Shown: piece after piece, positions 1 to 64,000 of the stretch
Layout of the letters: the number at the start of each line of letters is the position of its first letter
Position numbering within the stretch: the stretch's first letter is position 1
DNA from: Haliotis rufescens
Taxonomy: Eukaryota
NCBI RefSeq assembly: GCF_023055435.1
Contig: NW_025963813.1
Location: 38,440,001 to 38,504,000, forward strand
DNA length: 64,000 nt
Direction of reading: 5' to 3'
Position numbers and translations under genes: made by a program
Notes under the pieces: model-generated
Told to the model about the DNA's origin: nothing
Seen by the model: the letters and a program-made list of their open reading frames with translations, nothing else
Databases searched by the model: none

Positions 1-52
1 CGAGGTTTCACCATTGACGTAATAGCTGGAAACCAATGACAAACGATTACAA

Positions 53-108
53 CACTACTACGACTACTACTACTACTACTACTTTACGACTACAACATAA
101 CTACTACT
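53..108. repeat. (ACT)n microsatellite
   Basis: Imperfect ACT run. Confidence 0.8.
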
Positions 109-717
109 CCTAACAATAATTATTGATGGAATTGAGGAATTATTGACCATCTCGTGGAAAGTCATGATTGATGCTTAAGAGTAAGTGATGCTTCAGAGTT
201 TGCGAGTTTGCCTATTTAGTGGTATATACTAGATGGAATTTGATAGAAAGTGAAAGGGAGAGTTTGTTCCTGTATGTTCCCTTACTTACTGATGGAAGCT
301 CACGACATCAACCGCGCTTGCCCCACCATGAGACAAAAATCTGCAACACACAAATAATCAGAAACTCTGTATGGAGGCGTTACCACATCCCAGGTCTAAC
401 ATGCTCGTAGCAATTACATTGGGATTGTGTTCTCCGGGTATATATTTGTATGCCTGCTGACAGATTAGTCGCTGGATACCGTTGGCATAGCAAGGGAGCA
501 TTGTGCCTATGTTGACTGTGTATTCTGTTTCCGGACACTTTCATGAATGTATTAAAATTACAAGACAAAATGCAGTCAACCAGCTTGAGACAAACACGGA
601 TCTGTCATTTAATACAGGAAAAGGAGACTACGAATTTTATTATAATAAGGATTCTGATTATTATTCAGTGACACCATATGGATTGTCAGACAAAGGTAAA
701 AACTTCACGTTTCACCC

Positions 718-1251
718 CATCTTCCTAATGCAAGAGAGTTAATTGACTTTAAAAGCCTAGTTTCCACCCTTGCCGAACTACGCTTGAATTCCTGGGCTCG
801 ATCGCAGCGCCACCAGTGGCTATTACGAGTTATGTCCCTTCTGCCCCTCTCCTATGGACCAATCAGATTCCACCTCATGTATCACTTGCATTTGCTTCAA
901 ACAAAACGGGGGCGCCCAGTCAAGAGGATCTGATGGATAATCAAGATCTGTATATTGTGATAAAACGAGTCTTACATCGCGAATCGATCACATCACGTGA
1001 GCACCTTGATTAAAAACATGAAAATCTTTAGAAAATTTCTGTTGACAACGAGTTAGCGGTGCACATGTTTTGCAAATCCTGCAATCGGCCGTATTTACGA
1101 ACCGTGTTTCGATTTCGGAGCACGGTTTTGATTGGACTATGCAGAGACTCGTTAGTCCAGCCAAAATGTAACTCCATAACACCAGCCAAGTTCGGCAAGG
1201 GTGGAAACTGGACTTTTATAGTCAGTTAACTCATTTGCCTCGGGAAGATGC
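718..1251. mobile_element. Non-autonomous TIR DNA element (MITE-like)
   Basis: Imperfect terminal inverted repeats of about 60 bp (718-779 vs 1189-1250; core GTTTCCACCCTTGCCGAACT), flanked by direct repeat TTTCACCC at 710-717 and 1252-1259. Confidence 0.75.
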
Positions 1252-1317
1252 TTTCACCCACGACGTGATATAACGTCTTCTGCCATGTAACCACCAGTGT
1301 AAAACTGAGACACTTAC

Positions 1318-2654
1318 CCTTTTACCCCAGATGCATGAGTGACAGTCACATCTGGTCCTACGATGAGGCTGGACTTATACGACGTACCTTGGAGGACCCG
1401 CTTCAGCTGTGCAAAGTCATTGGCGAGTTGGGCGTCCGATAATGTGATGTTTGCGTTGTGATGAAACACATTTGGTTCTAGGCAAAACGCAGATACGTAC
1501 AAGCTAACAGTGGAAGCAGATGGACGTCGTCTTACTCGCCCTGGTGCTTTGGGTTCTTGATTATAGCTTCATCCTATTGTTGCAGTAGAGTTCGACAACA
1601 AACCAAATTTTGTATTGCTGTTCCAACTATGTACTGTCGCATGTGGCCGTTAATATATGACCCTGCGTAGTTCTTCATTGTGTACAGTCATGTACAGTAA
1701 CACTTTTTTTCATCAGTTTGTTATTGGGAGAAGGTTTACACGACCTTGTATAACAGTTCTCAGCATAAATATCATACAGAATGCATTGCCACTTATATAC
1801 TAGTAATTCTATAGGCATTGTGAAGTGAATGTTTCTAAAGATTTATAGTTGTTCCTTTCTTATTTATTGTAGATTGTGGGGGCACGGGTAGCCAAGTCGT
1901 CTAAGGCGCCGCGATTCGCTGTGCAGAGTTGCGTCCCTTGGGCACGCCAGAAACCTATGATTGTGGGTTCGAATCCCGGTTCGCCCCGATTATGTTACTA
2001 GGTTTGTCAGCACCATACCCGTGCTCGTGGGTTTCACCGAAGTGGTAAACGTCTGAGACCTGCATCACTTCGGGCTTTCCTCCCACATTAAACTGACACG
2101 CCGCGATATAACTGGAATACTGTTAAAAGCGGCGTTAAACCCAACTCACTCACTCATTATTATAGATTGTAAGGATTTGGATTAAGCTGTGTCTGACCAT
2201 TTTACTAACAATTGGTGAGTGAGTAAGTGTTTTGTTTGATTGATTAAGGCCGCACTCTGCAATAATCCAGTCGGCTGTAAATAATCAAGTCTGGACCGAA
2301 AAACCAGTGATTGACTTCATGAGCATCGATCTACGCAATTAGGATACGCTGACATGCATCTACTAAGTCAGCGAGCCACACCACCCGATCCCGTTAGTCG
2401 CCAATTCTAAACCATATCTTCACGGGTCGAGTTTGTACGCCGATTTTAGCAATATTCCATCAATATCACGGCGGGCTTCACACGTTGTGACCATGTCGCG
2501 AATCGAACCCGGGACTTCGGCTTGACGAGCGACAACGTTTTAACCACTAGACTATCCCACCGTCCCTACTGGGAAATAGCACAACGTGTCAGGTGAGGTG
2601 AAATGGGGTTTAACGTCGCGTCCAAGATAGTTGCACTTATATAGCGACGTGCAT

Positions 2655-2716
<62 letters not shown>

Positions 2717-5700
2717 CTGCTTGTACTAGTCCGGACTGATGCCGATTTATAGTGCTAGCTCACTGAGATACAATGCCGCAGATTAACATGAATACCCCAC
2801 TCAGACACAGTATACTGACTCCGAGCCGACCAGTCCTTGTTTTAGCCCCTTAATGCCGAGCGTCAGACAGGGTAACAACAAGTACCATCTTTTAACGTCT
2901 TTTGGTATGACGCGGTCGGGGATCGAATCCCGGACCTTCCGCTCTCCGGGCGGACGCTCTACCACTAGACCACGGAGGCGGTCTCCCAACGTGACAGACA
3001 TGCTGCTACTTCTGAAGACGTAACCTACCATTTCCCAGTTCGAATCCAGCAATATGGTAGCCTTTCTGTGACGAGTATTTAAGCAACAATTCAGCATTCG
3101 ATGGGTCCCATTTTCCTTGCTTCCGCAGTAAAATATTAAGGTCGAATATAAGCTTCACCCCCGTGTTATGAACAAACTTGTTAAGAATATCCCAGTCTTC
3201 AGCTGCAAGATGAAGTACAAATATCTGAAGGGATCAATGCATAAAGCGAGGACACAAAAATGTCATCAAAATACTCCTTGACTTGACTTCCATTAATTGT
3301 ACATTACATGCTCAGTACATAACCGGAACAGGTGACACAATGGCGCACGGTGATATCAAGTTTATTCTTCGCATTGAGACAGACTATTGTACCACAACTG
3401 TCTATGACTGGTTCTTATTTGTTGAGGTGAGGTGAGGTGAGATGAAATTGGGTTTAACGTCGCGTCCAATATTATTGCACTTACATAGCGACGTGCATGC
3501 ACGTGTGTGATGCTGATTTATAGTGCTAGCCCACTGAGATACCATGCCGCAGTTTAACGTGAATACCCGACTCAGACACAGTATACTGACTCCGAGCCGA
3601 CCAGTCCTTGTTTTAGCCCCTTAATGCCGAGCGCCAGACCGGGTAACAACAAGTACCATCTTTGAACGTCTTTTGGTATGACGCGGCCAGGGATCGAACC
3701 CCGGACCTTCCGCTCTCCGGGCGGACGCTCTACCACTAGACCACGGAGGCGGTCTCTTATTTGTTGAAGAGTCAAATCATCCAAGTTTATTGTATTCAGG
3801 CAGTGTACCGATATGATTATCAGATGTTGTTGACAAAATTGCTATAACATCGTGTCAAATGCACATATTGAAATCTAACCGACTTATCTATGGCATTGAC
3901 AGCGTTATATGTGTTTGAATGTCATTGCAAGCGTGAGTTTGCACTGCAGTCTGGATCGGTGTCCCTTTCCACAAGGCATTCGTAGCTTTACGATCGTAAC
4001 TATATAGTTTATCACAGTCTTACAAATGTCGTAGTGTTATTTCTTTAAAAAAATCACTTTGCATTTTTTGTCTTGACTATAAGTAATACTCCTTATTGGC
4101 TGAAGTTCTTGTTTCACGTTATAATTATTAGCACACATGCAGCTATCTTCGTCAACTACTCATTGCGATATTTCGTGATTCTATGTTCAGTGGCGAGGAC
4201 AATAAGGTATTTTACTACAGAGGACACAGGTAACAGAAATCGTCATGTCTCCTTCAATGATTAAGTATATTGTTAATGATACGAATAGTTATTTAAATCT
4301 TATAAAATACTAGGTCAAGCTATTAAATATGCCATCTTCAAGATACCCTAGAAAATGTTATAATATGATGCTTCTCTACGATAGCAATGGGAAGCAAAAT
4401 CGGGCAACAAAAGTCAAAAACATGTTATACGAAAGTGGATATGGTTATATTTGGTTACAGCAACATATAGATATGCCACAGCATTTCTTCCACCGTTTGA
4501 CACAGACCTTAAAATATATGTACATCCCAAAATGGCATGGTTCTTTGTCCAGTTCTAGAAAAGCAAATTACTACACTACATTTAAGACTACTATTATACT
4601 AGAACCTTATCTATTAAGTGTAAATTTCTCTTTCTCGATTTCGTTTTGGCCCACATGATCTATTTATTGAAACAGGCAGATATGAAGGTATTACAAGAGA
4701 ACATAGACTTTGTAGGATTTGTAAAACTGATTGTATTGAAGATGAATATCACTTTTTATATGTATGTCCAGTGTATAAAGATTTACGAGCAAAATATCTA
4801 AATAACTATTTCTACCGTAACCCAATCGGTAACAAATTTTGTAAATTAATGACTTGTGATTGTACAGAAACTATTAGAAATGCATCAATGTTCATTTATC
4901 ATGCTATGAAACTAAGAAAATGTATGAATTTGTAACACGCCCCAGACAATGTACTATAGGCCTTTGGCCTCATAAGTACCATGAATAAAGATTGATTGAT
5001 ACGAATCTTCTTACTCATTTCTTCAGGAACTTTTGAGGCCGACAATTCTTAAACAGCTACAGGTTACTCACCCAATAGTTTGAACGGCGATGCTGCGTTG
5101 GAGCTATGCTGTGTGGCATGGGGATCAAACACGACATGGTCAGCCGAGGTTCCCCCGACCCTCAGATATGAGGGAACGAGTTCTTTCACAAGCTTCTGGA
5201 GATTTGGTGAACTGTACAATGATACAGATGTAAATTATATCAGACGTGTTTGCTGAGAGGTAAAAGCTAGGAAAAATATACAGTCACCTAATCTTATCGT
5301 GTTTCATACCTGTGATGGGATCGAGTGGGTCAGACATGCTGACTTGATTGATACATGTAATTGTATCCACACTGTGCAGTCCGATGCTCATGATGTCAAT
5401 CACTGGATGTCTGGTCCAGACTCGGTTAATTACAGACCGTCGTCATATAGCTGGAAAATTGTTGTGTGGCGTTAAACAAAAACAAACAAACGAAAATTGA
5501 TGGAAAATTTGTTTTTAAAAAAGACAGAAAATAATCATAATGTTGTGAGTGAGTATGGTTTTACGCCGCTTTTAGACATATTCCAGCAAAAGCACGGCGG
5601 GAGACACCGTGAAATCGACTTCACACATTGCACCTGTGTAGGGAATCGAACCCGGGTCTTCAGCGTGACGAGCGAACGCTTTAACCACTAGGCTACTCGG

Positions 5701-6820
5701 CCGCCCCTAATTATAATGTAAGTAGTACAGAGGGACCTGAGAACACACACATAGGAATTAGGCCGTGGGCTAGGTAGAGTTGTGGTGAAAGCGGACCATC
5801 GTCACGCCGAAGACCCAGGTTCGATTCTCCACATTGGTTCAATGTGTGAAGCCCTGATATTGCTGTAATATTGCTGAAAGCCACGTCAAACCATACTCAC
5901 TCTCCTATCATGCTTGGTACTGTTTCGAAGGTCTGCCAATGATGACTTTTGTATAATGCGTTCATAGTATAACGTGCATGTGGCCCGAAGCACCCCTCAC
6001 TCAGTGATATTGATAAAGCAATCTTAAAAACAGTTTATTATACATATTTCTGATGATATGTTTAGAGGCCATGTTCGTCCCAATTCGCTGTACATAGTTG
6101 CCTCCCTTGGGTGCGCCATAAACTTGGATTCCAGGTGGGATCGGCTGTGATAATTTAATTCGTGTTCGTTTCTTTACTGGGGGCTAGGGTGGCCCATTCG
6201 TCTAAGGCGCCGCGATTCGCTGTGCAGAGTTGCGTCCCTTGGGCACGCCAGAAACCTATGATTGTGGGTTCGAATCCTGGTTCGCCCCGATTATGTTTCT
6301 AGGTTTGTCAGCACCATACCTGTGCTCGCGGGTTGCACCAAAGTGGTAAACGTCTGAGACCTGCATCGCTTCGGGCTTTCCTCCCACATTAAACTCACAC
6401 TCTGTTGTATCACTGAAATGCTGTAAATTGCGGCGTAAAATCAAACATACCCATTTACATATGATACATGTATTTATCTTAGCGACACAACTATGACCCT
6501 GGTCTCAATGACTGCCATGATCAACGATGTTTACAACAGTAAAGCAGATTGATTTTGGAAACAGAACCTATGCTTGTTTGTGAAAGTCACATAGGGTCAG
6601 CTATTTATAACGCGGGACATATATCTAACCTGAGATGGTGTCTTTCAAACCCTGCCCGCAAGATATAGCTGTCAATGGTCACTCCAACAAACATGTCGTC
6701 AACCTCCTGCACAACGTTGTCAGTAGAAACTGTCACATGTACTTGAAGTTGCTGCGATGCGGTGAACGTTGGTATCCATAGCAACACGAGGAACCGAATC
6801 GGACTAAACACCTGTACCAT
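1318..6820 (-). CDS. HPSE: Heparanase-like GH79 gene A, partial (exons 1-4; remainder presumably off the left edge)
   Basis: Exons 6630-6820 (signal peptide + FVGVTIDS), 5072-5211 (YLRVGGTSADHVVFDP), 3029-3202 (LIFDLN...WDPSNA...GFELGN), 1318-1477 (EPN...IVGPDV). All have GT-AG borders and splice in frame to give the catalytic GNEPN motif. The symbol means family similarity, not proven orthology. Confidence 0.88.
1879..2155 (+). mobile_element. tRNA-derived SINE family 2
   Basis: A-box/B-box head (GGTTCGAATCCC), (ACTC)n tail, TSD-like ttattRtagattgt. Further copies at about 6179-6450(+), 7148-7300(+), 30918-31190(+), 61650-61865(-). Confidence 0.85.
2592..2985 (-). mobile_element. tRNA-derived SINE family 3 with internal (CA)n
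   Basis: Head GACCGCCTCCGTGGTCTAGTGGTAGAGCG...GGATTCGATCCC and body CATACCAAAAGACGTTAAAAGATGGTAC (recalled as MetaSINE-like, unverified); TSD caacgtgWcag. Confidence 0.85.
2659..2715. repeat. (GT)n microsatellite inside a SINE
   Basis: Perfect GT run. Confidence 0.9.
3425..3754 (-). mobile_element. SINE family 3 copy
   Basis: Near-identical to 2592-2985, with 13-bp TSD TCTTATTTGTTGA. Other copies at about 29178-29302, 41170-41510, 42548-42842. Confidence 0.85.
4287..4996 (+). mobile_element. 5'-truncated CR1/L2-group LINE 3' end
   Basis: Frameshifted ORF2 C-terminus (IETGRYEGITREHRLCRICK...EDEYHFLYVCPVY), AATAAA plus (ATTG)n tail, 10-bp TSD TGATACGAAT (4277-4286, 4997-5006). Confidence 0.75.
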
Positions 6821-7680
6821 ATTTAGAGTTATGAGCTTGACCTGCTACGACTATGGCGCTGACTGTCTGGAACTGGCTGTAGTGTGCCTAGATAATAAAC
6901 TTATCATGAAAAAAAAAGTAGGACTGTTTTCGCTAATTTGCTACCTTTACTATCTATAAATATGTCCAGATCGTTGTATTTCTTGCGACGTTTGGCCCCT
7001 AAATGACTGTTCGTGATGGTGTTAAGAGAATACATGATCCGAGAAAATGTTGTTGTCATTGAAAGATGTATCTGATATGACATTAACTGCCTGTTGGACG
7101 ACTTCCAGTGACATTGTGTATGAGATTTGACGGGACGTGTGGAACAGACGTCTAAGGCGCCGCGATTCGCTGTGCAGAGTTGCGTCCCTTGGGCACGCCA
7201 GAAACCTATGATTGTGGGTTCAAGTCCCGGTTCACCCTGATTATGTTTCTAGGTTTGTCAGCACCATACCCGTGCTCGTGGGTTTCACCGAAGTCGTAAA
7301 CATTAACAGCTCTCATATGTTTCAAAGAACACAAACATGTCCCGTAATAAGAGAATACAGACGAAATTAACATACATGTACCATGTACTTTGCCGAGCGC
7401 CAGACACGGTAACAACAAATACCATCTTTCAATATGTTTTGGCACGACACAGTCTGGAGATCGAACCACGGACCACCAGCTCTCAGAACAGAGGCTCTAC
7501 AAGTGATAAGGAATAAGCAAACCATTTAGGAGAGAATGGGGAGGTTGAGGACATATCAGTTCATCTGTCCCCACGTAACTGTTCCTGGGTAATATTTCAT
7601 GACTGATCAATGAGATGAACAGAGTTTGATCAAACAGCAGTTCTACAAACACTGACGTCGGCTTGAGGAAATACAATCAA

Positions 7681-7980
7681 CCACCATGCGGGGCGAGGGT
7701 TTGTCCGCCTGCCGTTACAGTGTTGTGTAACCCGCATGCGGTGCGAGGATTGGTGTGCCTGCCGTAACACTGCTGTGTAACCCGCATGCGGGGCAAGGGT
7801 TAGTCTGCCTGCCGTAACACTGCTGTGTAACCCGCATGCGGTGCGAGGATTGGTGTGCCTGCCGTAACACTGCTGTGTAACCCGCGTGCGGGGCGAGGGT
7901 TAGTGTGCCTGCCGATACACTGCTGTGTAACCGTCACTCGGGGCGGGGATAAGTCTGCCTGCCGTTACACTTCTGTGTAA
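7681..7980. repeat. GC-rich minisatellite, 6 x 50 bp, alternating A/B units
   Basis: Unit CCCGCATGCGGxGCGAGGxTTxGTxTGCCTGCCGTAACACTGCTGTGTAA; 7731-7780 is identical to 7831-7880. Confidence 0.9.
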
Positions 7981-8514
7981 CGTATTGTGTTGCCGCATGT
8001 ACCAACAATAATGGCTTTCCAAAGGTGTAACAATGTGACCATGTAAATTAGAGAATTAGTATACATAGTTCCAAGCTCATGTCTGTTATTGTGTATGTGT
8101 TGTAACATACTCTTCCTATGAACAGTAGTAAGAAAGCCATACATATGACTGTTGCTCAAAAGGTGTTTGATCAAAGTTATGATATTCAACGCCATTAATG
8201 TTCGGTATTAGGTTTATGTTCCTTCATTGGTAAAATATGCAAATCCTATCATCGCTCTTCCGTGATTTCGTATTGCTGGAATTTACAAGTGGCAAGTCAT
8301 CTACCTACCTCTCTACACACCTCTCTACCTACCTACCTGCCTACAGACCTACAGACATATCTACATAAAGACCTATCAACCAACTAACTCACTAAAGTTT
8401 ACGCGTACCTTCAAACATGTGAAACTGTGTCGTTTTCAATTTATTATTTAGCTATTGATTTTGTAAGAAATGACACAATATACACATACAATGGTTTCAC
8501 TTACAAATCCTCGC

Positions 8515-8693
8515 GTCAGGTTAAGTCCACTTACAACAAAACCAAGAACACTGGAGTCGAGTGTCACACCCACATATTTATCATGGACTTTGTTGACGGC
8601 AGCCTGTGTGTTGATGTAGATGTCAGCATCTGCACCATGAAGGACAGTGCATAAGAAGATTGAGTATACAAGATGGCGGAGCATTGTCATCAC
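8515..8693 (-). CDS. Orphan heparanase-like exon 1 (alternative first exon of gene A, or relic of a lost paralog)
   Basis: ORF MMTMLRHLVYSIFLCTVLHG...YVGVTLDSS...GLNL matches exon 1 of the other copies. The homologous phase-2 donor position reads AC|GCGAGG. No further exons of its own lie before gene A exon 1. Confidence 0.65.
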
Positions 8694-10249
8694 GGACTTC
8701 CACGGTTACGCCCTAGTCTCAAGCACAGAGAAACAGCGCTTTCAGCAAATACCATTTACAACTTACGATAACAGAAAAATTGTTGACCTATTTCGATAGT
8801 CAACTTCACACGTTCTGTCGACAAAGCAGAAATCCATGTCAAGAAAACCAGACACAACAAGGTCGACACACGTATGTTATACAACTGCTATTAACAACTG
8901 TTATACAACACGTATGTTATACAACTGCCAGCAATCTATTAGCCACTCCTGTGTGTTTGGAACTCATGCACTAAATTTACAATATGTTCTCAGATAAATT
9001 CATGCATGTATGTTAAAATCAGTCTTTCACTGGTAATTTTGTAAACCTTTTAGTAAAACGACTGTCCTTAAGGTAAATAGAACTCCTGTCATAATAAACT
9101 GAGATCGTACGATCAAGGTCTCAAACCTGGCTGACCACCTGGTGAACTTTGTGTGTGTCACAATAAAATCTATCTTGCAACCACCGTCATACTATATGTA
9201 TAGTTACAGGAATTATGAAGAGCGTCAATGTATGACGTCATGATATCAGTACAGGCTAACCAGCCGTCTTTTAAGGGTCCTGAATGACAGAGACTGGCCA
9301 TTCAGACAGCTACGTGTACATTATATGAGGCGTAATGGCAATGCCGTGTATAGGACAAAAAAGTTGTCTCAGGACGGCACGTAAAATGATAGATACTGCA
9401 GCATTTGACAATGTCTAAGCTGAATACTCATCTTGTGTATTGCTCACTTTAAAAAACACTGATGTAATATTGTTGCTGTTGTCTGTTCTTTAACACCGTC
9501 CTCAGCAGCAATATTAAAGACCGATAACTGAAGGCATCAACATGCCTTTACTCACAAGCTGTCTATTAAAGTGGGAATAACCAGCCCACATTGCTATCAG
9601 TAATTGAGATTAGAACACAGAGTTACATAAACCATCACTAATATATAGTGTGTGTTATGTCTAAATATTATATATTATTCTTGACCTTTAAAAGAGATAA
9701 TTAATGACAGATTTGACATAAAATTTCAGTCCATTAATGATGGTGCACATTAATGTCCACACGCGCATCTGTACAATCTATTTGCTAAACCAATTCATGC
9801 ATAAAATGTAATGACATTTTCCCTTACATGTCTCTTTGTGCACCGTTGTTGCTCGAAGTATGCTTAGAACAAATGAACTAGAACTAAAACTTGCAATTTG
9901 CTCTTCATTGTAAAGAACGACAAACGACACATTAATGCATGTTCATGTTGTTTGGTTTGTTGTTTAACGCCGCACTCAGCAATATTCCAACTATATGACA
10001 GCGGTCTGTAAATATTCGAGTCCACCCGATCACGTTGGTCGCCTTTTACGACAAGCATAGTCCCCTTTTACGGCAAGCATGGGATGCTGAAGACCTATTC
10101 TACCCCGGATCTTCACGGGTCGCATGATCATGTAATGTAGGGGACGCAAGTGTGTACTTAAGCACTTATGCAGGTGTTTCCAAGCACTGTTGTCACTTAC
10201 TATCATGCCATACTGGTAATTCGTTCGGACATCAATTTCGAAGACATAT

Positions 10250-10500
10250 TTGTCGACACGGACACAATATGATTTAATATATGCACACAAGTTGTATCAA
10301 TGTCGACCCAAAACATTTGTATCAATGGCGACACAACACGATAAGCCTCAATGTCAACACAACACGATATTTATCAATGACGACAAAACACGATATGTTT
10401 TTTTGACGTTACAACAGAATATGTGTCAATGATGACACAACATAATGTGTAATTTTTTTTACACAACACGATATGCCTCAATACCGACACAACACAGTCT
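10250..10500. repeat. Degenerate tandem repeat of about 26 bp upstream of gene B
   Basis: Recurrent ATCAATGTCGACACAACACGATATG-like units. Confidence 0.6.
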
Positions 10501-10568
10501 ATATGAGACCACCTCACATGAATATAGACTATGTGTGACATTCAGTCAGATAAGACAAGCCAGAGACA

Positions 10569-13500
10569 ATGAAGGTAACACTGTCAGTGCTCCTCCTGGT
10601 CACAACCTTCATGTCCTCCACATCATCGGGAGCAGTGAATGTCAGTGTCACGGTGTCCACAACACAAGCAGTGTCATTTATTGATGAACTATTTGTGGGC
10701 GTCACACTTGACTCCAGTCTCCTGCCGACCCCACAACACTGGAAAGGATTGGACTTCAGGTAAGTCAGTGAAGGTCATTGCCATAGATGACAATAGATAT
10801 CAAGTTATTGAAGATTCCTTGATTTGAAATCCATCATTTGTATTCACACTTATAGCTGAGATTTGGACACATCATATTCCTAGTTTTATTCATGCACATA
10901 ATTGATATGAAACAGACATAATTGTTTTAATCGAGCTATTGTAGATTCCTTTCATTTGAAATTGATATTTTGTATTCTTGTATTTTGGTAACGGCATAGT
11001 TCAAACTAGCAAAGCAGATGTCTACAATAAAAATGATTTCCAAGCCGTTTATCACAGAAAAAAAATATAAATATATAATAAATGCATGATGCTACTTCTG
11101 TTGTTCGTTAATTTATTTAGATAAATAGTATTCTCTTTGGATAGGTAACCAAGGCATGCGGTATAGCACATATAAACCTGCTCAATTATTTATGACGTAT
11201 GTCCTGTATCACGCTATTGCTTTACCTCCAGCTCTCAAAAAGTTCAGGCACTGGCTAAAGGCTTGTCTCCATGCTATCTGAGGATTGGAGGAACTGAAGG
11301 TGACAGCCTGACCTTTGACCCTACCGGTAATGGCACAGTAGATGTCAATCGTTCATTTACAGGTGCGTACATCTACTAAAGATATATATAGTTTGTCTTG
11401 TTGTTGTATTGCGGATGGATAAACCTTTGATTTTATTGTCACTGAGGTAGGATAAGAGGTGGTTCAAATATTAGAGCATCAGATGTGTTTGGGTGCTGTT
11501 ACTACAGTTGTATCTGCAGGAGCTACCTGATGTGTTTGGGTGCTGTTACTACAGCTGTATCTGCAGGAGCTACCTGATATGTTTGGTGCTGTTACTACAG
11601 TTGTATCTGCAGGAGCTACCTGATGTGTTTGGGTGCTGTTACTACAGTTGTATCTGCAGGAGCTACCTGATGTGTTTGGGTGCTGTTACTACAGTTGTAT
11701 CTGCAGGAGCTACCTGATATATTTGGGTGCTGTTACTACAGTTGTATCTGCAGGAGCTACCTGATGTGTTTGGGTGCTGTTACTGCAGTTGTATCTGCAG
11801 GAGCTACCTGATGTGTTTGGGTGCTGTTACTACAGTTCTATCTACAGGAGCTACCTGGGATGCTGTAAATACATTTGCCCAGGATGTGAACTGGAACTTT
11901 ATATTCGGTCTGAACGCCCTGAAGAGGAAGGAGGGACAGTGGGATCCTACTAACGCAAAGGAACTGCTGCAATACAACAGTGCGAAGGGGTACCAGCTGG
12001 CAGGTTTTGAACTCGGAAACGGTATGTATATAACTAAATACACGGATATATATGATTGAATATAAATTCAATATACAACTAATAAAGAAATAAAATTAAA
12101 TGTGCCAAAACGTTTGAACATCTGATGACATTTCTTTCATGAATCTGAGAAATTACCTTTTGCCCCTTAATTTCATACACAGAAAAATCAAGGAAAATAT
12201 CGCAATTTTACAAGATTTATGACTTGCCAATAACATCTCGTGACATTAATTCAGAAGTGTAACTGGTTACAGAACCTGACTTATTCCCTGGGCAATATAA
12301 CATCACTGTCAGCGGCAGTCAGTTAGGTAAGGACTTCTATACCTTCAAGAAGCTGCTCCGATCGACACCAGGGTATGAGGTGACACCAGTTATCGGACCT
12401 GACATGGCCTCTATAACTGGAGCAAAATCACAGTTCTTTGCTGAGTAAGTAGACTGAACTGACAATGTTGTCAATGAATTTACCTAAGGGTCGTGGCCAT
12501 ACAGTTTGACAAAAGAGTAAACCTCAATTCTGGTCGCAAAACATAACCCCCGAACAAAAACAAATGCACCACCTGCACGTGGAACACGATGGTGGACCCA
12601 TTGTTACAGCACCCGATGGCAATTAGAAAGAAACACCAAGACAACCTAGTAGAAAACATAATACCTAAATAATTAATATATTATAATAAACTGATGCTTT
12701 TTGTAGCCACCCAGTCAATGTGATATATCAATTTGGAGAATTATGGATGTAGAATCGTAGTCCCTTTTGTTCTGAAATACGTATAGTACTGGTTTATCTC
12801 ACGTGGTTGCTGTAGAAATATCTGTTGTGCTGTGAAGAGACAAAACCTACCTTCGTATTCGTCAGTTTGTCACGTAGAGTTGGATCTATGGTTTGAAGTA
12901 ACATACATGCACAATCGCTGTTTGAAGACATAACAGATTACAGCAACTCACACAACAATGCCCACTTTGTTTCCTCAGTTTCTTCACAGGAGGGGGAGAC
13001 AAGGCCGTGGACAGGATAACTTTTCACCAGTAGGTTGTTTACTTTAGAATCTATGTATTGTTCTAGACTACTTAACCTGTACCGGTTTTTCATTAAGTGA
13101 ATGGTCAAATATTATGTTTGTTGTAATTAAAATGCTTTGTATAAAGTTCATGGAATACTGACACGTTGCCCAAGTCAAATCTAGGAAAGTCCACAAATGC
13201 AATATTACACAGGAAGTTTACTTTCTGCTCTAAAAAAGTCAACCATCTCTGTTTATCATCACATTAACTGATTGAATAACGTAAGCCATGCCACCAAGTA
13301 TATGTACATGTTTTACCTGTTTGTGACATTTCCTACCAACCAAAGAAGATGAACCATGGTCATCAAACCTATCGATGTTTCTAACAGATACTACACCAGT
13401 GGCGAAACGGCAAACCTCACAGATTTTACTGATTCCAAGTTAATGGATAACCTGGTCACTTATATAGAGACGGTGTTGGATGTGACAAGACGCACCAACC

Positions 13501-16337
13501 CACTTACCCCAGTCTGGTTGGGAGAAACATCCTCCTGTTATCATGGCGGTGCCCCGGGAATCTCAGACAGATATGCCGCTGGGTTTCTGTGCGTACAACT
13601 TTAGCATATACACTTCCTACCTTGGTCAACTATACACGCATACTGATAATGAATATTGGTTCATGTCGTCTATCTAGGGCTGAAATATTGTAGATATGAA
13701 GAGATGACACAAAGATAAGATTTGTCTTCGGATGTAAGGACGGTTGTGATGTAATAGAATAGACGTGTGTGTGTTTAGATGCAACATATACACCACCTGT
13801 TGAAAGTGTACCCTTTTCAGGTGGCTGGACAAGCTTGGTGTTGCTGCTCGGATGGGACTGAAGACAGTTCTCAGACAGGATTTCTACGCAGCAAGCTATG
13901 GACTTATTGACAATGATACGTTTGAGCCATTGCCTGTAAGTACAGAACCAACCAGATTTCTTATTTCTTTCTTGAATATACATTTACACGACGTCACATC
14001 TTCTGGACAGTTCTTTCCTCTTGGTGTCATTCCTTACTTTCAGTGATCACACTGCACACTCTGATTTTACCGTTTCCATGTTAACGGATCACCTGATCAG
14101 TTATATAGAGACAGCTATGGATGTGTCAAGACGTACCAGCCAACCTACCCTTTCTTGGGGAGACATCCTCCTGTTATGATGGAGGTACACTTGGAATATC
14201 AGACATATATGTAGCATCTATAAAAAACAATCACTGATTTTCAGTACTGCATGAATATAGATTCACCGTTATGTTGCCTTCAAGCCAAATGGAATCTATT
14301 TCGCTTTTAAAATCGAGACTGGTTATTCTCTAGCATTGGCGTTGTATAATTATGGTATGAGTGAATCACGACCATGTAATCTGACTGATAATTCTGCAAC
14401 AGGTTGTGACACAATTGGTCAAAGTGGGTTGAGTGTTATGCATTTATCTCATGGAATGAAATCATTAGCCACCTTCTAAGGATGATGAAGCCTAATTGCT
14501 GCTGGGGCGGTCGGGTAGCCTAGTGGTTAAAGCTTTCGCTCGTCACGCCGAAGACCCGGGTTCGATTTCCGACATGGGTACAATGTGTGAAGCCCATTCC
14601 TGGTGTCCCCCGCCGTGATATTGCTGGAATATTGCGGGGTAAAACCATATTCACTCACTCACTAATTGCTGCAAGATTGCTCATGCGGCTCGACGCAAGA
14701 ATCACTCACTCGATTGATGTTATCATGTTATGACCTTCTTGGACATATAGACGTCTATATTAGCAAACCATTATCTTCACTATCATCTGATGTATCGATG
14801 AAAAATAATCATTTTCTCAAGTTGAAAACATGACCAAATATGAGTGGAGAAAGAGAATAAAAATGACTGAGCTGAAATATTGAAAACATGTTACAATAAT
14901 CAATATTTCAGCTTAGTCAGTGTGATAAAGCCTTTCCTCTTCCAAGACGCACTCTTCTGTATATGTCACAACCTAAGTACCTTAAGAAAAAATGAACGTT
15001 TAACATAGCGAAATGTAGTTGCAGTGCATTTTTTTTTCTACATCGATATTAATGACAAATGATGAGTTAGTTTTATTCAATCTGTTTTTTTACTGCAGGA
15101 CTACTGGTTAACCGTCCTGTATAAGAGACTCGTGGGAGGCGCCGTGTTTTCAGTAGAGGCGACCGTGGACAACAGCACCATCAGGGCCTACGCCCACTGC
15201 ACAAAGCCTTCCATGTAACTTGACAACCAAAATTACAACTGTAACCAGACATCGTAATGCATCAGGCTGCAAACACGAACATTCATAATAACAAACTATC
15301 GAATGAGATAAAGGCTATGTGAGGTGAGATACCATAAAACAGGGTTTAACATAAGATTATTGCGGGTTACAGGGTAACAACAAGTGCCATCTTTTGACGT
15401 CTTCTGACATGACGCGGCCGGGGAACGGATGAAAAGGGCAACATTATTGATGACCATTGGTCCTCATTATCCTTTATTTGTAATTCACGTGGTAACATAG
15501 TTCTCCTTCCGTCCGCAATCACGAAATCAAATGAGTTCATTTACATGCAAAGTGAATTAGTCCGCTATTACTTCGTGTTGTGTTTTAGTTCCTATGGCTA
15601 CATGCCCGGCGGTGTGACGATGTATTTCCTGCTGACCACAGACAACAACACCTCCATAACGTTCCCACAGTTTCCCGACCAACCTGTAGACGTGTTCTGG
15701 TTGACGCCAGTCGATGGACTCACTAGCAGGTAAGACCCCAACCAACCTGTAGACGTGTTCTGGTTGACGCCAGTCGATGGACTCACTAGCAGGTAAGACC
15801 CCAACCAACCTGTAGACGTGTTCTGGTTGACGCCAGTCGATGGACTCACTAGCAGGTAAGATTCCCAGCGAAGGTATAGAAGTCGTCTAGTTCACACTTG
15901 TCCTTGGACTCACCAGACGTCCTCTGGTTCACACCAATCGATGTCACTAGTATGTAATTTCCCAAACTAACTTTTACACTAATATATGAATGAGTTGCAG
16001 GTTGTAAGAGTAAGTCGGTACTTTCTTCTTGAAAACCACAGAAAACCATTCGTGAAATTATCATATATGTATTGGTTTACTATAACATACACATGTGATA
16101 CATGAACGTTACAAACTATAATTGTTCACAAAGTAGCATGTCAGCTCATGTTCAGTTCTCTGTTTTTACCATGTTAGGAAGGTGGCCTTGAACAACAAGC
16201 AGCTTGACCTTGTCAATAATTCGCTGCCGGAGCTGAAACCTTACAGGACAGAAGAAAACACCATCACCTTCCCCGGGAAGTCATTCGGGTTCCTCGTCTT
16301 CCCTGAGGCTAACGTAGCCTCCTGCAGTAGCCAGTAA
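10569..16337 (+). CDS. HPSE: Heparanase-like GH79 gene B, complete, 10 exons, 483 aa
   Basis: Exons 10569-10759, 11232-11362, 11848-12021, 12273-12444, 12979-13029, 13388-13588, 13821-13935, 15099-15214, 15589-15729, 16178-16337 total 1452 nt and are open throughout. Motifs YLRIGGT, FELGNEPD, ITFHQYY, WLGETSS, WLDKLG, PDYW, YAHC; signal peptide; all introns GT-AG. Confidence 0.93.
11482..11856 (+). repeat. Minisatellite, 8 x 47 bp, made of the exon 3 splice acceptor of gene B
   Basis: Unit GATGTGTTTGGGTGCTGTTACTACAGTTGTATCTGCAG|GAGCTACCT. Confidence 0.92.
14062..14215 (+). pseudogene. Degenerate duplicate of gene B exon 6 inside intron 7
   Basis: Colinear with 13423-13580 (gattttac...ttatatagagac...acatcctcctgttatgatggaggt...atatcagaca), with a deletion across the PVWLGE region. 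Confidence 0.8.
14504..14661 (+). mobile_element. Short tRNA-derived SINE family 1
   Basis: GGGTAGCCTAGTGGTTAAAGC...GGGTTCGATT head, (ACTC)n tail, 11-bp TSD CTAATTGCTGC. Other copies at about 2430-2560(-), 5548-5708(-), 5765-5900(+), 50940-51025(+), 53570-53730(+), 63910-63965(-). Confidence 0.85.
15679..15861 (+). repeat. 3 x 63-bp tandem repeat of the exon 9 end plus donor of gene B
   Basis: GT donors at 15730, 15793, 15856; degenerate fourth copy near 15910-15958. Confidence 0.92.
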
Positions 16338-16389
16338 TGACGTTCAGAGAATGAGAGAACAAACCTGTATTTTCTGCGCCTGCTATGGA

Positions 16390-16395
16390 AATAAA
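16390..16395 (+). promoter_or_regulatory. Polyadenylation signal of gene B
   Basis: AATAAA about 50 nt after the stop codon, followed by T-rich sequence. Confidence 0.6.
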
Positions 16396-16439
16396 TCTTA
16401 ATATTATTGATTCACTTATCTGTTTCTGTCCGACTGAAT

Positions 16440-17360
16440 CATTGCATAGATCTTGTACTTTGTTTTAATCTTCGATTTGGTTTAAATCTGGAGACCTAGA
16501 GGGCCAAGGGAGAACCTGGATGTTGTGATTTGTGAAAAAGGCTGTTGCTTTGTGAAGCGTTGCCTTGTTGGAAAATGACGTTCGCTTGTTGCACGAAAAC
16601 TCCACCGTGTAACTTTGTGTCGTTAAATTCCCCAGAAGTTGCACCAAGTCTGTTCTGCCAGTGTAAGAGATGATTGCCAACAACCACCACTAATATCTGT
16701 CCATTTTCTGCATGCAGTTTCGTGCATAGCGTTCCCCGCGACGCCTGTAAACACGATGTCTTCTATCCTCACGGCGAAGCATAAAAAAAGCGACCATCGC
16801 AGTTGTGGCTATAATCACATCATCGACGTCCAAGCCGACGTCACAAGGACACCTCGAACTTGTCCGTCTAGCGGGAAGACCTTCAACGGTTCCTCACTGT
16901 CACTGTCCTGGTATTGCCGTAGTTGTAGGGGTGGTTTTGTCGGTTCCTTCGCGTAAGTGGCGTAGCTGTATGAACCTGTCCTGCGCTCCACTTGTGATAT
17001 GTGGTTGACCGGATCTGGGAAAGCCACATGTTGTCCAGTGTGTCTGATGACGGTTTCACAGTCTTGTAATTGTGCCATGTGCTACGTGTAAAAGCCTGGC
17101 TACGACCAAATATGATTTACCTGTTTGTTGTCAATCTTTTCACCAAATTTCTTCAATACCTCATTCCTTCACACAAATCAGTCCCAATCCATGCAGAAAT
17201 GACTATTTCGTTTTACGTATTAATTTTTTTTATGGATGTCGGAAACACTCTATTTATGTTTACAATTTTTCTGCTTTTCTGTTTCTATTTTTTGCAGAGT
17301 ATTACCCAACAACTAAACATCACTGTTTGCTATTAAATGATTTGATACTGAGTATTTGAG
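16440..17360 (-). mobile_element. Decayed Tc1/mariner transposon
   Basis: VLPWPSRSPDLNQIED is the Tc1 WPxxSPDLNPIE motif; frameshifted; boundaries approximate. Confidence 0.7.
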
Positions 17361-19177
17361 TATGTATGTATTTCTTCTTTGGATTGAGTATTGATTCTGT
17401 GATAAAAAGGTACATTCACTGACCATTTTACCCCCAAATAGTTTACATGTATCACTATTTACAAAACAGTATGTAATTACGTGCACTTGTCACCTGTGAG
17501 TACACTGTTAGATACATTTGGTGCCTGCATACTTTGGGTGAACGTTACACCATCTGCATCCGTGCCCCAAATGCGGAGTATGCAGGGAGAAAACGCTCGA
17601 GCAAGGGTCTTTAACTGTGTTGACCTGAATGTCAAAATGGAATCTGTAGAAGGAACAGGTCATCAATATCAACAATGACTGAAAGATTGTCACACTTACA
17701 CTACCCACCCTACCCCGCCACAACAATTCATTGTAAAGGTAAAATAAATCTAAGCTCATGCTACGTTTATCATAACGTCGGTCAGTTTGGTTTCACGCGT
17801 ATTTAATCAATATTTCAGTTATATCATGGCGTCTCAGCTTGACGTCAGAACCCACCATTATGTCATGCGGCGGCGGTCTGTAAATAATCGAGTCTGAACC
17901 AGACAATCCAGTGATTGATGTCATGAGCATCGACCCATGCAATTGGGATACCATGACATGCATCAACCAAGTCAGCGAGCCTGACCACCAATCCCGTTAG
18001 CCGCCTCTTACGACAAGCATAGTCGCCTTTTACGGCAAGCATGGGTTGCTGAAGACCTATTCTACCCAGGATCTTCCCGTCTATCGATGCAGTAGCAGGT
18101 ATAGCTATATCTAGTAATTTCAACGAACATAATTGGATACATTACCTATAGATCAGGGGGTTAAAACAGAGATATTGTAAATACGACCGTGTGCATAACA
18201 CATGCAATGATCACAGTGCATATATTAGGGTAATAATAAACAGTACTGAATGTAAATATTTAGCTGTGCTAGGCAATTCTCTGCCATGAGATAGATGCGT
18301 GATAATCGAAGTGTTGGCTACATGGGGCAGGCCCATGTTTCTAACGGGTGTACCAGAAACCATTGTAGAAAGCAAAACTTATAGCCAGATATCAATTCCT
18401 AACATCTGGCATTGATACCTTTGGACACTGTCACCCAGGACGTTAACCCGTGAAGATCCGGGTTAGAATAAGCCTTTAGCAACGACTGACCTCGTGTCAT
18501 TGACAAACTGCTGATAAACTGATAAAACAACTGGTTTACTTCAGTTCGATGATGGGATTTTTTTAATCAGAAATGAACTGCTCATGACGGATGCCACTAG
18601 TGGAGCAGGATACGCTGACCTTTTCGCATGACCCATGATAACCGGGGTAGAATAGGTCTTCAGCAACCCATGCCTGCCGTGAAAGGCGACTTTGCTTGCC
18701 GTAAGACTAACGGAATCGGGTGGTCAGGCTCACTGACTTGGTTGAAACATGTCATCGATCCCAATTGCATGGATCGATGTTCATAATGTCAATCACTGCA
18801 TTGTCTGGTCCAGACTCGATTATTTACAGACCGCCGTCATACAGCTGGAATACTGCTGAGTGCGGCGTTAAACAACAAACAAACCTAGGACGTAAGGTGT
18901 CATTCTCCAGGACCACTCTTCCTTGCATCCAATTCAAAGCGGACATTGTGTTGATGGGGCTGTGGCATTTATTGAAAGCGGATTCTGTATACTTTAAGTG
19001 TATGTGTTGTTTTTTAACATATGTGCCTTCAGTACTTGTCTAGTATTGTCTATTACTGTAATCATTATATATAAAATGTGCACGAGTGCGGAATGCTAAC
19101 TACAAAGGAAAATTTGAAAGATTTGTAATGTAACATTGGTTTAATGTAATCTACATTACAATTAATACCAGTCAGCA

Positions 19178-22100
19178 TCACTTGCAGATATCAACATCCG
19201 CATCAGGAAACACAGCAAACCCGAAGGTCCTTGCTGGCAGCATGAGGAGCCCGCCATAGGCCTTTTGAGGGGGCATGTCGGGGATGGTGTTGTTCACATA
19301 ATCCAGTCGTTTACCATTTAGTGTCACATTCCTGAAATTACAATGTCAGTGTCATATATCAAACGGTATATCTGTGCCAATAAGACGCCAACCACTTCCC
19401 AAACGACGACAACACATCAGCTATTCGGATTACAATGGTTAATAAAATGTACGTGACATTATAGGTCACGTCTATCTATGTAGTGCGTAATGTAAAGGCA
19501 AGGACAAAGCGTTATTGTTAGGTGTTATTATTATTATTATTTTCATCTCTATGGCATGAAATATTAGCAAACCCGACTGACGTTAGCCTTTGTTACAAAG
19601 TGTTTAAAGTGTTCTGAATAGTTTCTTTGTGACATCACGTATCCGTATACTTGCCTTGAAGTAAGGTCTATGAACTCTGGTCTGAGCCAGAAGAGATCCA
19701 TATTCTTTTGGAATTGTGGGAAGGTGGCGACGGTGGTGTAGATGTTGACGTTGACGATGTAGACTACAACACTACCCGGCTTGTAGTTGTACACGCTGTG
19801 AAAAAATATGTGGAACATTGTTGGACAAAAAATGGTTAATATAGTTAAGCACTTCCGAATTCGATGTCATTAAATTACAAGCACCTCATGAAAATGTGTG
19901 ACGGCAGTGCAGATATGTTAAATGTTCTTTATGTTGATGATTGAATTTAAAGAGGAAGTGACTGAAACATAAATATTTGTCTCCTGCATACTGACTACCC
20001 CATCAGCACATCCCAAGGAGGAGATATTTTGTTCTAGAAGTTGATGTTCAAATATAAAAAGGACACTGACTATCCCACTCAACACCTTCCAACTGTGTAC
20101 CTGTTCTGTTTGGCACAGTGGGCGTAGACCCTGAAACTGTTGCTTGAGTTGGTCTGCACAGATAACACTTTATTCCCAACCAGTCTCTTGTAGAGCAAAG
20201 TCAGCCAGTAGTCCTGGAAAGTGACAATTGTCACACAAAGAACATACTCAGATTTATCACATGAAAGGGTCATGAGCGGGTGACAGGGTAGCAGGTTTAC
20301 CAACAGTTATCAAATACTGGACACATTGACACATAAATTGGCTACGTAAAAATAGATAGAAAGTTTCACGATATCCAATGATGTCTCTACAGTTCAAGTC
20401 AGAGACATTAGGTAAACTGACAAAGTATTTCTTAATGTATTACCGAAAGAAACTCCTTTTGCAACGAGTTTTAGATAATCCTAATGGAACAAGAATATAT
20501 GATATTTGTACCTACCGGATAAGGTTCAAACGTGTGCGGTTCGATCAGAGAATAATTTTGTCCATAGTACGATTGTCTCAAAACCCCTTTAAGTCCCATC
20601 CTTGAAGCAACCCCGAGCTTGTCTAACCATCTGAAATATTCATATCATTAATAGTCCAGGTAAGTGTAAATCAAAACATTTATGTTTTATGTTCAAAGCG
20701 AGTTGAACAAATGAAATGGAGGAGACGATTTTGCGTTCATTAGACTATCCATGTCGTCGTGCACATTCCCCAATTGCGTGGATCGATGCTCATGATATCA
20801 GTCACTGCACTGTCAGGTCCAGACTCGATTATTTACAGAAAGCCGTCATATGACTGGAATATTGCTGAGAGCGGCGTTCAGCTTACTCCTGCTTCAACAT
20901 CATTAACAAGACAAGAATGTATACCAACTGTTTACTCAGTGTTTTATGTGTGTCTGTGTATTCTGCAATGTCCAGGCCCATATGGTCTATACCCAGAGGG
21001 AAGCTGGTACTAAATATAACCTCAGCAGCATGAGTTTGGTTTGGTTGTTTGTTGTTCAAGACCGCACACAGCAATATTCCAGCTATATGACGGCGGTCTG
21101 TAAATAATCGAGTCTGGACCAGACAATCCAGTGATTGACATTAGCATCAATCCACGCAATTGGAATACAATGCGCATGAGGATCAGATGGTTACCATTCA
21201 GGAACTGACTGATTGCCTAGAATACCTTCTTTACAATCCGCACCCCTATAGTTTCTAACTGTCTCGAAAGCGAACATCCATGCACTATAAACTGGCCAAT
21301 TGATAAACCATTCGGTCGTCACTCTGTAGACCCAGGTTCGAATCCTCACATTGGAAACTTATATGAAGACCATTTCTGGTGTCCCCTGCCGTGATATTGA
21401 TGGAATAGTGCTTAAAGCTCACTCAGTCATTCGCGCACTCCAAATTTGTTTCGCCATGGAAATAATGCAGACAGACAATACTCACAGAAAGCCTGCAACA
21501 TATCTATCAGATATATCAGGTGCTCCCCCGCCATAGAAGGACGATGTCTCCCCAAGCCAAACGGGAGTGTCGGGGTTGGTAGGAGCGGTGACATTACGCA
21601 CTCTATGGATGTCAGATATCAGGCTGTCCAGCACCTTGGGGTCGAGACAGGTGTCCACTGTAACACCGACTTCGTAGGCATAGTATCTAAACATTCAAAC
21701 ATTTCAAATTCAACGCAAAGAAAAGTTCGTTTTTAAGTGTCCCTACTGCAATGGTTGACAAACGTAGTGCCGTTACATGTGTGGTTACAAAAACCTAATT
21801 AGATAAATAAGTAAGAAACTGATATAGCTTAAAACTCACTGGTGAAAGGTGATTCTGTCGACAGCTTTGCTTCCTTCACCTTTGAAGAAACTGTGAAATA
21901 GTCAATAGGAATCCCAGCATTAAACTCGTTTCAAAATCCGTTTACGGTATAGAACATGGAATATGTGACTGAATATGATGTACTGGAGTGGTGCATGGGT
22001 CATCTATATATCGTTTATCACATTGCTGTAATATAGCAGTTGGGTACCATGAGGCCTCACATTTTAATTTAATTTAACAACCCCCATGATGATGCTCTAA

Positions 22101-25100
22101 CCCAGATAACATTTTGAACTTCTGTTTTGCACGTTTCTGCTTACTTCTCGAACAATATGGATCTCGGTCCTGAGATACCTGTTACATCTGGTCCAATCAC
22201 CAGCGTGGATTCGAACCCAGGAGTAGACTTGAGGATTTCCCTAAGATGGACAAAATCTCGCCCAAGCTGTGCTCCAGAAATTGTATTGGTGAAGGGTTCA
22301 GGGAAATATTCAGGTTCTAGAGACCAAAGAAACTAGAGTATTATATCAAGAATATGATTATGGTCGTTACAGTACATATGTTCGTCATGCTCTACACCTT
22401 TTGACTTTGAGATTGAAGAATAACGTGCACATATCTTAAAGTAGTAAACAGAATGACCTAGGTATAACTAATTATACATACTTGGTGAAGTATAATATCA
22501 TACACAAAGAGGTTACGTTGTATGTTCTATTCAATGAGCTGAAGAACTGTTACCATTTCCGAGTTCAAATGCGGGCATCTTGTAGTTCCTGGCATAGCTA
22601 TAGCTCATCAGTTCTTTGGCGTTTTCAGGGTCCCACTGTCCGTCTTTCCGCTTCAATACATTAAGGCCAAACACCAAGTCCCATCCCACGGCCCTCACAA
22701 AGTCATTCAGATTGTCCCATATGGCACCTCAATGATAAAATAGATTGTTTATGGGTACATTTCTCAGCTGGATGAGGCCAATAAATTAACTCGGATAAAC
22801 AAGCAACATAATGTAACGTACACGTAGGTACTCAGTGTTTGCGAACAAACATGGCGTCGCTCTTCTTAATCGTCGATCGAGTCAGAATTAATATTAAGAA
22901 GTCATCCTTTGTTCAGTTCAATATAAATGTTCTCGAAAGACAGATTGAACGTCTTAGTTTAAGTTAGATACCACCACCAAACCAACGTCCGGCTATGCCT
23001 CTCTCCGAAGATATTGTTCACGTGCAGAAACGCTTTTTGAAGCATGTCGCTGTCGAAGCCGAATATCAGTTTCAGAAAACAAATGTCTTCGCTGCCAGTT
23101 TAAAACGACTGATCACTGACATTGCGACATAATATTTTAATGCGAACATTCCAAGATAAGTTTCGATAATAGATTCATGAATAACATTATAAGACAAAGT
23201 GGCTATCGTGGTTGTGTGTGCTTGGATGTTAAAAACTATGTACTTTTTAAGTACAGTGTTCATTCCTCATAGAACATATTTACCATCCCAAAACACACAC
23301 GTGTGATAACCCCTATATGTCCTTCTTTTGAAAACAATAAAATATTCATTTAAACAAATGTAAATGAGATCATTGATCGATATGGAGTACAATTTTGAAC
23401 ATTGGCCTATTGTAATCAGTGTAAACTGATTTTTGGACCAGGGATAGCAAAAAATTACCACAAGATACTAGCTTCCGCCCAAAATCCGTAGGGCCAATGA
23501 CGAAGGGCAGATAACAAGTAGGTTTTGATGATATATGTCGCCCTAATGTCTGCAATTGCTGGTCCGATTACTTACACTCTTTGAATGGTAAGTCCCCATG
23601 GTCCCAAGTAAGGTGGCCTTACTTTGGTTACTGGTGATCTATAGCCCAATTTAAAGCCCGATTGAAAGTGTATTCTCTTAACTGTTCTCAACTAGTTGTA
23701 AATTAAAAAAATGTGATACTCTAGTTATCTTATCGTCCATCGTTGACAGCTTTTTTAATCTAAATATAATTATTATAACTGTTTCGTTACGATATGGCTA
23801 AAATATTGCCGATGTGACGTTAAATTTCACTCACTCACTCACTCACTCACTCACTCACTCACTCACTCTGAATGTGTTTGCTGCTTTAGGTGCTTGACAT
23901 TTTTTGTTCTTTGTCTTTGGTCATCTGTCACGTGGTTTAGTCGCCATTATGGATTCATGGTTTCACAGTGTGGATTGGTGCATGTCTTTACATCCATACT
24001 CTCTGAATCAACTGCATAAAATGCTTCCAAACTCTCTGAGAGTTCTCTCAATACATGCCACATTAAATATGTATTGCCGGTTTTGGATATCTTTTTAGTT
24101 GCGGATATATTGGATTTTGATTTTGATAATTTATTTCTCATAAATTTTACTTTAAATATCATATCTGTTTTGTTCTTGTTTGCATGGTAAAAGTAGTACT
24201 GCTTGGCAGTTATGTTTGATTCAAGTTAGTACTCTAATTGAGTACTACTAATAATAAGCGCCCCACAATTATTGATTAACCCCCGTTCACTGTCTAATTA
24301 GAGAGCCAAGAGCAATACACAATCTTGTCACAAATGTCGTCAGTTTTATGTATATTACCCGTGAAGAATAGAGTTAGAACTGGTTTTCAGCAAACCCATG
24401 CTTGTCTTGTCGTAAGAAGTGACTAACGGAATCGGGTGGTCAGGCTTGTTGCATTTGTTGATGCATGTATTCGTTTTCCAATAGGCAATTGCTTCGGTGC
24501 CTTACGTTGGATAGCATTGGTACAAGCAAACCCTTCGAGGATTTTAACATGGAGGAACACTCTTTAGAACACCCTTGGACACACTGGCACACGCCAATTT
24601 CATAGCGGCGGTTCCTGGGGTTCTACGCCGTGCGCCACACAAGCCGAGTCGGCGAGCGCCCGTGTCAACCCAAACCGAGGCGGAGAGCCCTTGCTTAGCG
24701 GGGTTCGGGATCCCGTCTTTGGCTATGTTTGAGCGTCCGCAGGAACGGCAGTAAACTCAATTCCTTTCTTCATTCAGGCAGTTACTGAAGCTCATTCGCT
24801 CAGCGATAGTGGTATTGAAACTGTCGTTTTGTGTCGTCCACGCCCACACCATTGTGTAAGCACCGCTTCTCGTCCACTGAGTTGCCCGATTATGTTCAAA
24901 TGTTGTTTGCGTATGTAGACAGTTGCGTTCCAGATACCACCAACATTCCAAGGCCGTGCTTTTGTGTCTAAGGAGCCCGACATTGCTGCTTACAGCTATA
25001 TTTTACCTTATACTTACTCACGGAATCAATGTCAGGGGTTTGCATATGATCTTACTACAGCAGTTAAAGCAGGATTCAGTACAGATTACATTCCTAATCA

Positions 25101-26446
25101 TTGAATGTGACAATTTTTGAGACCTCTGCTCTACATTAACTGCATATTTCACAGACTCTGGATGGCGTCAGGATTATTATAAGCAGTGTAAATCCCTAAC
25201 AACTCAAAACGTTGTCACGGCGAAGGAACCTTATCACTTGATGAATGTTATGACCCAATTGATATCATTCATTTTTCTGGCATTGAATACTCCCAAAACG
25301 AAGTGTCGTATATATTATATAAGTCACATAAACATACCAGTAAAAGTGGAGTTTGCACTTGTACCCCCATGACCCGTTGGGTCAAATGTATTGAAGTCTC
25401 CAGCTGTTCCGCCTATTCTCAGATAGCTGGGGGATAACGCCTTAGCAAGCGTCCGCACTTTGGGTGAACTAGAAAATTAATTTCAAATATTATATCATCA
25501 AAATGATTTGTTCTTTTTCAAACGTGAACGATTGTTCACCATATTCGTATGATATATAATGTTTTATCATAAACTTAAGTGTGAAAGACTGAGTTTGATA
25601 TTTTCATTGCAGTGAACATGGCAATTGATATTTCACTGCACTGAACATAACACTTGATATTTCTCTGTTGCCATTTATGGAGTTAATATCGCTTCAGGCC
25701 GTATGTTATTCTCTTAGAGATTGTTTCGTTATATACTGTAAATTTCTCACTTAACTCGTCAATCGAGACTGGTCGTTTCGCAAAGCGCAATTTTGTTTCT
25801 TGACCAGCGTGTATTCTTTCGCTTCAAACAGCGGTTTGGTAGTTTTCAAGTATATTTTTTTTGTTAAAGTTGATTTTGTATATAACCATATCTATATGTA
25901 TGATAGAGACGTTTCGTGCCCCTAAAAATGTCTTGCTTCTCTTCTTCATATTTTTTAAAGATTATGCAAACACGAAACTACTTCTCCAGTTGCAAATACA
26001 GGGGGTGGTGAACCATCCCTGTGTGTTAGGTAGGGAGAATTTACGTTTCAAGTTTTTACATTTGTAATGAAATATTTACCGGTAGACAACTACACAAAAA
26101 GTATATAAAAAAAAAATATTTCTTATGTCTCGTAAAATATTATGTTTCTCTCATCGCGTGACGGGGAAAAATGAGATATATCCTTTTCACCCGTGATATT
26201 TCACTCGACACATGAAATATCCTCTCTACAGTAAACTACATAAATAAACTAATACACTCACCGTAAATCCAGTCCTCCCCAGTTAAAAGCTATTGGTATC
26301 TCTGCTGAATCAATTGTCACTCCAACGAAATGGTCATCTATCGTTGCTATTTCCTTGTCTGTAGCAACAGTGACAGAAACAGACTGACCCACTGTACATT
26401 GCACATGTAAGGAGCAGAGTATAACGAGCACACGTGTCACAGTCAT
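19178..26446 (-). CDS. HPSE: Heparanase-like GH79 gene C, complete, 10 exons, 478 aa
   Basis: Exons 26262-26446, 25338-25468, 22554-22727, 22145-22316, 21840-21890, 21486-21686, 20516-20630, 20101-20213, 19655-19795, 19178-19331 total 1437 nt, open frame. GNEPE and WLGETSS intact. Intron 9 has a GC donor. Confidence 0.92.
23828..23867. repeat. (CACT)n microsatellite (SINE-tail type)
   Basis: Perfect run preceded by a gacgttaaa tail motif. Confidence 0.85.
25553..26228. mobile_element. Unclassified insertion of about 670 bp in gene C intron 1
   Basis: Intron 1 is 793 nt in C but 123-148 nt in D/E/F, with alignable flanks; internal repeated gatatttcactg motifs. Boundaries approximate. Confidence 0.5.
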
Positions 26447-26600
26447 GGTGTCCTCAGCACTGCATGTATGTTAATGTGTATCTATATAAAGAAGTATACC
26501 ATTTAATGTGAACGACTGACCTCGTGTCAACGACAAACTGCTGATAAACTGATAAAACAACTGGTTTACTTGAGTTCGATGATGGAATTTTTTAAACCAG
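26447..26600 (-). promoter_or_regulatory. Conserved proximal promoter of the C-F subfamily (TATA-like box, AGGTCA half-site, tandem GATA sites)
   Basis: TTTATATAGA about 40 nt upstream of the ATG, then TGACCT and ctGATAAactGATAAaa. Related blocks lie upstream of D (34696-34820), E, F and the 57.3 kb relic. Confidence 0.55.
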
Positions 26601-26660
26601 AAATGAACTGCTCATGATGGAAGCCACTAGTGGAGCAGGATACGCTCACCTTTTCGCAAC

Positions 26661-26927
26661 ACCCGTGAAGAGTCCGGGGTAGAACAGGTCTTCAGCAACC
26701 CATGCTTGCCGTAAAAGGCGACTATGCTTGTCGTAAGAGGCGACTAACGGGATCGGGTGGTCAGGCTCGCTGACTTGGTTAATGCATGTCATCGTATCCA
26801 AATTGCGTTGATTGATGTTCATGATGCCAATCAGTGGATTGTCTAGTCCAGACTCGACTATTTACAGACTACCGTCATATAGCTGGACTATTGCTGAGTG
26901 CAGTGTCAAACAGCAAACAAACAAACA
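26661..26927 (+). mobile_element. SINE-like family 4 (no tRNA head; head resembles LINE 5' UTR)
   Basis: ACCCGTGAAG...GTCGTAAGAGGCGACTAA...GCTGGAATATTGCTGAG...(CAAA)n. About 15 full or partial copies, e.g. 9950-10122(-), 17866-18080(-), 18630-18884(+), 27830-28048(-), 33385-33587(+), 40085-40260(+), 53169-53430(+), 55606-55860(+), 61255-61412(-). Confidence 0.8.
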
Positions 26928-29625
26928 AGCAAGGAAGTAGTGAATCCTGTCAGTCAACAACGACGTTTACTATGTAGCACGTTCAGGACGTGTTTTCGCT
27001 GTTCCTCCTACCGTTGCGTCCCCAACGTTCAAGATGTCAACGTGTACACACAACAATATGATAGTTTCTGAACAACTTGTTCCAGTGATGCGTGAGTGAG
27101 TGAGTGAGATTCATAGTCACATCGGCAATATTTCAGCCATTTCGTGACTAAATCAGGTTGTAAATCAATAATATATAAATATAGACATTATAATCTGTCA
27201 ACAAAGGACAGTAAAAACACTAGACTATCACAGATGTAGATTGTAAAACTAGCATATCATAATAAAATTTACACAATAAAAATGGGCTATAGATCATCAA
27301 TAGCAAAAGGTAGGTCACCATACTAGGTACCATGGGTACTTACGATACTTCTGCTACCTACATGTCCAGTGACGTGTTGACGTGACGTCAGACTTGGATG
27401 GCCAGCTTGTTGCAAGCCCTGAGTGTTTCCCTGCTGTAGATAACGTCTAAGAGATGACATTGTGCTAATGATTCAACATTTATCATAAGTAGGACAATGT
27501 GATTCTGCAAAAAAACAGCCATATGTCACTATTTCAAGGTCCCTAGCAATCTATACCTGGTCTTTAGAGGCCACTAGATTGCATAAAGTGGTCAGATTTC
27601 AGACTGGCCCGCGAGTCATCATAATGTGACACACCTACATGTACTTTAAGTATAAATATATTTACAAATGAGCATGCATATTCAAATAACATAAACATAA
27701 ATAAATAAAATGTTAAAAAGTTACATAATTAAAGTGAAAGATTATCGTGTACCAGATGTGTGTGTCATGTTGTACTTTCATGACCTTTTACCTTGACACC
27801 CTTATCTAGTGATATATTTATCTGTATTAGTTGGTTTGTTGTTTAACGCCGTACTCAACAATATTACAGCTATATGACGGCGGTCTGTAAATATTCGAGT
27901 CTGGACCAGACAATCCAGTAATTGATATCACGAGCATCGATCCACGCACTTGGGATCGATGACTTGCATCAACCAAGTCAGAGAGCCTGACTACTCGATC
28001 CCGTTAGTCGCCTCTTACGACGAGCATAGTCGCCTCTTACGGCAAGCACTCTCTGTGCTAACGATTGGTAATACGGTAATACACGAGGGGAGTCACCTAC
28101 GCCTACCGCAATGCTTGAGTCACTTCACTTTACATATTGGGATGCTAACATCATTAACAACAGTTAGATATGCAGACGCATAAGAAGCTTTGAGTCTTGA
28201 GTTATCAATCAGTCTTAATAAAACTTAGCCACATAGCCGTAAAACTCCTCTGCACTACAGTGCCATTCCAGGCGCTGTGAAGAGTAATGTGTTCTACATT
28301 TACTTCGGGATTTTACATCCGTAAGACGTCCAAAACGAGTCTCTTCCAAGTTTTGTGGCCTACGATTTTACCGAAAGTTATCACAGGCCCAGTGAAAGTA
28401 GATGTGAAGTAACTACATATTCAGTTAATTTGACAGTTCAGTAAACGTATATATGTACATGTAGAACACATTGCTAGGTTGCATGCTTGTGTTGTGGAAA
28501 ACGAAACCATGAAAACGAAACTCTGAAGAAATGTCTCTTAGTTAAATTGACACAATAACAGAAAGTTTGTTTGAACGAGACCGAGGTCAGTCTAATGTAC
28601 ATATTGTCAGTTGTCTCATTTAGACAGCGGAACAGATCCTGATGAACAGAACAAATGAGCTTGACACCTGGGTGAATATATACCAAGGTCAGAGGCGCAC
28701 GGGTTTTCAGACTCAGTTGCCAATGACAATGTCATGTTTCCATCTTATAAAGTGTCCATATAATTGACACACTTATTGATTTTCTACACCCACGGGACCG
28801 GTTTTTACACCAAACAAACGCAAATATGGGAGGAAATGCATGCAAGAACACGATTTGTGTATATTTCCTTTATGTTTCAATGCCCGAAACAGATTCCATT
28901 TGGCGTAAAGGGCAAAATAGCTAGGAAAATTATATGAATGGACAACTGATAATCAGTCATGACATGGTCTTCGCGAAAAGGGTAAGCATATCCTGCCCGA
29001 CTGGGCAGCGTCCTTGAGGTCGAGGTCAAATACTTAAAGGAGGCATAAGTCTGTCATCTTGAAGACGTTACAAGAAGAAGAACGCAATGCCAACAAAGGA
29101 AATGCATATATTTGTAATGGAACACTGCTTTAGTTTATTACGCATTACACATTCCACTTGTAACAATCACCAACAGCGATAGGCAGGGTAACAACAAGTA
29201 CCATCTTTTCACGGGTTTTTTTGGTATGACGCGACAGGGGATCAAACCCCGGACCTTTCGGTCTCCGTGCAGACACTATACCAGTAGACCACGGAGGCGG
29301 TCACATATTGTAGAAAGCAATGCTGACAGTCAAATATTAGTTCCTTTGGACATTGTCGCCTTGGGCGCTAGGTATCATTCTCCTGTACTGTACATTGTGT
29401 TGATAGTTCTGTGGCACCTTTGAAAACCAGAGTTAATGTTTTTTTGCTCAATTATGTATGTGATGGCAGTTACCTCCAGTACTTGCCCATTACTACTATT
29501 ATATGTGTATTTTGAGCATTATACATCACGTATAACTGTGGAATGCCAGACAAGAACAGAAAGCCAAGTTTGTAATGGAACGCCGTTTATAGTTTGCTAC
29601 ACGTGGCAAACAATACCAGTCAGCA

Positions 29626-32600
29626 TCACTTGCAGATATCAACATCCGCATCAGGGAACACGGCAAACCCGAAGGTCCTCGCTGGCAGCATGAGGAGCCC
29701 GCCATAGGCCTTTTGAGGGGGCATGTCGGGGATGGTGTTGTTCACATAATCCAGTCGTTTACCATTTAGAGTCACATTCCTGAAATTACAATGTCAACTG
29801 AAATTAAGGACAACACTAGCGACGATAAACCATAGTCTCGTTAGTTATATGAGTGATCACGTTTGAGTATGTAGCACATTATATAAAGTAAAACGCACGT
29901 AATATTAGCCTGTATCATAAAGTGTTCTCGTTCCGCTGTGTATTAGTCTCTGACCATCATCATGTATCCCTTTACTTGCCTTGATGTAAGTTCTATGAAC
30001 TCTGGTCTGAGCCAGAAGAGATCCATATTCTTTTGGAATTGTGGGAAGGTGACGACGGTGGTGTAGATGTTGACGTTGACGATGTAGATTACGACACTGC
30101 CCGGCTTGTAGTTGTATACACTATTCAAAGATATGGAAACAGGTTGGAGCGAAAAGTTACAATATTTTGGCACATCAGAAGTCATCACATTACATGCACG
30201 TTATGGAAATGGATGACAACAGAGGAGACATTTATGTTCTAGAAGTTAATGTTCAAATATAAAAAGGACACTGACTATCCCACTCAACACCTTCCAACTG
30301 TGTACCTGTTCTGTTTGGCACAATGGGCATAGACCCTGAAACTGTTGGTTGAGTTGGTCTGCACAGATAACACTTTATTCCCAACCAGTCGCTTGTAGAG
30401 CAAGGTCAGCCAGTAGTCCTGGAAAGTGACAATTGTCTATGCATCACGTAGGTCTGAATCGTATCGGAAGAAAATATGTGGCGCAGAAAAGTTTCTGAAA
30501 ATACAGGACTTTCACGCTTCATGCATGACACTGGTGCTACTGTCTTGTATTGTATATATGTGCAGGTAATATGAGTTTGTGTGAATACGTTTGATTAATT
30601 ATGTATATTATGTAACTTCTGGTGGAAAATAAAGATTTTAGCCAGTCCCGACGGAACAAGATGCCATGATATTTGTACCTACCGAATAAGGTTCAAATGT
30701 GTTCATCTCGATCAGAGAATAATTGTGTCCATAGTATGATTGTCTTAAAACCCCTTTAAGTCCCATCCGTGAGGCAACCCCGAGCTTGTCTAACCATCTG
30801 AAATATTAATTTGAAGCTAGGTGAATCAAATGCGGGATGAATAATTGCTCACATGCTTGTCGAGGTAGGGTTGCGCATTCATTCTGGCACTATCCACAAC
30901 AATAAAAGTCCTCAAACGGGCACGGGCGGCCTAGTCGTCAAGGGCGCCGCGATTCGATGTGCAGAGTTGCGTCCCTTGGGCACGCTAAAAACCTATGATT
31001 GTGGGTTCGAATCCCGGTTCGCCCCGATTATGTTTCTAGGTTTGTCAGCACCATACCCGTGCTCGTGGGTTAATCTGAAGTGGTAAACGTCTAAGACCTG
31101 CATCACATCGGGCTTTCCTCCCATACTAAGCTGACACTCCGTGATATAACTGGAATACTGTTAAAAGCGGCATTAAACCCAATTCACTTACACCCACCAG
31201 ATTAAACAAGGCTGTATATAATTTTTTTCAGCTGACAGATGTTGGCCGAAGTTTTATGTGTGTTTGTTGTTTCTGTTTGGTCCAGGTCCATATCGTCAAC
31301 TAACCGGTTACTACAAATATCCTCAGCAGTATGAGCGTGAGTAGGTCTCCATGCAGGATCTGGCTGATTGTGTGTCACCATGCACCGACTGGTCTTGCTG
31401 TCAAACTCTGGTTTGCCAGACCCAGTATTGTGTATTTACAAAACGCACCGCTAAAGCTTGACTATTTCTAACTACCTCGTAAAAGAACACCAATGCACTA
31501 TAAACAGGGGTAACTATAAACCGTTTGGTCGTCACGCTGTTGACCCAGGTTCCATTCCTCATACTGGTAGGTTCCCTGAAGCTAGTTTCTGGTATATTCT
31601 ACTGATGAAATAGGTGTAAGTACATACTCGCTCTATAAATTGTTATACTTTATAAAAATAAAGTAACTTTCAAAAAGAGAGACAATACTCACAGAAACCC
31701 CGCTACATATCTATCAGATAACGCTGGAGTTCCCCCACCGTAGAAGGACGATGTCTCCCCAAGCCAAAGGGGAGTGTCGGGGTTGGAGGGGGTGGTGACA
31801 TTACGCACTCTGTGGATGTCAGATATCAGGCTGTCCATCACCTTGGAGTCGAGGCAGGTGTTCACTGTTGCATCGCCTTCAAAGGCATAGTACCTAAACA
31901 TTTAAAGCATTTTCAAATGTGACGCTAAGGAAAACTCGTTTATTAAGTGTCCCTACTGCAATATTAATAAGCGTAGAGTAGTAACATGTGTAGTTACAAT
32001 AACTTAATTCAACACATGTTTCAGAAGATGACATAGCTTAAGACTCACTGGTGAAAGGTGATTCTGTCAACGGCCTTTCTTCCTTCGCCTTCGAAGAAAC
32101 TGAAAAATCATCAATAGGAATTCTAGCATCAAACTCATAATTGTGAATACCGTTTTCGGTAATTGAATGGTGTGAGCTACTGGATTAGTGTCATGGATAC
32201 TTTACAATGATTTATATATCGCTTATCATATCACCGCATTAAAACAGTTGAGAAGATTGACCATGTCCATGAAGTATCATTTGTTACTTTCACATCAGTA
32301 TCATGCTACTGGTACCCAGATGACAATGTGTGCCAATCATGAAAACATGTGTTCTAAGTTTCCACTTACTTCTGAAACAATATGGATTTCGGTCCTGAGA
32401 TACCTGTTACATCTGGTCCAATCACCAGCGTGGATTCGAACCCAGGAGTAGACTTGAGGATTTCCCTAAGATGGACAAAATCTCGCCCAAGCTGTGCTCC
32501 AGAAATTGTATTGGTGAAGGGTTCAGGGAAATATTCAGGTTCTAGAGACCAAAGAAACTAGAGTATTATATCAAGAATATGATTATGGTCGTTACAGTAC

Positions 32601-34695
32601 ATATGTTCGTCATGCTCTAAACATATCGACTTTGAGGTTGGTACGAATTACACCGTACACATATGTGACGGTAATAAATACGGAGTAATGATCAAGAAAG
32701 GCGGAGGAATTATCAAGTAATAACTGTACATACTTGGTAAAGCATTATATTGTATACAAATATGCTACGTTGTATATAATATCAAATGAGCTGTAGAACC
32801 ATACACTACCATTTCCGAGTTCAAATGCAGGTATGGTGTAATTCCTGGCATTGCTATAGCTCATCAGTTCTTTGGCGTTGTCAGGGTCCCACTGTCCGTC
32901 TTTCCGCTTCAACACATTGAGGGCAAACACCAAATCCCACCCAACGTTCTTCACAAAGGCATTAAGGTCGTCCCATTTAGCATCTCAAACATAAGATATT
33001 CAAGTTTATCATACAGTGGGTAAGATTCTCATCAGGATGACGCCAACGAATAAAAAGTCGAATAAACATGCAAACATAAGGTCACGTAAGTACTCAGTGT
33101 TTGGAAACAGACAAGGCATCGCCCTTGTGTATCGGCGATCGAGTTAAAAGGGAACATCAGGGATCTGGAACTATTTGAGAGATAATATATCACAGTTCTA
33201 TAAAGAAGTCATTCTTGATTCTGAATAATAGAACTGTTCCTGAAGGGAACGTGAACGAAAGAGCCTTACTTTGATTCCACCACCAATAATCTCCTATCTC
33301 CTATAACGTTGATCAACTTCAACATGTTCATTCAAGCATGTTGTCACATCATGTTTTTGTTATTACTTCTAAAACTAATGGTCGACCCGTGAAGATTCGG
33401 GGTAGAATAGGTCTTCAGCAACCCATGCTTGCCGTAAAAGGCTAGCTGACATGGTTAAAGCTTGTAATCGTATCCCATTTGGTTTGATAGATGCTCATGA
33501 TGTCAATCAGAATGTCTGGTCCAGATTTGTTTAGTTACAGACCGCCGTCATACAACTGGACTATTTATGAGTTAAGCAACAAACAAAGTACAATAATGTC
33601 CATAAAGCCGACGATAGGTGTCTAAAATCAAATGTTTTATCAACCTCCTGTCACTCTATTTCTGAATTATCACTGAAATTGTTACGTCATATATTAATGC
33701 GCACATTCCAGGAAACCTTGCAATGTTTAGGAACCATTGGTAAGAAATGAGAATACATATTTCGGTAATAGTTTTAGGAATGACATTATATGGTAAAGAT
33801 GTCATCACGCTTGTGTGTGCTTGGAAGTTAAACCCAATGTACAATGTTCATTCCTTGTAGAGGATATTTACCATCCCAAAACACACTCGAGTCATAACCC
33901 TCCATATATCCTTCTCATAAAAACAATGTATTGCAGGTCACTGATTCATATGTACATGTGGCAGAGGTATTATATTGAACATTGCAGATTTTAGGTACAA
34001 TCGAGGACTCCAGAGAGCTTTACTTGACTTTTGTTCAAAAGTAATTTGATCAGTGTTACAACATTCAAAGCCTAGGTAAAGGATTCTAAAAGTTTTATTG
34101 TAGACATCATGAGGAGGTTTCCAAATTTGACACACCAGTGGCGAAAATGATGTCCGAGACGATTCTCCTGTTATTATTGTCATGGGTACTAAATACTAAA
34201 TACTCCCAAACCAGGTATCATATATATATATATCATGTCATGTCATGTAAGCATACCAGTATAAGTGGAGTTTGCACTTGTACCCCCATGTCCTGTTGGG
34301 TCAAAGGTCATGAAGTCACCAGGTGTTCCGCCTATTCTCAGATAGCCCGGGGATAATGCTTTTGCAAGCGTCTGCACTTTAGGTGAACTAAAACATTGTT
34401 TAAGATGAAATATATTCTCAGAAACTGAAAATATTTGTTTTCTTTCAAACTTAAGGATTATTTATCATACTCATATGATACAGTGTTACAGTGAATCACA
34501 ATACACTTACCTTAAATCAAGTCCCTCCCAGTTAACAGATATTGCTAGCATTGACGAATCCAATGTCACCCCGACGAAATGGTCATCTATCGTTGCTATT
34601 TCCTTGTCTGTAGAAACAGTGACAGAAACAGACTGACCCACTGTACATTGCACATGTAAGGAGCAGAGTATAACGAGCACACGTATCCAATTCAT
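29626..34695 (-). CDS. HPSE: Heparanase-like GH79 gene D, complete, 10 exons, 478 aa
   Basis: Exons 34511-34695, 34257-34387, 32810-32983, 32370-32541, 32049-32099, 31693-31893, 30683-30797, 30306-30418, 29980-30120, 29626-29779. Same exon sizes as gene C; GNEPE and WLGETSS intact; GC donor at intron 9. Confidence 0.92.
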
Positions 34696-34974
34696 GGTGT
34701 CAGCAGCTCGCGTGTATGTTAATGTGTATCTACATAAAGAAGTATGCCATTTAATGTGAACGAGTGACCTCGTGTCAATGACAAAGTAATGATAAGCCAG
34801 AACTGATAAAACAACTCGTTTACTTTGCTTATTCCAGGGACATAGAAGTTCATGTCAGAAAATAAAGCAACAAAATCCGTTCCATATGCAAAAAGGCAGA
34901 GTCAATTGTACGATTCCGACTATATCATGAGCATGTGTTTTTGAATCACTATCAAATAGTTAAGATACTAGGTG

Positions 34975-35520
34975 TTCGCGAAAGGGGAAGCGTATCCTGC
35001 TCCACGGTGGCACCCGTCACAAACACATGCAAAGGCAAGTCAATTGATCACCTGAAAAAAGCACGGAAACATCCTGTACAAGTCAAAATTGGGAATTGCT
35101 TCGGACATCAGTTTTGGCACTGATGCGTCAAATTCGGAAATGTCCTCCACATGTCCACCATAAAGCTTTTGGAAAGTTTTACTAAGGTCTTGAATATTGA
35201 AACCTTGATCAAGCAACTTCTTAACAAGACTCGTATGACACTCTTTGAAATCTTGGTTGAAAGAGCATGTTCGATTGTATCTCAGAAGTGAAATATGTAA
35301 ACACCAAAGGCTGGAGGTGCTCGAATATTGCTTGACATGAAGGGAAAGTTGACTATTGGAAAGTTAATGTCATCCCTCTTGTCAAACAGTCTTGTGAAGA
35401 GTGTTTTGTCACTCTGAATATTTATGTATTGATCTAAATTAACAGATGAGGCGGTCTCATGATCACTGGTTTCCTTTATTTCTAACTCAGGTAGGTACCT
35501 GCCTTGTACTTGTGATGTTT
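34975..35520 (-). mobile_element. Penelope-like retroelement RT C-terminal remnant
   Basis: Minus-strand translation PELEIKET...RLFDKRDDINFPIVNFPFMSSNI...FGVYIS...KKLLDQGF. Clade assignment is from memory. Confidence 0.55.
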
Positions 35521-36639
35521 GAGAAGTGATTGCCCAATCAAATACTTAAAGAGCAAGTAAACTCAACACAGAAACGTTGCAGGTTTTAATACTCTAGGGT
35601 ATACTTGATCACAAATGCTTGATAAAAAAAAATGCAATAGGAAAATAGTTAAAACAGACGATAACAAACCAATCCCTGAACAACTTCATGTCATTGCATC
35701 TAGACTGAGGTCACTCCCCTCTACTTGGCCCTACACTCTCACTCCAGGCTTAGATCACTCCCCGTTGGACTCAAATCAATCCCTTACATTTTCACGGTAT
35801 TCTACTTCTACTCTTCTGTGTTGGCATACAGTCAACTGCGGTTAAAACGAACTCAAAGGGACCACCAATTTTAAATAAATCAATCCATTAAGAATTCAGA
35901 TTTATTCTAGATTGATTGAGCCTCGGATGAGGTCACGCCCCACTACTAAAAGGAAACACTCACTCCAGGTTCAAATCACTCCCCAATGGGCTCAAATCAA
36001 TCCCTTGCATTTTCACAGTATTCTATTTCTACTGTTCTGTTTTGGCATACAGCGCTGAAGTTTTCAGGTCTTCATGTGACCTTCATACTTGAGGTGGTAG
36101 AAGTAGATTGTCGACATACATTATTATTTGTAGACAGTGAAATCATCTGTGTATATTACTGTTGAATTAACATATGACATCAAGCGCCCGTTACAAATCT
36201 GAAAGGAAGTTTAATTTTACCCGGGGAAATGTCAGATCTATCAAATACTTACGTTGAGAGTCACTGGTGTTCCACTTTGTTTTCAATCATACTAATCATA
36301 GCAGGTTTATTAAAATTTCAACATATGAAAAAAATACTTTGCATTCAAGCAATTGTGTATATCCATGTCAAATAAATATACAGGCGCCCAGTCGACCTGG
36401 TGGTTTGTGTTGGGTCTTCCTTCCTATCCATCACCTACTGATATTGATACATATACACCCCAGTGTGGACATCTCACACATGCCACAACTAAATATGCCT
36501 AACTGAATATCTCACAAAATATAATTACATGACCACTCGATGAACTATATTCCGATACCATGTACTAAGTGAAATCTTTTCAAATATTTATATCAATGAG
36601 TGAGTGAGCATTCAGTTTGATTTTGGCTATAAAGGGATT

Positions 36640-37600
36640 TACAGACAAGAAACAGTAGTCCACTGTGGCAGTGTGGTTTGGTGGCATTCTTGATGACGTC
36701 CATAATTTGATGGTGGAGGTAGTCGACACTGTCGTTTGGAGCCAGTTGTTGGAGGCCATCCTCGATGCTGGTGCAGAAGGCATCTGTGTTGGTCTTGGCA
36801 CTGACTGGGGCATACTTCAGGCCTTTGGCGAGGAGGGATATTTGTGCAGACATGAGAGTCTTGCTGTTCAAATTAACTACTGTCTTATTTTTGGTGGTTC
36901 TAGGATTGGCTTCTTGGACATGGTTGCGGAGTGGGCGTTGTCCAAACTCTAGAAGATGTATAAACCAGATCTACTGCAACTGTGGCCACCAGTACATCCT
37001 AGAACCCTTTAGATCCCTCAACACCAGACTCAAAGAACATCAGACCTCTGTCAACAAACTAGACCCAAAGTCCACCATTTCCGAATACCTCTCAAGTACC
37101 AAGACCATAACATCATGTTGGAAGCCACCAAAGCCCTGTCTACCATCAACAGCAACTGGCGACAATGGAGAAGCTATTTACTCCAGGAGACACCAGCCAG
37201 CCATGAACCGTGACCAGGGAACCTATCTGCCCATTGCTTTGGACTTATTACTTTGATTATTGTCTGTGGTAATTATCCAGCAGGATTTCATTAGTCCGTT
37301 TCAATTGCTACTACCTATCAGTGCTTATTGCCCCCTGCCTCCCGTTTGATCATTGTCCATAACCAATCAGTGATAATTTGAGTCCTGGCTTCCAACTGTC
37401 ATCTTGTCAGCGCCAATTAGCTGTTGGTCTCCCTTGTTAAGTTTCAACCTTTGTGATCTTATTACTTTTGTTGTTCTCACAGGTACATATATATGTTCTC
37501 ACATGCTTCATAACATCACCTGATGAAGGAGTAAGTATATACTCGAAACGTTGTGTTACAATATAGGAGTTAACATCCATACATTCTCTTTTTATGTGAA
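36640..37600. mobile_element. Rearranged Penelope-like element (GIY-YIG end on +, N-terminal ORF part on -)
   Basis: + strand: QIYCNCGHQYI...RSLNTRLKEH...STISE...PAMNRDQG. - strand: SLLAKGLKYAP. Hammerhead-like motif at the 3' end. Confidence 0.7.
37511..37557 (+). ncRNA. Minimal type I hammerhead ribozyme-like motif
   Basis: cac-CTGATGA-ag-GAGTA(agtata)TACTC-GAAA-CG-TT-gtg, downstream of a Penelope GIY-YIG remnant. Confidence 0.55.
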
Positions 37601-38284
37601 TCACTTCTAAAAGCCATTCAAAGACTTGATACAGATTTCTGGGTTAGCATATTGTTTCATTTTGTAATCGACACCTCACCGCATTCGGATTAGAATAGGT
37701 CCCCAGAAAACTTTCCTGGTCGTTAGAGGAGACCAATGAGATCAAGTGGTCAGGGACGATGAATTGGTTGATGGCGTGTCATCGAACCTCGATAGAGTGG
37801 ATCGTGGTTCAAAATATCAACCACTGGGTTGTCTGGTGCAGACTCAATTGTTTACAGACTGCCGCCGTATAGTTGGACTATTGCTGAATGCAGTGTTTAA
37901 CAACAAACAAACGTACTACATACAAACACGTCATTTACAAACATGATAGGTCCTCATTTCCTCATATCATCCCTTGTATGTCATTTAAAATCATATCTCG
38001 CTTATCGATCATATCTTGAATTAAACTAAAAACTAAATACATCATGAATCGAGATGTTATACGGGATTGGTAGATTCCAATGTCTTACAATAGTTTTGCA
38101 TGTTCCTATTACACGGTGGGGAATCACGCATTTCAGCTGGTGAGTTTTTTGTTTCATGTATTGTGAAGAACAAAATACCGTTGTCCAGGTCAAAGCTGTG
38201 TATGTCATATCCTTTCTGGGTGATGTAGTCGAGCAGTTGATCTGCATTGTTCAGGTCCTAGAGTCTTTCTGCTGAAGCACCCTA

Positions 38285-38485
38285 AGCCCAATGATAAGAC
38301 CCCTGTCTGGGATGAGATGGACGGATGTCTACGACAGGACAAGAACCAGCCAGTAAATCTAGCTCAGATGGGACAATCTTTGGCTGACACTTGGAACAAC
38401 CGCCCTCATGCTATTTTCAATCAGCTAGTGTCTTCCGTGCACCGCCGCTACCGACCCTGTATTAACGCAAACGGTGGTCACATTG
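38285..38485 (+). mobile_element. Tc1 transposase C-terminal fragment
   Basis: VWDEMDGCLR...LADTWN...LVSSVHRRYRPCINANGGH resembles the Tc1 C-terminal SMxRRxxAVIxAxGG motif. Confidence 0.6.
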
Positions 38486-41400
38486 CACACATGCATGTGT
38501 ATTACCTAACAACCAAACATGGATGATAGCCATTTAATGATGTAATGATGTAATACAGAGAATTCGAGGATGTACGTCCGTGTTTCTTCTTTGAATTACG
38601 TATTGATTCTTCATTACAAATCAAGTGATCATTGTGACCTGAAATACTTGAACATGTATCAGCCTGCACAAAACACTATGTTATTGTATATAGTACTCAC
38701 CTGTGAGTACAATGTTAGATATATTCGGTGCCTGCACACATCGGTATCCGTTCCTCATGGGGATGGCAGGGAGAAAACGCTCGAGTCAACACGGATTCCG
38801 TAGTTGGGCATCAATATCAACAATGTCTGAAATCAAGTCACACGACTAATCAAATACCAACGCATCGACCCATTGTAATCTACGTGACAACATCCCAACA
38901 TCTACGTGAGCGCGTGCTATCTTACCCATGAAAACGAGCCCACAACGCCGATTTGAAGCGTTCTAAGCGCATATAGACCCCTGCACGACCACCAGAGCTG
39001 TCCAGGTGGAACCTGGCGCGGTGAACTGTAAACTGTCCAAGTCTTGTCTTCTGAACGTCAGAACGTCTATACGAAGCTAGGCGTGCCTGCCGTTGACGTT
39101 GAAGGACAATTACGCGTATCGCTGGACATCAGTGCCTGATATTAAGCTCCCTCATCCGGTTGCATACGATCCTGCCACTAATTGGTCTCAACGTAGGTAG
39201 TGCTGTTAGTGTGGCAGTTTGGTATTACGATTCCGTAAATGCACCAACCGAATATGGTTGTCTTGTTGACGTGACGTCACACGGGGACATCCATCTCGTG
39301 GCATATCATGAGTGTTACCCACTGTAGATTAAGTCTCCAAAGACTATTGTGTTTTCATGAACATGAAAATGTGTCGCAACTTCGTTTTGCGCCAATCCTG
39401 TTTGCAGCATATCCACAGGGTAGATGTTGATTTTCAGCAAGCCGTGGCACTGCGTCAGCGTTATTTACCATTAAACAGAATGTGTTTTAGCACCGGATAC
39501 CTATACAATCATTGAGTGATGTTCCCATACAAACCTACGTGCATGAGTATCATGCTCCCAACAAACTCGCAAACATCACTTGTGAATCACGACCTGAAAG
39601 TCGAGGAGATGTCTTCATGAATATGCCTATTGAAAGGGAATACATGTAGTTTTATCGAACGTTACATGAAGCACGGTAACCTTTTCCCGTTTGTATACGA
39701 CATGGATGGCTTTTCGACATTCTTATCTTGCCAAAAATGAACAGTTTGTTGGAATCCATTCCAAGTCAAAATGGCATCAAACGTGACACCAACAATGTAT
39801 CTTATGTATGAAGAACCGAGTCTGTACGGATGTCTTCAGACAAAGACGTAGATTTACAAACAAGACTGAAGATACTGAGCGTCGCTAGAGTAAAATGTCT
39901 GTGGCAGCCATTGTCTGGTTGGCACATGAGATGAGACAGCAGAATCGTACGACGAGGTCAGAGGCCGTGTTACTATGTTTCTGGATTACCAGACTGACAT
40001 TACTATCTTATCTGTTTTAAAGCTGATTCACAAGTTATTAAAACCCAGATCTTGCAATTCTGTCAAGTATTCTTATTGTTTCTACCCGTTCGAATAGGGT
40101 TAGAATAGGTCTTCAGCAACCCATGCTTGCTGTAGGAAGCAACTATGCTCGTCGTAAGAGGCGACTAACGGGATCGGGTGGTCACACTCGCTGACTTGAT
40201 TGATGCGTGTCATCGATTCCCAAATTGCGTGGATCGATGCTCATGATGTCAATCACTGGGTTTTCCCAATCGAAAAGCCATCAAAATTGGTATGAAAATT
40301 ATTGGATGAAGAGAGGAACATGTGGTGTAAAATTGGAATATGCAACATGTAGTGATTACGTACTTATAACACACTATTTACAACATTTATGGAAAGTTTA
40401 CAGGAAATCATCAAAGAACAACTAGAACATTTGTTGAACGACAGTAAAACATCGGTCCGAAAAACAGGAAAGCCACTGACGTGAACTGTTCGCATTTGCT
40501 CCTGATGTCTGCGTAAGTAGATATTAACACAAACAAAAGGTGGACGATCAACGCTGTCGGTGTAGGAAAACACTCAATCAACCAAGTCACAGGCATCAAC
40601 ACTCCGTCCATGCTTTCCAGTATCTCCATAAAGAATCCTGTATGGTTACGCATCAAATATGCAGGTACGAGTTCGAATCACCATGTTATCGGTCGAGTCG
40701 TCATGTATATATGCAAAACCGATCTTTTCCGATTTTTAGATACATGTTCTTCGATGCAGTCAGCGGTATAGCTATAGTCTCATACTTTAAAAGGACATCA
40801 TTAGATCGATTATCGTATAGAATATAACAAAGAAAGGCTTAAATGAAATTGTGTGCTTTTTAAGCTATGTATTATCAGTGACAGTATAGCCTCTGCCCTG
40901 ACGAAACGAAAACACTAATGATTATAATGCTTTTCAAAGTGTTGGTTTTCCCGACTACATGCGTCCGCGTTCGCCTTTGTTTATTCCAACTTTATGTTGA
41001 ACCGGACCTTCCGGAGTTTCTCTCGATGTTAATGGTTGCAGAATAAACTTCATTGAGTTGAGACTGCTATGTTGATTAATCCTTGGCGTTGTTTGGCACA
41101 ACAATTGTTTCTAACAAGTGTGACAGTGTTCAACAGAACATATTGTAAAAGTTGAGGCTAGGAGAAAACTTGCTTAACGTCGCGTCCAAGATTATTGCAA
41201 TTACATAGCCACGTCCATGCACAAGTGTGTGTGGTATTTTCTTGCTGCTTGTACTAGTCCGGACTAGTGCCGATTTTATAGTTCCAGCCCACTGAGATAT
41301 CATGCCGCAGTTAAACATGATTACCCCACTTAGACACAGTATGCTGACCCCGGGCCGACCAGTACTTGTTATAGCCCCTCAATACCGAGCGATAGGCAGG

Positions 41401-41585
41401 GTAACAACAAGTACCATCTTTTCACGTTTTTTGATATGACGCGACATGGGATCAAACCCCGGACCTTCCGCTCTCCGTGCAGACACTCTACCACTAGACT
41501 ACGGAGGCAGTCACATATTGTAGAAAGCAATGCTGACAGTCAAATATTAGTTCCTTTGGACATTGTCGCCTTGGGCGCTAGGTAT

Positions 41586-41628
41586 CATTCATTCATTCAT
41601 TCATTCATTCATTCATTCATTCATTCAT
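41586..41628. repeat. (ATTC)n microsatellite downstream of gene E
   Basis: Perfect run, absent from the homologous flank of gene D. Confidence 0.85.
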
Positions 41629-41794
41629 TTGTATCTACCTCCAGTACTTGTCCATTATTACAATTATATGTGTATTTTGAGCATTATACATGTCACACGT
41701 ATAACTGTGGAATGTCAAACAAGAACAGAAAGCCAAGTTTGTAATGGAACGCCGTTTATAGTTTGCTACACGTGACGTCTAATACCAGTCAGCA

Positions 41795-44700
41795 TCACTT
41801 GCAAATATCAACATCCGCATCAGGGAACACAGCAAACCCGAATGTCCTTGCTGACAGCATGAGGAGCCCGCCATAGGCCTTTTGAGGGGGCATGTCGGGG
41901 ATGGTGTTGTTCACATAATCCAGTCGTTTACCATTTAGTGTCACATTCCTGAAATTACATCATCAGTGGCAAAGAATCAATGTGAGCTCTCGCGCAATGC
42001 GACAGAAAGCCACGTCCTATCAACAACAGCCTATCAGTTATGCAGTTTGTACAATGATGACAGAATCAGAATATCAAACAATGCGTGTTACAGCACAAAT
42101 CACTTTTCAGAATGTATTACTTTCCATTGGTGTTCGTTGCAAATTGTTCAAAGTGTTCTATATATGTTCTTGACTATCAGTCTTGATTTTCCGCCGATAC
42201 AGATTCCACTGAATGTAAAAGGCAAAATAGTGGTGAAAATTATATGAATGATGCACCAGGTTTTAGCGAAATTTGTAAACTTGTTCTGCTATAAATAACC
42301 ATTACGCGTGTATTCACTCGCCTCGAAGTAAGTTCTATGAACTCAGGCCTAAGCCAGAAGACATCCACATTGGTCTGGAATTGAGGGAATGTGACGACGG
42401 TGGTGTAGGTGTTGACGTTGATGATGTAGACTACAACACTACCTGGCTTGTAGTTGTAGACGCTGTAACAATACATGATGGCCATAGTGAGTGAAGGGAC
42501 AATGCTGTCCAGGACATCAGAAATCACCCATTTCCTCACGAGAGTCGGGGTGAAATTGTGTTTCACGTCGCATTCAAGATTATTGCACTTACCTAGCGAC
42601 GAACATTCACGTGTTTGTGTGTGTGTGTACATGTGTGGCTGCTTGTACTATTCCGGACTGGTGCCGATTTTACAGTGCTAGCCCAATGAGATACCATGCC
42701 ACAGTTTACCATAAATACCAGATTCAGACACAATACACTGACTCTGAGCCGACCAGCCCTTGTTTAAGCCCCGTAATGCCGAGCGCCAGACAGGGTAACA
42801 AGTAGTACCATCTCTTGACGTCTTTTGGTATGACGCGGCCTGGGAAGATATGGTGTAATTCCAATACAGATGTTGATGATTATGAAATAAATTATGATAA
42901 TTAATTTACCTGTCCCTCCTATTTGGTTTTAATCGTCAATATTTTCTCCTGTATACTGAGCACACCATCTAACACACCCACTTTGTACCTTTCCTGTTTG
43001 GCACAGTGGGCGTAGACCCTGAAACTGTTGGTTGAGTTGGTCTGCACGGATAACACTTTATTCCCCACTAGTCTCTTGTAGAGCAAGGTCAGCCAGTAGT
43101 CCTGGAAAGTGACAATTGTCTTTGCATCACGTAGGTCTGAATCATATCTGAATATAAAAAGCACTACTGACTAACCCATGCATCACCTTCCAACTGTGTA
43201 CCTGTTCTGGTTGGCACAGTGGGCATAGACCCTGAAACTGTTGGTTGAATGGGTCTGCACAGATAACACTTTATTCCCAACCAGTCTCTTGTAGAGCAAG
43301 GTCAGCCAGTAGTCCTGGAAAGTGACACATTCAAGCGTATTGTCATAAACATGTAACGTCGAATACCTGTTAACCTGAATACATTATAACATTATGTGTT
43401 TTCTATATTTGTATCACTGTCAGGGGCATGGGTCTGTGGTAATTAGGTTAAGAATTATTTAGTCTGTGATTAATGGCTGACACATATGTGAGTAAGTATG
43501 GATTGACCTCTTTTTATCAGTACTCCAGTTACAAATTGTTGCTACATAACACTCTGAACTCGCGTGAGTTTGGTTTGAGGTTGCTTTGAACAATACTACA
43601 ATTTTGTGAGAGCGTGCCACGATCACCCGGGTGCGCGTATGGGTTTCACAAACCTAGAAATATAATGAAAGCGAACTGCGATAAGTACACATGACCATTG
43701 ATTTCTTGCACGACTCAGGGACGTCGGCACAGCGAATTCCATACAACGTCTTAAGCCACTTCGCAATGTTCCCCTTTACCGTGGCTGACATTCATTCAAA
43801 GAAACCTGGCACCGTTCATAATCGGATCAACAATTTGTAAGTAAGTAAATGTACAGTTGTTCATTTCACAAAGCGGCTTCCATGTCGCCATGGCAGGGGA
43901 CTACATCCGTTTGCTTTCGGCGTAGACATCGCGGGTTCGAATCCCGTGGGCGACACACATTTTTCGTGAACTTGTTCTATCATCAAGGGAGTGGTGTTTA
44001 AGTCAGTTAGCGGCTGGTCAAAGACAGGGAAGCCATGTCTAGTTACACAATACTTAAAAAATAAACTGAACTAATATCCCTTCGTTAATGAGTCCTTGCT
44101 ATAAAATTCATCATTTTGACAGTCATGAAAAATTAACATTAACAACGTTACAAAGCCAATATATAGATTGTACTCTGATTCATAATCATCTCAATGTCTT
44201 AAAGTGGCGACACTGCCAAAGGTGGAAGTGAGCAGAAAGCACCCTTCTCTCCACGGTTGCCTCGTGAAATCTACCAGGCAGGATAGTAAATTCGCTGTTT
44301 ACTAACCTTCTGGTCGTTGTTACTAATTGAGTTACAACAATTCACTCGACTTTTCTCTCAGGACAAGGAGGCAGTCGAATAGTTGTGGTCTCGAGGTAAT
44401 CTAGTGTTTTCTGTTCTTGCTGATCCACGGTTTCTCCAGTATTAGCTGCCTGTTTAACGCTTCACACAGTAAAATGTTCCAGGTAAATGAAAACAGTTGG
44501 TATAATTGACAATGTGGTTCACAACACATTCCCGAAAGAAACACATTGTGCGATGTTGATAAGATATTATATGTACCTACCGGGTAGGGTTCAAACGTGT
44601 TCATCTCGATGAGAGAATAATTTTGTCCATAGAATGATTGCCTTAAAACCCCTTTGAGTCCGATCCGTGAAGCAATACCGAGCTTGTCTAACCATCTGAA

Positions 44701-47700
44701 ATGTTCACATCATTACAATGTACATGTTGGTGTAAAATTAATACAGTCACGTTTTGTTTTCGATTGAGCAGTATACCTCTCTAAAGGTGATGTTTTACAC
44801 TCCAATATGCAGCATTCCAGATATATCACTGAGGCCTTTAAATAACCAACTACCGAGACCATAATAATGCTATGATCAACGAACGATGTCGAGGTACAAC
44901 TGCATATATTAGTAGCGGCTCTGGTGACACACGAAAGTTGTTGAAGCTTTAATCTGATTTTTTACACATGCAACTTACAAAGTTCAAAACTAATTTCGGT
45001 TGAGAGAACTTCGAGTAATTGTTTCAGTTATTCTCTTCAAAGGGTTTTCTGAGAACATTAAACGTACCGTTTGGTAACAAAGTTTATAAATATGAAAAGT
45101 CAACGTCAGATAATTACGCAATGGGGATTATACAATTATTTGAAACAAATTATGAATTAATTGCATGTCAAAGCATACGAGTGCAAATCACAACACATGT
45201 CCAAAAAAGTTGCAACAAAATTCATATGAGGATGAGGGCTAATACACAAAATTAGATCACAGTTATAACCGTAGTTGGTTATAAAACATATATACAGCAT
45301 ATAAACAGCAAATGGCCTGGCCCCAAAATCTGTTCGTTAAATCCGCCAGTTCGTTATAAACGTAGTTTACTGTACATGAATTCCATGTGTACGTAACATT
45401 TGTTCACCAGACATTGTTGTGAGTTATAAGAAACGAAATGCTAACCTATAGTAGACATTCTTGACAAATACTCACAGAAAGCCGGCCACATATCTATCCG
45501 ACAGTCCAGGCGCTCCGCCTCCAGAGAAAGAAGACGTCTCCCCGAGCCACAAGGGAGTGTCGGGGTTGGCGGGGGTGGTGACGTTGCGTACTATGTCAAT
45601 GAAACTTATGAGACTGTCCATCACTTTGGGGTCGATAAAGGTGTCCACTTTAGCATTGCCTTCGAAGCCGTAGTAGCTAGACATTCAATAATTCCAAATT
45701 AGGTGAGAGTAGGTGAACTGTGATTTAACGTCACATACAAGGATAACGTGGGCAGCATGATAGAACCGAGGATCAAACCACAGAATTTCTGCTCTCTGGG
45801 CAGGCACTCCATCTACTAGACCACGGATGTAACCTGGCACAAATTATTAAATATCTCCTTTACAAAGCATCTCAATGTTCATTACTGATTAATAGTATCT
45901 GTTGTCAAATGAAACTTAATTGAATATATAAATAAGAAAATTATAATAGCTTACTCACTGGTGGAAAGTTATCCTGTCAAGCGCTTTTCGTCCGTCCCCT
46001 TTAAAGAAACTGTAAGGGAATACATGTGAATCTAACAATACGACTCTTCTATTTATACTGGTTCATCCATACCGAGAACATCGGGCATAAGGAAGTATCT
46101 GCATACATGGTGTCAGTTTTACTGTAAAATCAGTATACCATATTGCTGTAATCAGTAATTATTTATCACAATAATGCTGCTTTCATCTGTTGTCATAAAG
46201 GCCCTTATACCAATTGCGCTGATTACGAGAAGATATGTTTTGTATTTTTCTACTTACGTTTTAAACAATATCGATTTTGGCCCTGAGATAGCTGTTACGT
46301 CTGGTCCAATCACCAGGGTGGATTCAAAGCCAGGTGTAGACTTGACTATTTCCCTAAGATGGACAAAATCTCGCCCAAGCTGTGCTCCAGATATTGTATC
46401 GGTGAATGGTTCGGGAAAATATGCAGGTTCTAGAGAACAACCAAGTAGAGTACTGAATCAAGGAAATGACTCATGAATTCGAAACACATGAATTCATAAA
46501 GCACCCATAGCTGACTTTGAGTCAAGCACGATATGTTTTAGTAACACACGCAGATGAAGAAGCCAGGAAAAAAGTATATCGTCTACAAGAATGCTTGGCT
46601 GTATAATTATGACCTATATAACTATACACTACCATTTCCGAGTTCAAAGGCCGGTATCGTGTAGTTCCTGGCATTGCTATAGCTCATCAGTTCTTTGGCG
46701 TTTTCAGGGTCCCACTGTCCGTCTTTCCGCTTCAACACGTTGAGACCAAACACCAATTCCCACCCCACGATCCTCAAAAAGTCATTGAGATTGTCCCACA
46801 TAGCACCTCAAAGATAAAAAGAAGAAGCATGTACTTCCATCGAAAGCAATATTTATTCATGCAAATAGTAAACAGTTATTTTGATTGATTGATTGATTCG
46901 TGTCGCTGTGTATAAGGATTTTAAATTACAAAACGTTTTTAAACAGGAGCTTGCGTATGATGATTTCACAGCAGATAAAGTCAAGATTTTAAACATATTA
47001 CGTTGTGAATCATTGAATGGGAATTTTACCACCAGGCTTCACGGAATTGTAATTGCAACGGACTTTGTAAGTCCTTGTCAGCTCAAACCGTTTGACTTTT
47101 TTAACCAGTTGAACATTATTCAGTTATGATTGTCATGGTATTGAGTACAGCTCCCCCCTCNNNNNNNNNNNNNNNNNNNNNNNNNNNNNNNNNNNNNNNN
47201 NNNNNNNNNNNNNNNNNNNNNNNNNNNNNNNNNNNNNNNNNNNNNNNNNNNNNNNNNNNNNNNNNNNNNNNNNNNNNNNNNNNNNNNNNNNNNNNACATA
47301 TATAAGTCATATAAACATACCAGTATAAGTGGAGTTTGCACTTGTACCCCCATGACCCGTTGGGTCAAAGGTCATGAAGTCTCCAGGTGTTCCTCCTATC
47401 CTCAGGTAGCACGGATACAATGCTTTAGCAAGTGTTTGCACTTTATGCGATCTAGTTTTAAGATAAAGTATATTCATCAGAAACTGGAAATAGTTGCGTT
47501 GCTATTTAAAACTTCAAATAATTTGCACCATATTCATGTATTATACTGTTACCTGAAGCAAATACAATCTATTTATCATTATTTGAATAGTACACTCACG
47601 CGAAATCAAGTCCTTTCCAATCAATTGATATTGGAAGCATGGATGAATCAAAGGTCACTCCAACGAAATGGTCATCTATCGATCCTATTTCCTTGTCTGT

Positions 47701-47784
47701 AGCAACAGTGACAGATACAGACTGACTCAGTGTAAATTGCACAAACCAGGAACACAGAATAACGAGCAAACGTCTCACATACAT
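41795..47784 (-). CDS. HPSE: Heparanase-like GH79 gene E, complete, with duplicated exon 8 (8a/8b)
   Basis: Exons 47600-47784, 47321-47451, 46633-46806, 46258-46429, 45959-46009, 45476-45676, 44581-44695, 8a 43202-43314 or 8b 42989-43101, 42322-42462, 41795-41948. GNEPA and WLGETSS. N-gap in intron 2. Confidence 0.9.
47161..47295. other. Assembly gap
   Basis: Run of N in gene E intron 2. Confidence 1.
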
Positions 47785-48055
47785 GGTGTCAGCGGTAAAG
47801 TAAATGCAGATAAATGAATATCACCTTTAATCTGGATCACTGATGTCGAGTCAAGGCCATTTTACTGATTAGCCAGAAGTGATAAAACAACTAGTTTACG
47901 ACCTTGGTGAAGGAAAAATTTGAAGTTGGACGATTATGTAAGGCAAATAATGTCGCCCAGGAATAAGTTTCTTATCGATACATTATTCGAATTCCTGGAC
48001 TGACTGCTGGTTTTGGTTGTTTCGTGACGTTATCGAGTAATAGGACCTCGTCGGA

Positions 48056-48412
48056 GGGGAGGTGAGGTGAAATGGGATTTAACGTCGCGTCCAAGATTAT
48101 TGTACTTATATAGCGACGTGCATGCACGTGTATGTATGTGTGTGGATGCTTGTACTAGTCTGGACTGATGCCGATTTTTAGTGCTAGCTCACTGAGATAC
48201 CATGCCGCGGTTTAACATGAATACCTCACTCAGACACAGTATACTGACTCTGAGCCAACCAGTCCTTGTTTTAGCCCCTTAATGTCGAGCGCCAGACAGG
48301 GTAACAACAAGTACCATCTTTGAACGTCGTTTGGTATGACGCGATCGGGGATCGAACCCCGGACCTTCCGCTCTCAGGGCGGACGCTCTACCATTAGACA
48401 AAGGAGGCCGAC
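48056..48412 (-). mobile_element. SINE family 3 copy upstream of gene E
   Basis: Full-length copy flanked by 13-bp TSD GGACCTCGTCGGA. Confidence 0.85.
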
Positions 48413-48799
48413 CGGACCTCGTCGGAATGGCATGCACGAGAATTGGTAAAAAACACCATCCCAGTGAAAGTGGAGATAATCCTTCAGGTTTCAGACAATA
48501 TTGATATGCTTCTTTGACATCGAAGTCAAATCTCTCAGGAGGCGCAAGCCTTCCATCTTGAGCTGCGTATACAGAATGAAAGCTTAATTATGATTCTTTG
48601 GCTCTCACCTTTTGGCACAGTGGCAACTAGGCTTAGAAATGAAATGGAAATCTTTCGATGACTTTCTGTTAAAATATTTTCGCTCAGTGTCCAGGGCGTT
48701 ACCTCCTGAGTCCATATCAGAAGAATAATCCTTCTATATCTTCTGCGTTTGCTGAAGCCTAATTTGATGCGAGCCAGCTCATTCGCAGACTCAAAGATC

Positions 48800-50386
48800 A
48801 GATCAGATTTGTTGAGTGCTGCTTTTGCAGCAGCATCGGCCATTGTGTTACCAATGATTCCAACACGGCTTGGTAACCAACCAAAGACAATGTCGTATTG
48901 GCCAGTTACAAGATCATTATAAAATTCAATAATTGTTAATTAAAGTGGATGTTTGCAAGACTGATTCTTAATTGCCTGAAGACGGGATAGAGAGTCTGAC
49001 AATACATTGAACTGTTTATGGTTTGATTGTTTGATATTCTAGTGCTGTCAAGATTGCCTTTGACTCGGCCATAAACAAGGAACAGTTAGCTGGTTATCTT
49101 CATGATATAGTCATGGATCCAATGACGATGGCGTTGGCAACTGCGTCACCATACTTGGATCCACCTTAAAATATTCATTTGTAAGTATCAGTGTGTCTTA
49201 ATTGATTATATTCTTGTTGATAAATAAATTGATTTGTTTCAGATTTCTTAAGTTTAGTTGATGACAGGTCAACCTGTATCTGTACCAACTGCCATGGACG
49301 AGATGACAAATGCTGAGCTAGAGCTATATATTGAAGATTGATATTGGCAGCAGAAATGGCTGGTTTAGGATATTTGTCTGTGTCACAAAAGAGGGGCATG
49401 ATTTTGATGACGAGATGTGGTCACCGCTGCAGTTTGGTATCTGCGCAGTCATGCTGCTTACTGCAGCGGGAACAAATTATGAGTTATGACAGGACTTAGC
49501 CCCATGTGCGAATTGCTGACATTTAAAACGACAGAGTGGATTTGGTATATAACCAGTTGATTGATGAAGGAAGTTTTGTTAAAGCAAATGTGAAAAGGTA
49601 AGTTTGGGTTTTAATAAGATTATCACCATCTTTTTTTCATAAATTGCTTCACAGGTGTTACAACTTAAGGTTCCTCTTTTGACATGTCTGAAAGGCGTAC
49701 AACGCCTCGACATGAATTTCAGTATTTGCGACATAATGCGCTTGGAGAAGATTTAGAGATTGTTGTCTCTTTGCACACTCCACAAGTAGTGAACCGGATC
49801 GGAGACGAGTAACATTCTTGACAGCACCACATATTCCCTGAATAGACTTGGAAATGATGAAGGGGTTAATGTTGGGGGGTTCTCCATCAACGCCTTCAAC
49901 AACCAGAAATCGTGGCCAATAGTCAACACTGAGTATAGATTTCTCATCAGAAGACACAGCAGTATCAATACGTCGTTTCTTTGATTTTGTACGAGAACCA
50001 ATGAACTGTCATTTACCCATAATGAAAGGAAGTTTATTCAACAACCCTACTCCCCACCCACCAAGGAGTGTCAACAAAGACGGTGTTGAAGTGGAATCTG
50101 ACTACAAACACCAGGACTACAAGGGTGTTTTACTCCAGAAATAAAGACCGATTGATAGAATCGGGCCAATATTACCACCATTCTAGGTGAAGTAAGGGTG
50201 GAAGTGATGTGTTTTGCAAAAGGGACACCTCTCCTGGCTCCAATGCCCTCAACCATCAGAATCCCGTCTTCCATCGACGAAGGGCCGCAACCAACGGCAA
50301 ACGGGTAGCCCAATTCGCTCGTCTCTTACGACCAGCAATGGAGTGCTGAGGACACATTCTTGTCTACTCAGGGTTCCCTTGGGGGT
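48800..50386 (-). mobile_element. Internally deleted I/Nimb-clade LINE (5' UTR, ORF1, RNase H fragment)
   Basis: ORF1 WPRFLVVE...NPFIISKSIQG...RLRSGSLLVEC, CCHC knuckle remnant near 49500 (YIPNPL..FKCQ), RNase H WLPSRVGIIGNTMADAAAKAA. Confidence 0.75.
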
Positions 50387-51272
50387 TAACTTCTTTAAGA
50401 AACGTGTTAAAAAACGCAAATCCAATGCATTGAGAATGTTCCATCAGTTTCGAGGAGGTCGAAAATGTCTAGATCATCAGGGTGACTCACCTGTTTGAAT
50501 CAGGAGAGAGGTGACACAAAGGATCGATGGTGTTCAAAATGATATTCTTGTATTAACCATACCTTTTATCAGGCTTTTGCTAAAACCAGATTAGCATTTT
50601 GTGTTAAATAAGTCCATCGTTTTAAGATCAGTATCTGACTCTATACGAGCATTTATCATGCACGCTTGGAGCAGCCCTCTTCATCATATTTGGAATCATA
50701 TAATCCCGAACCTGAAAGTGTAAGCAAGGGTAGATCTGTCACTAACACGCCTGGACCACCCACGCGATCATTCGACCTACGTCTTTAACAGACTGTTATT
50801 ATTTCATTGATAAAGTATCTGTTGTTATTGTAGCTTGATACTTAACCGGATACAGCTGCGATGTGTATTGTTATCTCATGTTAATGTGATGGTACCAGAG
50901 TGTTATATTAAGGGTTTGAATTATTCTCTTTCTTGTCATTGTGTGAGGCCCATTTCTGGTGTCCCCCGCCGCGATATTGCTGGAATATTGTTAAGAGCGG
51001 CGTAAAACCATACTCACTCACTCACTCTTTTCAACCTTCATCTTGGGTTGAACCTCATTTGGAAACTAATCAACTACTAAATACTTTTGACATATACGGG
51101 CATTCTGTCAATAAGAACAACTAAACAATGTTTGATAATTTCGATGCCCTCAGCCTATTATATACAGGAACGTTACACGACTAGGTATAGCATTCTAACA
51201 AGATAGGAAAGCAAATATTTGCAATGTAATATTAGTTTAATGTCGTACACATTACAATAAATACCGTCAGCA

Positions 51273-54200
51273 TCATTTGCAGATATCAACATCCGCATCA
51301 GGGAACACGGCAAACCCGAAGGTCCTTGCTGGTAGCATGAGGAGCCCGCCATAGGCCTTTTGAGGGGGCATGTCGGGGATGGTGTTGTTCACATAATCCA
51401 GTCGTTTACCATTTAGTGTCACATTCCTGAAATTACAACGTTAGTGTCTTAGATTCAATGCTTCCCTTGTACCAATAAGACTAAAGCGCCGATAACACAT
51501 CAGTCAGTTTGATGTTCGATAGAAATGTATGTGACATTACAGGTCACGTTTTAGTAGGTAGCACGTTATATTACGGCAAAGTCGTTGCATATATATATTA
51601 GCCTTTGTCATAAAGTATTAGTGTTCTGCTGCGCATTAGTCTCTACAGCATATGAATGATCATGTATCCCATACGTGCCTTGAAGTAAGGTCTATGAACT
51701 CTGGTCTGAGCCAGAAGAGATCCATATTCTTTTGGAATTGTGGGAAGGTGACGACGGTGGTGTAGATGTTGACGTTGATGATGTAGACTACAACACTTCC
51801 CGGCTTGTAGTTGTATACGCTATGTAAACATATGGGAAATTGTGAGACACAAGGATTAACATAGACACATCAGACCTCATTAAATTCCAGTACGTCACGG
51901 AAATGTGTGACCATAAAGCAGATATTTATGTTCTAGAAGTTGACGTTTAAAATATAAAAAGGAAGTAAGTAAAAATAAGAATGCTTGATAACGGTATTAG
52001 AACCTATGCCAAAACGTCGCTCTTCAATGTAATAAAGAAGTTGTTCATCCATAAATTCTTATCCTTACTAAGTACTACAACTTCTAAATGCCATTCAAAG
52101 AAGTAAAAATGAAGTGCTTAAACAGTATGTACTCGTCTCTGACTGTTCAATGTAACACATTCCAACTGTGTACCTGTTCTGTTTGGCACAGTGGGCGTAG
52201 ACCCTGAAACTGTTGCTTGAGTTGGTCTGCACAGATAACACGTTATTCCCAACAAGTCTCTTGTAGAGCAAAGTCAGCCAGTAGTCCTGGAATGTAGCAT
52301 TTGTCATACACAGGACATACATGTACATATACACACACATTTGATATAGATAAGAATGATTATGAACGAACATGTCTTGTATCAAATAAAAGCAACAAAA
52401 CCGTATTCATAAGAAATCTCTTCTAAAAGCAGAGTCGATTGCATGGTTCAAATTATATCCAATGTATCACTCACATGTATGCGCTTAAAGAGTAGGGATA
52501 TGACTCATATTGAAACTTTCACGAGTTCTTCACAGTTCGAATCAGAGACAGATACAGAATAAAAGAAACAGAAAAGATGAATTTTAGATCAAAAGATAAG
52601 ATTTTATTTGAACTTACCGGATAAGGTTCAAACGAGTTCATCTCGATGAGAGAATAATTTTTTCCATAGTATGATTGCCTCAAAACACCCTTAAGTCCCA
52701 TCCGTGAAGCAATCCCGAGCTTGTCTAACCATCTGAAATATCATGTCATTGAGATAGGCGTAGATCAAGGTAAGTCCATATACTGTAACAGGGTGGCGTT
52801 CATTTTACGTTCAGTAGACGACCCATGGCTTCGAGGTACGGTTTCACATTCATTCATTCCAGCAGGTTATACAACATATATGGTCATGTAGCCAGAGGCA
52901 TTATCCCTGCGACCTACACACTCCCAGACCAGCTTACACAAGACGAGACAATATAACTTCTCAACAGCTGACAAATGTCATCAGTATTTTTATGTTTATT
53001 TGCTGCTTCTGCTCCAGTTCCAGTATGGTCGTGAGATGCATGTGCCAAGTACATTCCTCTGTGGGATATGCTCGGCATAAGAACCCGATATGAATAAGGA
53101 TCAGGTGGTTACCATGCAGGGTCTGGCTGATTGTGTGGCATCATACCCTGATTGTCCATGAAGTCAAGACCCGTGAAGATCCGGGGTAGAATAGGTCTCC
53201 AACAACACATGCTTGCCGTAAAAGCCGACTGTGCTTGTCGTAAGAGGCGAATAACGGGATCGGGTGGTGAGGCTCGCTGACTTGGTTGATGCTGTCATCG
53301 ATCCCAAAAGCGCGGATCGATGCTCATGATATTAATCACTGGATTGTCAGGTCCAGACTCGATTATTTACAGACCACCGTCATATGGAATAGTGCTGAGT
53401 TCGGCGTTAAACAACCAACCTGCCAACCAACCCTGTTGTAAAGCTCTGGTTGGCCTGACTAGTTTATGTACAGTCCGCCTCACTATGCCTGGACTATATC
53501 TAACTGTCTCATAACAAAACATTCATCTATAACAAACGAGGCGATGGGGTAGACTCGTGGATAAAGCTCGCTGTAGACCCAGGTCTGATTCCACACATGG
53601 GTAAATTGCGTGTAGCCCCCAACACCACCCCCCCCCCCCCCCCCCCCAAACCACCCCTCCCCAAATCCCCCCCTCCCCCGTTATATGGGATAATGCTAAG
53701 AGAAGCGTAAAACCATACACAGTCACTCACTCATGCACGATACTCGTTATAAGTTAAAGAAAATAAAGTCAACCTTGAAAAGACAGGCAATACTCACAAG
53801 AACCCTGCGACATATCTGTCAGATACACCAGGAGTTCCCCCGCCATAGAATGTCGATGTCTCCCCAAGCCAAAGGGGCGTGTCGGGGTTGGAGGGGGTGG
53901 TGACGTTACGCACGGTTTCTATGTCAGATATCAGACTGTCCATCACCTTGGGGTCTGTACAGGCGTCCGGTGTACCAAAAGATTTGTAGGCGTAGTACCT
54001 GCACAGTAAATTGATTTCTGACCACAAAGTGTCTCCACTATACTGATTAAGAAACAGTCATATAAAAAAGTGAACTTAAAAGTAAGTAATTGAATAAACA
54101 TTATTGGATAGAGAATGATTCCAGTTCAAGACTCACTGGTGGAATGTTATCCTATCAACTGCTTTGCTTCCTTCCCCTTTGAAGAAACTGTAAAACAGTA

Positions 54201-56857
54201 AAAATAAATCCAAGAATCAGAGCCGTTTTATAATTGTTTTATACATTGGGTATTGTCAGTGACTCTTATTTTAGGAAATGAGATAGTGTCAGAGACACTT
54301 CAAAATATTGAAAATATCTGATTTAACATATTGCTGTAACAAAGCAATTGGGAACATTTATCTATGCTTATGAGGCATAATTGACAGTGATTCATAAACA
54401 CATGGTCATGATATAGTCGGAATCGTACACTCGAATCTGCTTTAGCGGAAATTTCTTATGAATTTTGAAGGGTTTTGTTGCATTTATTTACATTCAAATA
54501 ACAACGCTCTTGTTGCTGTTACCAATCTTGACATTTCTGTCACGTTCACTTCCACTTACTCTCGGAACACCAATGATTTCTTCCCTTTGATACCTGTAAC
54601 GTCTGGTCCAATCACCAAGGTGGATTCGAACCCAGTAGTAGACTTGAGTATTTCCCTAAGATGGGCAAAATCTCTCCCAAGCTGTGCTCCAGATATTGTA
54701 TCGGTGAAGGGTTCGGGAAAATATGAAGGTTCTAGAGACCAAACGAAGTAGAGTACAAAATTACGAATGTCATTTTTTCCCCATTGAACTACACAGTTTG
54801 AAATTTTCAACGTACAATTTAAGATTTGCAATGTACTCTTATGGCACGGGGATTAAACAAGGTATATTGTCACTTGGAGAAATAGAATGTGAAATAGATA
54901 GATGTTACGCTGTTCACTACCATTTCCGAGTTCAAATGCGGGTATCTTGTAGTTTCTGGCATTGCTATAGGTCATCAGTTCTTTGGCGTTGTCAGGGTCC
55001 CACTGTCCGTCTTTCCGCTTCAGCACGTTGAGGCCAAACACCAAGTCCCAACCCACAGTCTCCAGAAAGTTATTAAGTTTGTCCCATTCAGCACCTCAAA
55101 AATAATCAACCAAATGTACCATACAATACGTCCGTTCGTGGCATGATGAAGCCAAGGGATAGCTATGCCCGGATAAATATGCGAAGAGAAGAATTGCACG
55201 GCTACTTTCGGTGTTTACAAAAAAAACATGGCATCGCCCAATATATAAATTACAGTCCCAGAGAAGTCAAATCATTATGTAGGACAGTTGGAAAGACATC
55301 GCTTAACGTACGTACCACCACCAAGACCACGTAAGAACAGACTGCTAACGTGTTTGTAATCATTATCAAAATAATAGTCCACCAGTCTCTGAAAACATGT
55401 TAACTGCCAGTTGGCACCATCCGACAAACTAATCACTGGCTAAATGATGTAATATCGTATCAATGCACACATTCCAGGAACACTTGTTTTGGAACAGAGA
55501 TGAGAATACGCATTACGATGATAAATGTATGATGACATTATATGACGAACAGGTTAACACACTTGTGTGTACTAAGATATTACAAACTATGTACTTAGCT
55601 CGCCATCCCGTGATGATCCAGGTTAGGTCTTCAACCCATGCTTGCCATAAAAGGCGACTGTGCCTGTCTTAGAGGCAAATAAAGGGACCGGGTGGTCAGG
55701 CTCGCTGGCTTAGTGCATGTCATCTTACCCTGATGGCGTAGATTGATGCTCATGATGTCAGTCACTTGAATGTCTGGTTCAGACTCGATAATAATCGATT
55801 ATTAACAGAGTATATATAGCTGGAATATTGCCTTGTGCGGTTTTTAAACATAAATCAAACAAAGCACGCAAACGTTTGCTCAATACAATGTATATTCCCG
55901 AGACAAATATTACCTATCCCAGAACCCACTTGCGCGAAATTTATATCTATTTATCTTTCTAGTGTATTCATATGAGGAAATGCATTGCAGAATTAATGGC
56001 TGACATGTACATGTATGGGTTTGAACTTTGCAGTTGTCTGTACCTTATTGAAAGTGCCTGTGTTATTGTAACCACATTACTCCAACTTTCACAGGCGCTC
56101 TATTCCTTCAGGGAAAATAACACACTGTTTAAATGAAGGCAATAGGTTCGCTTTGAAATATTAAACGTCTTGAACCAATTCAACATTATTCAGTTATGAT
56201 TCTCGTGGTATTGAATACTTTCAAACCAGGAGTCACGTGTATGTCATGTAAACATACTAAGCTTTTCAATCAATTCTGTCATCGCAATTACCCCTGCCAG
56301 CTCAACCGTTATGAAATAATGACAGCTATGAACCAGTTCAACAATATTTAGTTTTGACTATCGTGGCATTGAATAAACTTCGATCATCACTGCCCAGAAT
56401 CATACCAGTATAAGTGGAGTCTGGACTTGTACCCCCATGACCCGTTGGGTCAAAGGTCATGAAGTCTCCAGGTGTTCCGCCTATCCTCAGGTAGCACGGA
56501 GACAATGCTTTCGCAAGCGTCTTCACTTTAGGTGAACTAGAAAAACAAGTCTTACAATAACAGGTATTCTCACAAACAAAAAAGAGTTGTTTTAGTTGAA
56601 ATTTAAAAGATTATTAATCATATTTATGTAAAATAGTGTTAAATGAAACTCATAAGGAAATGATACACTCACCCGAAATCGAGCCCCATCCAATTAATAG
56701 ATATTGGTAGCATTTGGGAATCAAATGTCACTCCAATGAAATGGTCATCTATCGTTGCTATTTCCTTGTCTGTAGCAACAGTAACAGAAACAGACTGACA
56801 CACTGTACATTGCACATGTAAGGAGCAGAGTATAACGAGCACACGTGTCACAGTCAT
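51273..56857 (-). CDS. HPSE: Heparanase-like GH79 gene F, complete, 10 exons, 478 aa
   Basis: Exons 56673-56857, 56406-56536, 54921-55094, 54560-54731, 54137-54187, 53798-53998, 52618-52732, 52174-52286, 51679-51819, 51273-51426. GNEPS and WLGETST; GC donor at intron 9. Confidence 0.92.
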
Positions 56858-57249
56858 GGTGTCAGCAGTAAAGTAAATGGAGATATAGAAATAAGACCTT
56901 TGATCTGGGGCACTGACTCTGATAAGCCAGGAATGCCAGAAACAGCTGCGTTCCCATCTCGATGATGGCAAAATGAAGCTAAAATGAGAAATATGCTTAC
57001 AAGGGAGATATATGTAACGTAATGTTAATTGCTGCATTGGCCTTCTCATTCCACAATTTTATCAGTTTGAGTTTCAATTATTACACCTTAAAGACGACGA
57101 TATTGAAATGATGATATTTCAGCTTATTTAAATGACATGATAATTGATTGTACATGCATATCTGGCGATCATTGAATGTTGTTGATTTTATATTAGTCAA
57201 ATAATATGTGTAGCTGAAAAGAATATAATTGAATAGATAAGATCACATT

Positions 57250-57480
57250 TACTTGCACTAACGGAACAGTCTGACTCACTTTACATTAATCATGTAAGGA
57301 TCAGAGTATAACAAGCACACGTCTCACAGTCATGGCGTCCTCAGCACTGCATGTAAGTACCTATATAAAGAAGTATAACATTTAATGTGAATGACTGACC
57401 TCGTGTCAATGGCAAAGCTCTGATAAGCCAGAACAGATAAAACAACTTGCTTATTTAAGTACGATGATGGATTTTTTTAA
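57250..57480 (-). pseudogene. Dead copy of promoter plus truncated exon 1 (C/D-type) upstream of gene F
   Basis: ATG at 57333 reads MTVRRVLVIL then TGA (57303-57301, TGC in paralogs). Its upstream flank matches the gene C/D promoter (TATA-like box, TGACCT, two GATAA). Confidence 0.8.
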
Positions 57481-57857
57481 AGTATAATAAAATGCTTTTA
57501 TGGACCCAGATATATCTGACATAACGTAATGAACCTATGTATTATGCTAATTGTACCAGTTTATCAAGTTTGACAGTGTACAATGATACTGCCTTAACAA
57601 GGTGAAGAAATGACAATGTCTTCATAATTAAACATATTCAGGTTTAAAAAAAAAACATGCGACCATTTATCATTGTATATATTTGTATACAACATTCACA
57701 ATCAACAGAACAATGAAGCCATGACATAACTATCATTTTTTTTATTGAATGTTATATTGTAAAGAGCCGCATGGTCAGTAATTGTGTGCATACCTTATCT
57801 TACTGTTCGAAAGATACATATTTAATATTTGTGATGCTGTTTTGTGTTTTAACACCA

Positions 57858-57990
57858 ATGTTGGTCGAAAGTACGCTCCATGCGGACTCTGGATTCGATT
57901 AGGTCCCAAGCAACCTATGTTGGTCGAAAGTACGCTCCGTGCGGACTCTGGATTCGAATAGGTCCCAAGCAACCTATGTCGGTCGAAAGA
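57858..57990. repeat. About 2.3 x 58-bp tandem repeat
   Basis: ATGTTGGTCGAAAGTACGCTCCRTGCGGACTCTGGATTCGAWTAGGTCCCAAGCAACCT repeated. Confidence 0.75.
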
Positions 57991-59419
57991 AGCTACTAAA
58001 TTGATCTCGTGGTCAGGTTCGGTGACATGGTTGATTGCAACCCAATCCAAATTGCGTGGATGGTTGCTCATGATATCAATCGCTGGAGGGTCAGATCCAA
58101 ACTGCATTATTAACAAGAAGCCATCATAGAGGTGGAATATTGTTAAATCTGCTTTAAGCAAACAAACTAAAATATATATTACTCACTTTACGACGTCACT
58201 TTTAGTCGTGAAGTAATAACTTTTTACATTGAACAATGTTTTCTTATTGAATTCGGCTCGTTACCGGCATCATGGGCATCGAAATGTCTATCTTAATAAT
58301 TATAGTATGCAGTCCTAATAATTTTCCATGATGTCGATGCACATATTAAAAAAAACAAAAAACATGTCGACTAGTTAAGTGACAATTGCTGTATCCAGAA
58401 TGTATCAACAATATTTTATCAATTAAGTTTCTAAGTTTAGACGAACTACTGTTTTTTTCTGAGGTCGAATTTTACGTTCATGTTATTTCACGATTCAGAA
58501 CGTTGTACACTCTTCTTGTTGTTGTTGTTTTTTAAAAAAAAATAAAAAAATTATGATTCGTTTTCATGATTCGTCACAGACATCAGGGGTTTTGATATGT
58601 TTTTCTAATTATAGCGTACCTTCTGAATAATTTCATTTAATGATGCCATGATGTGAATCTATAAACAAACAAAACCATGTCAACTAGTAAAGTGGCATAT
58701 GACTTATGCCGAATGTATCAACAATATTTTATCCATGACCATTTTACACGAAATGCTGCTTTTTCTGAGGTCAAGTTAACGAGTTTGTTTGACGTCCATG
58801 TTGTTTCACGCTAACACCGTTCTCAATATCACAATGAAGACTTCCCGAGGGTGACAAATTATAAAATGTTCACGTATGTGAAAGAGAGACAGCAAAGAGT
58901 ATGCGTAGGCATGTTCAGATGTCAATAAATCTCCTTTTGTGTATGCAACTGACAATTCAGAAAACAATTAACAAAACTAACCATGGAAGGCATTGAATAC
59001 CGGTAAATTGTCAAGTAGCCATGTAGGGAATATGTCCGGACATATCCAGACTGACACGTCCAGGTCAGCTTGACAGTTTGAACATTGATCTACTTAGTGC
59101 GAGCATGAACCTTTTCGACCAACATTTCTGACTTGAACAAGTCTTAACGACAATGTAAATGGTGTTCGTGGTTCAATAGCGATGTACATCATCTTGCATC
59201 AATAACGTGCAAGCCGTACCTAAATATTGACAATAGCGGATGACCTCGCTTAGGTGAACACTACCAAGCTGACTGTCGTTCATTTCCCGATGAACGGCAG
59301 TATGTCACGTGATTACGTTGTCAATCGAGCGGAGGCATACAGAAACTGCTTAAGGGTGATTCATCAATATCTAAAAATAACATTAAAAATCATTTGGGAA
59401 AAATGAGAGTCACATCGAG

Positions 59420-59710
59420 TCAGGCTATGAATGATGCAGGCTTTGAGGCCAGACAGATCATATATATGAAATGAAGTGTCCATTCTAATCTATAACAGAG
59501 AATGTTCGATTTACCCAAAGAAATCATTGAGCTCCACACCCTGTCGTGTATTGCTTCGGGACATCCAGCCACTCCGCCTCTGGCGGCAATTGGGTATGAC
59601 TCAAACACACTCCAAAAGTTCACAGAACGTTAATAGCAATCCATTTTCAGCATCAGCTGGGTCTGGATTTCTTTCCAACGCTAACTTTACTGGGTGCAAC
59701 TTTTATTCCC
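59420..59710 (+). mobile_element. Possible Crypton-type tyrosine recombinase remnant
   Basis: Frameshifted QAMNDAGFEARQIIYM / NEVSILIYNRECS...KKSLSS / FTGCNF resembles the C-terminal part of DUF3504-like recombinases. Confidence 0.45.
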
Positions 59711-59895
59711 AGCGAATGGCATTGCGGTAGCCGCCATTTTCTGCCGTTTATAAAAGCAAGGGATGTCACTCCAACTTGAATGTTTGGAACGGATGACGTC
59801 ACGACGTCACGACTCGCTCCGTTGATATAGTTCGCTTTAAATAATTAAAGTTTGATGTTTAATGGGTTATTTGGTTATGATTTATGTATCTATCA

Positions 59896-60037
59896 ATATA
59901 AGGATTGAAGCTGTATTTGTTGACGTTCATCAGCTGTCTCACCTGAGCAAATTCCATGATGCGCGAAGCATGATGCGTGAGGCACTGTCTTCATCAGCTG
60001 ATGAACGTCAACGAACACAACCTCAATCCTTAAATAT
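59896..60037. repeat. Inverted repeat with arms of about 40 bp
   Basis: AAGGATTGAAGCTGTATTTGTTGACGTTCATCAGCTG pairs with CAGCTGATGAACGTCAACGAACACAACCTCAATCCTT. Confidence 0.8.
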
Positions 60038-60559
60038 ACAATGTGCTGTTTTAAGCCTGCATGGATCTCGGCATTTGTGGAGTCAAACATGAGGTCCAGG
60101 GCAACTTGACTTGATTGCAGTGATGTTGCCAGCAACGATTGGACATTGAGAAGTGCTGAGCTAGAAATCAGCTAACTCTATCTGTTCCTGTCTTCGAGAC
60201 TGATTCGTCCATCACATATTTATGTTTATTTGTTCATGGTTTTTTAATTGCCGTAATTTGTGGGAGCTGATCTTGCCGCTTCTTCCCGACAACTCCAAAG
60301 AGACAAAAATGTCAACTCTTATTTCACATAATTTACATCTTGACCCTGGAGTGAAAAAATCACAGGATCACATAGTCTCTTTTTAACTCAGAGTATTGGG
60401 ACAATCTAATGCTTTGAGATATGCCTAATTCCCTTCGGTTATTAATAACTCTATCTGTTCTCAACAATTAGCAATGAACGAGTAATTGCTAATTGAGTTG
60501 TGTTTACTGTTTTTACTAATGTCCAAGAAATATCACAGTGGGGGACAACAGAAATGAGA

Positions 60560-60775
60560 TGTGAGCCTTTTCACATATATCGTTCCTTGGTGCAAAACGC
60601 TAAAATCAACTAATAGTCGGGTAGCCCATAGTGCTTGAAGCGCATTTGAGGGAAATCAACCCGGGCCTTCGGCCTGGCGTACGTGCGCTTCAAGCACCAT
60701 GGTCTACCCGACTATTAGTTGATTTTAGCGTTTTGCACAAAGGAATGATACAATGTATATGTGAATAGGCTCACA
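60560..60775. repeat. Fold-back inverted repeat with arms of about 85 bp
   Basis: 60560-60644 is the near-perfect reverse complement of 60684-60775. Confidence 0.85.
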
Positions 60776-61047
60776 CCTAATTAATGAAGTAACATTTAAA
60801 AATAGTCATGTCCACTGCTTACTTTCTTCATGTAAACGTGACGATGAATGCTCAATGCGCAGTCATGCAAATATCAATATCGTCTTCAGAAAAGGCATTA
60901 ACATTATTGCCTTTCAGAACTTTTAAGAGTCTTATTCAACCAGAAAAATATTTATCTACATTAACATCAAGAACCCTTCGACGTCCTTTTATTCAGTTGG
61001 ATTTTTACATCTCGTAGGAATGTAATTCTAACTTGAATGTCTTTCAG

Positions 61048-62590
61048 CTGGCGTTTTGAATGAAACAAGTTGTTTCTCTGTCCGTGCCAGTTGGGATCTC
61101 ATGTTTGGTCTGAATGGTCTTGAAAGACATGAAGGGCAATGGGATCCTACCAGTGCTGAGGTGTTCTTAGTCTACATCTCAAAGAAAGGATATCAGCAGT
61201 GTATGGCAATGAAAGGGTTGTTATCACCACTGTCAACTGAGTTTTGTTAATTTGTATGTTTATTTGTTTTTAATGCTGCACTCAGCAATATCCCAACTGT
61301 ATGACGGCGTCTGTAAATAATCGTCAGTCCAGTGACCTATATCAAGAGCATCGATCTACGCAACTTGGATCCGATGACAAGCATCAACAAAGTCAGCGAG
61401 CCTGATCTCACAGGTTCAACATAACAGTCACCGGCCAGGAGCTGAGTTTAGACTTTGAGTGACTGCAGAAGCTGCTTAGAGACCGTTCACACGTCAACAA
61501 CACTCTCATCCTTTTGCCTGATATCAACAGCATCACAGCCAACGACACACTCGCCTGTTTGGAACAGTAACGTAATTATGATTGTTCCTCACTGCCCATG
61601 TATGTAATATCTCGTGTTAGAGTATTTTCACCCTTTGTAATTGCAGAGAAGTGAATTTGGTTTAACACCCCTTTTAGCAGCATTCCAGTTATATCACGGC
61701 GTGTCAGCTTAATGTGGGAGGAAAGCCCGAAGTGATGCAGGTCTCAGACGTTTACCACTTCGGTGAAACCCCCGAGTACGGGTATGGTGCTGACAAACCT
61801 AGAAACAATCGGGGCGAACAGGGATTCGAACCATAGGTTTCTGGCGTGCCCAAGGGACGTGCCCCCATCTGAAACAGTCAAACTGAAACTAACCGGATCA
61901 GGGAGAAGGCGGCTGTGTAAAATGACAAGGTCAGTAACCGCCAGAGCAGCTGGGCCCTGTACTATAAGCAAGCAATGGTTATTATCATTCTTACATATTA
62001 CACGTGCACACATAATTATCATAGTTAATTGGCACTACTCGTTCATAATAAATATTACATGGCCTTATATTCCTATGGATAATAAAACTATAATTAATAA
62101 TAACATTATTGAATAACACACGCTTGACATTGCTGCACAAAAGCAAGGTAGCAACCTGTTTTGTGACACCATCTCATGTTCTTATTAAGAACAGGAATAG
62201 GCGGTCGGGTAGCCTAGTGGTTAAAGCGTTCGCTCGTCACGCCAAAGACCTTGGTTCGATTCCCGATATGGGTACAATGTGTGAAGCCCATTTCTGATGT
62301 CCCACGCCATGATATTGCTGGAATATTGCTAAAAGCGGCGTAAAACCATACTCACTCACTCACTCACTAGAACAGGAATAATCTTTCCAGTGGTACATTG
62401 TGTATAAAAGCAATTTGGATCCGTGCATGAACTGATAATAGTTGATATATGTAACTGTAGTTGCAGCTCGTTTCCAGGTGGCTTGATAAACTTGGAATCT
62501 CGGCCAGATATAGAATTAAAGGGTTGATGCGACAGGTGCTCCTCGAGGGCCCGAATAGGCTTATAATTATAAGCTCCTCATGGTCAACGA
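61048..62590 (+). pseudogene. Heparanase-like pseudogene G (remnants of exons 3, 4 and 7)
   Basis: 61048-61212: WDLMFGLNGL...GQWDPTSA...KGYQ with the FELGN motif destroyed. 61415-61566: FNITVTGQELSLDFE*LQKLLR...LPDI with in-frame TGA at 61460-61462 and the 5' end replaced by a SINE. From 62478: WLDKLGISARYRIKGLMRQ. Confidence 0.82.
62200..62368 (+). mobile_element. SINE family 1 copy
   Basis: Full copy with 12-bp TSD AGAACAGGAATA. Confidence 0.85.
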
Positions 62591-64000
62591 TATATATACA
62601 TGTGTATTAAATGTCAACAAAGCGTTTTCGTAATCAAAATACATGTAGCGCGGGAAGTCCCTACGGTGACTGGTCAAATTGTTCCATACGTACAACTATC
62701 CGGCAATAGCAGTCACCTGTACCAAAGTGCTACGCTTATTGTTCTTATAATTTTGAATATATACAGTGAAAGCTGTAACTAAAATGACACGATATTGGAA
62801 TTTCTTCCGGCCATTGCATCACATTCTCTTTTTATACGTACATGTACGTTGTTTCATCTTCTAAATAATAATATTCTTTGACTTAACTGATCTGAACTAG
62901 AACGTATATCTAGTACACCACGTTTGGGAAGATTTCCACGGCGATCGATGACTAAGTGAGATCGTTTATCGCCTGACTAACGCCGTTAGAATTTGGCACA
63001 GTTGTCTAATTTTGGTATGTTAACATGTGCTTTTCATGTCTGTTTGAAGGTGTGCTATTAAAAAACAATACGTTTTTTATTTTTTTTTATTTTTTAAAAT
63101 CTTTATTCACATTTCAAATAAAATACAATGTGCAACATTTCAACAATTATACATAATTCAAAATCCACTCCCTTTATATCAAACTTTCAAAGCATATTGC
63201 AAATATAGACATTAATAAAATATGATATCATGTTATATTCCTAGGATTGAAAAGTTTGTGCAAGGAAGACCAGAACTAAAAGACAGCTGTATAAATGCAA
63301 TTTAAGAATGCAATTAATTTGGTCATATTGTACTATCTAATAATTTTACCTTAAATATATTTCAACTTAAGCTGAAAACCCTTTTCGTGATTGTTTAAAC
63401 ACAATACATTTGATAAGTAATATAACTACATTGAGAGAGTTGTCTCCCTTCCACTGATGTCGTTAACCAGTTGAGAACAAGCTCCCACGTCTGAGCAACA
63501 TATTCACAATCATAAAATCAAAAACACTAATGTACATACAGTTGAGTACGGGAATGGAATCTTTTACAGTGAGAAAGCTGTCAAATTGGATCCAAGATTG
63601 CACAGCCTTTTTTAAATATTTGAGCCACACATATTATTCTCGAATGGTTCAATAAATAACATAAATAGTAACTGCACACAATATACAGATAACAGATTTC
63701 TGAATGACAAAAGGTTTTCATTGTAAATGTAAAAAAGGTGTTGATAATTTAAATAGTTTTCAATATACTTTTATTTACCCTGCTTGATCTAAATTATCAA
63801 TTATTTCGATCAATACAGTGTGATCTACATTCGTATTAAGTAATATTTGATTTTTTTGTTTCCTTACTAAAAAATATAATATGTATAAAATATATCTTGT
63901 CTGAGAGAGTGAGTCAGTGAGTACTGTGTTACGCCGCTTTTAGCAATATTCCAGCAATATCATGGCTGGTGACTCTAGTCTGAGAGCAAGATGAATCGAT

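What the first reader, a model, noticed from the sequence alone, without database searches (positions are those of the whole stretch)
1318..62590. Birth-and-death array of secreted heparanase-like (GH79) enzymes
Seen: at least 6 catalytically intact-looking paralogs (A partial, B-F complete) with signal peptides and near-identical exon sizes and phases, plus at least 4 relics, in 64 kb and in both orientations. Known: vertebrates have one active HPSE plus HPSE2, and GH79 enzymes are retaining beta-glucuronidases with an NEP acid/base and a GE nucleophile. Inference: this is a lineage-specific expanded secreted endo-glucuronidase battery, for example for digesting uronic-acid polysaccharides (algal food, mucus, biofilm) or for matrix remodelling.
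Basis: partly seen in the sequence, partly recalled or inferred. Interest (0 to 1): 0.85.

Follow-up and report, generated by a model that had tools for sequence, protein, structure and literature searches.

The report
Red abalone heparanase-like gene array
This stretch of the red abalone genome holds six neighbouring copies of a heparanase-like sugar-cutting enzyme gene, part of a block of about 62 such genes; the genes are already in public annotation, but I found no paper on the expansion and their substrate is unknown.

Summary
The window (Haliotis rufescens, a 41.2 Mb chromosome) holds six GH79 heparanase-like paralogs.

- **Genes B to F:** complete 10-exon genes of 478-483 aa with the same intron phases. 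My models of B, C and F equal RefSeq proteins exactly.
- **Gene A:** runs off the left edge and carries an internal duplication of exons 3-6.
- **Relics:** at least five exon relics and one duplicated exon are present.
- **Not haplotigs:** in-window dS is 0.22-0.48, dN/dS is 0.16-0.28, and individual paralogs have orthologs in other abalone species.
- **The gap:** it lies in intron 2 of gene E and touches no coding frame.
- **Wider context:** the window is part of a 2.2 Mb super-array of about 62 gene units in four higher-order repeats.

All copies keep the NEP acid/base, the GE nucleophile and the residues that bind glucuronic acid. They lack the proheparanase linker and most heparan-sulfate-binding basic patches, and B to F are acidic. 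An off-array gene keeps those patches.

I read them as secreted single-chain β-glucuronidases that no longer act on heparan sulfate, most likely digestive. Limpets and periwinkles expanded the family independently. The scan had already noted a heparanase exon 21 kb beyond this window (s1-816420).

The parts
1..6820 (-). Gene A (A-type GH79), window part. Exon 1 is 6820-6630, exon 2 5211-5072, exon 3 3202-3029 (ends FELGN), exon 4 1477-1318, exon 5 about 341-291. Exon 6 (WLGETAS) crosses base 1. A tandem second set of exons 3-6 and exons 7-10 lie up to 10.4 kb left of the window.
   Evidence: tblastn with P0194 on the window plus L001/L002. The first 222 aa equal RefSeq XP_048250505.1, a 306-aa truncated model.
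10569..16337 (+). Gene B, complete, 10 exons, 483 aa. NEP is split over exons 3 and 4 (12021|12273). The nucleophile exon 6 is 13388-13588.
   Evidence: Model, identical to XP_048250495.1 (P0293). Pfam PF03662 95.6 bits.
19178..26446 (-). Gene C, complete, 10 exons, 478 aa. Acid/base Glu164, nucleophile Glu284.
   Evidence: Identical to XP_046333821.2 (P0304). AF2 model pLDDT 92.8. Foldseek TM 0.90 to proheparanase 5LA4 and 0.88 to leech hyaluronidase 7EYO.
29626..34695 (-). Gene D, complete, 10 exons, 478 aa.
   Evidence: It differs from RefSeq P0281 only at 3 residues of exon 9.
41795..47784 (-). Gene E, complete, 10 exons, 478 aa, with exon 8 present twice.
   Evidence: It equals XP_048250508.1 (P0175) except for 3 residues that depend on which exon 8 copy is used.
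42989..43314 (-). Tandem duplicate of exon 8 in gene E: 8a is 43314-43202 and 8b is 43101-42989. Each is 113 nt with a CAG acceptor and a GTACA donor, and they are 92% identical. Using both would shift the frame. RefSeq uses 8b.
47161..47295 (.). Assembly gap inside intron 2 of gene E; non-coding.
51273..56857 (-). Gene F, complete, 10 exons, 478 aa.
   Evidence: Identical to XP_048250510.1 (P0288).
14060..14216 (+). Relic of exon 6 inside intron 7 of gene B, in two frames (frameshifted).
17492..17635 (-). Isolated relic of exon 2 of another subfamily (P0198 type, 85% aa).
18481..18884 (.). Copy of the 5' flank of gene C (26511-26922), 87.6% identical, with no gene attached.
38180..39888 (-). 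Decayed P0198-type gene: an exon-3 fragment at 38180-38257 in which FELGN has become FDLDN, and exon-1 fragments at 39665-39888 with a stop.
61038..62562 (+). Pseudogene G: an exon-3-like piece without ELGN (61038-61196), an exon-4-like piece with a stop (61412-61540) and an exon-7-like piece (62479-62562).

Best explanation
The window is a 64 kb piece of a very large tandem array of GH79 (heparanase-family) genes on a 41.2 Mb chromosome of the red abalone, Haliotis rufescens. Five genes (B to F) are intact. The sixth (A) is interrupted by an internal duplication of exons 3-6. Each gene encodes a protein of about 480 aa with a signal-peptide-like start, a (beta/alpha)8 barrel and a beta-sandwich domain. 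In gene C the acid/base is Glu164 in the NEP motif and the nucleophile is Glu284 in WLGETSS. By homology these are retaining beta-glucuronidases that work by double displacement. The residues that hold glucuronic acid in human heparanase are conserved. The roughly 48-residue proheparanase linker is absent, so no proteolytic activation should be needed. The basic patches that bind heparan sulfate are mostly gone, and B to F are acidic. I therefore read the array genes as neofunctionalised, secreted, single-chain beta-glucuronidases acting on non-sulfated or weakly sulfated glycans that contain glucuronic acid. Their most likely role is digestive, on algal, diatom or biofilm polysaccharides. An off-array paralog at 25.76 Mb probably keeps the ordinary heparanase role. 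Shown here: gene structure, integrity, family membership, fold, purifying selection and the array's architecture. Inferred: secretion, substrate class, endo- or exo-action, and tissue.
For: Identity and integrity: (PF03662 at 96-112 bits on proteins identical to the window genes). Homology: C against human proheparanase 303 bits, leech hyaluronoglucuronidase 7EYO 235 bits, bacterial exo-glucuronidase 41 bits. Fold: pLDDT 92.8, TM 0.90 and 0.88. Linker absent: query residues 95-100 align to chain residues 75-127 of 5LA4. Conserved glucuronic-acid site in C: D46, T83, N163, E164, H237, Y239, E284, Y289, G290-G291, Q324, Y331. Basic patches: K+R falls from 4 to 0-1 (HBD1) and from 2 to 0 (residues 226-235), and from 3 to 1-2 in HBD2 (except F, which has 4), while off-array P0196 keeps 3, 1 and 4. 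pI is 4.9-5.8 against 9.3 for mammalian HPSE. Selection: dN/dS 0.16-0.28. Array: 64 exon-3 hits, 63 of them paired with an open exon 6 in the right order, in four higher-order units. Copies of gene C in other units are 92-98% identical in a mosaic pattern. Independent expansions in Patella and Littorina. Only about 3 GH2 loci in the genome. Abalone entrails and Patella vulgata are commercial sources of high beta-glucuronidase activity (PMC2684592).
Against: RefSeq models do not tell me the tissue. Signal peptides were judged by eye and from low pLDDT, not with a predictor. A-type and P0204-type array members are basic (pI 8.9), so not all array genes fit the 'acidic, non-heparan-sulfate' picture. 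The role of the basic patches in human HPSE is recalled from the literature, not tested here. The dietary link rests on a few lineages taken from a list of the top 120 hits, not on a census. The commercial beta-glucuronidase activity could come from GH2 enzymes.
Confidence: 0.55

Rival explanations
1. The array enzymes act on the animal's own glycosaminoglycans or mucus, as heparanases, hyaluronidases or chondroitin-type endo-glucuronidases. They would serve matrix remodelling, immunity, mucus turnover or reproduction rather than digestion.
For: The closest solved relatives are human heparanase and leech hyaluronidase. A mollusc-wide survey found GH79 expression mainly in haemolymph, gill, eye and labial palp, not hepatopancreas, in species with 1-4 copies (PMC7560691). 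A-type and P0204-type members are basic.
Against: B to F have lost most heparan-sulfate-binding basic residues, while off-array P0196 keeps them. About 62 copies under purifying selection is unusual for a housekeeping matrix enzyme. The survey covered the few-copy genes of other molluscs, not this array.
Confidence: 0.22
2. They are exo-beta-glucuronidases that remove terminal glucuronic acid from small glucuronides or from oligosaccharide ends. On this view they are the molecular basis of the 'abalone entrails' beta-glucuronidase activity.
For: Patella and Haliotis, the marine sources of the reagent (PMC2684592), both show GH79 expansions. GH2 loci are few, about 3. The -1 glucuronic-acid site is intact.
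Against: Sequence similarity to the exo-acting bacterial GH79 is low (41 bits). With the linker absent, comparison with mature heparanase predicts an open cleft, which suggests endo-action. Nothing links the commercial activity to these proteins.
Confidence: 0.18
3. The genome-wide count is inflated. Some of the four higher-order units are haplotigs or assembly duplications, so the true array has about 17-35 genes.
For: Units share gene order and spacing. Proteins of matching genes are 96-99.6% identical. Parts of gene C are 98-99% identical between units. There is a gap inside the window.
Against: Identity between units is a mosaic of 92%, 94%, 96% and 98% segments with indels, and the units differ in gene content (13-17 genes) and in some spacings. 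Two haplotypes cannot give four units. Black abalone has its copies on a 2.25 Mb contig, and H. asinina has at least 16 clusters below 90% identity on one chromosome.
Confidence: 0.2

Closest known systems
Human heparanase HPSE (GH79, EC 3.2.1.166; PDB 5E8M, proenzyme 5LA4)
   Same: It is the best sequence and fold match (303 bits, 35-40% identity, TM 0.90). It has the same NEP acid/base, GE nucleophile and glucuronic-acid-binding residues, and the same two-domain architecture.
   Different: The window genes lack the 48-residue linker, so no 8 kDa + 50 kDa heterodimer and no cathepsin activation step is expected. Most basic heparan-sulfate-binding residues are lost. pI is about 5-6 against 9.3.
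Leech hyaluronoglucuronidase LHyal (GH79, EC 3.2.1.36; PDB 7EYO), and the five-member hya family of leeches (PMC13368403)
   Same: It is a single-chain lophotrochozoan GH79 of about 490 aa without a long linker. TM is 0.88 at rmsd 2.6 A. It also belongs to a multigene family that its authors link to feeding strategy and describe by birth-and-death.
   Different: Sequence similarity is lower than to HPSE (235 against 303 bits). Leeches have 5 members against about 62 loci here. Hyaluronan specificity is not shown for the abalone genes. I did not place the leech protein in the tree.
Bacterial exo-beta-glucuronidase AcGlcA79A (GH79; PDB 3VNY)
   Same: Same family and fold (TM 0.73-0.76).
   Different: Only about 19% identity and 41 bits, so it gives no basis for inferring exo-action.
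Off-array abalone GH79 genes (P0196 at C35:25.75-25.77 Mb; the 'hyaluronoglucuronidase-like' P0195)
   Same: Same genome, same chromosome, same family.
   Different: P0196 groups with the deep-sea snail Gigantopelta rather than with the array clades. It keeps a partial linker and the basic patches, so it is the likely ordinary heparanase.
Expanded digestive glycoside hydrolase families of molluscs (GH9, GH10, GH18, GH20; PMC7560691)
   Same: Lineage-specific expansions of hydrolase families that the authors discuss in relation to algal feeding.
   Different: That survey scored GH79 at 1-4 copies, did not list it as expanded, and its main text cites Haliotis only in the reference list.

Membership tests
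Glycoside hydrolase family 79 | Match to Pfam PF03662 (Glyco_hydro_79n) above the curated cut-off | tested here: met
   95.6-111.8 bits against a cut-off of 23.1 for proteins identical to genes B and C and for an A-type protein. Exon 3 alone scores 43.5 bits.
Glycoside hydrolase family 79 | Catalytic acid/base Glu in an NEP motif and nucleophile Glu in a GE(T/S) motif | tested here: met
   FELGNEP and WLGET(S/A) are present in A to F. Both Glu are invariant in a 49-sequence alignment.
Glycoside hydrolase family 79 | (beta/alpha)8 barrel plus a C-terminal beta-sandwich fold | tested here: met
   AF2 model of gene C's protein has pLDDT 92.8 and pTM 0.91. The top 33 Foldseek hits are all GH79 structures.
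Glycoside hydrolase family 79 | Retaining beta-glucuronidase activity | not testable with these tools
   Needs an enzyme assay.
Heparanase in the strict sense (EC 3.2.1.166) | Proenzyme with an excisable linker that yields 8 kDa and 50 kDa subunits | tested here: not met
   4 residues in gene C stand where 51 lie in 5LA4. Exon 2 joins exon 3 directly and no extra exon lies in intron 2.
Heparanase in the strict sense (EC 3.2.1.166) | Basic heparan-sulfate-binding clusters (HBD1 158-171, loop 226-235, HBD2 270-280) | tested here: not met
   K+R counts are 0-1, 0 and 1-2 in B to E (F has 4 in HBD2), against 4, 2 and 3 in mammalian HPSE. pI is 4.9-5.8. The functional meaning of these clusters is taken from the literature as I recall it.
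Heparanase in the strict sense (EC 3.2.1.166) | Cleavage of heparan sulfate | not testable with these tools
   Needs an assay.
Hyaluronoglucuronidase (EC 3.2.1.36, leech type) | Closer kinship to LHyal than to heparanase | tested here: not met
   235 bits to 7EYO against 303 bits to 5LA4. The leech protein was not placed in the tree.
Hyaluronoglucuronidase (EC 3.2.1.36, leech type) | Single chain of about 480-490 aa without a linker | tested here: met
   TMt 0.87 over a 486-residue chain.
Birth-and-death multigene array | Tandem paralogs of mixed ages, with pseudogenes and with orthologs of single paralogs in other species | tested here: met
   dS 0.22-0.48 between C to F and 40-55% aa identity to the A and B types. 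Relics and a truncated gene. C, B, D and E each pair with an H. cracherodii protein, and F with an H. asinina protein.

The most novel reading that the evidence does not exclude
Grazing gastropods (abalone, limpets, periwinkles) independently multiplied linker-less GH79 enzymes into large arrays as a digestive battery for glucuronic-acid-rich algal, diatom and biofilm glycans. These arrays, rather than GH2 enzymes, would then be the so far unassigned source of the very high beta-glucuronidase activity for which abalone entrails and Patella vulgata have long been sold as laboratory reagents.
Probability: 0.3. Interest if true: 0.7.

Novelty: new member of a known kind. Interest (0 to 1): 0.5.

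Why it matters
The array also offers a natural series: about 17 paralog types, an ordinary heparanase-like gene on the same chromosome, and orthologs in several abalone species. With it one could study how a matrix-remodelling enzyme that needs activation is turned into a constitutively open, acidic, multi-copy secreted hydrolase. It also gives candidate genes for two practical questions. One is which proteins make up the mollusc beta-glucuronidase reagents. The other is which enzymes let farmed abalone use uronic-acid-rich feed. On the other side, the genes are already annotated in RefSeq and belong to a well-known family, and function and expression are untested. The interest lies in the evolutionary pattern and in the hypotheses it opens, not in a new mechanism.

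Tried and rejected
- **Pfam on single exons:** only exon 3 passes clearly and exon 6 is weak (E=0.0038). The other exons give nothing, so exon families were defined by self-comparison instead.
- **Splice-site scoring alone:** it mis-picked several junctions. The GC donor of intron 9 and the tGAG acceptor of intron 2 in C to F were recovered only by scoring junction peptides against fetched homologs.
- **Joined models:** I did not send joined (spliced) models to any search, fold or look-up tool. They were built and compared only in the sandbox. RefSeq proteins returned by the tools and found identical to the models (P0293, P0304, P0288) stood in for them.
- **Haplotig explanation for the in-window copies:** rejected (dS 0.22-0.48; orthologs in other species).
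- **Gene conversion at the 3' exons:** considered as the reason why exons 8-10 are 93-98% identical. Introns there are only 78-80% identical, so constraint explains most of it. Lower 3' dS (0.14-0.31 against 0.24-0.59) leaves some conversion possible.
- **Other genes in the window:** seven long intergenic or intronic ORFs have no Pfam match.
- **Literature:** searches for heparanase or GH79 in abalone, digestive gland, or the identity of abalone beta-glucuronidase found nothing on this array.
- **Leech hyaluronidase in the tree:** I compared it by PDB sequence and fold search instead.
- **Endo- or exo-action:** could not be decided from the model with these tools.


Full report
**What is in the window**

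Self-comparison of all stop-free segments showed exon-sized peptide families recurring five to seven times at roughly 10 kb spacing. A six-frame scan of the whole genome with Pfam PF03662 (GH79 N-terminal domain) hit six places in the window. All six are the exon that ends in FELGN, just before the catalytic Glu. That exon from gene B matches Pfam at E=2.8e-11 and human heparanase at E=5e-8.

I built spliced models in the sandbox. For each intron I scored candidate donor and acceptor pairs against full-length mollusc homologs fetched by the tools.

- **Genes B to F:** each has ten exons and an open frame. B (+, 10569-16337) encodes 483 aa. C (-, 26446-19178), D (-, 34695-29626), E (-, 47784-41795) and F (-, 56857-51273) each encode 478 aa.
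- **Exon sizes:** they are identical in C to F (185/131/174/172/51/201/115/113/141/154 nt), and B differs in three exons.
- **Intron phases:** 2,1,1,2,2,2,0,2,2 in every copy.
- **Unusual splice sites:** C to F share a GC donor in intron 9 and a tGAG acceptor in intron 2.

The joined models were not sent to any search or fold tool. They were compared locally with proteins that the tools returned.

- B, C and F are identical over their full length to RefSeq XP_048250495.1, XP_046333821.2 and XP_048250510.1.
- E differs from XP_048250508.1 at three residues that depend only on which exon 8 copy is used.
- D differs from a RefSeq isoform only at three residues of exon 9.

**The organism**

The window's contig is 41,214,950 bp. 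That is exactly the contig length recorded for the Haliotis rufescens RefSeq proteins. With the exact protein matches, this shows the genome is red abalone.

**Gene A and the relics**

Gene A (-) has exons 1-5 in the window, and exon 6 crosses base 1. The flank fetched from the genome shows a second tandem set of exons 3-6, followed by exons 7-10 up to 10.4 kb to the left. Using both sets would break the frame. RefSeq's model for this copy stops at 306 aa, whereas A-type copies elsewhere in the array give 488 aa. A is thus partial in the window and possibly impaired.

Relics:

- A frameshifted exon-6 piece in B's intron 7 (14060-14216).
- A lone exon 2 of another subfamily (17492-17635).
- A decayed gene of that same subfamily (38180-38257 and 39665-39888, with a stop and FELGN changed to FDLDN).
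- A pseudogene at 61038-62562 (+).
- A gene-less copy of C's 5' flank (18481-18884).
- Two copies of exon 8 in gene E (43314-43202 and 43101-42989), both with good splice sites.

No other protein-coding gene was detected in the window.

**The gap**

The Ns at 47161-47295 lie in intron 2 of gene E. They begin 25 nt after the exon-2 donor (47320), and exon 3 starts at 46806. The DNA on each side aligns, in order and orientation, to intron 2 of paralogs F and C within the window. The matching distance in F is about 180 bp. No reading frame crosses the gap.

**Not haplotigs, and under selection**

Between C, D, E and F, dS is 0.22-0.48 and dN/dS is 0.16-0.28. A and B are only 40-55% identical in protein to C-F.

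In a maximum-likelihood tree of 71 proteins:

- C and B each pair with an H. cracherodii protein at 98.7% and 96.3% identity.
- D and E pair with their near-identical H. rufescens proteins in the tree. Their H. cracherodii counterparts (not in the tree) are 94% and 98% identical by direct comparison.
- F pairs with an H. asinina protein.

Several duplications therefore predate abalone speciation, while others are recent. This is a birth-and-death pattern.

**Genome context**

The exon-3 scan gave 68 hits. A profile of the nucleophile exon gave 75 hits, 67 of them near full length and open. In C35:38.18-40.41 Mb, 63 of 64 exon-3 hits pair with an exon-6 hit on the same strand at the right distance. 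One of these pairs is A's internal duplicate, so there are about 62 gene units.

These units form four higher-order units of 13-17 genes with the same order and similar spacing. The window is the A-F block of the first unit. Copies of gene C in the other units are 92-98% identical, in a mosaic of segments with indels, and proteins of matching genes are 96-99.6% identical. I judge the units to be real segmental duplications, but read depth could not be checked.

About five further GH79 loci lie elsewhere. They include P0196 at C35:25.75-25.77 Mb, which groups with a deep-sea vetigastropod protein rather than with the array clades. Some copies in other units carry changes next to catalytic residues: NEP to SEP in XP_048250576.1, and WLGETSS to WLWETSS in XP_048250525.1.

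**What the proteins are**

Proteins identical to B and C, and an A-type protein, match PF03662 at 96-112 bits. Gene C's protein scores as follows against solved structures:

| Solved structure | Bits |
|---|---|
| Human proheparanase 5LA4 | 303 |
| Leech hyaluronoglucuronidase 7EYO | 235 |
| Burkholderia heparanase | 61 |
| Acidobacterium exo-beta-glucuronidase | 41 |

An AlphaFold2 model built on 49 homologs is confident (pLDDT 92.8, pTM 0.91). It superposes on 5LA4 (TM 0.90), on 7EYO (TM 0.88, rmsd 2.6 A) and on the mature 50 kDa subunit (target-normalised TM 0.93-0.94).

The acid/base (Glu164) and the nucleophile (Glu284) are conserved. So are the counterparts of heparanase D62, T97, N224, H296, Y298, Y348, G349-G350, Q383 and Y391. 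That these residues form the -1 glucuronic-acid site is from my recollection of the heparanase structure papers.

Two things differ from heparanase:

- **The linker is missing.** Residues 95-100 of gene C stand where chain residues 75-127 of 5LA4 lie. These should therefore be single-chain enzymes that need no proteolytic activation.
- **The basic patches are largely gone.** K+R counts fall from 4, 2 and 3 in the three heparan-sulfate-binding stretches of mammalian HPSE to 0-1, 0 and 1-2 in B to E (F keeps 4 in the third). Off-array P0196 keeps 3, 1 and 4. Predicted mature pI is 4.9-5.8 for B to F against 9.3 for mammalian HPSE, although A-type and P0204-type array members are basic at 8.9.

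**How it most likely works**

Shown here: these are intact GH79 genes under purifying selection, in a very large array.

Inferred: they are secreted retaining beta-glucuronidases, active without processing, that have moved away from heparan sulfate toward non-sulfated or weakly sulfated substrates containing glucuronic acid.

I favour a digestive role, for three reasons:

- The family expanded independently in Patellogastropoda (an 8-protein clade, support 96) and in Littorina (a 5-protein clade, support 100), as well as in Haliotis.
- A survey of seven other molluscs found only 1-4 GH79 genes (PMC7560691).
- Haliotis entrails and Patella vulgata are the marine sources of commercial beta-glucuronidase (PMC2684592), while the genome has only about three GH2 loci.

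None of this is direct evidence. The rivals remain open: endogenous matrix or mucus remodelling, exo-acting deconjugation, and partial inflation of the count by assembly.

**Comparison with what is known, and novelty**

The genes are members of GH79 by every feature I could test. They do not meet two tested defining features of heparanase in the strict sense (linker and basic clusters). They are less similar to the leech hyaluronidase than to heparanase. Leeches have a five-member GH79 family that its authors link to feeding strategy (PMC13368403), so the abalone array is a much larger case of a similar kind.

Because the genes are in RefSeq and the family is well known, I class this as a new member of a known kind. 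What seems undescribed is the scale, the higher-order repeat architecture, the parallel expansions in other grazing gastropods, and the charge and linker changes that separate array genes from the off-array gene.

**Earlier scan notes**

Notes on this window already recorded the missing linker (s1-810291) and the duplicated exon 8 (s1-810365). I found both independently before reading those notes, and I confirm them. A note 21 kb beyond the window (s1-816420) concerns a neighbouring gene of the same array.

Noticed in passing
window 1-3209 and L001:5620-8205 (genome C35:38435620-38443209): Gene A carries a tandem internal duplication of exons 3-6, about 4.2 kb long. The second exon-6 copy encodes the same peptide as the first, and exon 3' is 95% identical to A-type P0194 (98% for the first exon 3). 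Using both sets would shift the frame. RefSeq's model for this copy ends after the first exon 6 at 306 aa.
   Followed up: partly
window 42989-43314: Exon 8 of gene E is present twice, 213 bp apart, and both copies have intact splice sites. They would have to be mutually exclusive. RefSeq uses the downstream copy.
   Followed up: partly
window 19654, 29979, 42321, 51678 (donors); 22727, 32983, 46806, 55094 (acceptors): Genes C to F share a GC-AG intron 9 (AAG|GCAAGT type) and a weak tGAG acceptor at intron 2. B and A use standard GT donors and CAG acceptors at these sites.
   Followed up: no
window 25672-26180 (intron 1 of gene C): An interspersed repeat of about 510 bp, with at least 40 copies at 79-87% identity on many contigs of the genome. 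It is probably a SINE or MITE-like element.
   Followed up: no
window 11446-11808 (intron 2 of gene B): A short tandem repeat gives overlapping open segments in several frames just upstream of exon 3. An earlier scan note (s1-810391) reads it as amplified decoy splice acceptors.
   Followed up: no
other units of the array (RefSeq XP_048250576.1 = P0284; XP_048250525.1 = P0176): Some higher-order copies have substitutions beside the catalytic residues: FELGSEP instead of FELGNEP, and WLWETSS instead of WLGETSS. These are signs of decay among recent duplicates.
   Followed up: no
window 6820-10569: Genes A and B are head to head and share a 3.7 kb intergenic region. B and C are tail to tail, and that spacer holds two relics.
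   Followed up: no
G000:C57:24.35, 24.39 and 28.39 Mb: Only three loci in the genome match the GH2 catalytic domain (the family of classical beta-glucuronidase GUSB), against more than 60 GH79 loci.
   Followed up: partly
RefSeq P0281 against window gene D: A RefSeq isoform of D carries three exon-9 residues that match gene C's exon 9. It is either a read-through or chimeric model, or it comes from a D copy in another unit.
   Followed up: no

What the first reader, a model, noticed from the sequence alone, without database searches (positions are those of the whole stretch)
11232..11870. All paralogs lack the proheparanase inhibitory linker: predicted single-chain, constitutively active endo-enzymes
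Seen: only 16 residues (19 in A) lie between FDP in exon 2 and WD in exon 3, e.g. [21 protein letters not shown]. Exon 2 ends in NST[YF]TG, which aligns with the NSTYSR start of the human 50-kDa chain, so no exon is missing. Known: human proHPSE has roughly 60 residues here, including the Ser110-Gln157 linker removed by cathepsin L. Short-loop GH79s such as leech hyaluronidase have an open cleft and need no processing. Inference: these enzymes are active on secretion.
Basis: partly seen in the sequence, partly recalled or inferred. Interest (0 to 1): 0.8.

Follow-up and report, generated by a model that had tools for sequence, protein, structure and literature searches.

The report
Abalone heparanase-like enzymes without activation linker
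Six neighbouring red abalone genes for heparanase-like sugar-cutting enzymes truly lack the removable "safety-catch" segment of the human enzyme. This is the usual state in invertebrates and the genes are already annotated, so the finding is sound but fairly ordinary.

Summary
In window genes B-F, 16 residues lie between FDP and WD; gene A has 19; mammalian HPSE has 63. FDP and the NST[YF] motif, which aligns with the start of the human 50-kDa chain, sit in the same exon. No hidden exon could therefore supply a linker. For gene B, RNA contigs from four runs join 11362 to 11848 directly. RefSeq models matching genes A, B, E and F have the same join.

An AlphaFold model of a RefSeq protein close to gene E superposes on human proheparanase (Z 50), leech hyaluronidase (Z 49) and the mature human 50-kDa chain from residue 159/160. 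About six residues replace the excised human segment, much like the engineered, constitutively active GS3 single-chain heparanase. Catalytic and -1 subsite residues are mostly kept. Both basic heparan-sulfate-binding clusters are absent.

Single-chain architecture is shown. Activity without proteolysis is likely. Endo action and the substrate are inferred.

Short connectors (12-22 residues) are widespread in invertebrate GH79 proteins. The genome also holds paralogs with 26- and 32-residue connectors. These genes belong to a Haliotis-specific expansion with at least 24 exon-3 copies on one chromosome.

Verdict: new member of a known kind; modest interest.

The parts
10569..16337 (+). Gene B (heparanase-like GH79, 10 coding exons; matches RefSeq model XP_048250495.1 = P0312, 483 aa). 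Exons from the RNA joints: ..10759, 11232-11362, 11848-12021, 12273-12444, 12979-13029, 13388-13588, 13821-13935, 15099-15214, 15589-15729, 16178-about 16337.
   Evidence: RNA contig joints with GT..AG in 3-4 runs; tblastn of P0312, with exons 1-3, 9 and 10 100% identical; Pfam PF03662.
11232..11362 (+). Gene B exon 2. It encodes ...LRIGGTEGDSLTFDP-TGNGTVDVNRSFT, so both the end of the 8-kDa-chain equivalent and the start of the 50-kDa-chain equivalent lie in one exon.
11363..11847 (+). Gene B intron 2 (485 nt). It holds no coding exon.
   Evidence: The RNA joint 11362>11848 appears in all four runs; depth inside the intron is 0-10 against 100-400 in exons.
11482..11857 (+). A 47-bp x 8 minisatellite that filled most of intron 2 by copying the 3' splice site and the first bases of exon 3. 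The upstream copies would read G-A-T-stop.
   Evidence: TRF, 95% matches; sequence reading; RNA uses the last copy.
11848..12021 (+). Gene B exon 3: (G)ATWDAVNTFAQ...GFELGN. The acid/base Glu is completed across the exon 3/4 junction.
3030..5213 (-). Gene A exon 2 (5213-5072) and exon 3 (3202-3030), with a 19-residue connector.
   Evidence: (P0310/P0204 98% identical).
22555..25470 (-). Gene C exon 2 (ends at 25338) and exon 3 (starts at 22727), with a 16-residue connector.
32811..34380 (-). Gene D exon 2 (ends at 34257) and exon 3 (starts at 32983), with a 16-residue connector.
46634..47462 (-). Gene E exon 2 (ends at 47321) and exon 3 (starts at 46806), with a 16-residue connector. Intron 2 contains the N run 47161-47295, which was left as it is.
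   Evidence: (P0185 100% identical in exons 1, 2, 4 and 10).
54922..56535 (-). Gene F exon 2 (ends at 56406) and exon 3 (starts at 55094), with a 16-residue connector.
   Evidence: (P0302 100% identical in exons 1-3).

Best explanation
The window holds six intact, tandemly arrayed genes of a Haliotis-specific expansion of secreted GH79 retaining beta-glucuronidases.

In each gene, a 16-residue connector (19 in gene A) joins strand beta-2 (..RIGGT..FDP) to the next helix (WD..N.F). It is Gly/Ser/Thr-rich and usually carries an N-glycosylation sequon. Mammalian heparanase has 63 residues at this place, 48 of which form the helical lid that cathepsin L must cut out.

The lid was never there, so the protein folds as one chain. 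The part equivalent to the human 8-kDa chain is linked by about six residues to the part equivalent to the 50-kDa chain. The cleft should be open as soon as the protein is secreted. The enzyme should then hydrolyse a beta-glucuronide bond with Glu(NEP) as acid/base and Glu(GETS) as nucleophile, most likely inside a polymer (endo mode).

- Shown: absence of the linker, the exon structure, transcription of gene B, the fold, and the catalytic residues.
- Inferred: activity without proteolysis, endo mode, and the substrate. For the acidic copies B-F, which lack both basic HS-binding clusters, the substrate is probably not highly sulfated heparan sulfate.
For: **Gene structure and transcripts.**
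- Junctions were read directly.
- FDP and NST[YF] lie in one exon.
- RNA contigs of four runs from three studies join exon 2 to exon 3 directly.
- RefSeq models of four Haliotis species, 475-495 aa, have the same join.

**Family and catalytic residues.**
- Pfam Glyco_hydro_79n, E 4e-27.
- N163/E164 and E284 are invariant or nearly so in 100 homologs.
- The equivalents of D62, T97, H296/Y298 and Y391 are kept (residue list from PMC9500389).

**Structure.**
- AF2 model of P0185 (close to gene E): pLDDT 94.3, connector about 83.
- VIA Z 50.1 to proHPSE, 49.2 to leech hyaluronidase and 45.5 to mature HPSE. Model residue 99 aligns with human residue 160.

**Published analogies.**
- The engineered GS3 single-chain HPSE is constitutively active (PMC10398610).
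- A short loop gives an open groove in endo-acting BpHPSE (24 aa), against an exo pocket in AcaGH79 (40 aa) (PMC9500389).
- Leech LHyal is active and endolytic when made in Pichia (PMC3966032).
- The connector contains no dibasic or other obvious cleavage motif.
Against: - No enzymology exists for any abalone GH79.
- The cleft geometry could not be inspected, because the tools return no model coordinates.
- Loop length alone does not decide exo versus endo. The leech enzyme is endolytic with a loop of about 38 residues, while AcaGH79 is exo with a comparable one.
- Some copies carry changes next to the -1 subsite. Gene B has CYHGG, with His at the human G349 position. Gene E has SFSGGG, with Ser at the Y348 position.
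- RNA evidence was obtained for gene B only. The other genes rest on RefSeq models and homology.
- The modelled protein is a database paralog 93-100% identical per exon to gene E, not the window's own spliced product.
Confidence: 0.7

Rival explanations
1. They are exo-acting beta-glucuronidases. Other loops, or the connector itself, close one end of the cleft into a pocket, as in Acidobacterium AcaGH79 or plant and fungal GH79 enzymes. They would trim terminal GlcA from glycans rather than cut polymers.
For: GH79 contains both exo and endo enzymes. The -1 subsite is conserved while the residues of the -2 and +1 subsites, including the basic HS-binding clusters, are not. The model also aligns well with AcaGH79, Z 38.5.
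Against: Counted from the conserved GG to the start of the next helix, the loop is about 24 residues. That is my own boundary assumption. It equals endo-acting BpHPSE (24) and is far below exo-acting AcaGH79 (40). The nearest structural relatives by a wide margin are the two endo enzymes, HPSE and leech hyaluronidase, at Z 45-50.
Confidence: 0.2
2. Part of the array consists of catalytically weakened or non-enzymatic copies, comparable to HPSE2, or of genes on the way to becoming pseudogenes. In that case the absence of the linker would have no consequence for activity.
For: This is a fast birth-and-death array. The window contains pseudo-exons at 14042-14216 and 17617-17540 and a stop-containing copy at 61056-62535. 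Some paralogs elsewhere have altered nucleophile surroundings: WLWETSS in P0186, and GETGSFFDHG with loss of the Y391 equivalent in P0208.
Against: Genes B-F keep both catalytic Glu residues and most -1 subsite residues; gene A's acid/base exon is intact, but its nucleophile exon lies outside the window. Gene B is transcribed and correctly spliced in four runs. Orthologous copies are kept in four Haliotis species.
Confidence: 0.1
3. A linker-coding exon or an alternative isoform exists but was missed.
For: Introns 2 of genes A, C, D and F are 1.3-2.6 kb long. Gene E's intron contains 135 N. Contigs drop rare isoforms.
Against: The human linker lies between FDPKKE and KKFKNSTY. In the abalone genes these two flanks are 8 residues apart inside one exon, so an extra exon could only insert downstream of the linker position. 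The direct join is seen in RNA for gene B and in every full-length RefSeq model. The one 540-aa model is longer only at its N-terminus.
Confidence: 0.02

Closest known systems
Human heparanase HPSE (GH79, EC 3.2.1.166; PDB 5E8M mature, 5LA4 pro-form)
   Same: - Same (beta/alpha)8 barrel plus beta-sandwich fold: Z 50 over 450 residues, 39-40% identity.
- Same NEP acid/base and GETS nucleophile; D62, T97, Y298 and Y391 equivalents are kept.
- Secreted, and the N-glycan sequon homologous to N162 is kept in genes C-F.
   Different: - No 48-residue Ser110-Gln157 linker, so no cathepsin-L activation step and no two-chain form.
- Both basic HS-binding clusters are absent in B-F.
- Predicted pI is 4.9-5.8 for B-F, against 9.1-9.3 for the mammalian enzyme.
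- The substrate is therefore uncertain.
Engineered single-chain heparanase GS3 (Nardella et al. 2004, as described in PMC10398610)
   Same: The 8-kDa and 50-kDa parts are joined by a short Gly/Ser-type bridge of 6 residues. The abalone model likewise bridges the two parts with about 6 residues (TGHGGT). GS3 is constitutively active.
   Different: GS3 is man-made and keeps human KKE and KKFK on either side of the bridge. It has 13 residues between FDP and NST, where abalone has 8. The abalone connector is natural and conserved in four Haliotis species.
Leech hyaluronoglucuronidase LHyal (GH79, EC 3.2.1.36; PDB 7EYO)
   Same: - Animal GH79 enzyme that is active as a recombinant single chain without processing, and endolytic (PMC3966032).
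- Fold match Z 49.2, rmsd 1.9 over 448 residues.
- NCBI names some abalone paralogs 'hyaluronoglucuronidase-like'.
   Different: - The leech connector is about 35-40 residues, estimated from alignment coordinates, against 16 here.
- The leech NIDWELGNEP motif reads [AG]FELGNEP in the abalone genes.
- The abalone genes are equally distant from HPSE and from LHyal: E 2.5e-91 against 7e-81.
Burkholderia pseudomallei heparanase BpHPSE (PDB 5BWI)
   Same: Single-chain GH79 with a short (24 aa) loop at the linker position, which opens the pocket into a groove; endo-acting (PMC9500389).
   Different: Bacterial and only about 20% identical (Z 38).

Membership tests
Glycoside hydrolase family 79 (Pfam PF03662 Glyco_hydro_79n) | Significant match to the family profile | tested here: met
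   P0312 (gene B model) scores 95.6 bits against a cutoff of 23.1. Exon 3 alone scores 41.8 bits.
Glycoside hydrolase family 79 | (beta/alpha)8 barrel with a flanking beta-sandwich | tested here: met
   AF2 model with pLDDT 94.3. Z 36-50 to all solved GH79 structures. The model is of RefSeq protein P0185, a close paralog of gene E.
Glycoside hydrolase family 79 | Catalytic pair: Glu acid/base in N-E-P and Glu nucleophile in G-E-T/S | tested here: met
   ELGN|EP spans the exon 3/4 junction in B-F, and in gene A's RefSeq counterpart P0204. WLGETS is present in genes B-F; gene A's nucleophile exon lies outside the window. Both residues are invariant or nearly so in 100 homologs.
Glycoside hydrolase family 79 | GlcA -1 subsite residues: human D62, T97, N224, G349/G350, Y391 (list from PMC9500389) | tested here: met
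   All are kept in the C-F type. Gene B has His at the G349 position (AcaGH79 has Gln there). Gene E has Ser at the neighbouring Y348 position.
Vertebrate-type heparanase (HPSE, EC 3.2.1.166) | Latent pro-enzyme with an excisable linker of about 48 residues, matured to an 8 + 50 kDa heterodimer | tested here: not met
   The connector is 16-19 residues against 63. RNA shows a direct join.
Vertebrate-type heparanase (HPSE, EC 3.2.1.166) | Basic heparin/HS-binding clusters (human Lys158-Asp171 and Gln270-Lys280; residue ranges are from general knowledge of the field, not from a tool) | tested here: not met
   The aligned segments are [13 protein letters not shown] and [13 protein letters not shown] in the C-F type, and they are also non-basic in B. 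The 32-residue paralog P0206 keeps a KKHYKN motif.
Vertebrate-type heparanase (HPSE, EC 3.2.1.166) | Endo-beta-glucuronidase activity on heparan sulfate | not testable with these tools
   Needs enzymology.
Leech-type hyaluronoglucuronidase (EC 3.2.1.36) | NIDWELGNEP motif, with the Asp that PMC3966032 reports as distinguishing LHyal from heparanases | tested here: not met
   The abalone genes read [20 protein letters not shown] or IAGFELGNEP.
Leech-type hyaluronoglucuronidase (EC 3.2.1.36) | Cleavage of the beta-1,3 glucuronidic bond of hyaluronan | not testable with these tools
   Needs enzymology.

The most novel reading that the evidence does not exclude
The near-minimal connector is one feature of a Haliotis-specific burst of secreted GH79 enzymes. 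At least 24 exon-3 copies lie on one chromosome, and a four-gene block has been segmentally duplicated about four times. These enzymes have shed the HS-binding basic clusters and split into acidic and basic subfamilies. They may have taken on new GlcA-containing polymer substrates, for example algal or microbial glucuronans, ulvan-type or fucoidan-type polysaccharides in the diet of a seaweed grazer. A single 32-residue-connector paralog that keeps a KKHYKN motif would then carry the ancestral heparan-sulfate function.
Probability: 0.2. Interest if true: 0.6.

Novelty: new member of a known kind. Interest (0 to 1): 0.3.

Why it matters
The finding shows that the cathepsin-L-activated lid of heparanase is a vertebrate elaboration, not a general animal feature. 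Bivalves and heterobranch gastropods hold separate long inserts at the same place.

It also offers natural, conserved minimal connectors as templates for stable single-chain heparanase-type enzymes.

A large abalone GH79 expansion with unknown substrates could be useful to glycobiology or for processing seaweed polysaccharides.

None of this overturns current understanding. The genes are already annotated as heparanase-like, and single-chain GH79 enzymes from leech and bacteria are already characterised.

Tried and rejected
1. **Cassette-exon scan of intron 2.** The coordinates I used for genes A, C, D, E and F were off by 1-24 nt, so the frames were wrong, and I do not rely on it. The candidates looked random anyway. 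The same-exon argument and the RNA joints replace it.
2. **Residue-level alignment to the leech enzyme.** It could not be displayed because the HPSE entries fill the top alignments. No leech sequence was among the stored proteins. The leech connector length is therefore an estimate from alignment coordinates.
3. **Literature searches.** Searches for abalone or mollusc heparanase-like enzymes, their tissue expression or their linker found nothing specific. A 2025 review states that invertebrate heparanases are poorly defined.
4. **Earlier scan notes.** They gave only titles.
5. **Repeat in gene B intron 7.** Rfam and ARAGORN found nothing for the hugely covered element. By eye it is a tRNA-derived SINE.
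6. **Cleft geometry.** It could not be measured, because the tools give no model coordinates.
7. **RNA for the other genes.** Reads were laid on gene B, so genes A and C-F have no read-level evidence here.
8. **Joined spliced models.** I did not build or submit any joined spliced model of the window's genes. Window exons were searched one by one. Full-length work used RefSeq and other database proteins returned by the tools.
9. **N run.** The N run 47161-47295 was left untouched.
10. **The large representative search.** I used it because single exons cannot reach full-length relatives through the length-filtered word search.
Full report
**What is in the window.** The window comes from red abalone, Haliotis rufescens. 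An earlier scan note says so, and RefSeq H. rufescens proteins match window exons at 100%. A motif scan and tblastn with gene B's exon peptides show a tandem array of GH79 heparanase-like genes:
- Gene A on the minus strand: exon 2 at 5213-5072, exon 3 at 3202-3030; the gene runs off the window start.
- Gene B on the plus strand, 10569 to about 16337. The finding's coordinates lie here.
- Genes C, D, E and F on the minus strand.
- Pseudo-exons at 14042-14216 and 17617-17540, and a stop-containing copy at 61056-62535.

**How the window's genes were handled.** All full-length analyses used database proteins returned by the tools. The N run 47161-47295 in gene E's intron 2 was left as it is.

I read the exon 2/3 junctions base by base. 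All six introns are GT..AG with a phase-1 split codon.

| Gene | Exon 2 ends / exon 3 starts | Residues between FDP and WD |
|---|---|---|
| A | 5072 / 3202 | 19 |
| B | 11362 / 11848 | 16 |
| C | 25338 / 22727 | 16 |
| D | 34257 / 32983 | 16 |
| E | 47321 / 46806 | 16 |
| F | 56406 / 55094 | 16 |

- phmmer against PDB places exon 2 on the 8-kDa chain of human heparanase, ending at FDP, and exon 3 on the 50-kDa chain. In single-chain proheparanase 5la4_A the two exons map to residues 45-79 and 137-190.
- A full-length abalone protein aligns to 5la4_A in two blocks that leave 49 human residues and 2 abalone residues unaligned.
- In a 100-sequence alignment, mammalian HPSE has 63 residues between FDP and VD. 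Abalone [12 protein letters not shown] lies exactly under mammalian FKNSTYSRSSVD.
The human linker (Ser110-Gln157; PMC9500389) lies between FDPKKE and KKFKNSTY. In the abalone genes these two flanks are 8 residues apart within a single exon. No overlooked exon could supply a linker at that position.

**Transcript evidence.**
- Logan contigs of four RNA-type runs, from three studies and two organism labels, were laid on 10450-16400. They cover the exons and not the introns.
- The joint 11362>11848 (GT..AG, 485 nt skipped) is present in all four runs. One 394-nt contig runs through exons 1, 2 and 3 without extra letters.
- The other eight introns are confirmed in the same way.
- Intron 2 of gene B is mostly a 47-bp x 8 minisatellite that copies the acceptor and the first bases of exon 3. 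The upstream copies would read G-A-T-stop. Depth there is 0-10 against 100-400 in exons, so the last, productive acceptor is the one used.
- RefSeq models exist for these genes. P0312 (XP_048250495.1, 483 aa) matches gene B, P0302 matches gene F, P0185 is close to gene E, and P0310/P0204 are close to gene A. All have the direct join.
- The only longer model (P0186, 540 aa) is extended at the N-terminus and has the same connector.

**What the proteins are.**
- Pfam assigns Glyco_hydro_79n, at 95.6 bits against a cutoff of 23.1.
- The acid/base N-E(P) and the nucleophile (G)E(TS) are invariant or nearly so across 100 homologs.
- The -1 subsite residues listed in PMC9500389 (D62, T97, N224, G349/350, Y391) are kept. 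Two local exceptions are His at the G349 position in gene B and Ser at the Y348 position in gene E.
- An AlphaFold2 model of P0185, built with a 100-sequence alignment, has mean pLDDT 94.3 and pTM 0.92. The connector scores about 83.
- The model superposes on human proheparanase (Z 50.1, rmsd 1.8 over 450 residues), leech hyaluronidase 7EYO (Z 49.2) and mature human 50-kDa chains (Z about 45.5, rmsd 1.3-1.8). The last alignment starts at model residue 98-101, matching human residue 159-162.
- So the second half of the connector follows the path of the N-terminus of the mature 50-kDa chain, and the preceding part follows the 8-kDa chain. Only about six residues (TGHGGT) bridge what are two free chain ends in the human enzyme.

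**How it most likely works.**
- The arrangement closely resembles the engineered GS3 heparanase. In GS3 the linker was replaced by three Gly-Ser repeats, and the enzyme is constitutively active (PMC10398610).
- PMC9500389 relates loop size at this position to mode of action. The loop is 40 residues (Gly78-Thr117) in exo-acting AcaGH79, where it walls off a pocket. It is 24 residues in endo-acting BpHPSE, which has an open groove. The proHPSE linker corresponds to the same loop.
- Counted the same way, from the conserved GG to the start of the next helix in the model, the abalone loop is about 24 residues. This boundary assignment is my inference.
- Leech LHyal is secreted from Pichia as an active, non-processive endolytic enzyme (PMC3966032).
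- The abalone connectors contain no dibasic or other obvious processing motif.
- I conclude that single-chain architecture is shown. Activity without proteolysis is likely, at roughly 0.8. Endo action is probable but unproven, at roughly 0.6.
- Loop length is not decisive by itself. The leech enzyme is endolytic with a connector I estimate at 35-40 residues. That estimate comes from alignment coordinates (P-equivalent at residue 80, W-equivalent near 119), the acid/base numbering in the paper, and the 29-residue length excess over the model.

**The substrate is open.**
- Both basic heparin/HS-binding clusters of HPSE are absent in genes B-F.
- Predicted pI is 4.9-5.8 for B-F, against 9.1-9.3 for mammalian HPSE. 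Gene A-like proteins and another 16-residue clade are basic, at pI 8.9-9.2.
- The proteins are about equally distant from HPSE and from leech hyaluronidase. They lack the leech NIDWE motif.
- Calling them heparanases is therefore not justified. 'GH79 endo-beta-glucuronidase-like, substrate unknown' is the safer label.

**Context that lowers the novelty.**
- A profile search with the nucleophile exon found 425 proteins at E up to 0.001. A word search with a full-length Haliotis protein gave named relatives.
- Connector length at this place is very plastic:

| Group | Residues between FDP and WD |
|---|---|
| Sponge | 17 |
| Corals | 16-19 |
| Crinoid | 20 |
| Annelid | 22 |
| Chiton | 16-20 |
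| Cephalopod | 21 |
| Patella | 12-33 |
| Littorina | 18-31 |
| Heterobranch gastropods | 38-47 |
| Bivalves | 19-90 |
| Mammals | 63 |

- Short connectors are thus common in invertebrates.
- H. rufescens itself has paralogs with 26 residues (P0205) and 32 residues (P0206). P0206 keeps a KKHYKNFT motif and groups with Gigantopelta.
- A FastTree phylogeny that excludes the connector columns places all the short-connector Haliotis proteins in one Haliotis-only clade (33 rows, local support 99) inside a gastropod clade whose other members mostly have about 20-35 residues. The 16-residue form may therefore be a secondary shortening. This tree is quick and not rigorously tested.
- A published survey found 1-4 GH79 genes in seven other molluscs (PMC7560691).
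- A six-frame search of this genome finds at least 24 exon-3 copies on one contig between 38.18 and 40.41 Mb. The C-F block is repeated about four times at 91-98% nucleotide identity.

**Verdict.** The genes are already annotated in RefSeq as heparanase-like, and single-chain GH79 enzymes are known, so this is a new member of a known kind. The size and diversification of the abalone expansion are more interesting than the missing linker itself.

Noticed in passing
window 14504-14640 (gene B intron 7): A tRNA-derived SINE-like element, with box A TAGCCTAGTGG and box B GGTTCGATTTCC. Summed contig depth is 10^5-10^6, and more than 120 contigs with unrelated flanks occur in every RNA run. Rfam and ARAGORN give no call.
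   Followed up: partly
window 11482-11857: A 47-bp x 8 minisatellite made of copies of gene B's intron-2 acceptor plus the first bases of exon 3. The upstream copies would give G-A-T-stop. RNA contigs use the last copy, and depth inside the array is under 5% of exon depth.
   Followed up: partly
G000 contig C35, 38.18-40.41 Mb (loci L001-L030): At least 24 exon-3 copies of this GH79 family lie on one chromosome. The four-gene C-F block recurs near 39.25, 39.65 and 40.33 Mb at 91-98% nucleotide identity, introns included, which indicates segmental duplication of the array.
   Followed up: partly
proteins P0235, P0078, P0227, P0293, P0231 (veneroid and myid bivalves): The long (59-80 residue) inserts at the linker position carry a conserved dibasic motif of the R-x-K/R-R type just before D[IV]G[YF]. 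This suggests convertase-type cleavage and possibly an independently evolved two-chain activation in bivalves.
   Followed up: no
proteins P0206/P0320 (H. rufescens XP_048250306/305), elsewhere on the same chromosome: A paralog with a 32-residue connector keeps a basic KKHYKNFT motif aligned with human KKFKNSTY and groups with Gigantopelta. It is a candidate conventional heparanase ortholog of abalone.
   Followed up: partly
window 14042-14216 (+), 17617-17540 (-), 61056-62535 (+): Relics of the family: an extra frameshifted exon-6-like piece inside gene B's intron 7, a lone exon-2-like piece, and a partial copy with an in-frame stop.
   Followed up: no
window 15727-16178 (gene B exon 9/10): Run X5 shows a second donor at about 15853-15855 joining the same acceptor at 16176-16178. 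The other runs use 15727-15729. This is a possible alternative 5' splice site or allele.
   Followed up: no
proteins P0312, P0185, P0302, P0184 versus P0204, P0086: The expansion splits into acidic subfamilies (pI 4.9-5.8; window genes B-F) and basic ones (pI 8.9-9.2; gene A type and another 16-residue clade). This hints at different substrates.
   Followed up: no

What the first reader, a model, noticed from the sequence alone, without database searches (positions are those of the whole stretch)
19178..56857. Divergence among paralogs is concentrated in substrate-cleft loops; heparin-binding basic patches are missing
Seen: exon 10 is almost invariant in C-F while cleft loops vary. After the acid/base Glu: EPN/EPD/EPE/EPE/EPA/EPS (A-F). 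Exon 1 loop in C-F: DSAEIP/DSSMLA/DSSMLP/DSQMLP. After H[QH]YY: AYEVGVT/AFEGDAT/GFEGNAK/AYKSFGT. After the nucleophile: SSCYHGG (B), SSFSGGG (E), STFYGGG (F). Exon 7: YYGQNY/YYGHNY/FYGQNY/YYGKNY. Known: the equivalent human regions (Asp62, Glu225, Glu343, Tyr348-Gly350, Tyr391) line the active site, and the basic KKFKN and PRRK patches bind sulfates. Here these patches are replaced by mostly neutral residues. Inference: specificity has diversified toward non-heparan or less sulfated substrates.
Basis: partly seen in the sequence, partly recalled or inferred. Interest (0 to 1): 0.75.

Follow-up and report, generated by a model that had tools for sequence, protein, structure and literature searches.

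The report
Abalone heparanase-like paralogs diverge at cleft rim
Four neighbouring red-abalone genes encode intact heparanase-like enzymes that keep the catalytic pocket but differ in a few loops at the rim of the sugar-binding groove and lack most of the positive charges human heparanase uses to hold sulfated sugars, so they probably cut other glucuronic-acid polymers.

Summary
C-F (window 19178-56857, minus strand) are four intact 10-exon, 478-aa GH79 genes, identical or nearly so to RefSeq 'heparanase-like' proteins of Haliotis rufescens. All nine introns of F are confirmed by spliced contigs. The N gap lies in intron 2 of E, so no exon is missing.

- **Exon 10:** its near-invariance is mainly concerted evolution, not special constraint. 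The C-terminal domain differs 2-7% among red-abalone paralogs but 15-17% between orthologs of two abalone species.
- **Where divergence sits:** within the barrel, divergence falls in a few cleft-rim elements, above all the loop at human Arg303 (12 consecutive variable residues). It is not spread over all cleft loops.
- **Statistics:** a-priori tests of enrichment are weak (p 0.04-0.14), and dN/dS never clearly exceeds 1.
- **Constraint within types:** the hot loops are conserved within each paralog type (pN/pS 0.16). This points to old specialisation rather than drift.
- **Basic residues:** of 12 that line the human channel, B-E keep 1 and F keeps 3. F has a basic patch at the second heparin-binding site. 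The species also has a canonical-like heparanase that keeps the patches.

Substrates remain untested. Other first-reader notes on this window describe the same array.

The parts
19178..26446 (-). Gene C, 10 exons: 26262-26446, 25338-25468, 22554-22727, 22145-22316, 21840-21890, 21486-21686, 20516-20630, 20101-20213, 19655-19795, 19178-19331
   Evidence: Exon borders from paralog homology, splice sites and phases. All 10 exon translations are contained in RefSeq protein P0275.
29626..34695 (-). Gene D, 10 exons: 34511-34695, 34257-34387, 32810-32983, 32370-32541, 32049-32099, 31693-31893, 30683-30797, 30306-30418, 29980-30120, 29626-29779
   Evidence: Nine of 10 exons are in P0264. That RefSeq model carries C's exon 9 and so is a D-to-C read-through model.
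41795..47784 (-). Gene E, 10 exons: 47600-47784, 47321-47451, 46633-46806, 46258-46429, 45959-46009, 45476-45676, 44581-44695, exon 8 in two tandem copies (8a 43202-43314, 8b 42989-43101), 42322-42462, 41795-41948
   Evidence: P0154 (RefSeq isoform X1) uses exon 8b. The 386-aa isoforms P0268 and P0270 contain 8a.
47161..47295 (.). Assembly gap (N), inside intron 2 of gene E, 25 bases downstream of the exon 2 donor
   Evidence: No exon is missing, and the frame is set by the splice sites, not by the gap length.
51273..56857 (-). Gene F, 10 exons: 56673-56857, 56406-56536, 54921-55094, 54560-54731, 54137-54187, 53798-53998, 52618-52732, 52174-52286, 51679-51819, 51273-51426
   Evidence: All 10 exons are in P0271. 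Eight of the nine introns appear as joints of spliced contigs and the exon 7/8 junction in a contig piece (X1 record 2), from runs X1, X2, X3 and X5, including the GC-AG intron 9.
53956..53991 (-). Hot spot: loop beta6-alpha6 (residues 241-252, at human 300-311, holding the Arg303 position), gene F. Same loop in C 21644-21679, D 31851-31886, E 45634-45669.
   Evidence: All 12 positions vary among C-F and 0 of 100,000 shuffles reach that run. pN/pS is 1.15 between types. The loop is conserved between orthologs: 11 E-F differences against 4 ortholog differences.
56675..56722 (-). Loop beta1-alpha1 after the Asp62 equivalent (residues 46-61), gene F. In C 26264-26311, D 34513-34560, E 47602-47649.
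   Evidence: 10 of 17 positions vary over residues 47-63. Q48 stands at human Asn64. This loop also changes between orthologs: 4 paralog against 9 ortholog differences.
54562..54594 (-). HBD2 equivalent (residues 210-220, at human 270-280), gene F. In C 22147-22179, D 32372-32404, E 46260-46292.
   Evidence: F has [11 protein letters not shown] (4 basic), [36 protein letters not shown].
56419..56433 (-). HBD1 equivalent (residues 97-101, at human KKFKN 158-162), gene F. In C 25351-25365, D 34270-34284, E 47334-47348. Only 4 residues stand where human residues 107-157, which include the linker, lie.
   Evidence: alignment. GTSPD in F and GTSAN in C-E.
53839..53862 (-). Nucleophile Glu and the Tyr348-Gly350 equivalent (residues 284-291), gene F. 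In C 21527-21550, D 31734-31757, E 45517-45540.
   Evidence: E has Ser at the Tyr348 position, conserved in its H. asinina and H. cracherodii orthologs.
51273..52286 (-). Exons 8-10 of F (C-terminal beta-sandwich domain): the homogenised part. Same exons in C 19178-20213, D 29626-30418, E 41795-43314.
   Evidence: 93-98% DNA identity among C-F beside introns at 50-81%. Paralogs differ 2.2-7.4% in protein but orthologs 14.8-17.0%.

Best explanation
C, D, E and F are four intact tandem genes for secreted, single-chain GH79 endo-beta-glucuronidase-like enzymes. F is shown to be transcribed. They belong to a large Haliotis expansion.

**Shown**
- They have the heparanase fold, both catalytic glutamates and the full set of residues that hold glucuronic acid in the -1 subsite.
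- They lack the activation linker and 9-11 of the 12 basic residues that line the human heparan-sulfate channel.
- The differences among the four types are not spread evenly. They pile up in a few elements at the two ends of the groove: loop beta1-alpha1 (human Asn64), the beta5-alpha5 turn and first half of helix 5 (human HBD2), loop beta6-alpha6 (human Arg303) and helix 2 (the end of HBD1).
- The strong sameness of exons 8-10 comes from gene conversion among the paralogs in the red/black abalone lineage.
- Within each type, the hot loops are as constrained as the rest of the protein.

**Inferred**
- After the older duplications, each type fixed its own flanking-subsite architecture and has kept it. 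The enzymes therefore share the cleaved sugar (beta-glucuronic acid) but differ in the neighbouring sugars or charges they accept.
- Their substrates are less sulfated than heparan sulfate, or not heparan sulfate at all.
- F and its H. asinina ortholog are the most basic type.
For: **Gene models and expression**
- Models come and match RefSeq proteins P0275, P0154 and P0271 exon for exon.
- Spliced contigs confirm the nine F introns: eight as joints, exon 7/8 in a contig piece.

**Family membership**
- Pfam PF03662 hits exon 3 at E 8.4e-12.
- The AlphaFold model has pLDDT 93 and pTM 0.92.
- The best structural matches are proheparanase 5la4_A (TM 0.90) and leech hyaluronidase 7eyo_A (TM 0.88).

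**Residue mapping**
- The mapping comes from the alignment.
- The contact homologs of Asp62, Thr97, Asn224, Glu225, Glu343, Gly350 and Tyr391 are invariant in B-F. The homologs of Asn64, Lys159, Gln270, Arg272, Arg303 and Ala388/Gly389 are not.
- The human contact lists come from passages of PMC6892829 and PMC4847616.
- Basic channel residues kept: 1 of 12 in B-E, 3 of 12 in F.

**Hot spots**
- Per-element counts are, the shuffle test and regional pN/pS.
- In the three hot elements pN/pS is 0.26-0.84, against 0.14-0.24 in the rest of the barrel. The N:S ratio differs at p<0.01 in 4 of 6 pairs.

**Type-specific conservation**
- The E loop GFEGNAKV[DE]TFI and the F loop AYK[SA]FGTP[DE][AI]CT are kept between H. 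rufescens and H. asinina.
- The paralog:ortholog difference ratio is 22:17 in hot elements against 35:63 elsewhere, p 0.035.
- Within type (window gene against its three segmental copies, exons 3-7, partly 8), hot codons give Nd 6.0/747 and Sd 11/225 (ratio 0.16). Other codons give Nd 39/5948 and Sd 80/1744 (ratio 0.14). Intron mismatch is 5.1%.

**Concerted evolution**
- Fisher tests of paralog against ortholog differences, N-part against C-part, give p 0.00013 (F) and 0.0027 (E).

**Ancestral state**
- A canonical-like heparanase of the same species (P0175) keeps KKHYKN, a basic HBD2 and the Arg at 303.
Against: - No biochemical datum exists for any of these proteins.
- A-priori enrichment tests are weak: beta-alpha loops against other surface elements p 0.14; contacts +-3 p 0.10; paralog:ortholog ratio for all beta-alpha loops p 0.16.
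- The 'three hot elements' were chosen after seeing the data.
- pN/pS never clearly exceeds 1.
- Loop beta1-alpha1 changes as much between orthologs (9) as between paralogs (4). It may simply be a fast loop.
- Recent differences between segmental copies are scattered over the protein.
- AU tests on the C-terminal part reject neither orthology nor concerted topology (p 0.46 and 0.34). The conversion claim therefore rests on distances.
- The 12 within-type comparisons are not independent.
- I had no coordinates of the model. 'Cleft rim' rests on homology to human residues and on secondary-structure topology, not on measured distances.
- Only F was checked for transcription.
Confidence: 0.6

Rival explanations
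1. The pattern is a by-product with no change of specificity. Gene conversion keeps homogenising the parts of the genes that are similar enough. Tolerant surface loops drift and, once diverged, escape conversion. The paralogs are then redundant copies kept for dosage.
For: - Conversion is evident in exons 8-10 and in exon 4 of C and D, which are 98% identical.
- pN/pS is at most about 1 everywhere.
- Beta-alpha loops are not significantly more variable than helices plus alpha-beta loops, p 0.14.
- Loop beta1-alpha1 is fast between orthologs too.
- The whole array is present four times on the contig, which looks like dosage amplification.
Against: - The hot loops are under purifying selection within each type: ratio 0.16, the same as the rest of the protein.
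- The beta6-alpha6 loop is kept between species that differ by 12-14% overall.
- Several variable positions are direct homologs of human substrate contacts: Asn64, Asn227, Arg272, Arg303, Tyr348 and Ala388/Gly389.
Confidence: 0.25
2. The paralogs are still heparan-sulfate heparanases. Sulfate recognition has moved to other residues, and the variation tunes them to differently sulfated heparan sulfate domains of the animal's own matrix rather than to foreign polymers.
For: - The closest solved relatives by sequence and fold are human heparanase entries.
- F has a basic HBD2 equivalent plus Lys at 243 and 329.
- All copies keep a Lys or Arg at position 215 and Lys at the Lys79 position.
Against: - 9-11 of the 12 basic channel residues are gone, and the Lys231 position is Glu.
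- The mature proteins are net acidic.
- The same species keeps a canonical-like heparanase with the patches.
- Seven other molluscs surveyed have 1-4 GH79 genes (table passage of PMC7560691), against 68 exon-6 matches here.
Confidence: 0.12
3. Some or all copies are non-catalytic binding proteins (as HPSE2 is in vertebrates) or exo-acting beta-glucuronidases, rather than endo-enzymes.
For: - One segmental copy of E carries Ser at the Asn224 position, and one chimeric RefSeq protein has Trp next to the nucleophile.
- GH79 includes exo-glucuronidases such as the Acidobacterium enzyme.
Against: - The window copies C-F keep both glutamates, Asn224, Tyr391 and the Gly-Gly turn.
- The segment that closes the groove into a pocket in proheparanase and in the Acidobacterium enzyme (passage of PMC9500389) is reduced to 4 residues. 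This predicts an open groove.
Confidence: 0.08

Closest known systems
Human heparanase HPSE (GH79, EC 3.2.1.166; PDB 5E8M, proenzyme 5LA4)
   Same: - (beta/alpha)8 barrel plus beta-sandwich fold: TM 0.90 to 5la4_A, rmsd 1.6-1.9 A to the 50 kDa chain, 35-40% identity.
- Both catalytic Glu, Asn224, Asp62, Thr97, Gly349-Gly350 and Tyr391 are conserved.
- The intron falls in the Glu225 codon.
   Different: - No 48-residue linker: 4 residues stand where human residues 107-157 lie. The protein is therefore single-chain, with no cathepsin-type activation.
- HBD1 lysines, Lys231/232 and Arg303 are absent. HBD2 is neutral in C-E.
- Gly389 is deleted.
- The mature protein is net acidic.
Leech hyaluronoglucuronidase (GH79, PDB 7EYO)
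   Same: - A lophotrochozoan GH79 enzyme that acts on an unsulfated glucuronic-acid polymer.
- Second-best structural match, TM 0.88 and rmsd 2.7 A.
- Sequence E 5.2e-67.
   Different: - Lower sequence similarity than to human heparanase: 229 against 304 bits.
- I did not compare its specificity-determining residues.
- No activity data exist for the abalone proteins.
Canonical-like molluscan heparanases (H. rufescens P0175, H. rubra P0186, Gigantopelta P0179, Patella P0018/P0201)
   Same: Same family and the same species or class, 42-44% identical to the H. asinina member of the C-F clade used as query (P0001).
   Different: These keep a 24-26-residue insert at the linker site. P0175 and P0186 also keep a KKxxKN motif at HBD1; the others do not. 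All keep 3-4 basic residues in HBD2 and Arg or Lys at the 303 position. The array genes have lost all of these.
Burkholderia pseudomallei heparanase and Acidobacterium capsulatum beta-glucuronidase (bacterial GH79)
   Same: Single-chain GH79 with a conserved -1 subsite and divergent -2/+1 subsites. A passage of PMC9500389 gives this as the structural reason for different specificities within GH79.
   Different: Only 18-20% identity. The Acidobacterium enzyme has a loop that closes the groove (exo-acting), and the abalone proteins lack it.

Membership tests
Glycoside hydrolase family 79 (clan GH-A) | (beta/alpha)8 barrel with an appended beta-sandwich domain | tested here: met
   AlphaFold model of F has pLDDT 93. 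Foldseek gives E 2.5e-55 to 5la4_A, followed by other GH79 entries.
Glycoside hydrolase family 79 (clan GH-A) | Sequence match to the family profile (Pfam PF03662) | tested here: met
   Exon 3 scores 45.2 bits against a cut-off of 23.1. PF03662 is precomputed for the full proteins. Exon 6 alone scores 17.8 bits, below the cut-off.
Glycoside hydrolase family 79 (clan GH-A) | Acid/base Glu in an Asn-Glu-Pro motif after strand 4, and nucleophile Glu after strand 7 | tested here: met
   N163-E164-P165 and E284 in all of B-F align to human Asn224-Glu225-Pro226 and Glu343.
Glycoside hydrolase family 79 (clan GH-A) | Glucuronic-acid (-1) subsite: Asp62, Thr97, Gly349-Gly350 and Tyr391 equivalents | tested here: met
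   Invariant in C-F. B has His at the Gly349 position.
Heparanase proper (EC 3.2.1.166, heparan-sulfate endo-beta-glucuronidase) | Proenzyme with an excised linker, giving an 8 kDa + 50 kDa heterodimer | tested here: not met
   Four residues (T93-G96) stand where human residues 107-157 lie.
Heparanase proper (EC 3.2.1.166, heparan-sulfate endo-beta-glucuronidase) | Basic heparin-binding domain 1 (Lys158-Asp171) | tested here: not met
   GTSAN or GTSPD stand at KKFKN. There is no Lys or Arg at the 158, 159 or 161 positions in B-F.
Heparanase proper (EC 3.2.1.166, heparan-sulfate endo-beta-glucuronidase) | Basic heparin-binding domain 2 (Gln270-Lys280) and Arg303 | tested here: not met
   C, D, E and B have 1-2 basic residues of 11 in this domain. 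F has 4 of 11, so the feature is partly met in F only. The Arg303 position is V, G, G and S in C-F (A in the D2 copy) and E in B.
Heparanase proper (EC 3.2.1.166, heparan-sulfate endo-beta-glucuronidase) | Cleaves heparan sulfate | not testable with these tools
   No assay was possible, and no paper on these proteins was found.
Hyaluronoglucuronidase (leech type, EC 3.2.1.36) | Cleaves hyaluronan at beta-1,3 glucuronidic bonds | not testable with these tools
   There is only fold and sequence likeness to 7eyo_A.

The most novel reading that the evidence does not exclude
The array is part of an abalone (grazing-gastropod) radiation of single-chain, acidic GH79 endo-beta-glucuronidases. These have left heparan sulfate and serve as digestive enzymes for glucuronic-acid-containing algal polysaccharides such as ulvan, glucuronans or the glucuronomannan cores of brown-algal fucoidans. 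Each paralog type would be tuned by its beta6-alpha6 and HBD2-site loops to different neighbouring sugars. Gene conversion would keep the non-catalytic domain uniform. This would be a new substrate class for animal GH79.
Probability: 0.2. Interest if true: 0.75.

Novelty: new variant of a known kind. Interest (0 to 1): 0.5.

Why it matters
Heparanase is treated as a single-copy matrix-remodelling enzyme with one substrate. Here one chromosome of an alga-grazing mollusc carries dozens of heparanase-like genes. They keep the catalytic pocket but have shed the linker and the sulfate-binding charges, and they differ at the flanking subsites.

If the types differ in substrate, three things follow:
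- They give a natural series for learning which loops set specificity in GH79.
- They are a possible source of new endo-glucuronidases for algal polymers.
- They are a clear case of divergence at functional loops being maintained against gene conversion in a tandem family.

The work also warns that site-model dN/dS on the full-length genes would be misled by conversion in exons 8-10.

Tried and rejected
- **PDB search with exon 1 alone** found nothing. The Asp62 mapping comes from the full-length record P0271.
- **Pfam on single exons** gave family hits for only 2 of 9 exons. There was one chance-level Thioredoxin_7 hit on exon 1, E 0.074.
- **Automatic border picking** chose wrong GC or AG sites at 14 borders. 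I corrected them from the codon displays, and one more (B exon 8). The corrected borders were then borne out by RefSeq proteins and by spliced contigs for F.
- **AU tests** on the C-terminal part were inconclusive.
- **A first version of the within-type comparison** used the wrong strand and gave nonsense with stop codons. It is discarded, and one search replaces it.
- **Synonymous constraint in exon 10:** I considered this as the cause of its low pS. I think it less likely than conversion, for two reasons. In exons 3-7 within-type pS (4.6-4.9%) equals intron mismatch (5.1%). And the same domain differs 15-17% between species. I did not test exon 10 itself in this way.
- **The four arrays as an assembly artefact:** I considered this. 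They are 91-97% identical including introns, so they are diverged copies.
- **Measuring distances on the model** was not possible, because no coordinates are given out.
- **Literature:** six searches found no paper on abalone GH79 or heparanase-like genes. The library lacks most subscription journals. The 2015 structure paper was not held, so I used passages of PMC9500389, PMC6892829 and PMC4847616 instead. Supplementary files were not consulted. The supplements of PMC7560691 might list GH79 copies per species.
- **Joined spliced models:** the step of searching with one was left out. Searches went exon by exon or used database records.

Full report
**What is there**

The window holds a tandem array of heparanase-like genes. 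By paralog homology, splice sites and intron phases I defined ten exons for each of B (plus strand) and C, D, E and F (minus strand). I also defined the first four exons of A.
- C-F each sum to 1437 bases (478 codons plus stop) with no internal stop.
- Exon lengths are the same in all four: 185, 131, 174, 172, 51, 201, 115, 113, 141 and 154 bases.
- The finding's coordinates, 19178-56857, run exactly from the stop of C to the start codon of F.
- The catalytic acid/base Glu codon is split by intron 3 (G|AA).
- Intron 9 of C-F has a GC donor (AG|GCAAGT), while B has GT.

These models are not new. The exon translations are contained, exon for exon, in RefSeq proteins named 'heparanase-like [Haliotis rufescens]':

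| Gene | RefSeq record | Exons matched | Note |
|---|---|---|---|
| B | P0279 | 10 of 10 | |
| C | P0275 | 10 of 10 | |
| F | P0271 | 10 of 10 | |
| E | P0154 | 9 of 10 | uses the second copy of a duplicated exon 8 |
| D | P0264 | 9 of 10 | carries C's exon 9, a read-through model |

**The gap**

The N run 47161-47295 lies in intron 2 of E, 25 bases after the exon 2 donor. Nothing coding is missing: all ten E exons have the family's lengths and the RefSeq protein spans the junction.

**Transcription**

Contigs of four coded runs that hold about a quarter of the words of the F gene (its exon share) were laid on window 51200-56900.
- They contain joints at 51426|51679, 51819|52174, 52732|53798, 53998|54137, 54187|54560, 54731|54921, 55094|56406 and 56536|56673.
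- One contig piece bridges exons 8 and 7.
- Together these account for all nine modelled introns of F, including the GC-AG one and the donor that creates the Glu codon.
- At a 95% likeness threshold these contigs may come from F or from its near copies elsewhere.
- C, D and E were not checked this way.

**Family**

- Pfam PF03662 (GH79 N-terminal domain) matches exon 3 at E 8.4e-12 and, below its cut-off, exon 6. The other seven exons tested give no family hit.
- F aligns to human proheparanase 5la4_A at E 1.2e-89 and to leech hyaluronoglucuronidase 7eyo_A at 5.2e-67.
- An AlphaFold model of F, built from 77 named sequences, has pLDDT 93 and pTM 0.92.
- Its best structural matches are 5la4_A (TM 0.90), 7eyo_A (TM 0.88) and the human 50 kDa chains (rmsd 1.6-1.9 A).

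All 15 motifs searched are present, once each, on the stated genes. The EPx series and H[QH]YY are confirmed. The alignment (human residue = chain index + 34) gives this mapping:

| Abalone F residue(s) | Human residue(s) |
|---|---|
| D46 | Asp62 |
| Q48 | Asn64 |
| T83 | Thr97 |
| G97-T98-S99-P100-D101 | KKFKN 158-162 |
| N163-E164 | Asn224-Glu225 |
| S166 | Asn227 |
| E170-P171 | Lys231-Lys232 |
| G210 to R220 | Gln270 to Lys280 |
| S244 | Arg303 |
| E284 | Glu343 |
| Y289-G290-G291 | Tyr348-Gly350 |
| K329 | Ala388 (Gly389 is deleted) |
| Y331 | Tyr391 |

Only four residues (T93-G96) stand where human residues 107-157 lie, so the linker is absent.

**Basic patches**

PMC4847616 (passage read) lists twelve basic residues around the human channel: Arg70, Lys79, Lys98, Lys158, Lys159, Lys161, Lys231, Lys232, Arg272, Arg273, Lys274 and Arg303.
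- At the homologous positions B, C, D-type and E keep one (Lys79).
- F keeps three (Lys79, and Lys at 272 and 274).
- F's H. asinina ortholog also keeps three.

The Lys at 212 is peculiar to the window's copy, since the three other F copies have Thr.

The mature proteins are net acidic: -4 to -8 for C-F and -12 for B.

Loss of the patches is not special to C-F. In alignment A1, many Haliotis members show the same short nine-residue segment at the linker/HBD1 site. A canonical-like heparanase of the same species (P0175, 495 aa) keeps KKHYKN, KVDKKNVRLYFE and Gly-Arg at 302-303, as do relatives in other gastropods. MAFFT columns in the linker region are unreliable, so I judged this from the raw segments.

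**Why exon 10 is invariant**

Exon 10 is 96-97% identical in DNA in all six pairs, and exons 8 and 9 are 86-98% identical. The introns between and beside them are 50-81% identical. Mean pS is 0.17 in the C-terminal domain against 0.33 in the barrel.

Protein distances settle the cause:

| Comparison | Residues 21-343 | Residues 344-478 |
|---|---|---|
| Orthologs (F to H. asinina P0157; E to P0151) | 14.0%, 12.3% | 14.8%, 17.0% |
| Red-abalone paralogs | 15-19% | 2.2-7.4% |
| H. asinina paralogs (4 pairs measured) | 18.8-28.3% | 11-27% |

- The C-terminal domain is therefore not unusually constrained. It has been homogenised among the paralogs in the red/black abalone lineage.
- Fisher tests of paralog against ortholog differences across the two parts give p 0.00013 for F and 0.0027 for E.
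- AU tests on the short C-terminal alignment reject neither topology (p 0.46, 0.34).
- In the barrel part, F groups with P0157 (98/98 support), and C, D and E each group with their H. cracherodii orthologs.
- Exon 4 of C and D is 98% identical, another converted tract.
- Any site-model test must therefore leave out exons 8-10.

**Is divergence concentrated in cleft loops?**

Among C-F, 109 of 478 positions vary. The count is 110 with D's own exon 9. Using the model's secondary structure, I classed residues before counting:

| Structural class | Variable / total |
|---|---|
| Beta-alpha loops (catalytic face) | 41/122 |
| Helices | 30/114 |
| Alpha-beta loops | 8/36 |
| Strands | 7/47 |
| C-domain | 14/139 |
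| Signal peptide | 9/20 |

- Beta-alpha loops against the rest of the barrel give OR 1.71, p 0.039. Against helices plus alpha-beta loops the result is p 0.14.
- Positions within three residues of the fourteen human contact homologs give 25/70 against 65/253, p 0.10. The contact list is from a passage of PMC6892829.

The heterogeneity is among loops:

| Element | Variable / total |
|---|---|
| Loop 1 (47-63) | 10/17 |
| Loop 6 (239-253) | 12/15 |
| Helix 5 (213-230, HBD2) | 9/18 |
| Helix 2 (106-119, end of HBD1) | 7/14 |
| Loop 3 (128-139) | 0/12 |
| Loop 4 (162-177) | 2/16 |

The run of 12 variable residues at 241-252 is reached in 0 of 100,000 shuffles. The -1 subsite homologs never vary. 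The homologs of Asn64, Asn227, Arg272, Arg303, Tyr348 (Ser in E) and Ala388 do. This is the pattern that PMC9500389 (passage) describes across GH79: a conserved -1 subsite and poorly conserved -2 and +1 subsites.

**Selection**

- Overall pairwise omega is 0.15-0.28.
- Regional pN/pS, averaged over six pairs: 1.15 in 241-253 (Nd 9.7, Sd 2.5), 1.22 in 97-110 (few changes), 1.09 in the signal peptide, about 0.5 in the Asp62 loop and the HBD2 equivalent, and 0.04-0.36 elsewhere.
- In the three hot elements the N:S ratio differs from the rest of the barrel at p<0.01 in 4 of 6 pairs. For all beta-alpha loops it differs at p<0.05 in 2 of 6 pairs.
- Nothing shows omega clearly above 1.

Two results argue against plain drift.
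- **The loops are type-specific across species.** E has GFEGNAKV[DE]TFI and Ser at the Tyr348 position in H. rufescens, H. cracherodii and H. asinina. F has AYK[SA]FGTP[DE][AI]CT in H. rufescens and H. asinina. In loop 6, E and F differ at 11 positions while the two ortholog pairs together differ at 4. The three hot elements give 22:17 against 35:63 for the rest of the barrel, p 0.035. All beta-alpha loops give p 0.16. Loop 1 goes the other way, 4:9.
- **The array exists four times on the same contig.** The other three copies are 91-97% identical to the window including introns. I compared each window gene with its three copies over exons 3-7 (partly exon 8). These twelve comparisons are not independent. 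Intron mismatch is 5.1%. Hot codons give pS 0.049 and pN 0.008 (ratio 0.16). Other codons give pS 0.046 and pN 0.007 (ratio 0.14).

The hot loops are therefore as constrained as the rest within a type. The divergence is old and has been maintained. It is not ongoing diversification, and recent amino-acid differences between copies are scattered.

**Context**

- Exon 6 of F finds 68 matches in the genome, all on one contig, at 25.26-25.76 Mb and 38.18-40.41 Mb.
- A survey of seven other molluscs lists 1-4 GH79 genes each (table passage of PMC7560691).
- Many H. asinina, Patella and Littorina proteins appear among the 120 best hits.
- I found no paper on this family in abalone.

**Verdict**

The generalisation and the interpretation are partly right. 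The best reading is a set of single-chain GH79 endo-glucuronidase-like enzymes that share the glucuronic-acid pocket, have lost most sulfate-binding charge, and differ by type at a few cleft-end elements that are now conserved. Gene conversion explains the uniform C-terminal exons. What they cleave is unknown.

Noticed in passing
window 42989-43314 (-): Exon 8 of gene E is duplicated in tandem (8a 43202-43314, 8b 42989-43101). Both copies have intact splice sites and both are 113 bases, so including both would shift the frame. RefSeq isoform X1 (P0154) uses 8b. The 386-aa isoforms contain 8a.
   Followed up: partly
window 15674-15861 (+): In gene B the last 56 bases of exon 9 plus the donor site are repeated three times (63-base unit, 99% match). 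This gives three candidate donors in a row.
   Followed up: partly
window 19647-19654, 29972-29979, 42314-42321, 51671-51678 (-): Intron 9 of C, D, E and F has a GC donor (AG|GCAAGT type), while B has GT. For F the GC-AG junction is used in spliced contigs of four runs.
   Followed up: yes
G000 contig C35, about 38.46-38.49, 39.25-39.29, 39.65-39.69 and 40.33-40.36 Mb: The C-F array occurs four times on the same contig. The copies are 91-97% identical to the window including introns. Altogether exon 6 has 68 matches on this contig.
   Followed up: partly
window 29626-34695 and 19178-26446 (-): RefSeq protein P0264 ('isoform X2') joins exons 1-8 of D to exons 9-10 of the downstream gene C. This is either a read-through transcript or a chimeric model.
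   Followed up: partly
L016 (G000:C35:40351518-40354715) and protein P0267: One segmental copy of E has Ser at the Asn224 position next to the acid/base Glu. Another RefSeq protein (P0155) and locus L008 have Trp in place of the Gly just before the nucleophile Glu. These copies are possibly inactive.
   Followed up: no
window 14109-14234 (+), 17480-17659 (-), 38060-38257 (-), 8451-8705 (-), 61032-61247 (+), 62461-62607 (+): Isolated exon-like fragments lie between or inside the genes. They resemble exon 6, 2, 3, 1, 3 and 7 respectively. They are remnants of further copies, or the start of a seventh gene on the plus strand near the window's end.
   Followed up: no
protein P0173 (gene A type; window 1318-6820): The A-type protein is unusually rich in histidine (28 His) and is net positive, unlike B-F.
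   Followed up: no
window 53110-53491, 55593-55783, 51964-52154, 54256-54446: Intronic stretches of F have very high contig depth and many joints to each other in the RNA-like runs. They are most likely transcribed repeats or transposon pieces.
   Followed up: no

Follow-up and report, generated by a model that had tools for sequence, protein, structure and literature searches.

A probably paralog-derived second copy of exon 8 in a heparanase-like gene of Haliotis rufescens, most likely skipped or unproductive

When a gene carries two adjacent, intact copies of one exon, the question arises whether both serve as alternatives in the mature RNA or whether one of them goes unused. Gene E, which contains two such copies of its exon 8 (8a and, downstream of it, 8b), lies in the window, by which we mean the whole stretch of 64,000 nt of Haliotis rufescens DNA analysed here (assembly GCF_023055435.1, contig NW_025963813.1, positions 38,440,001-38,504,000, forward strand). 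A sequence-only reading had proposed that 8a and 8b form a newborn pair of mutually exclusive exons. Our analysis favours a real duplication that was derived from a paralog and in which 8a is most likely skipped or unproductive.

Gene E and its two copies of exon 8

The product of gene E that includes 8b is identical to RefSeq XP_048250508.1 (P0001), a record named heparanase-like from Haliotis rufescens, and matches human heparanase over its full length (E 1.5e-85). A Pfam scan of this product returned PF03662, and 1/6 single exons matched when scanned individually. Full-length likeness was found to human HPSE and to leech 7eyo (GH79 heparanase / hyaluronoglucuronidase), the GNEP and GETS motifs of GH79 heparanases are also present in gene E, and exon 8 aligns to the DYWLSLLFKKLVG...RVYLHC segment of GH79 heparanase. 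Judged by domain content and full-length similarity, gene E is thus a GH79 heparanase-like gene; the endo-beta-glucuronidase activity of the abalone paralogs is putative. In one E copy (P0012, P0015) the motif reads GSEP where the other copies have GNEP, beside the glutamate that we take to be the acid/base catalytic residue.

The window contains four intact GH79 heparanase-like paralogs, C, D, E and F, all of which have 10 exons of identical lengths and open frames of 478 codons. A more divergent paralog occupies about 11200-15200 on the plus strand (70-80% in exons), and part of the exon-1 region is repeated upstream of gene F (57256-57481). The acceptor of intron 2 is a rare GAG in E (46807), C (22728), D (32984) and F (55095), and at the E acceptor an RNA contig runs from exon 3 into exon 2. 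All four paralogs use a GC donor at intron 9, and in E, where this intron spans 41949-42321, the corresponding 373-nt skip is present in 4/4 RNA assemblies. Divergence among C, D, E and F amounts to 12-26% in exons 5-6 versus 2.6-3.9% in exon 10 (exons 8-10 compared), and the low value in exon 10 suggests conversion at the 3' end. One RefSeq isoform (P0006) is F-like at its front and D-like in the remainder, which may be due to a gene chimera, to splicing across genes or to faulty mapping. Since the genomes tabulated in the portion of PMC7560691 that we consulted hold 1-4 GH79 genes each, the abalone array appears comparatively large.

The anatomy described by the sequence-only reading, with two intact copies of 113 nt, CAG acceptors, GTAC donors and a spacing of 100 nt, checked in every feature and coordinate (Table 1), and the two copies are adjacent homologous exons of the same phase with intact splice sites. 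Their 9 nucleotide and 3 amino acid differences were likewise confirmed in the window, but only two of the latter are fixed, because the K/N site of 8a (43210) encodes K in 2/4 cluster copies and is therefore polymorphic. Exon 8a is open in 4/4 cluster copies, with 0 stops and 0 indels. The first 32 nt of 8a and 8b are identical, the donor of 8a equals the working donor of D over 18 nt, and the pyrimidine counts of the acceptors (11/17 in 8a versus 10/17 in 8b) do not separate the copies.

Table 1. Positions in the window of gene E, its exon 8 pair and associated features.
Feature	Position	Strand	Remark
Gene E, GH79 heparanase-like	41795..47784	-	10 exons, 478 aa with exon 8b
Exon 7	44581..44695	-	spliced to 8b in 4/4 RNA assemblies
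E's own intron 7	43315..44580	-	1266 nt; ends at the 8a acceptor
45-nt block (13 intron + 32 exon)	43283..43327	-	identical to 43070-43114; presumed crossover site
Exon 8a, extra copy	43202..43314	-	QN end (C/D/F-type), QTH, sequon lost
Middle intron, donor half	43151..43201	-	first 51 nt of D-type intron 8
TGA met by 8a read-through into middle intron	43183..43185	-	RefSeq isoform X2, 386 aa
Predicted pairing element, middle intron	43160..43181	-	partner: acceptor AG + first 19 nt of 8a or 8b
Middle intron, acceptor half	43102..43150	-	last 49 nt of D-type intron 7
Exon 8b, spliced and probable ancestral copy	42989..43101	-	QTNST, QE end
Premature TGA, codon 385, with 8a and 8b both included	43089..43091	-	
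E's own intron 8	42463..42988	-	first 58 nt resemble those of the C copies (74-78%)
Exon 9	42322..42462	-	spliced to 8b in 4/4 RNA assemblies
Candidate donor unit in D: intron 7 end + exon 8 + intron 8 start	30256..30467	-	

Inclusion of both copies leads to a premature stop (...QN-R-T-T-G-stop), as had been claimed, and skipping of both leads to a stop at codon 351, so that the frame permits a productive product from one exon 8 only. The middle intron measures 100 nt, and the short introns of these genes 123-373 nt. Splicing is sterically limited at a donor-to-branch spacing of roughly 50 nt; a steric block of 8a-8b joining is unsupported here, the distance from the donor to branch-like motifs being 57-72 nt.

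Origin of the extra copy

The end of exon 8 is acidic (E or D) in 9/9 subfamily proteins of H. asinina and H. rubra and also in the E and D orthologs of H. cracherodii, resembling the QE of 8b, and the H. cracherodii E ortholog is listed with the 8b form only. A QN end, by comparison, is confined to C, D and F of this genome, to C- and F-like proteins of H. cracherodii and to 8a. Consistently, 8a differs from the C, D and F copies by a mean of 5.5 nt and from 8b by 9.0 nt. The sequon is indeed present in 8b and missing from 8a, but the polarity had to be corrected: N-S-[ST] is kept in 16/16 other exon-8 copies compared and in 0/4 copies of 8a, which points to a loss in 8a. From the acidic end in other abalones, the proximity of 8a to C, D and F and the loss of the sequon, we infer that 8b is the native exon and 8a an import from a paralog. 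A constraint test gave no sign of purifying selection on 8a, with 4/81 changes relative to D in the exon and 8/100 in the intron (p 0.55, low power).

The middle intron is chimeric, as the sequence-only reading had recognised: in the window, nt 1-51 resemble intron 8 of C and D (45/51) and the last 49 nt resemble intron 7 of D (46/49). Its assignment of the donor half to C or D could be narrowed to D, since 3/4 C copies match at 37-38/51 only, compared with 45-46/51 in 4/4 D copies. The acceptor half matches intron 7 at 43-46/49 in 4/4 D copies and at 22-29/49 in C and F. A simple tandem duplication within E was rejected, as the middle intron is unlike E's own flanks (14/35 and 18/49). These outer introns are, by sequence likeness, old and C-like rather than D-type; the 5' part of E intron 7 resembles its counterpart in C and D at about 69-73%.

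In the middle intron of E, the D-type start of intron 8 precedes the D-type end of intron 7, the reverse of their order in D. Hence the paralog origin proposed earlier stands, but plain unequal crossover does not: both intron halves come from D in permuted order, and a simple E x D exchange as the sole cause would be incapable of joining intron 8 to intron 7. Among the 21 matches scored, the end-to-end junction was absent from every D copy and occurred only in the four E copies.

We propose that a 213-bp segment of D, running from the final 49 nt of intron 7 through exon 8 into the first 51 nt of intron 8, would have had its ends joined, either in a small DNA circle or because a D allele carried it as a tandem repeat. 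The joined unit would then have recombined into E within the 45-nt block common to both acceptors, so that the native introns of E now flank the pair and the intron between the copies is D-type throughout. A circle, a tandem repeat and two separate conversions all fit this product equally well.

Two side observations concern neighbouring introns. Intron 8 of the C copy in the window (19796-20100) is 305 nt long, compared with 229-231 nt in the other three C copies, and in it a D-type start stands ahead of the C-type start; this is likely a second D-derived transfer beside exon 8. Intron 7 of D exists in two forms, of 264 nt (window 30419-30682) and 380-419 nt (L005, L009), which share only their ends.

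The C-D-E-F cluster occurs four times on contig C35, at about 38.46-38.50, 39.25-39.29, 39.65-39.69 and 40.33-40.36 Mb, with 96-99% identity between the copies, which may be real segmental copies or partly haplotypes. The exon pair is present in 4/4 of them with an identical middle intron, and 0 variable sites in 100 nt are expected at a background of about 1%. Because all four copies carry the pair and the same intron, the pair appears to predate the four-fold expansion, and because the insert's intron sequence has diverged from D by 6-12%, it is probably young though not newborn.

The near-identity of the four copies, some of which may be haplotypes, would also fit a mis-assembly of the second exon or of the whole four-fold cluster. 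We regard such an artefact as very improbable: 8a and 8b differ by 9 nt, a non-homologous junction is identical in four copies that differ elsewhere, and in another sample an unspliced contig extends over 43298-43618, into 8a. Moreover, extensive segmental duplication on three abalone chromosomes is reported as genuine in the portion of PMC12627906 available to us.

Splicing of the pair and predicted RNA structure

Of 24 runs listed, 14 were guessed to be RNA on grounds other than an RNA record, and four were used; these are contig assemblies from one study of unspecified tissue, searched at 94% likeness, in which GT-AG joints show spliced RNA. The 7-8b (44580/43100) and 8b-9 (42989/42462) joints were present in 4/4 RNA assemblies. 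Joints 7-8a, 8a-9 and 8a-8b with E flanks were found in 0/4 and were absent from the 9 joint rows listed, 613 pieces and 68 loose ends lying outside the listing. Starting at the acceptor, RNA contigs span 65-112 nt of 8b, beyond the sites that separate it from 8a, and two hold the complete 8b with 0 other letters. Exon 8b is therefore the spliced exon in the RNA assemblies examined, and the either/or splicing put forward by the sequence-only reading was not borne out as far as these four assemblies, from one study, reach, since one copy only was spliced. Contigs drop rare variants, so a minor isoform could be missing from the four assemblies, and two exons of the same length form the type of bubble that an assembler collapses. 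RNA with an 8a-8b joint would contain a premature stop and may be missing from the assemblies through depletion. RNA depth over 8a was left out because paralogs map there at 94% likeness.

Three further signals were set aside. Joint 42466/42994 (X1, depth 53.2) was attributed to a probable transcript of paralog C, its contig having a QN-type end and G at exon-9 index 40; loose end 43315 (X3), located at 8a, was attributed to a probable C/F exon 7; and joint 45285/45349 was ignored as lying inside a repeat. At 8 sites spread over exon 9, exon 10 and the 3' UTR (41775-42368) the transcribed sequence has L001-type letters, but in exon 7 (44608) it has the letter of the window, so that it represents either another haplotype or a contig of mosaic origin.

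In RefSeq, the E cluster comprises 7 proteins. The full-length members use 8b in 4/4 cases (isoform X1), and 3/3 members with 8a are 386-aa read-through products (isoform X2) at 3 loci. A 7-8a-9 protein was found in 0 of these 7 members, and no full-length QTH protein occurred among the subfamily members of the 23 matches to the 8a read-through peptide. X2 implies some support for 7-8a, and may reflect real intron retention or mis-mapping, because 8a and 8b begin with the same 32 nt and short reads could be misassigned.

An inverted-repeat scan over 2.1 kb revealed, after the fact, the pairing element in the middle intron. Its predicted duplex reaches -31.0 kcal/mol with either exon, a value attained by 2/2000 shuffles, and with z -4.6 the helix ranked first of 32 internal exons tested (one was skipped for N), followed by D exon 8 at -1.9. 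As a weaker version is present in D (-22.9 to -27.7 kcal/mol), the helix was probably inherited from D. Random drift from the two D types reached -31 in 80/3000 and 1/3000 trials, in a test that takes today's D as its start and ignores an indel. Whole-region folds place the element on 8b, most of them with P about 0.9; in a partial transcript without 8b its pairing to 8a was 0.00-0.94, depending on the upstream length chosen. The element is identical in the four cluster copies, and we treat its predicted docking-site-like layout as a lead.

These data bear on the possibility that the two form a young mutually exclusive pair, with 8a used in place of 8b in a particular tissue, at a certain stage or in a small share of transcripts. 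The 8a enzyme would then lack the N365 glycan site, the element would switch between exon starts and decay would clear double inclusion, a route to mutual exclusion that is listed in the consulted part of PMC6071210. Intact copies in 4/4 clusters, frame arithmetic that permits one exon only, and a competing helix stronger than in D all agree with this idea, as does the layout, which resembles the docking-site model of PMC6071210 (as far as our partial view of it goes) in having one element complementary to each exon start. On the other hand, 8a-9 was seen in 0/4 runs, no 7-8a-9 protein was found among the cluster and subfamily members considered, and the helix was inherited from single-exon D and recognised post hoc. 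We therefore consider mutual exclusion unlikely. Its most elaborate form, in which the pair is caught at birth, with a D exon delivered by a DNA circle, a hairpin arm strengthened later and a switch between glycosylated and non-glycosylated enzyme somewhere, is more doubtful still.

Regulated unproductive splicing would account for X2 differently: the 8a acceptor would be used, the middle intron retained or 8a joined to 8b, and the RNA degraded, so that degradation tunes the output of E. The read-through isoform at 3 loci and a 100-nt intron of ordinary size here speak for this, and such RNAs would be scarce and missed by contigs. No such joint was found in the 4 RNA assemblies, however, X2 may stem from the 32 identical nt, and there is no sign of regulation or conservation, the invariance of the intron being that of the background. 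This explanation, too, seems improbable to us.

The preferred explanation is an ordinary exon duplication in which 8a is likely silent or unproductive and passed over by the majority of transcripts. The intact frame of 8a, its D-like donor and the support that X2 implies for 7-8a speak against this reading. Transcripts joined 7-8b-9 would yield the 478-aa enzyme, and entry at 8a would result in read-through to the stop that follows RYTVGR in the middle intron, or in joining to 8b with the stop at codon 385; transcripts of either kind would lose most of the C-terminal domain and be targets of decay. By pairing the middle intron with the 8a acceptor before 8b is transcribed, the predicted helix may aid the skipping of 8a, although at equilibrium it is predicted on 8b, the exon in use.

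Relation to known systems

Among the matches listed, no title or abstract dealt with an exon duplication in an abalone heparanase gene. As it most probably stands, the locus offers a small, clear case of exon-sized pieces moving between the members of a paralog array, and of a gene that tolerates a frame-breaking extra exon by skipping it; it also flags RefSeq isoform X2 as a possible mapping product. Should 8a be productive anywhere, the origin of mutual exclusion would become testable, with donor, recipient, junction and candidate helix all identifiable. If the pair were indeed at birth, it would be a natural test of how duplication of one arm of a stem-loop leads to docking-site splicing, with the single-exon ancestor D adjoining.

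Pseudo-exons and poison alternative acceptors have intact-looking sites, are skipped in mature RNA and produce a stop when used. Exon 8a is like a poison acceptor in this respect and differs in its source, which is a paralog exon rather than an intron or repeat.

Mutually exclusive tandem exons, as described in the parts that we consulted of PMC8373072 (a catalogue) and PMC6071210 (Dscam, srp, MRP1), are adjacent homologous exons of equal length, as in E. Double inclusion likewise shifts the frame in E, and for both copies pairing with one shared element is predicted. In contrast to those pairs, of which 215/236 human duplication-derived substitutions (91%) are common with fish (PMC8373072), E has one copy seen in productive splicing and is neither ancient nor shown to be conserved. 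Furthermore, its element sits in the intron that separates the copies, the predicted targets are the exon starts and not the flanking introns, and the copy itself came from a paralog.

The arrangement of the insert finds its closest counterpart in eccDNA-mediated duplication, for which the accessible part of PMC7188851 describes a donor a-j that reappears as e-j followed by a-d. The E insert is equally permuted, with D sequences in altered order and a novel end-to-end junction. Unlike that case, the E unit is 213 bp long, duplicates a coding exon and would have entered a paralog via a 45-nt block; conversion from a tandem repeat accounts for E as well as an eccDNA circle does.
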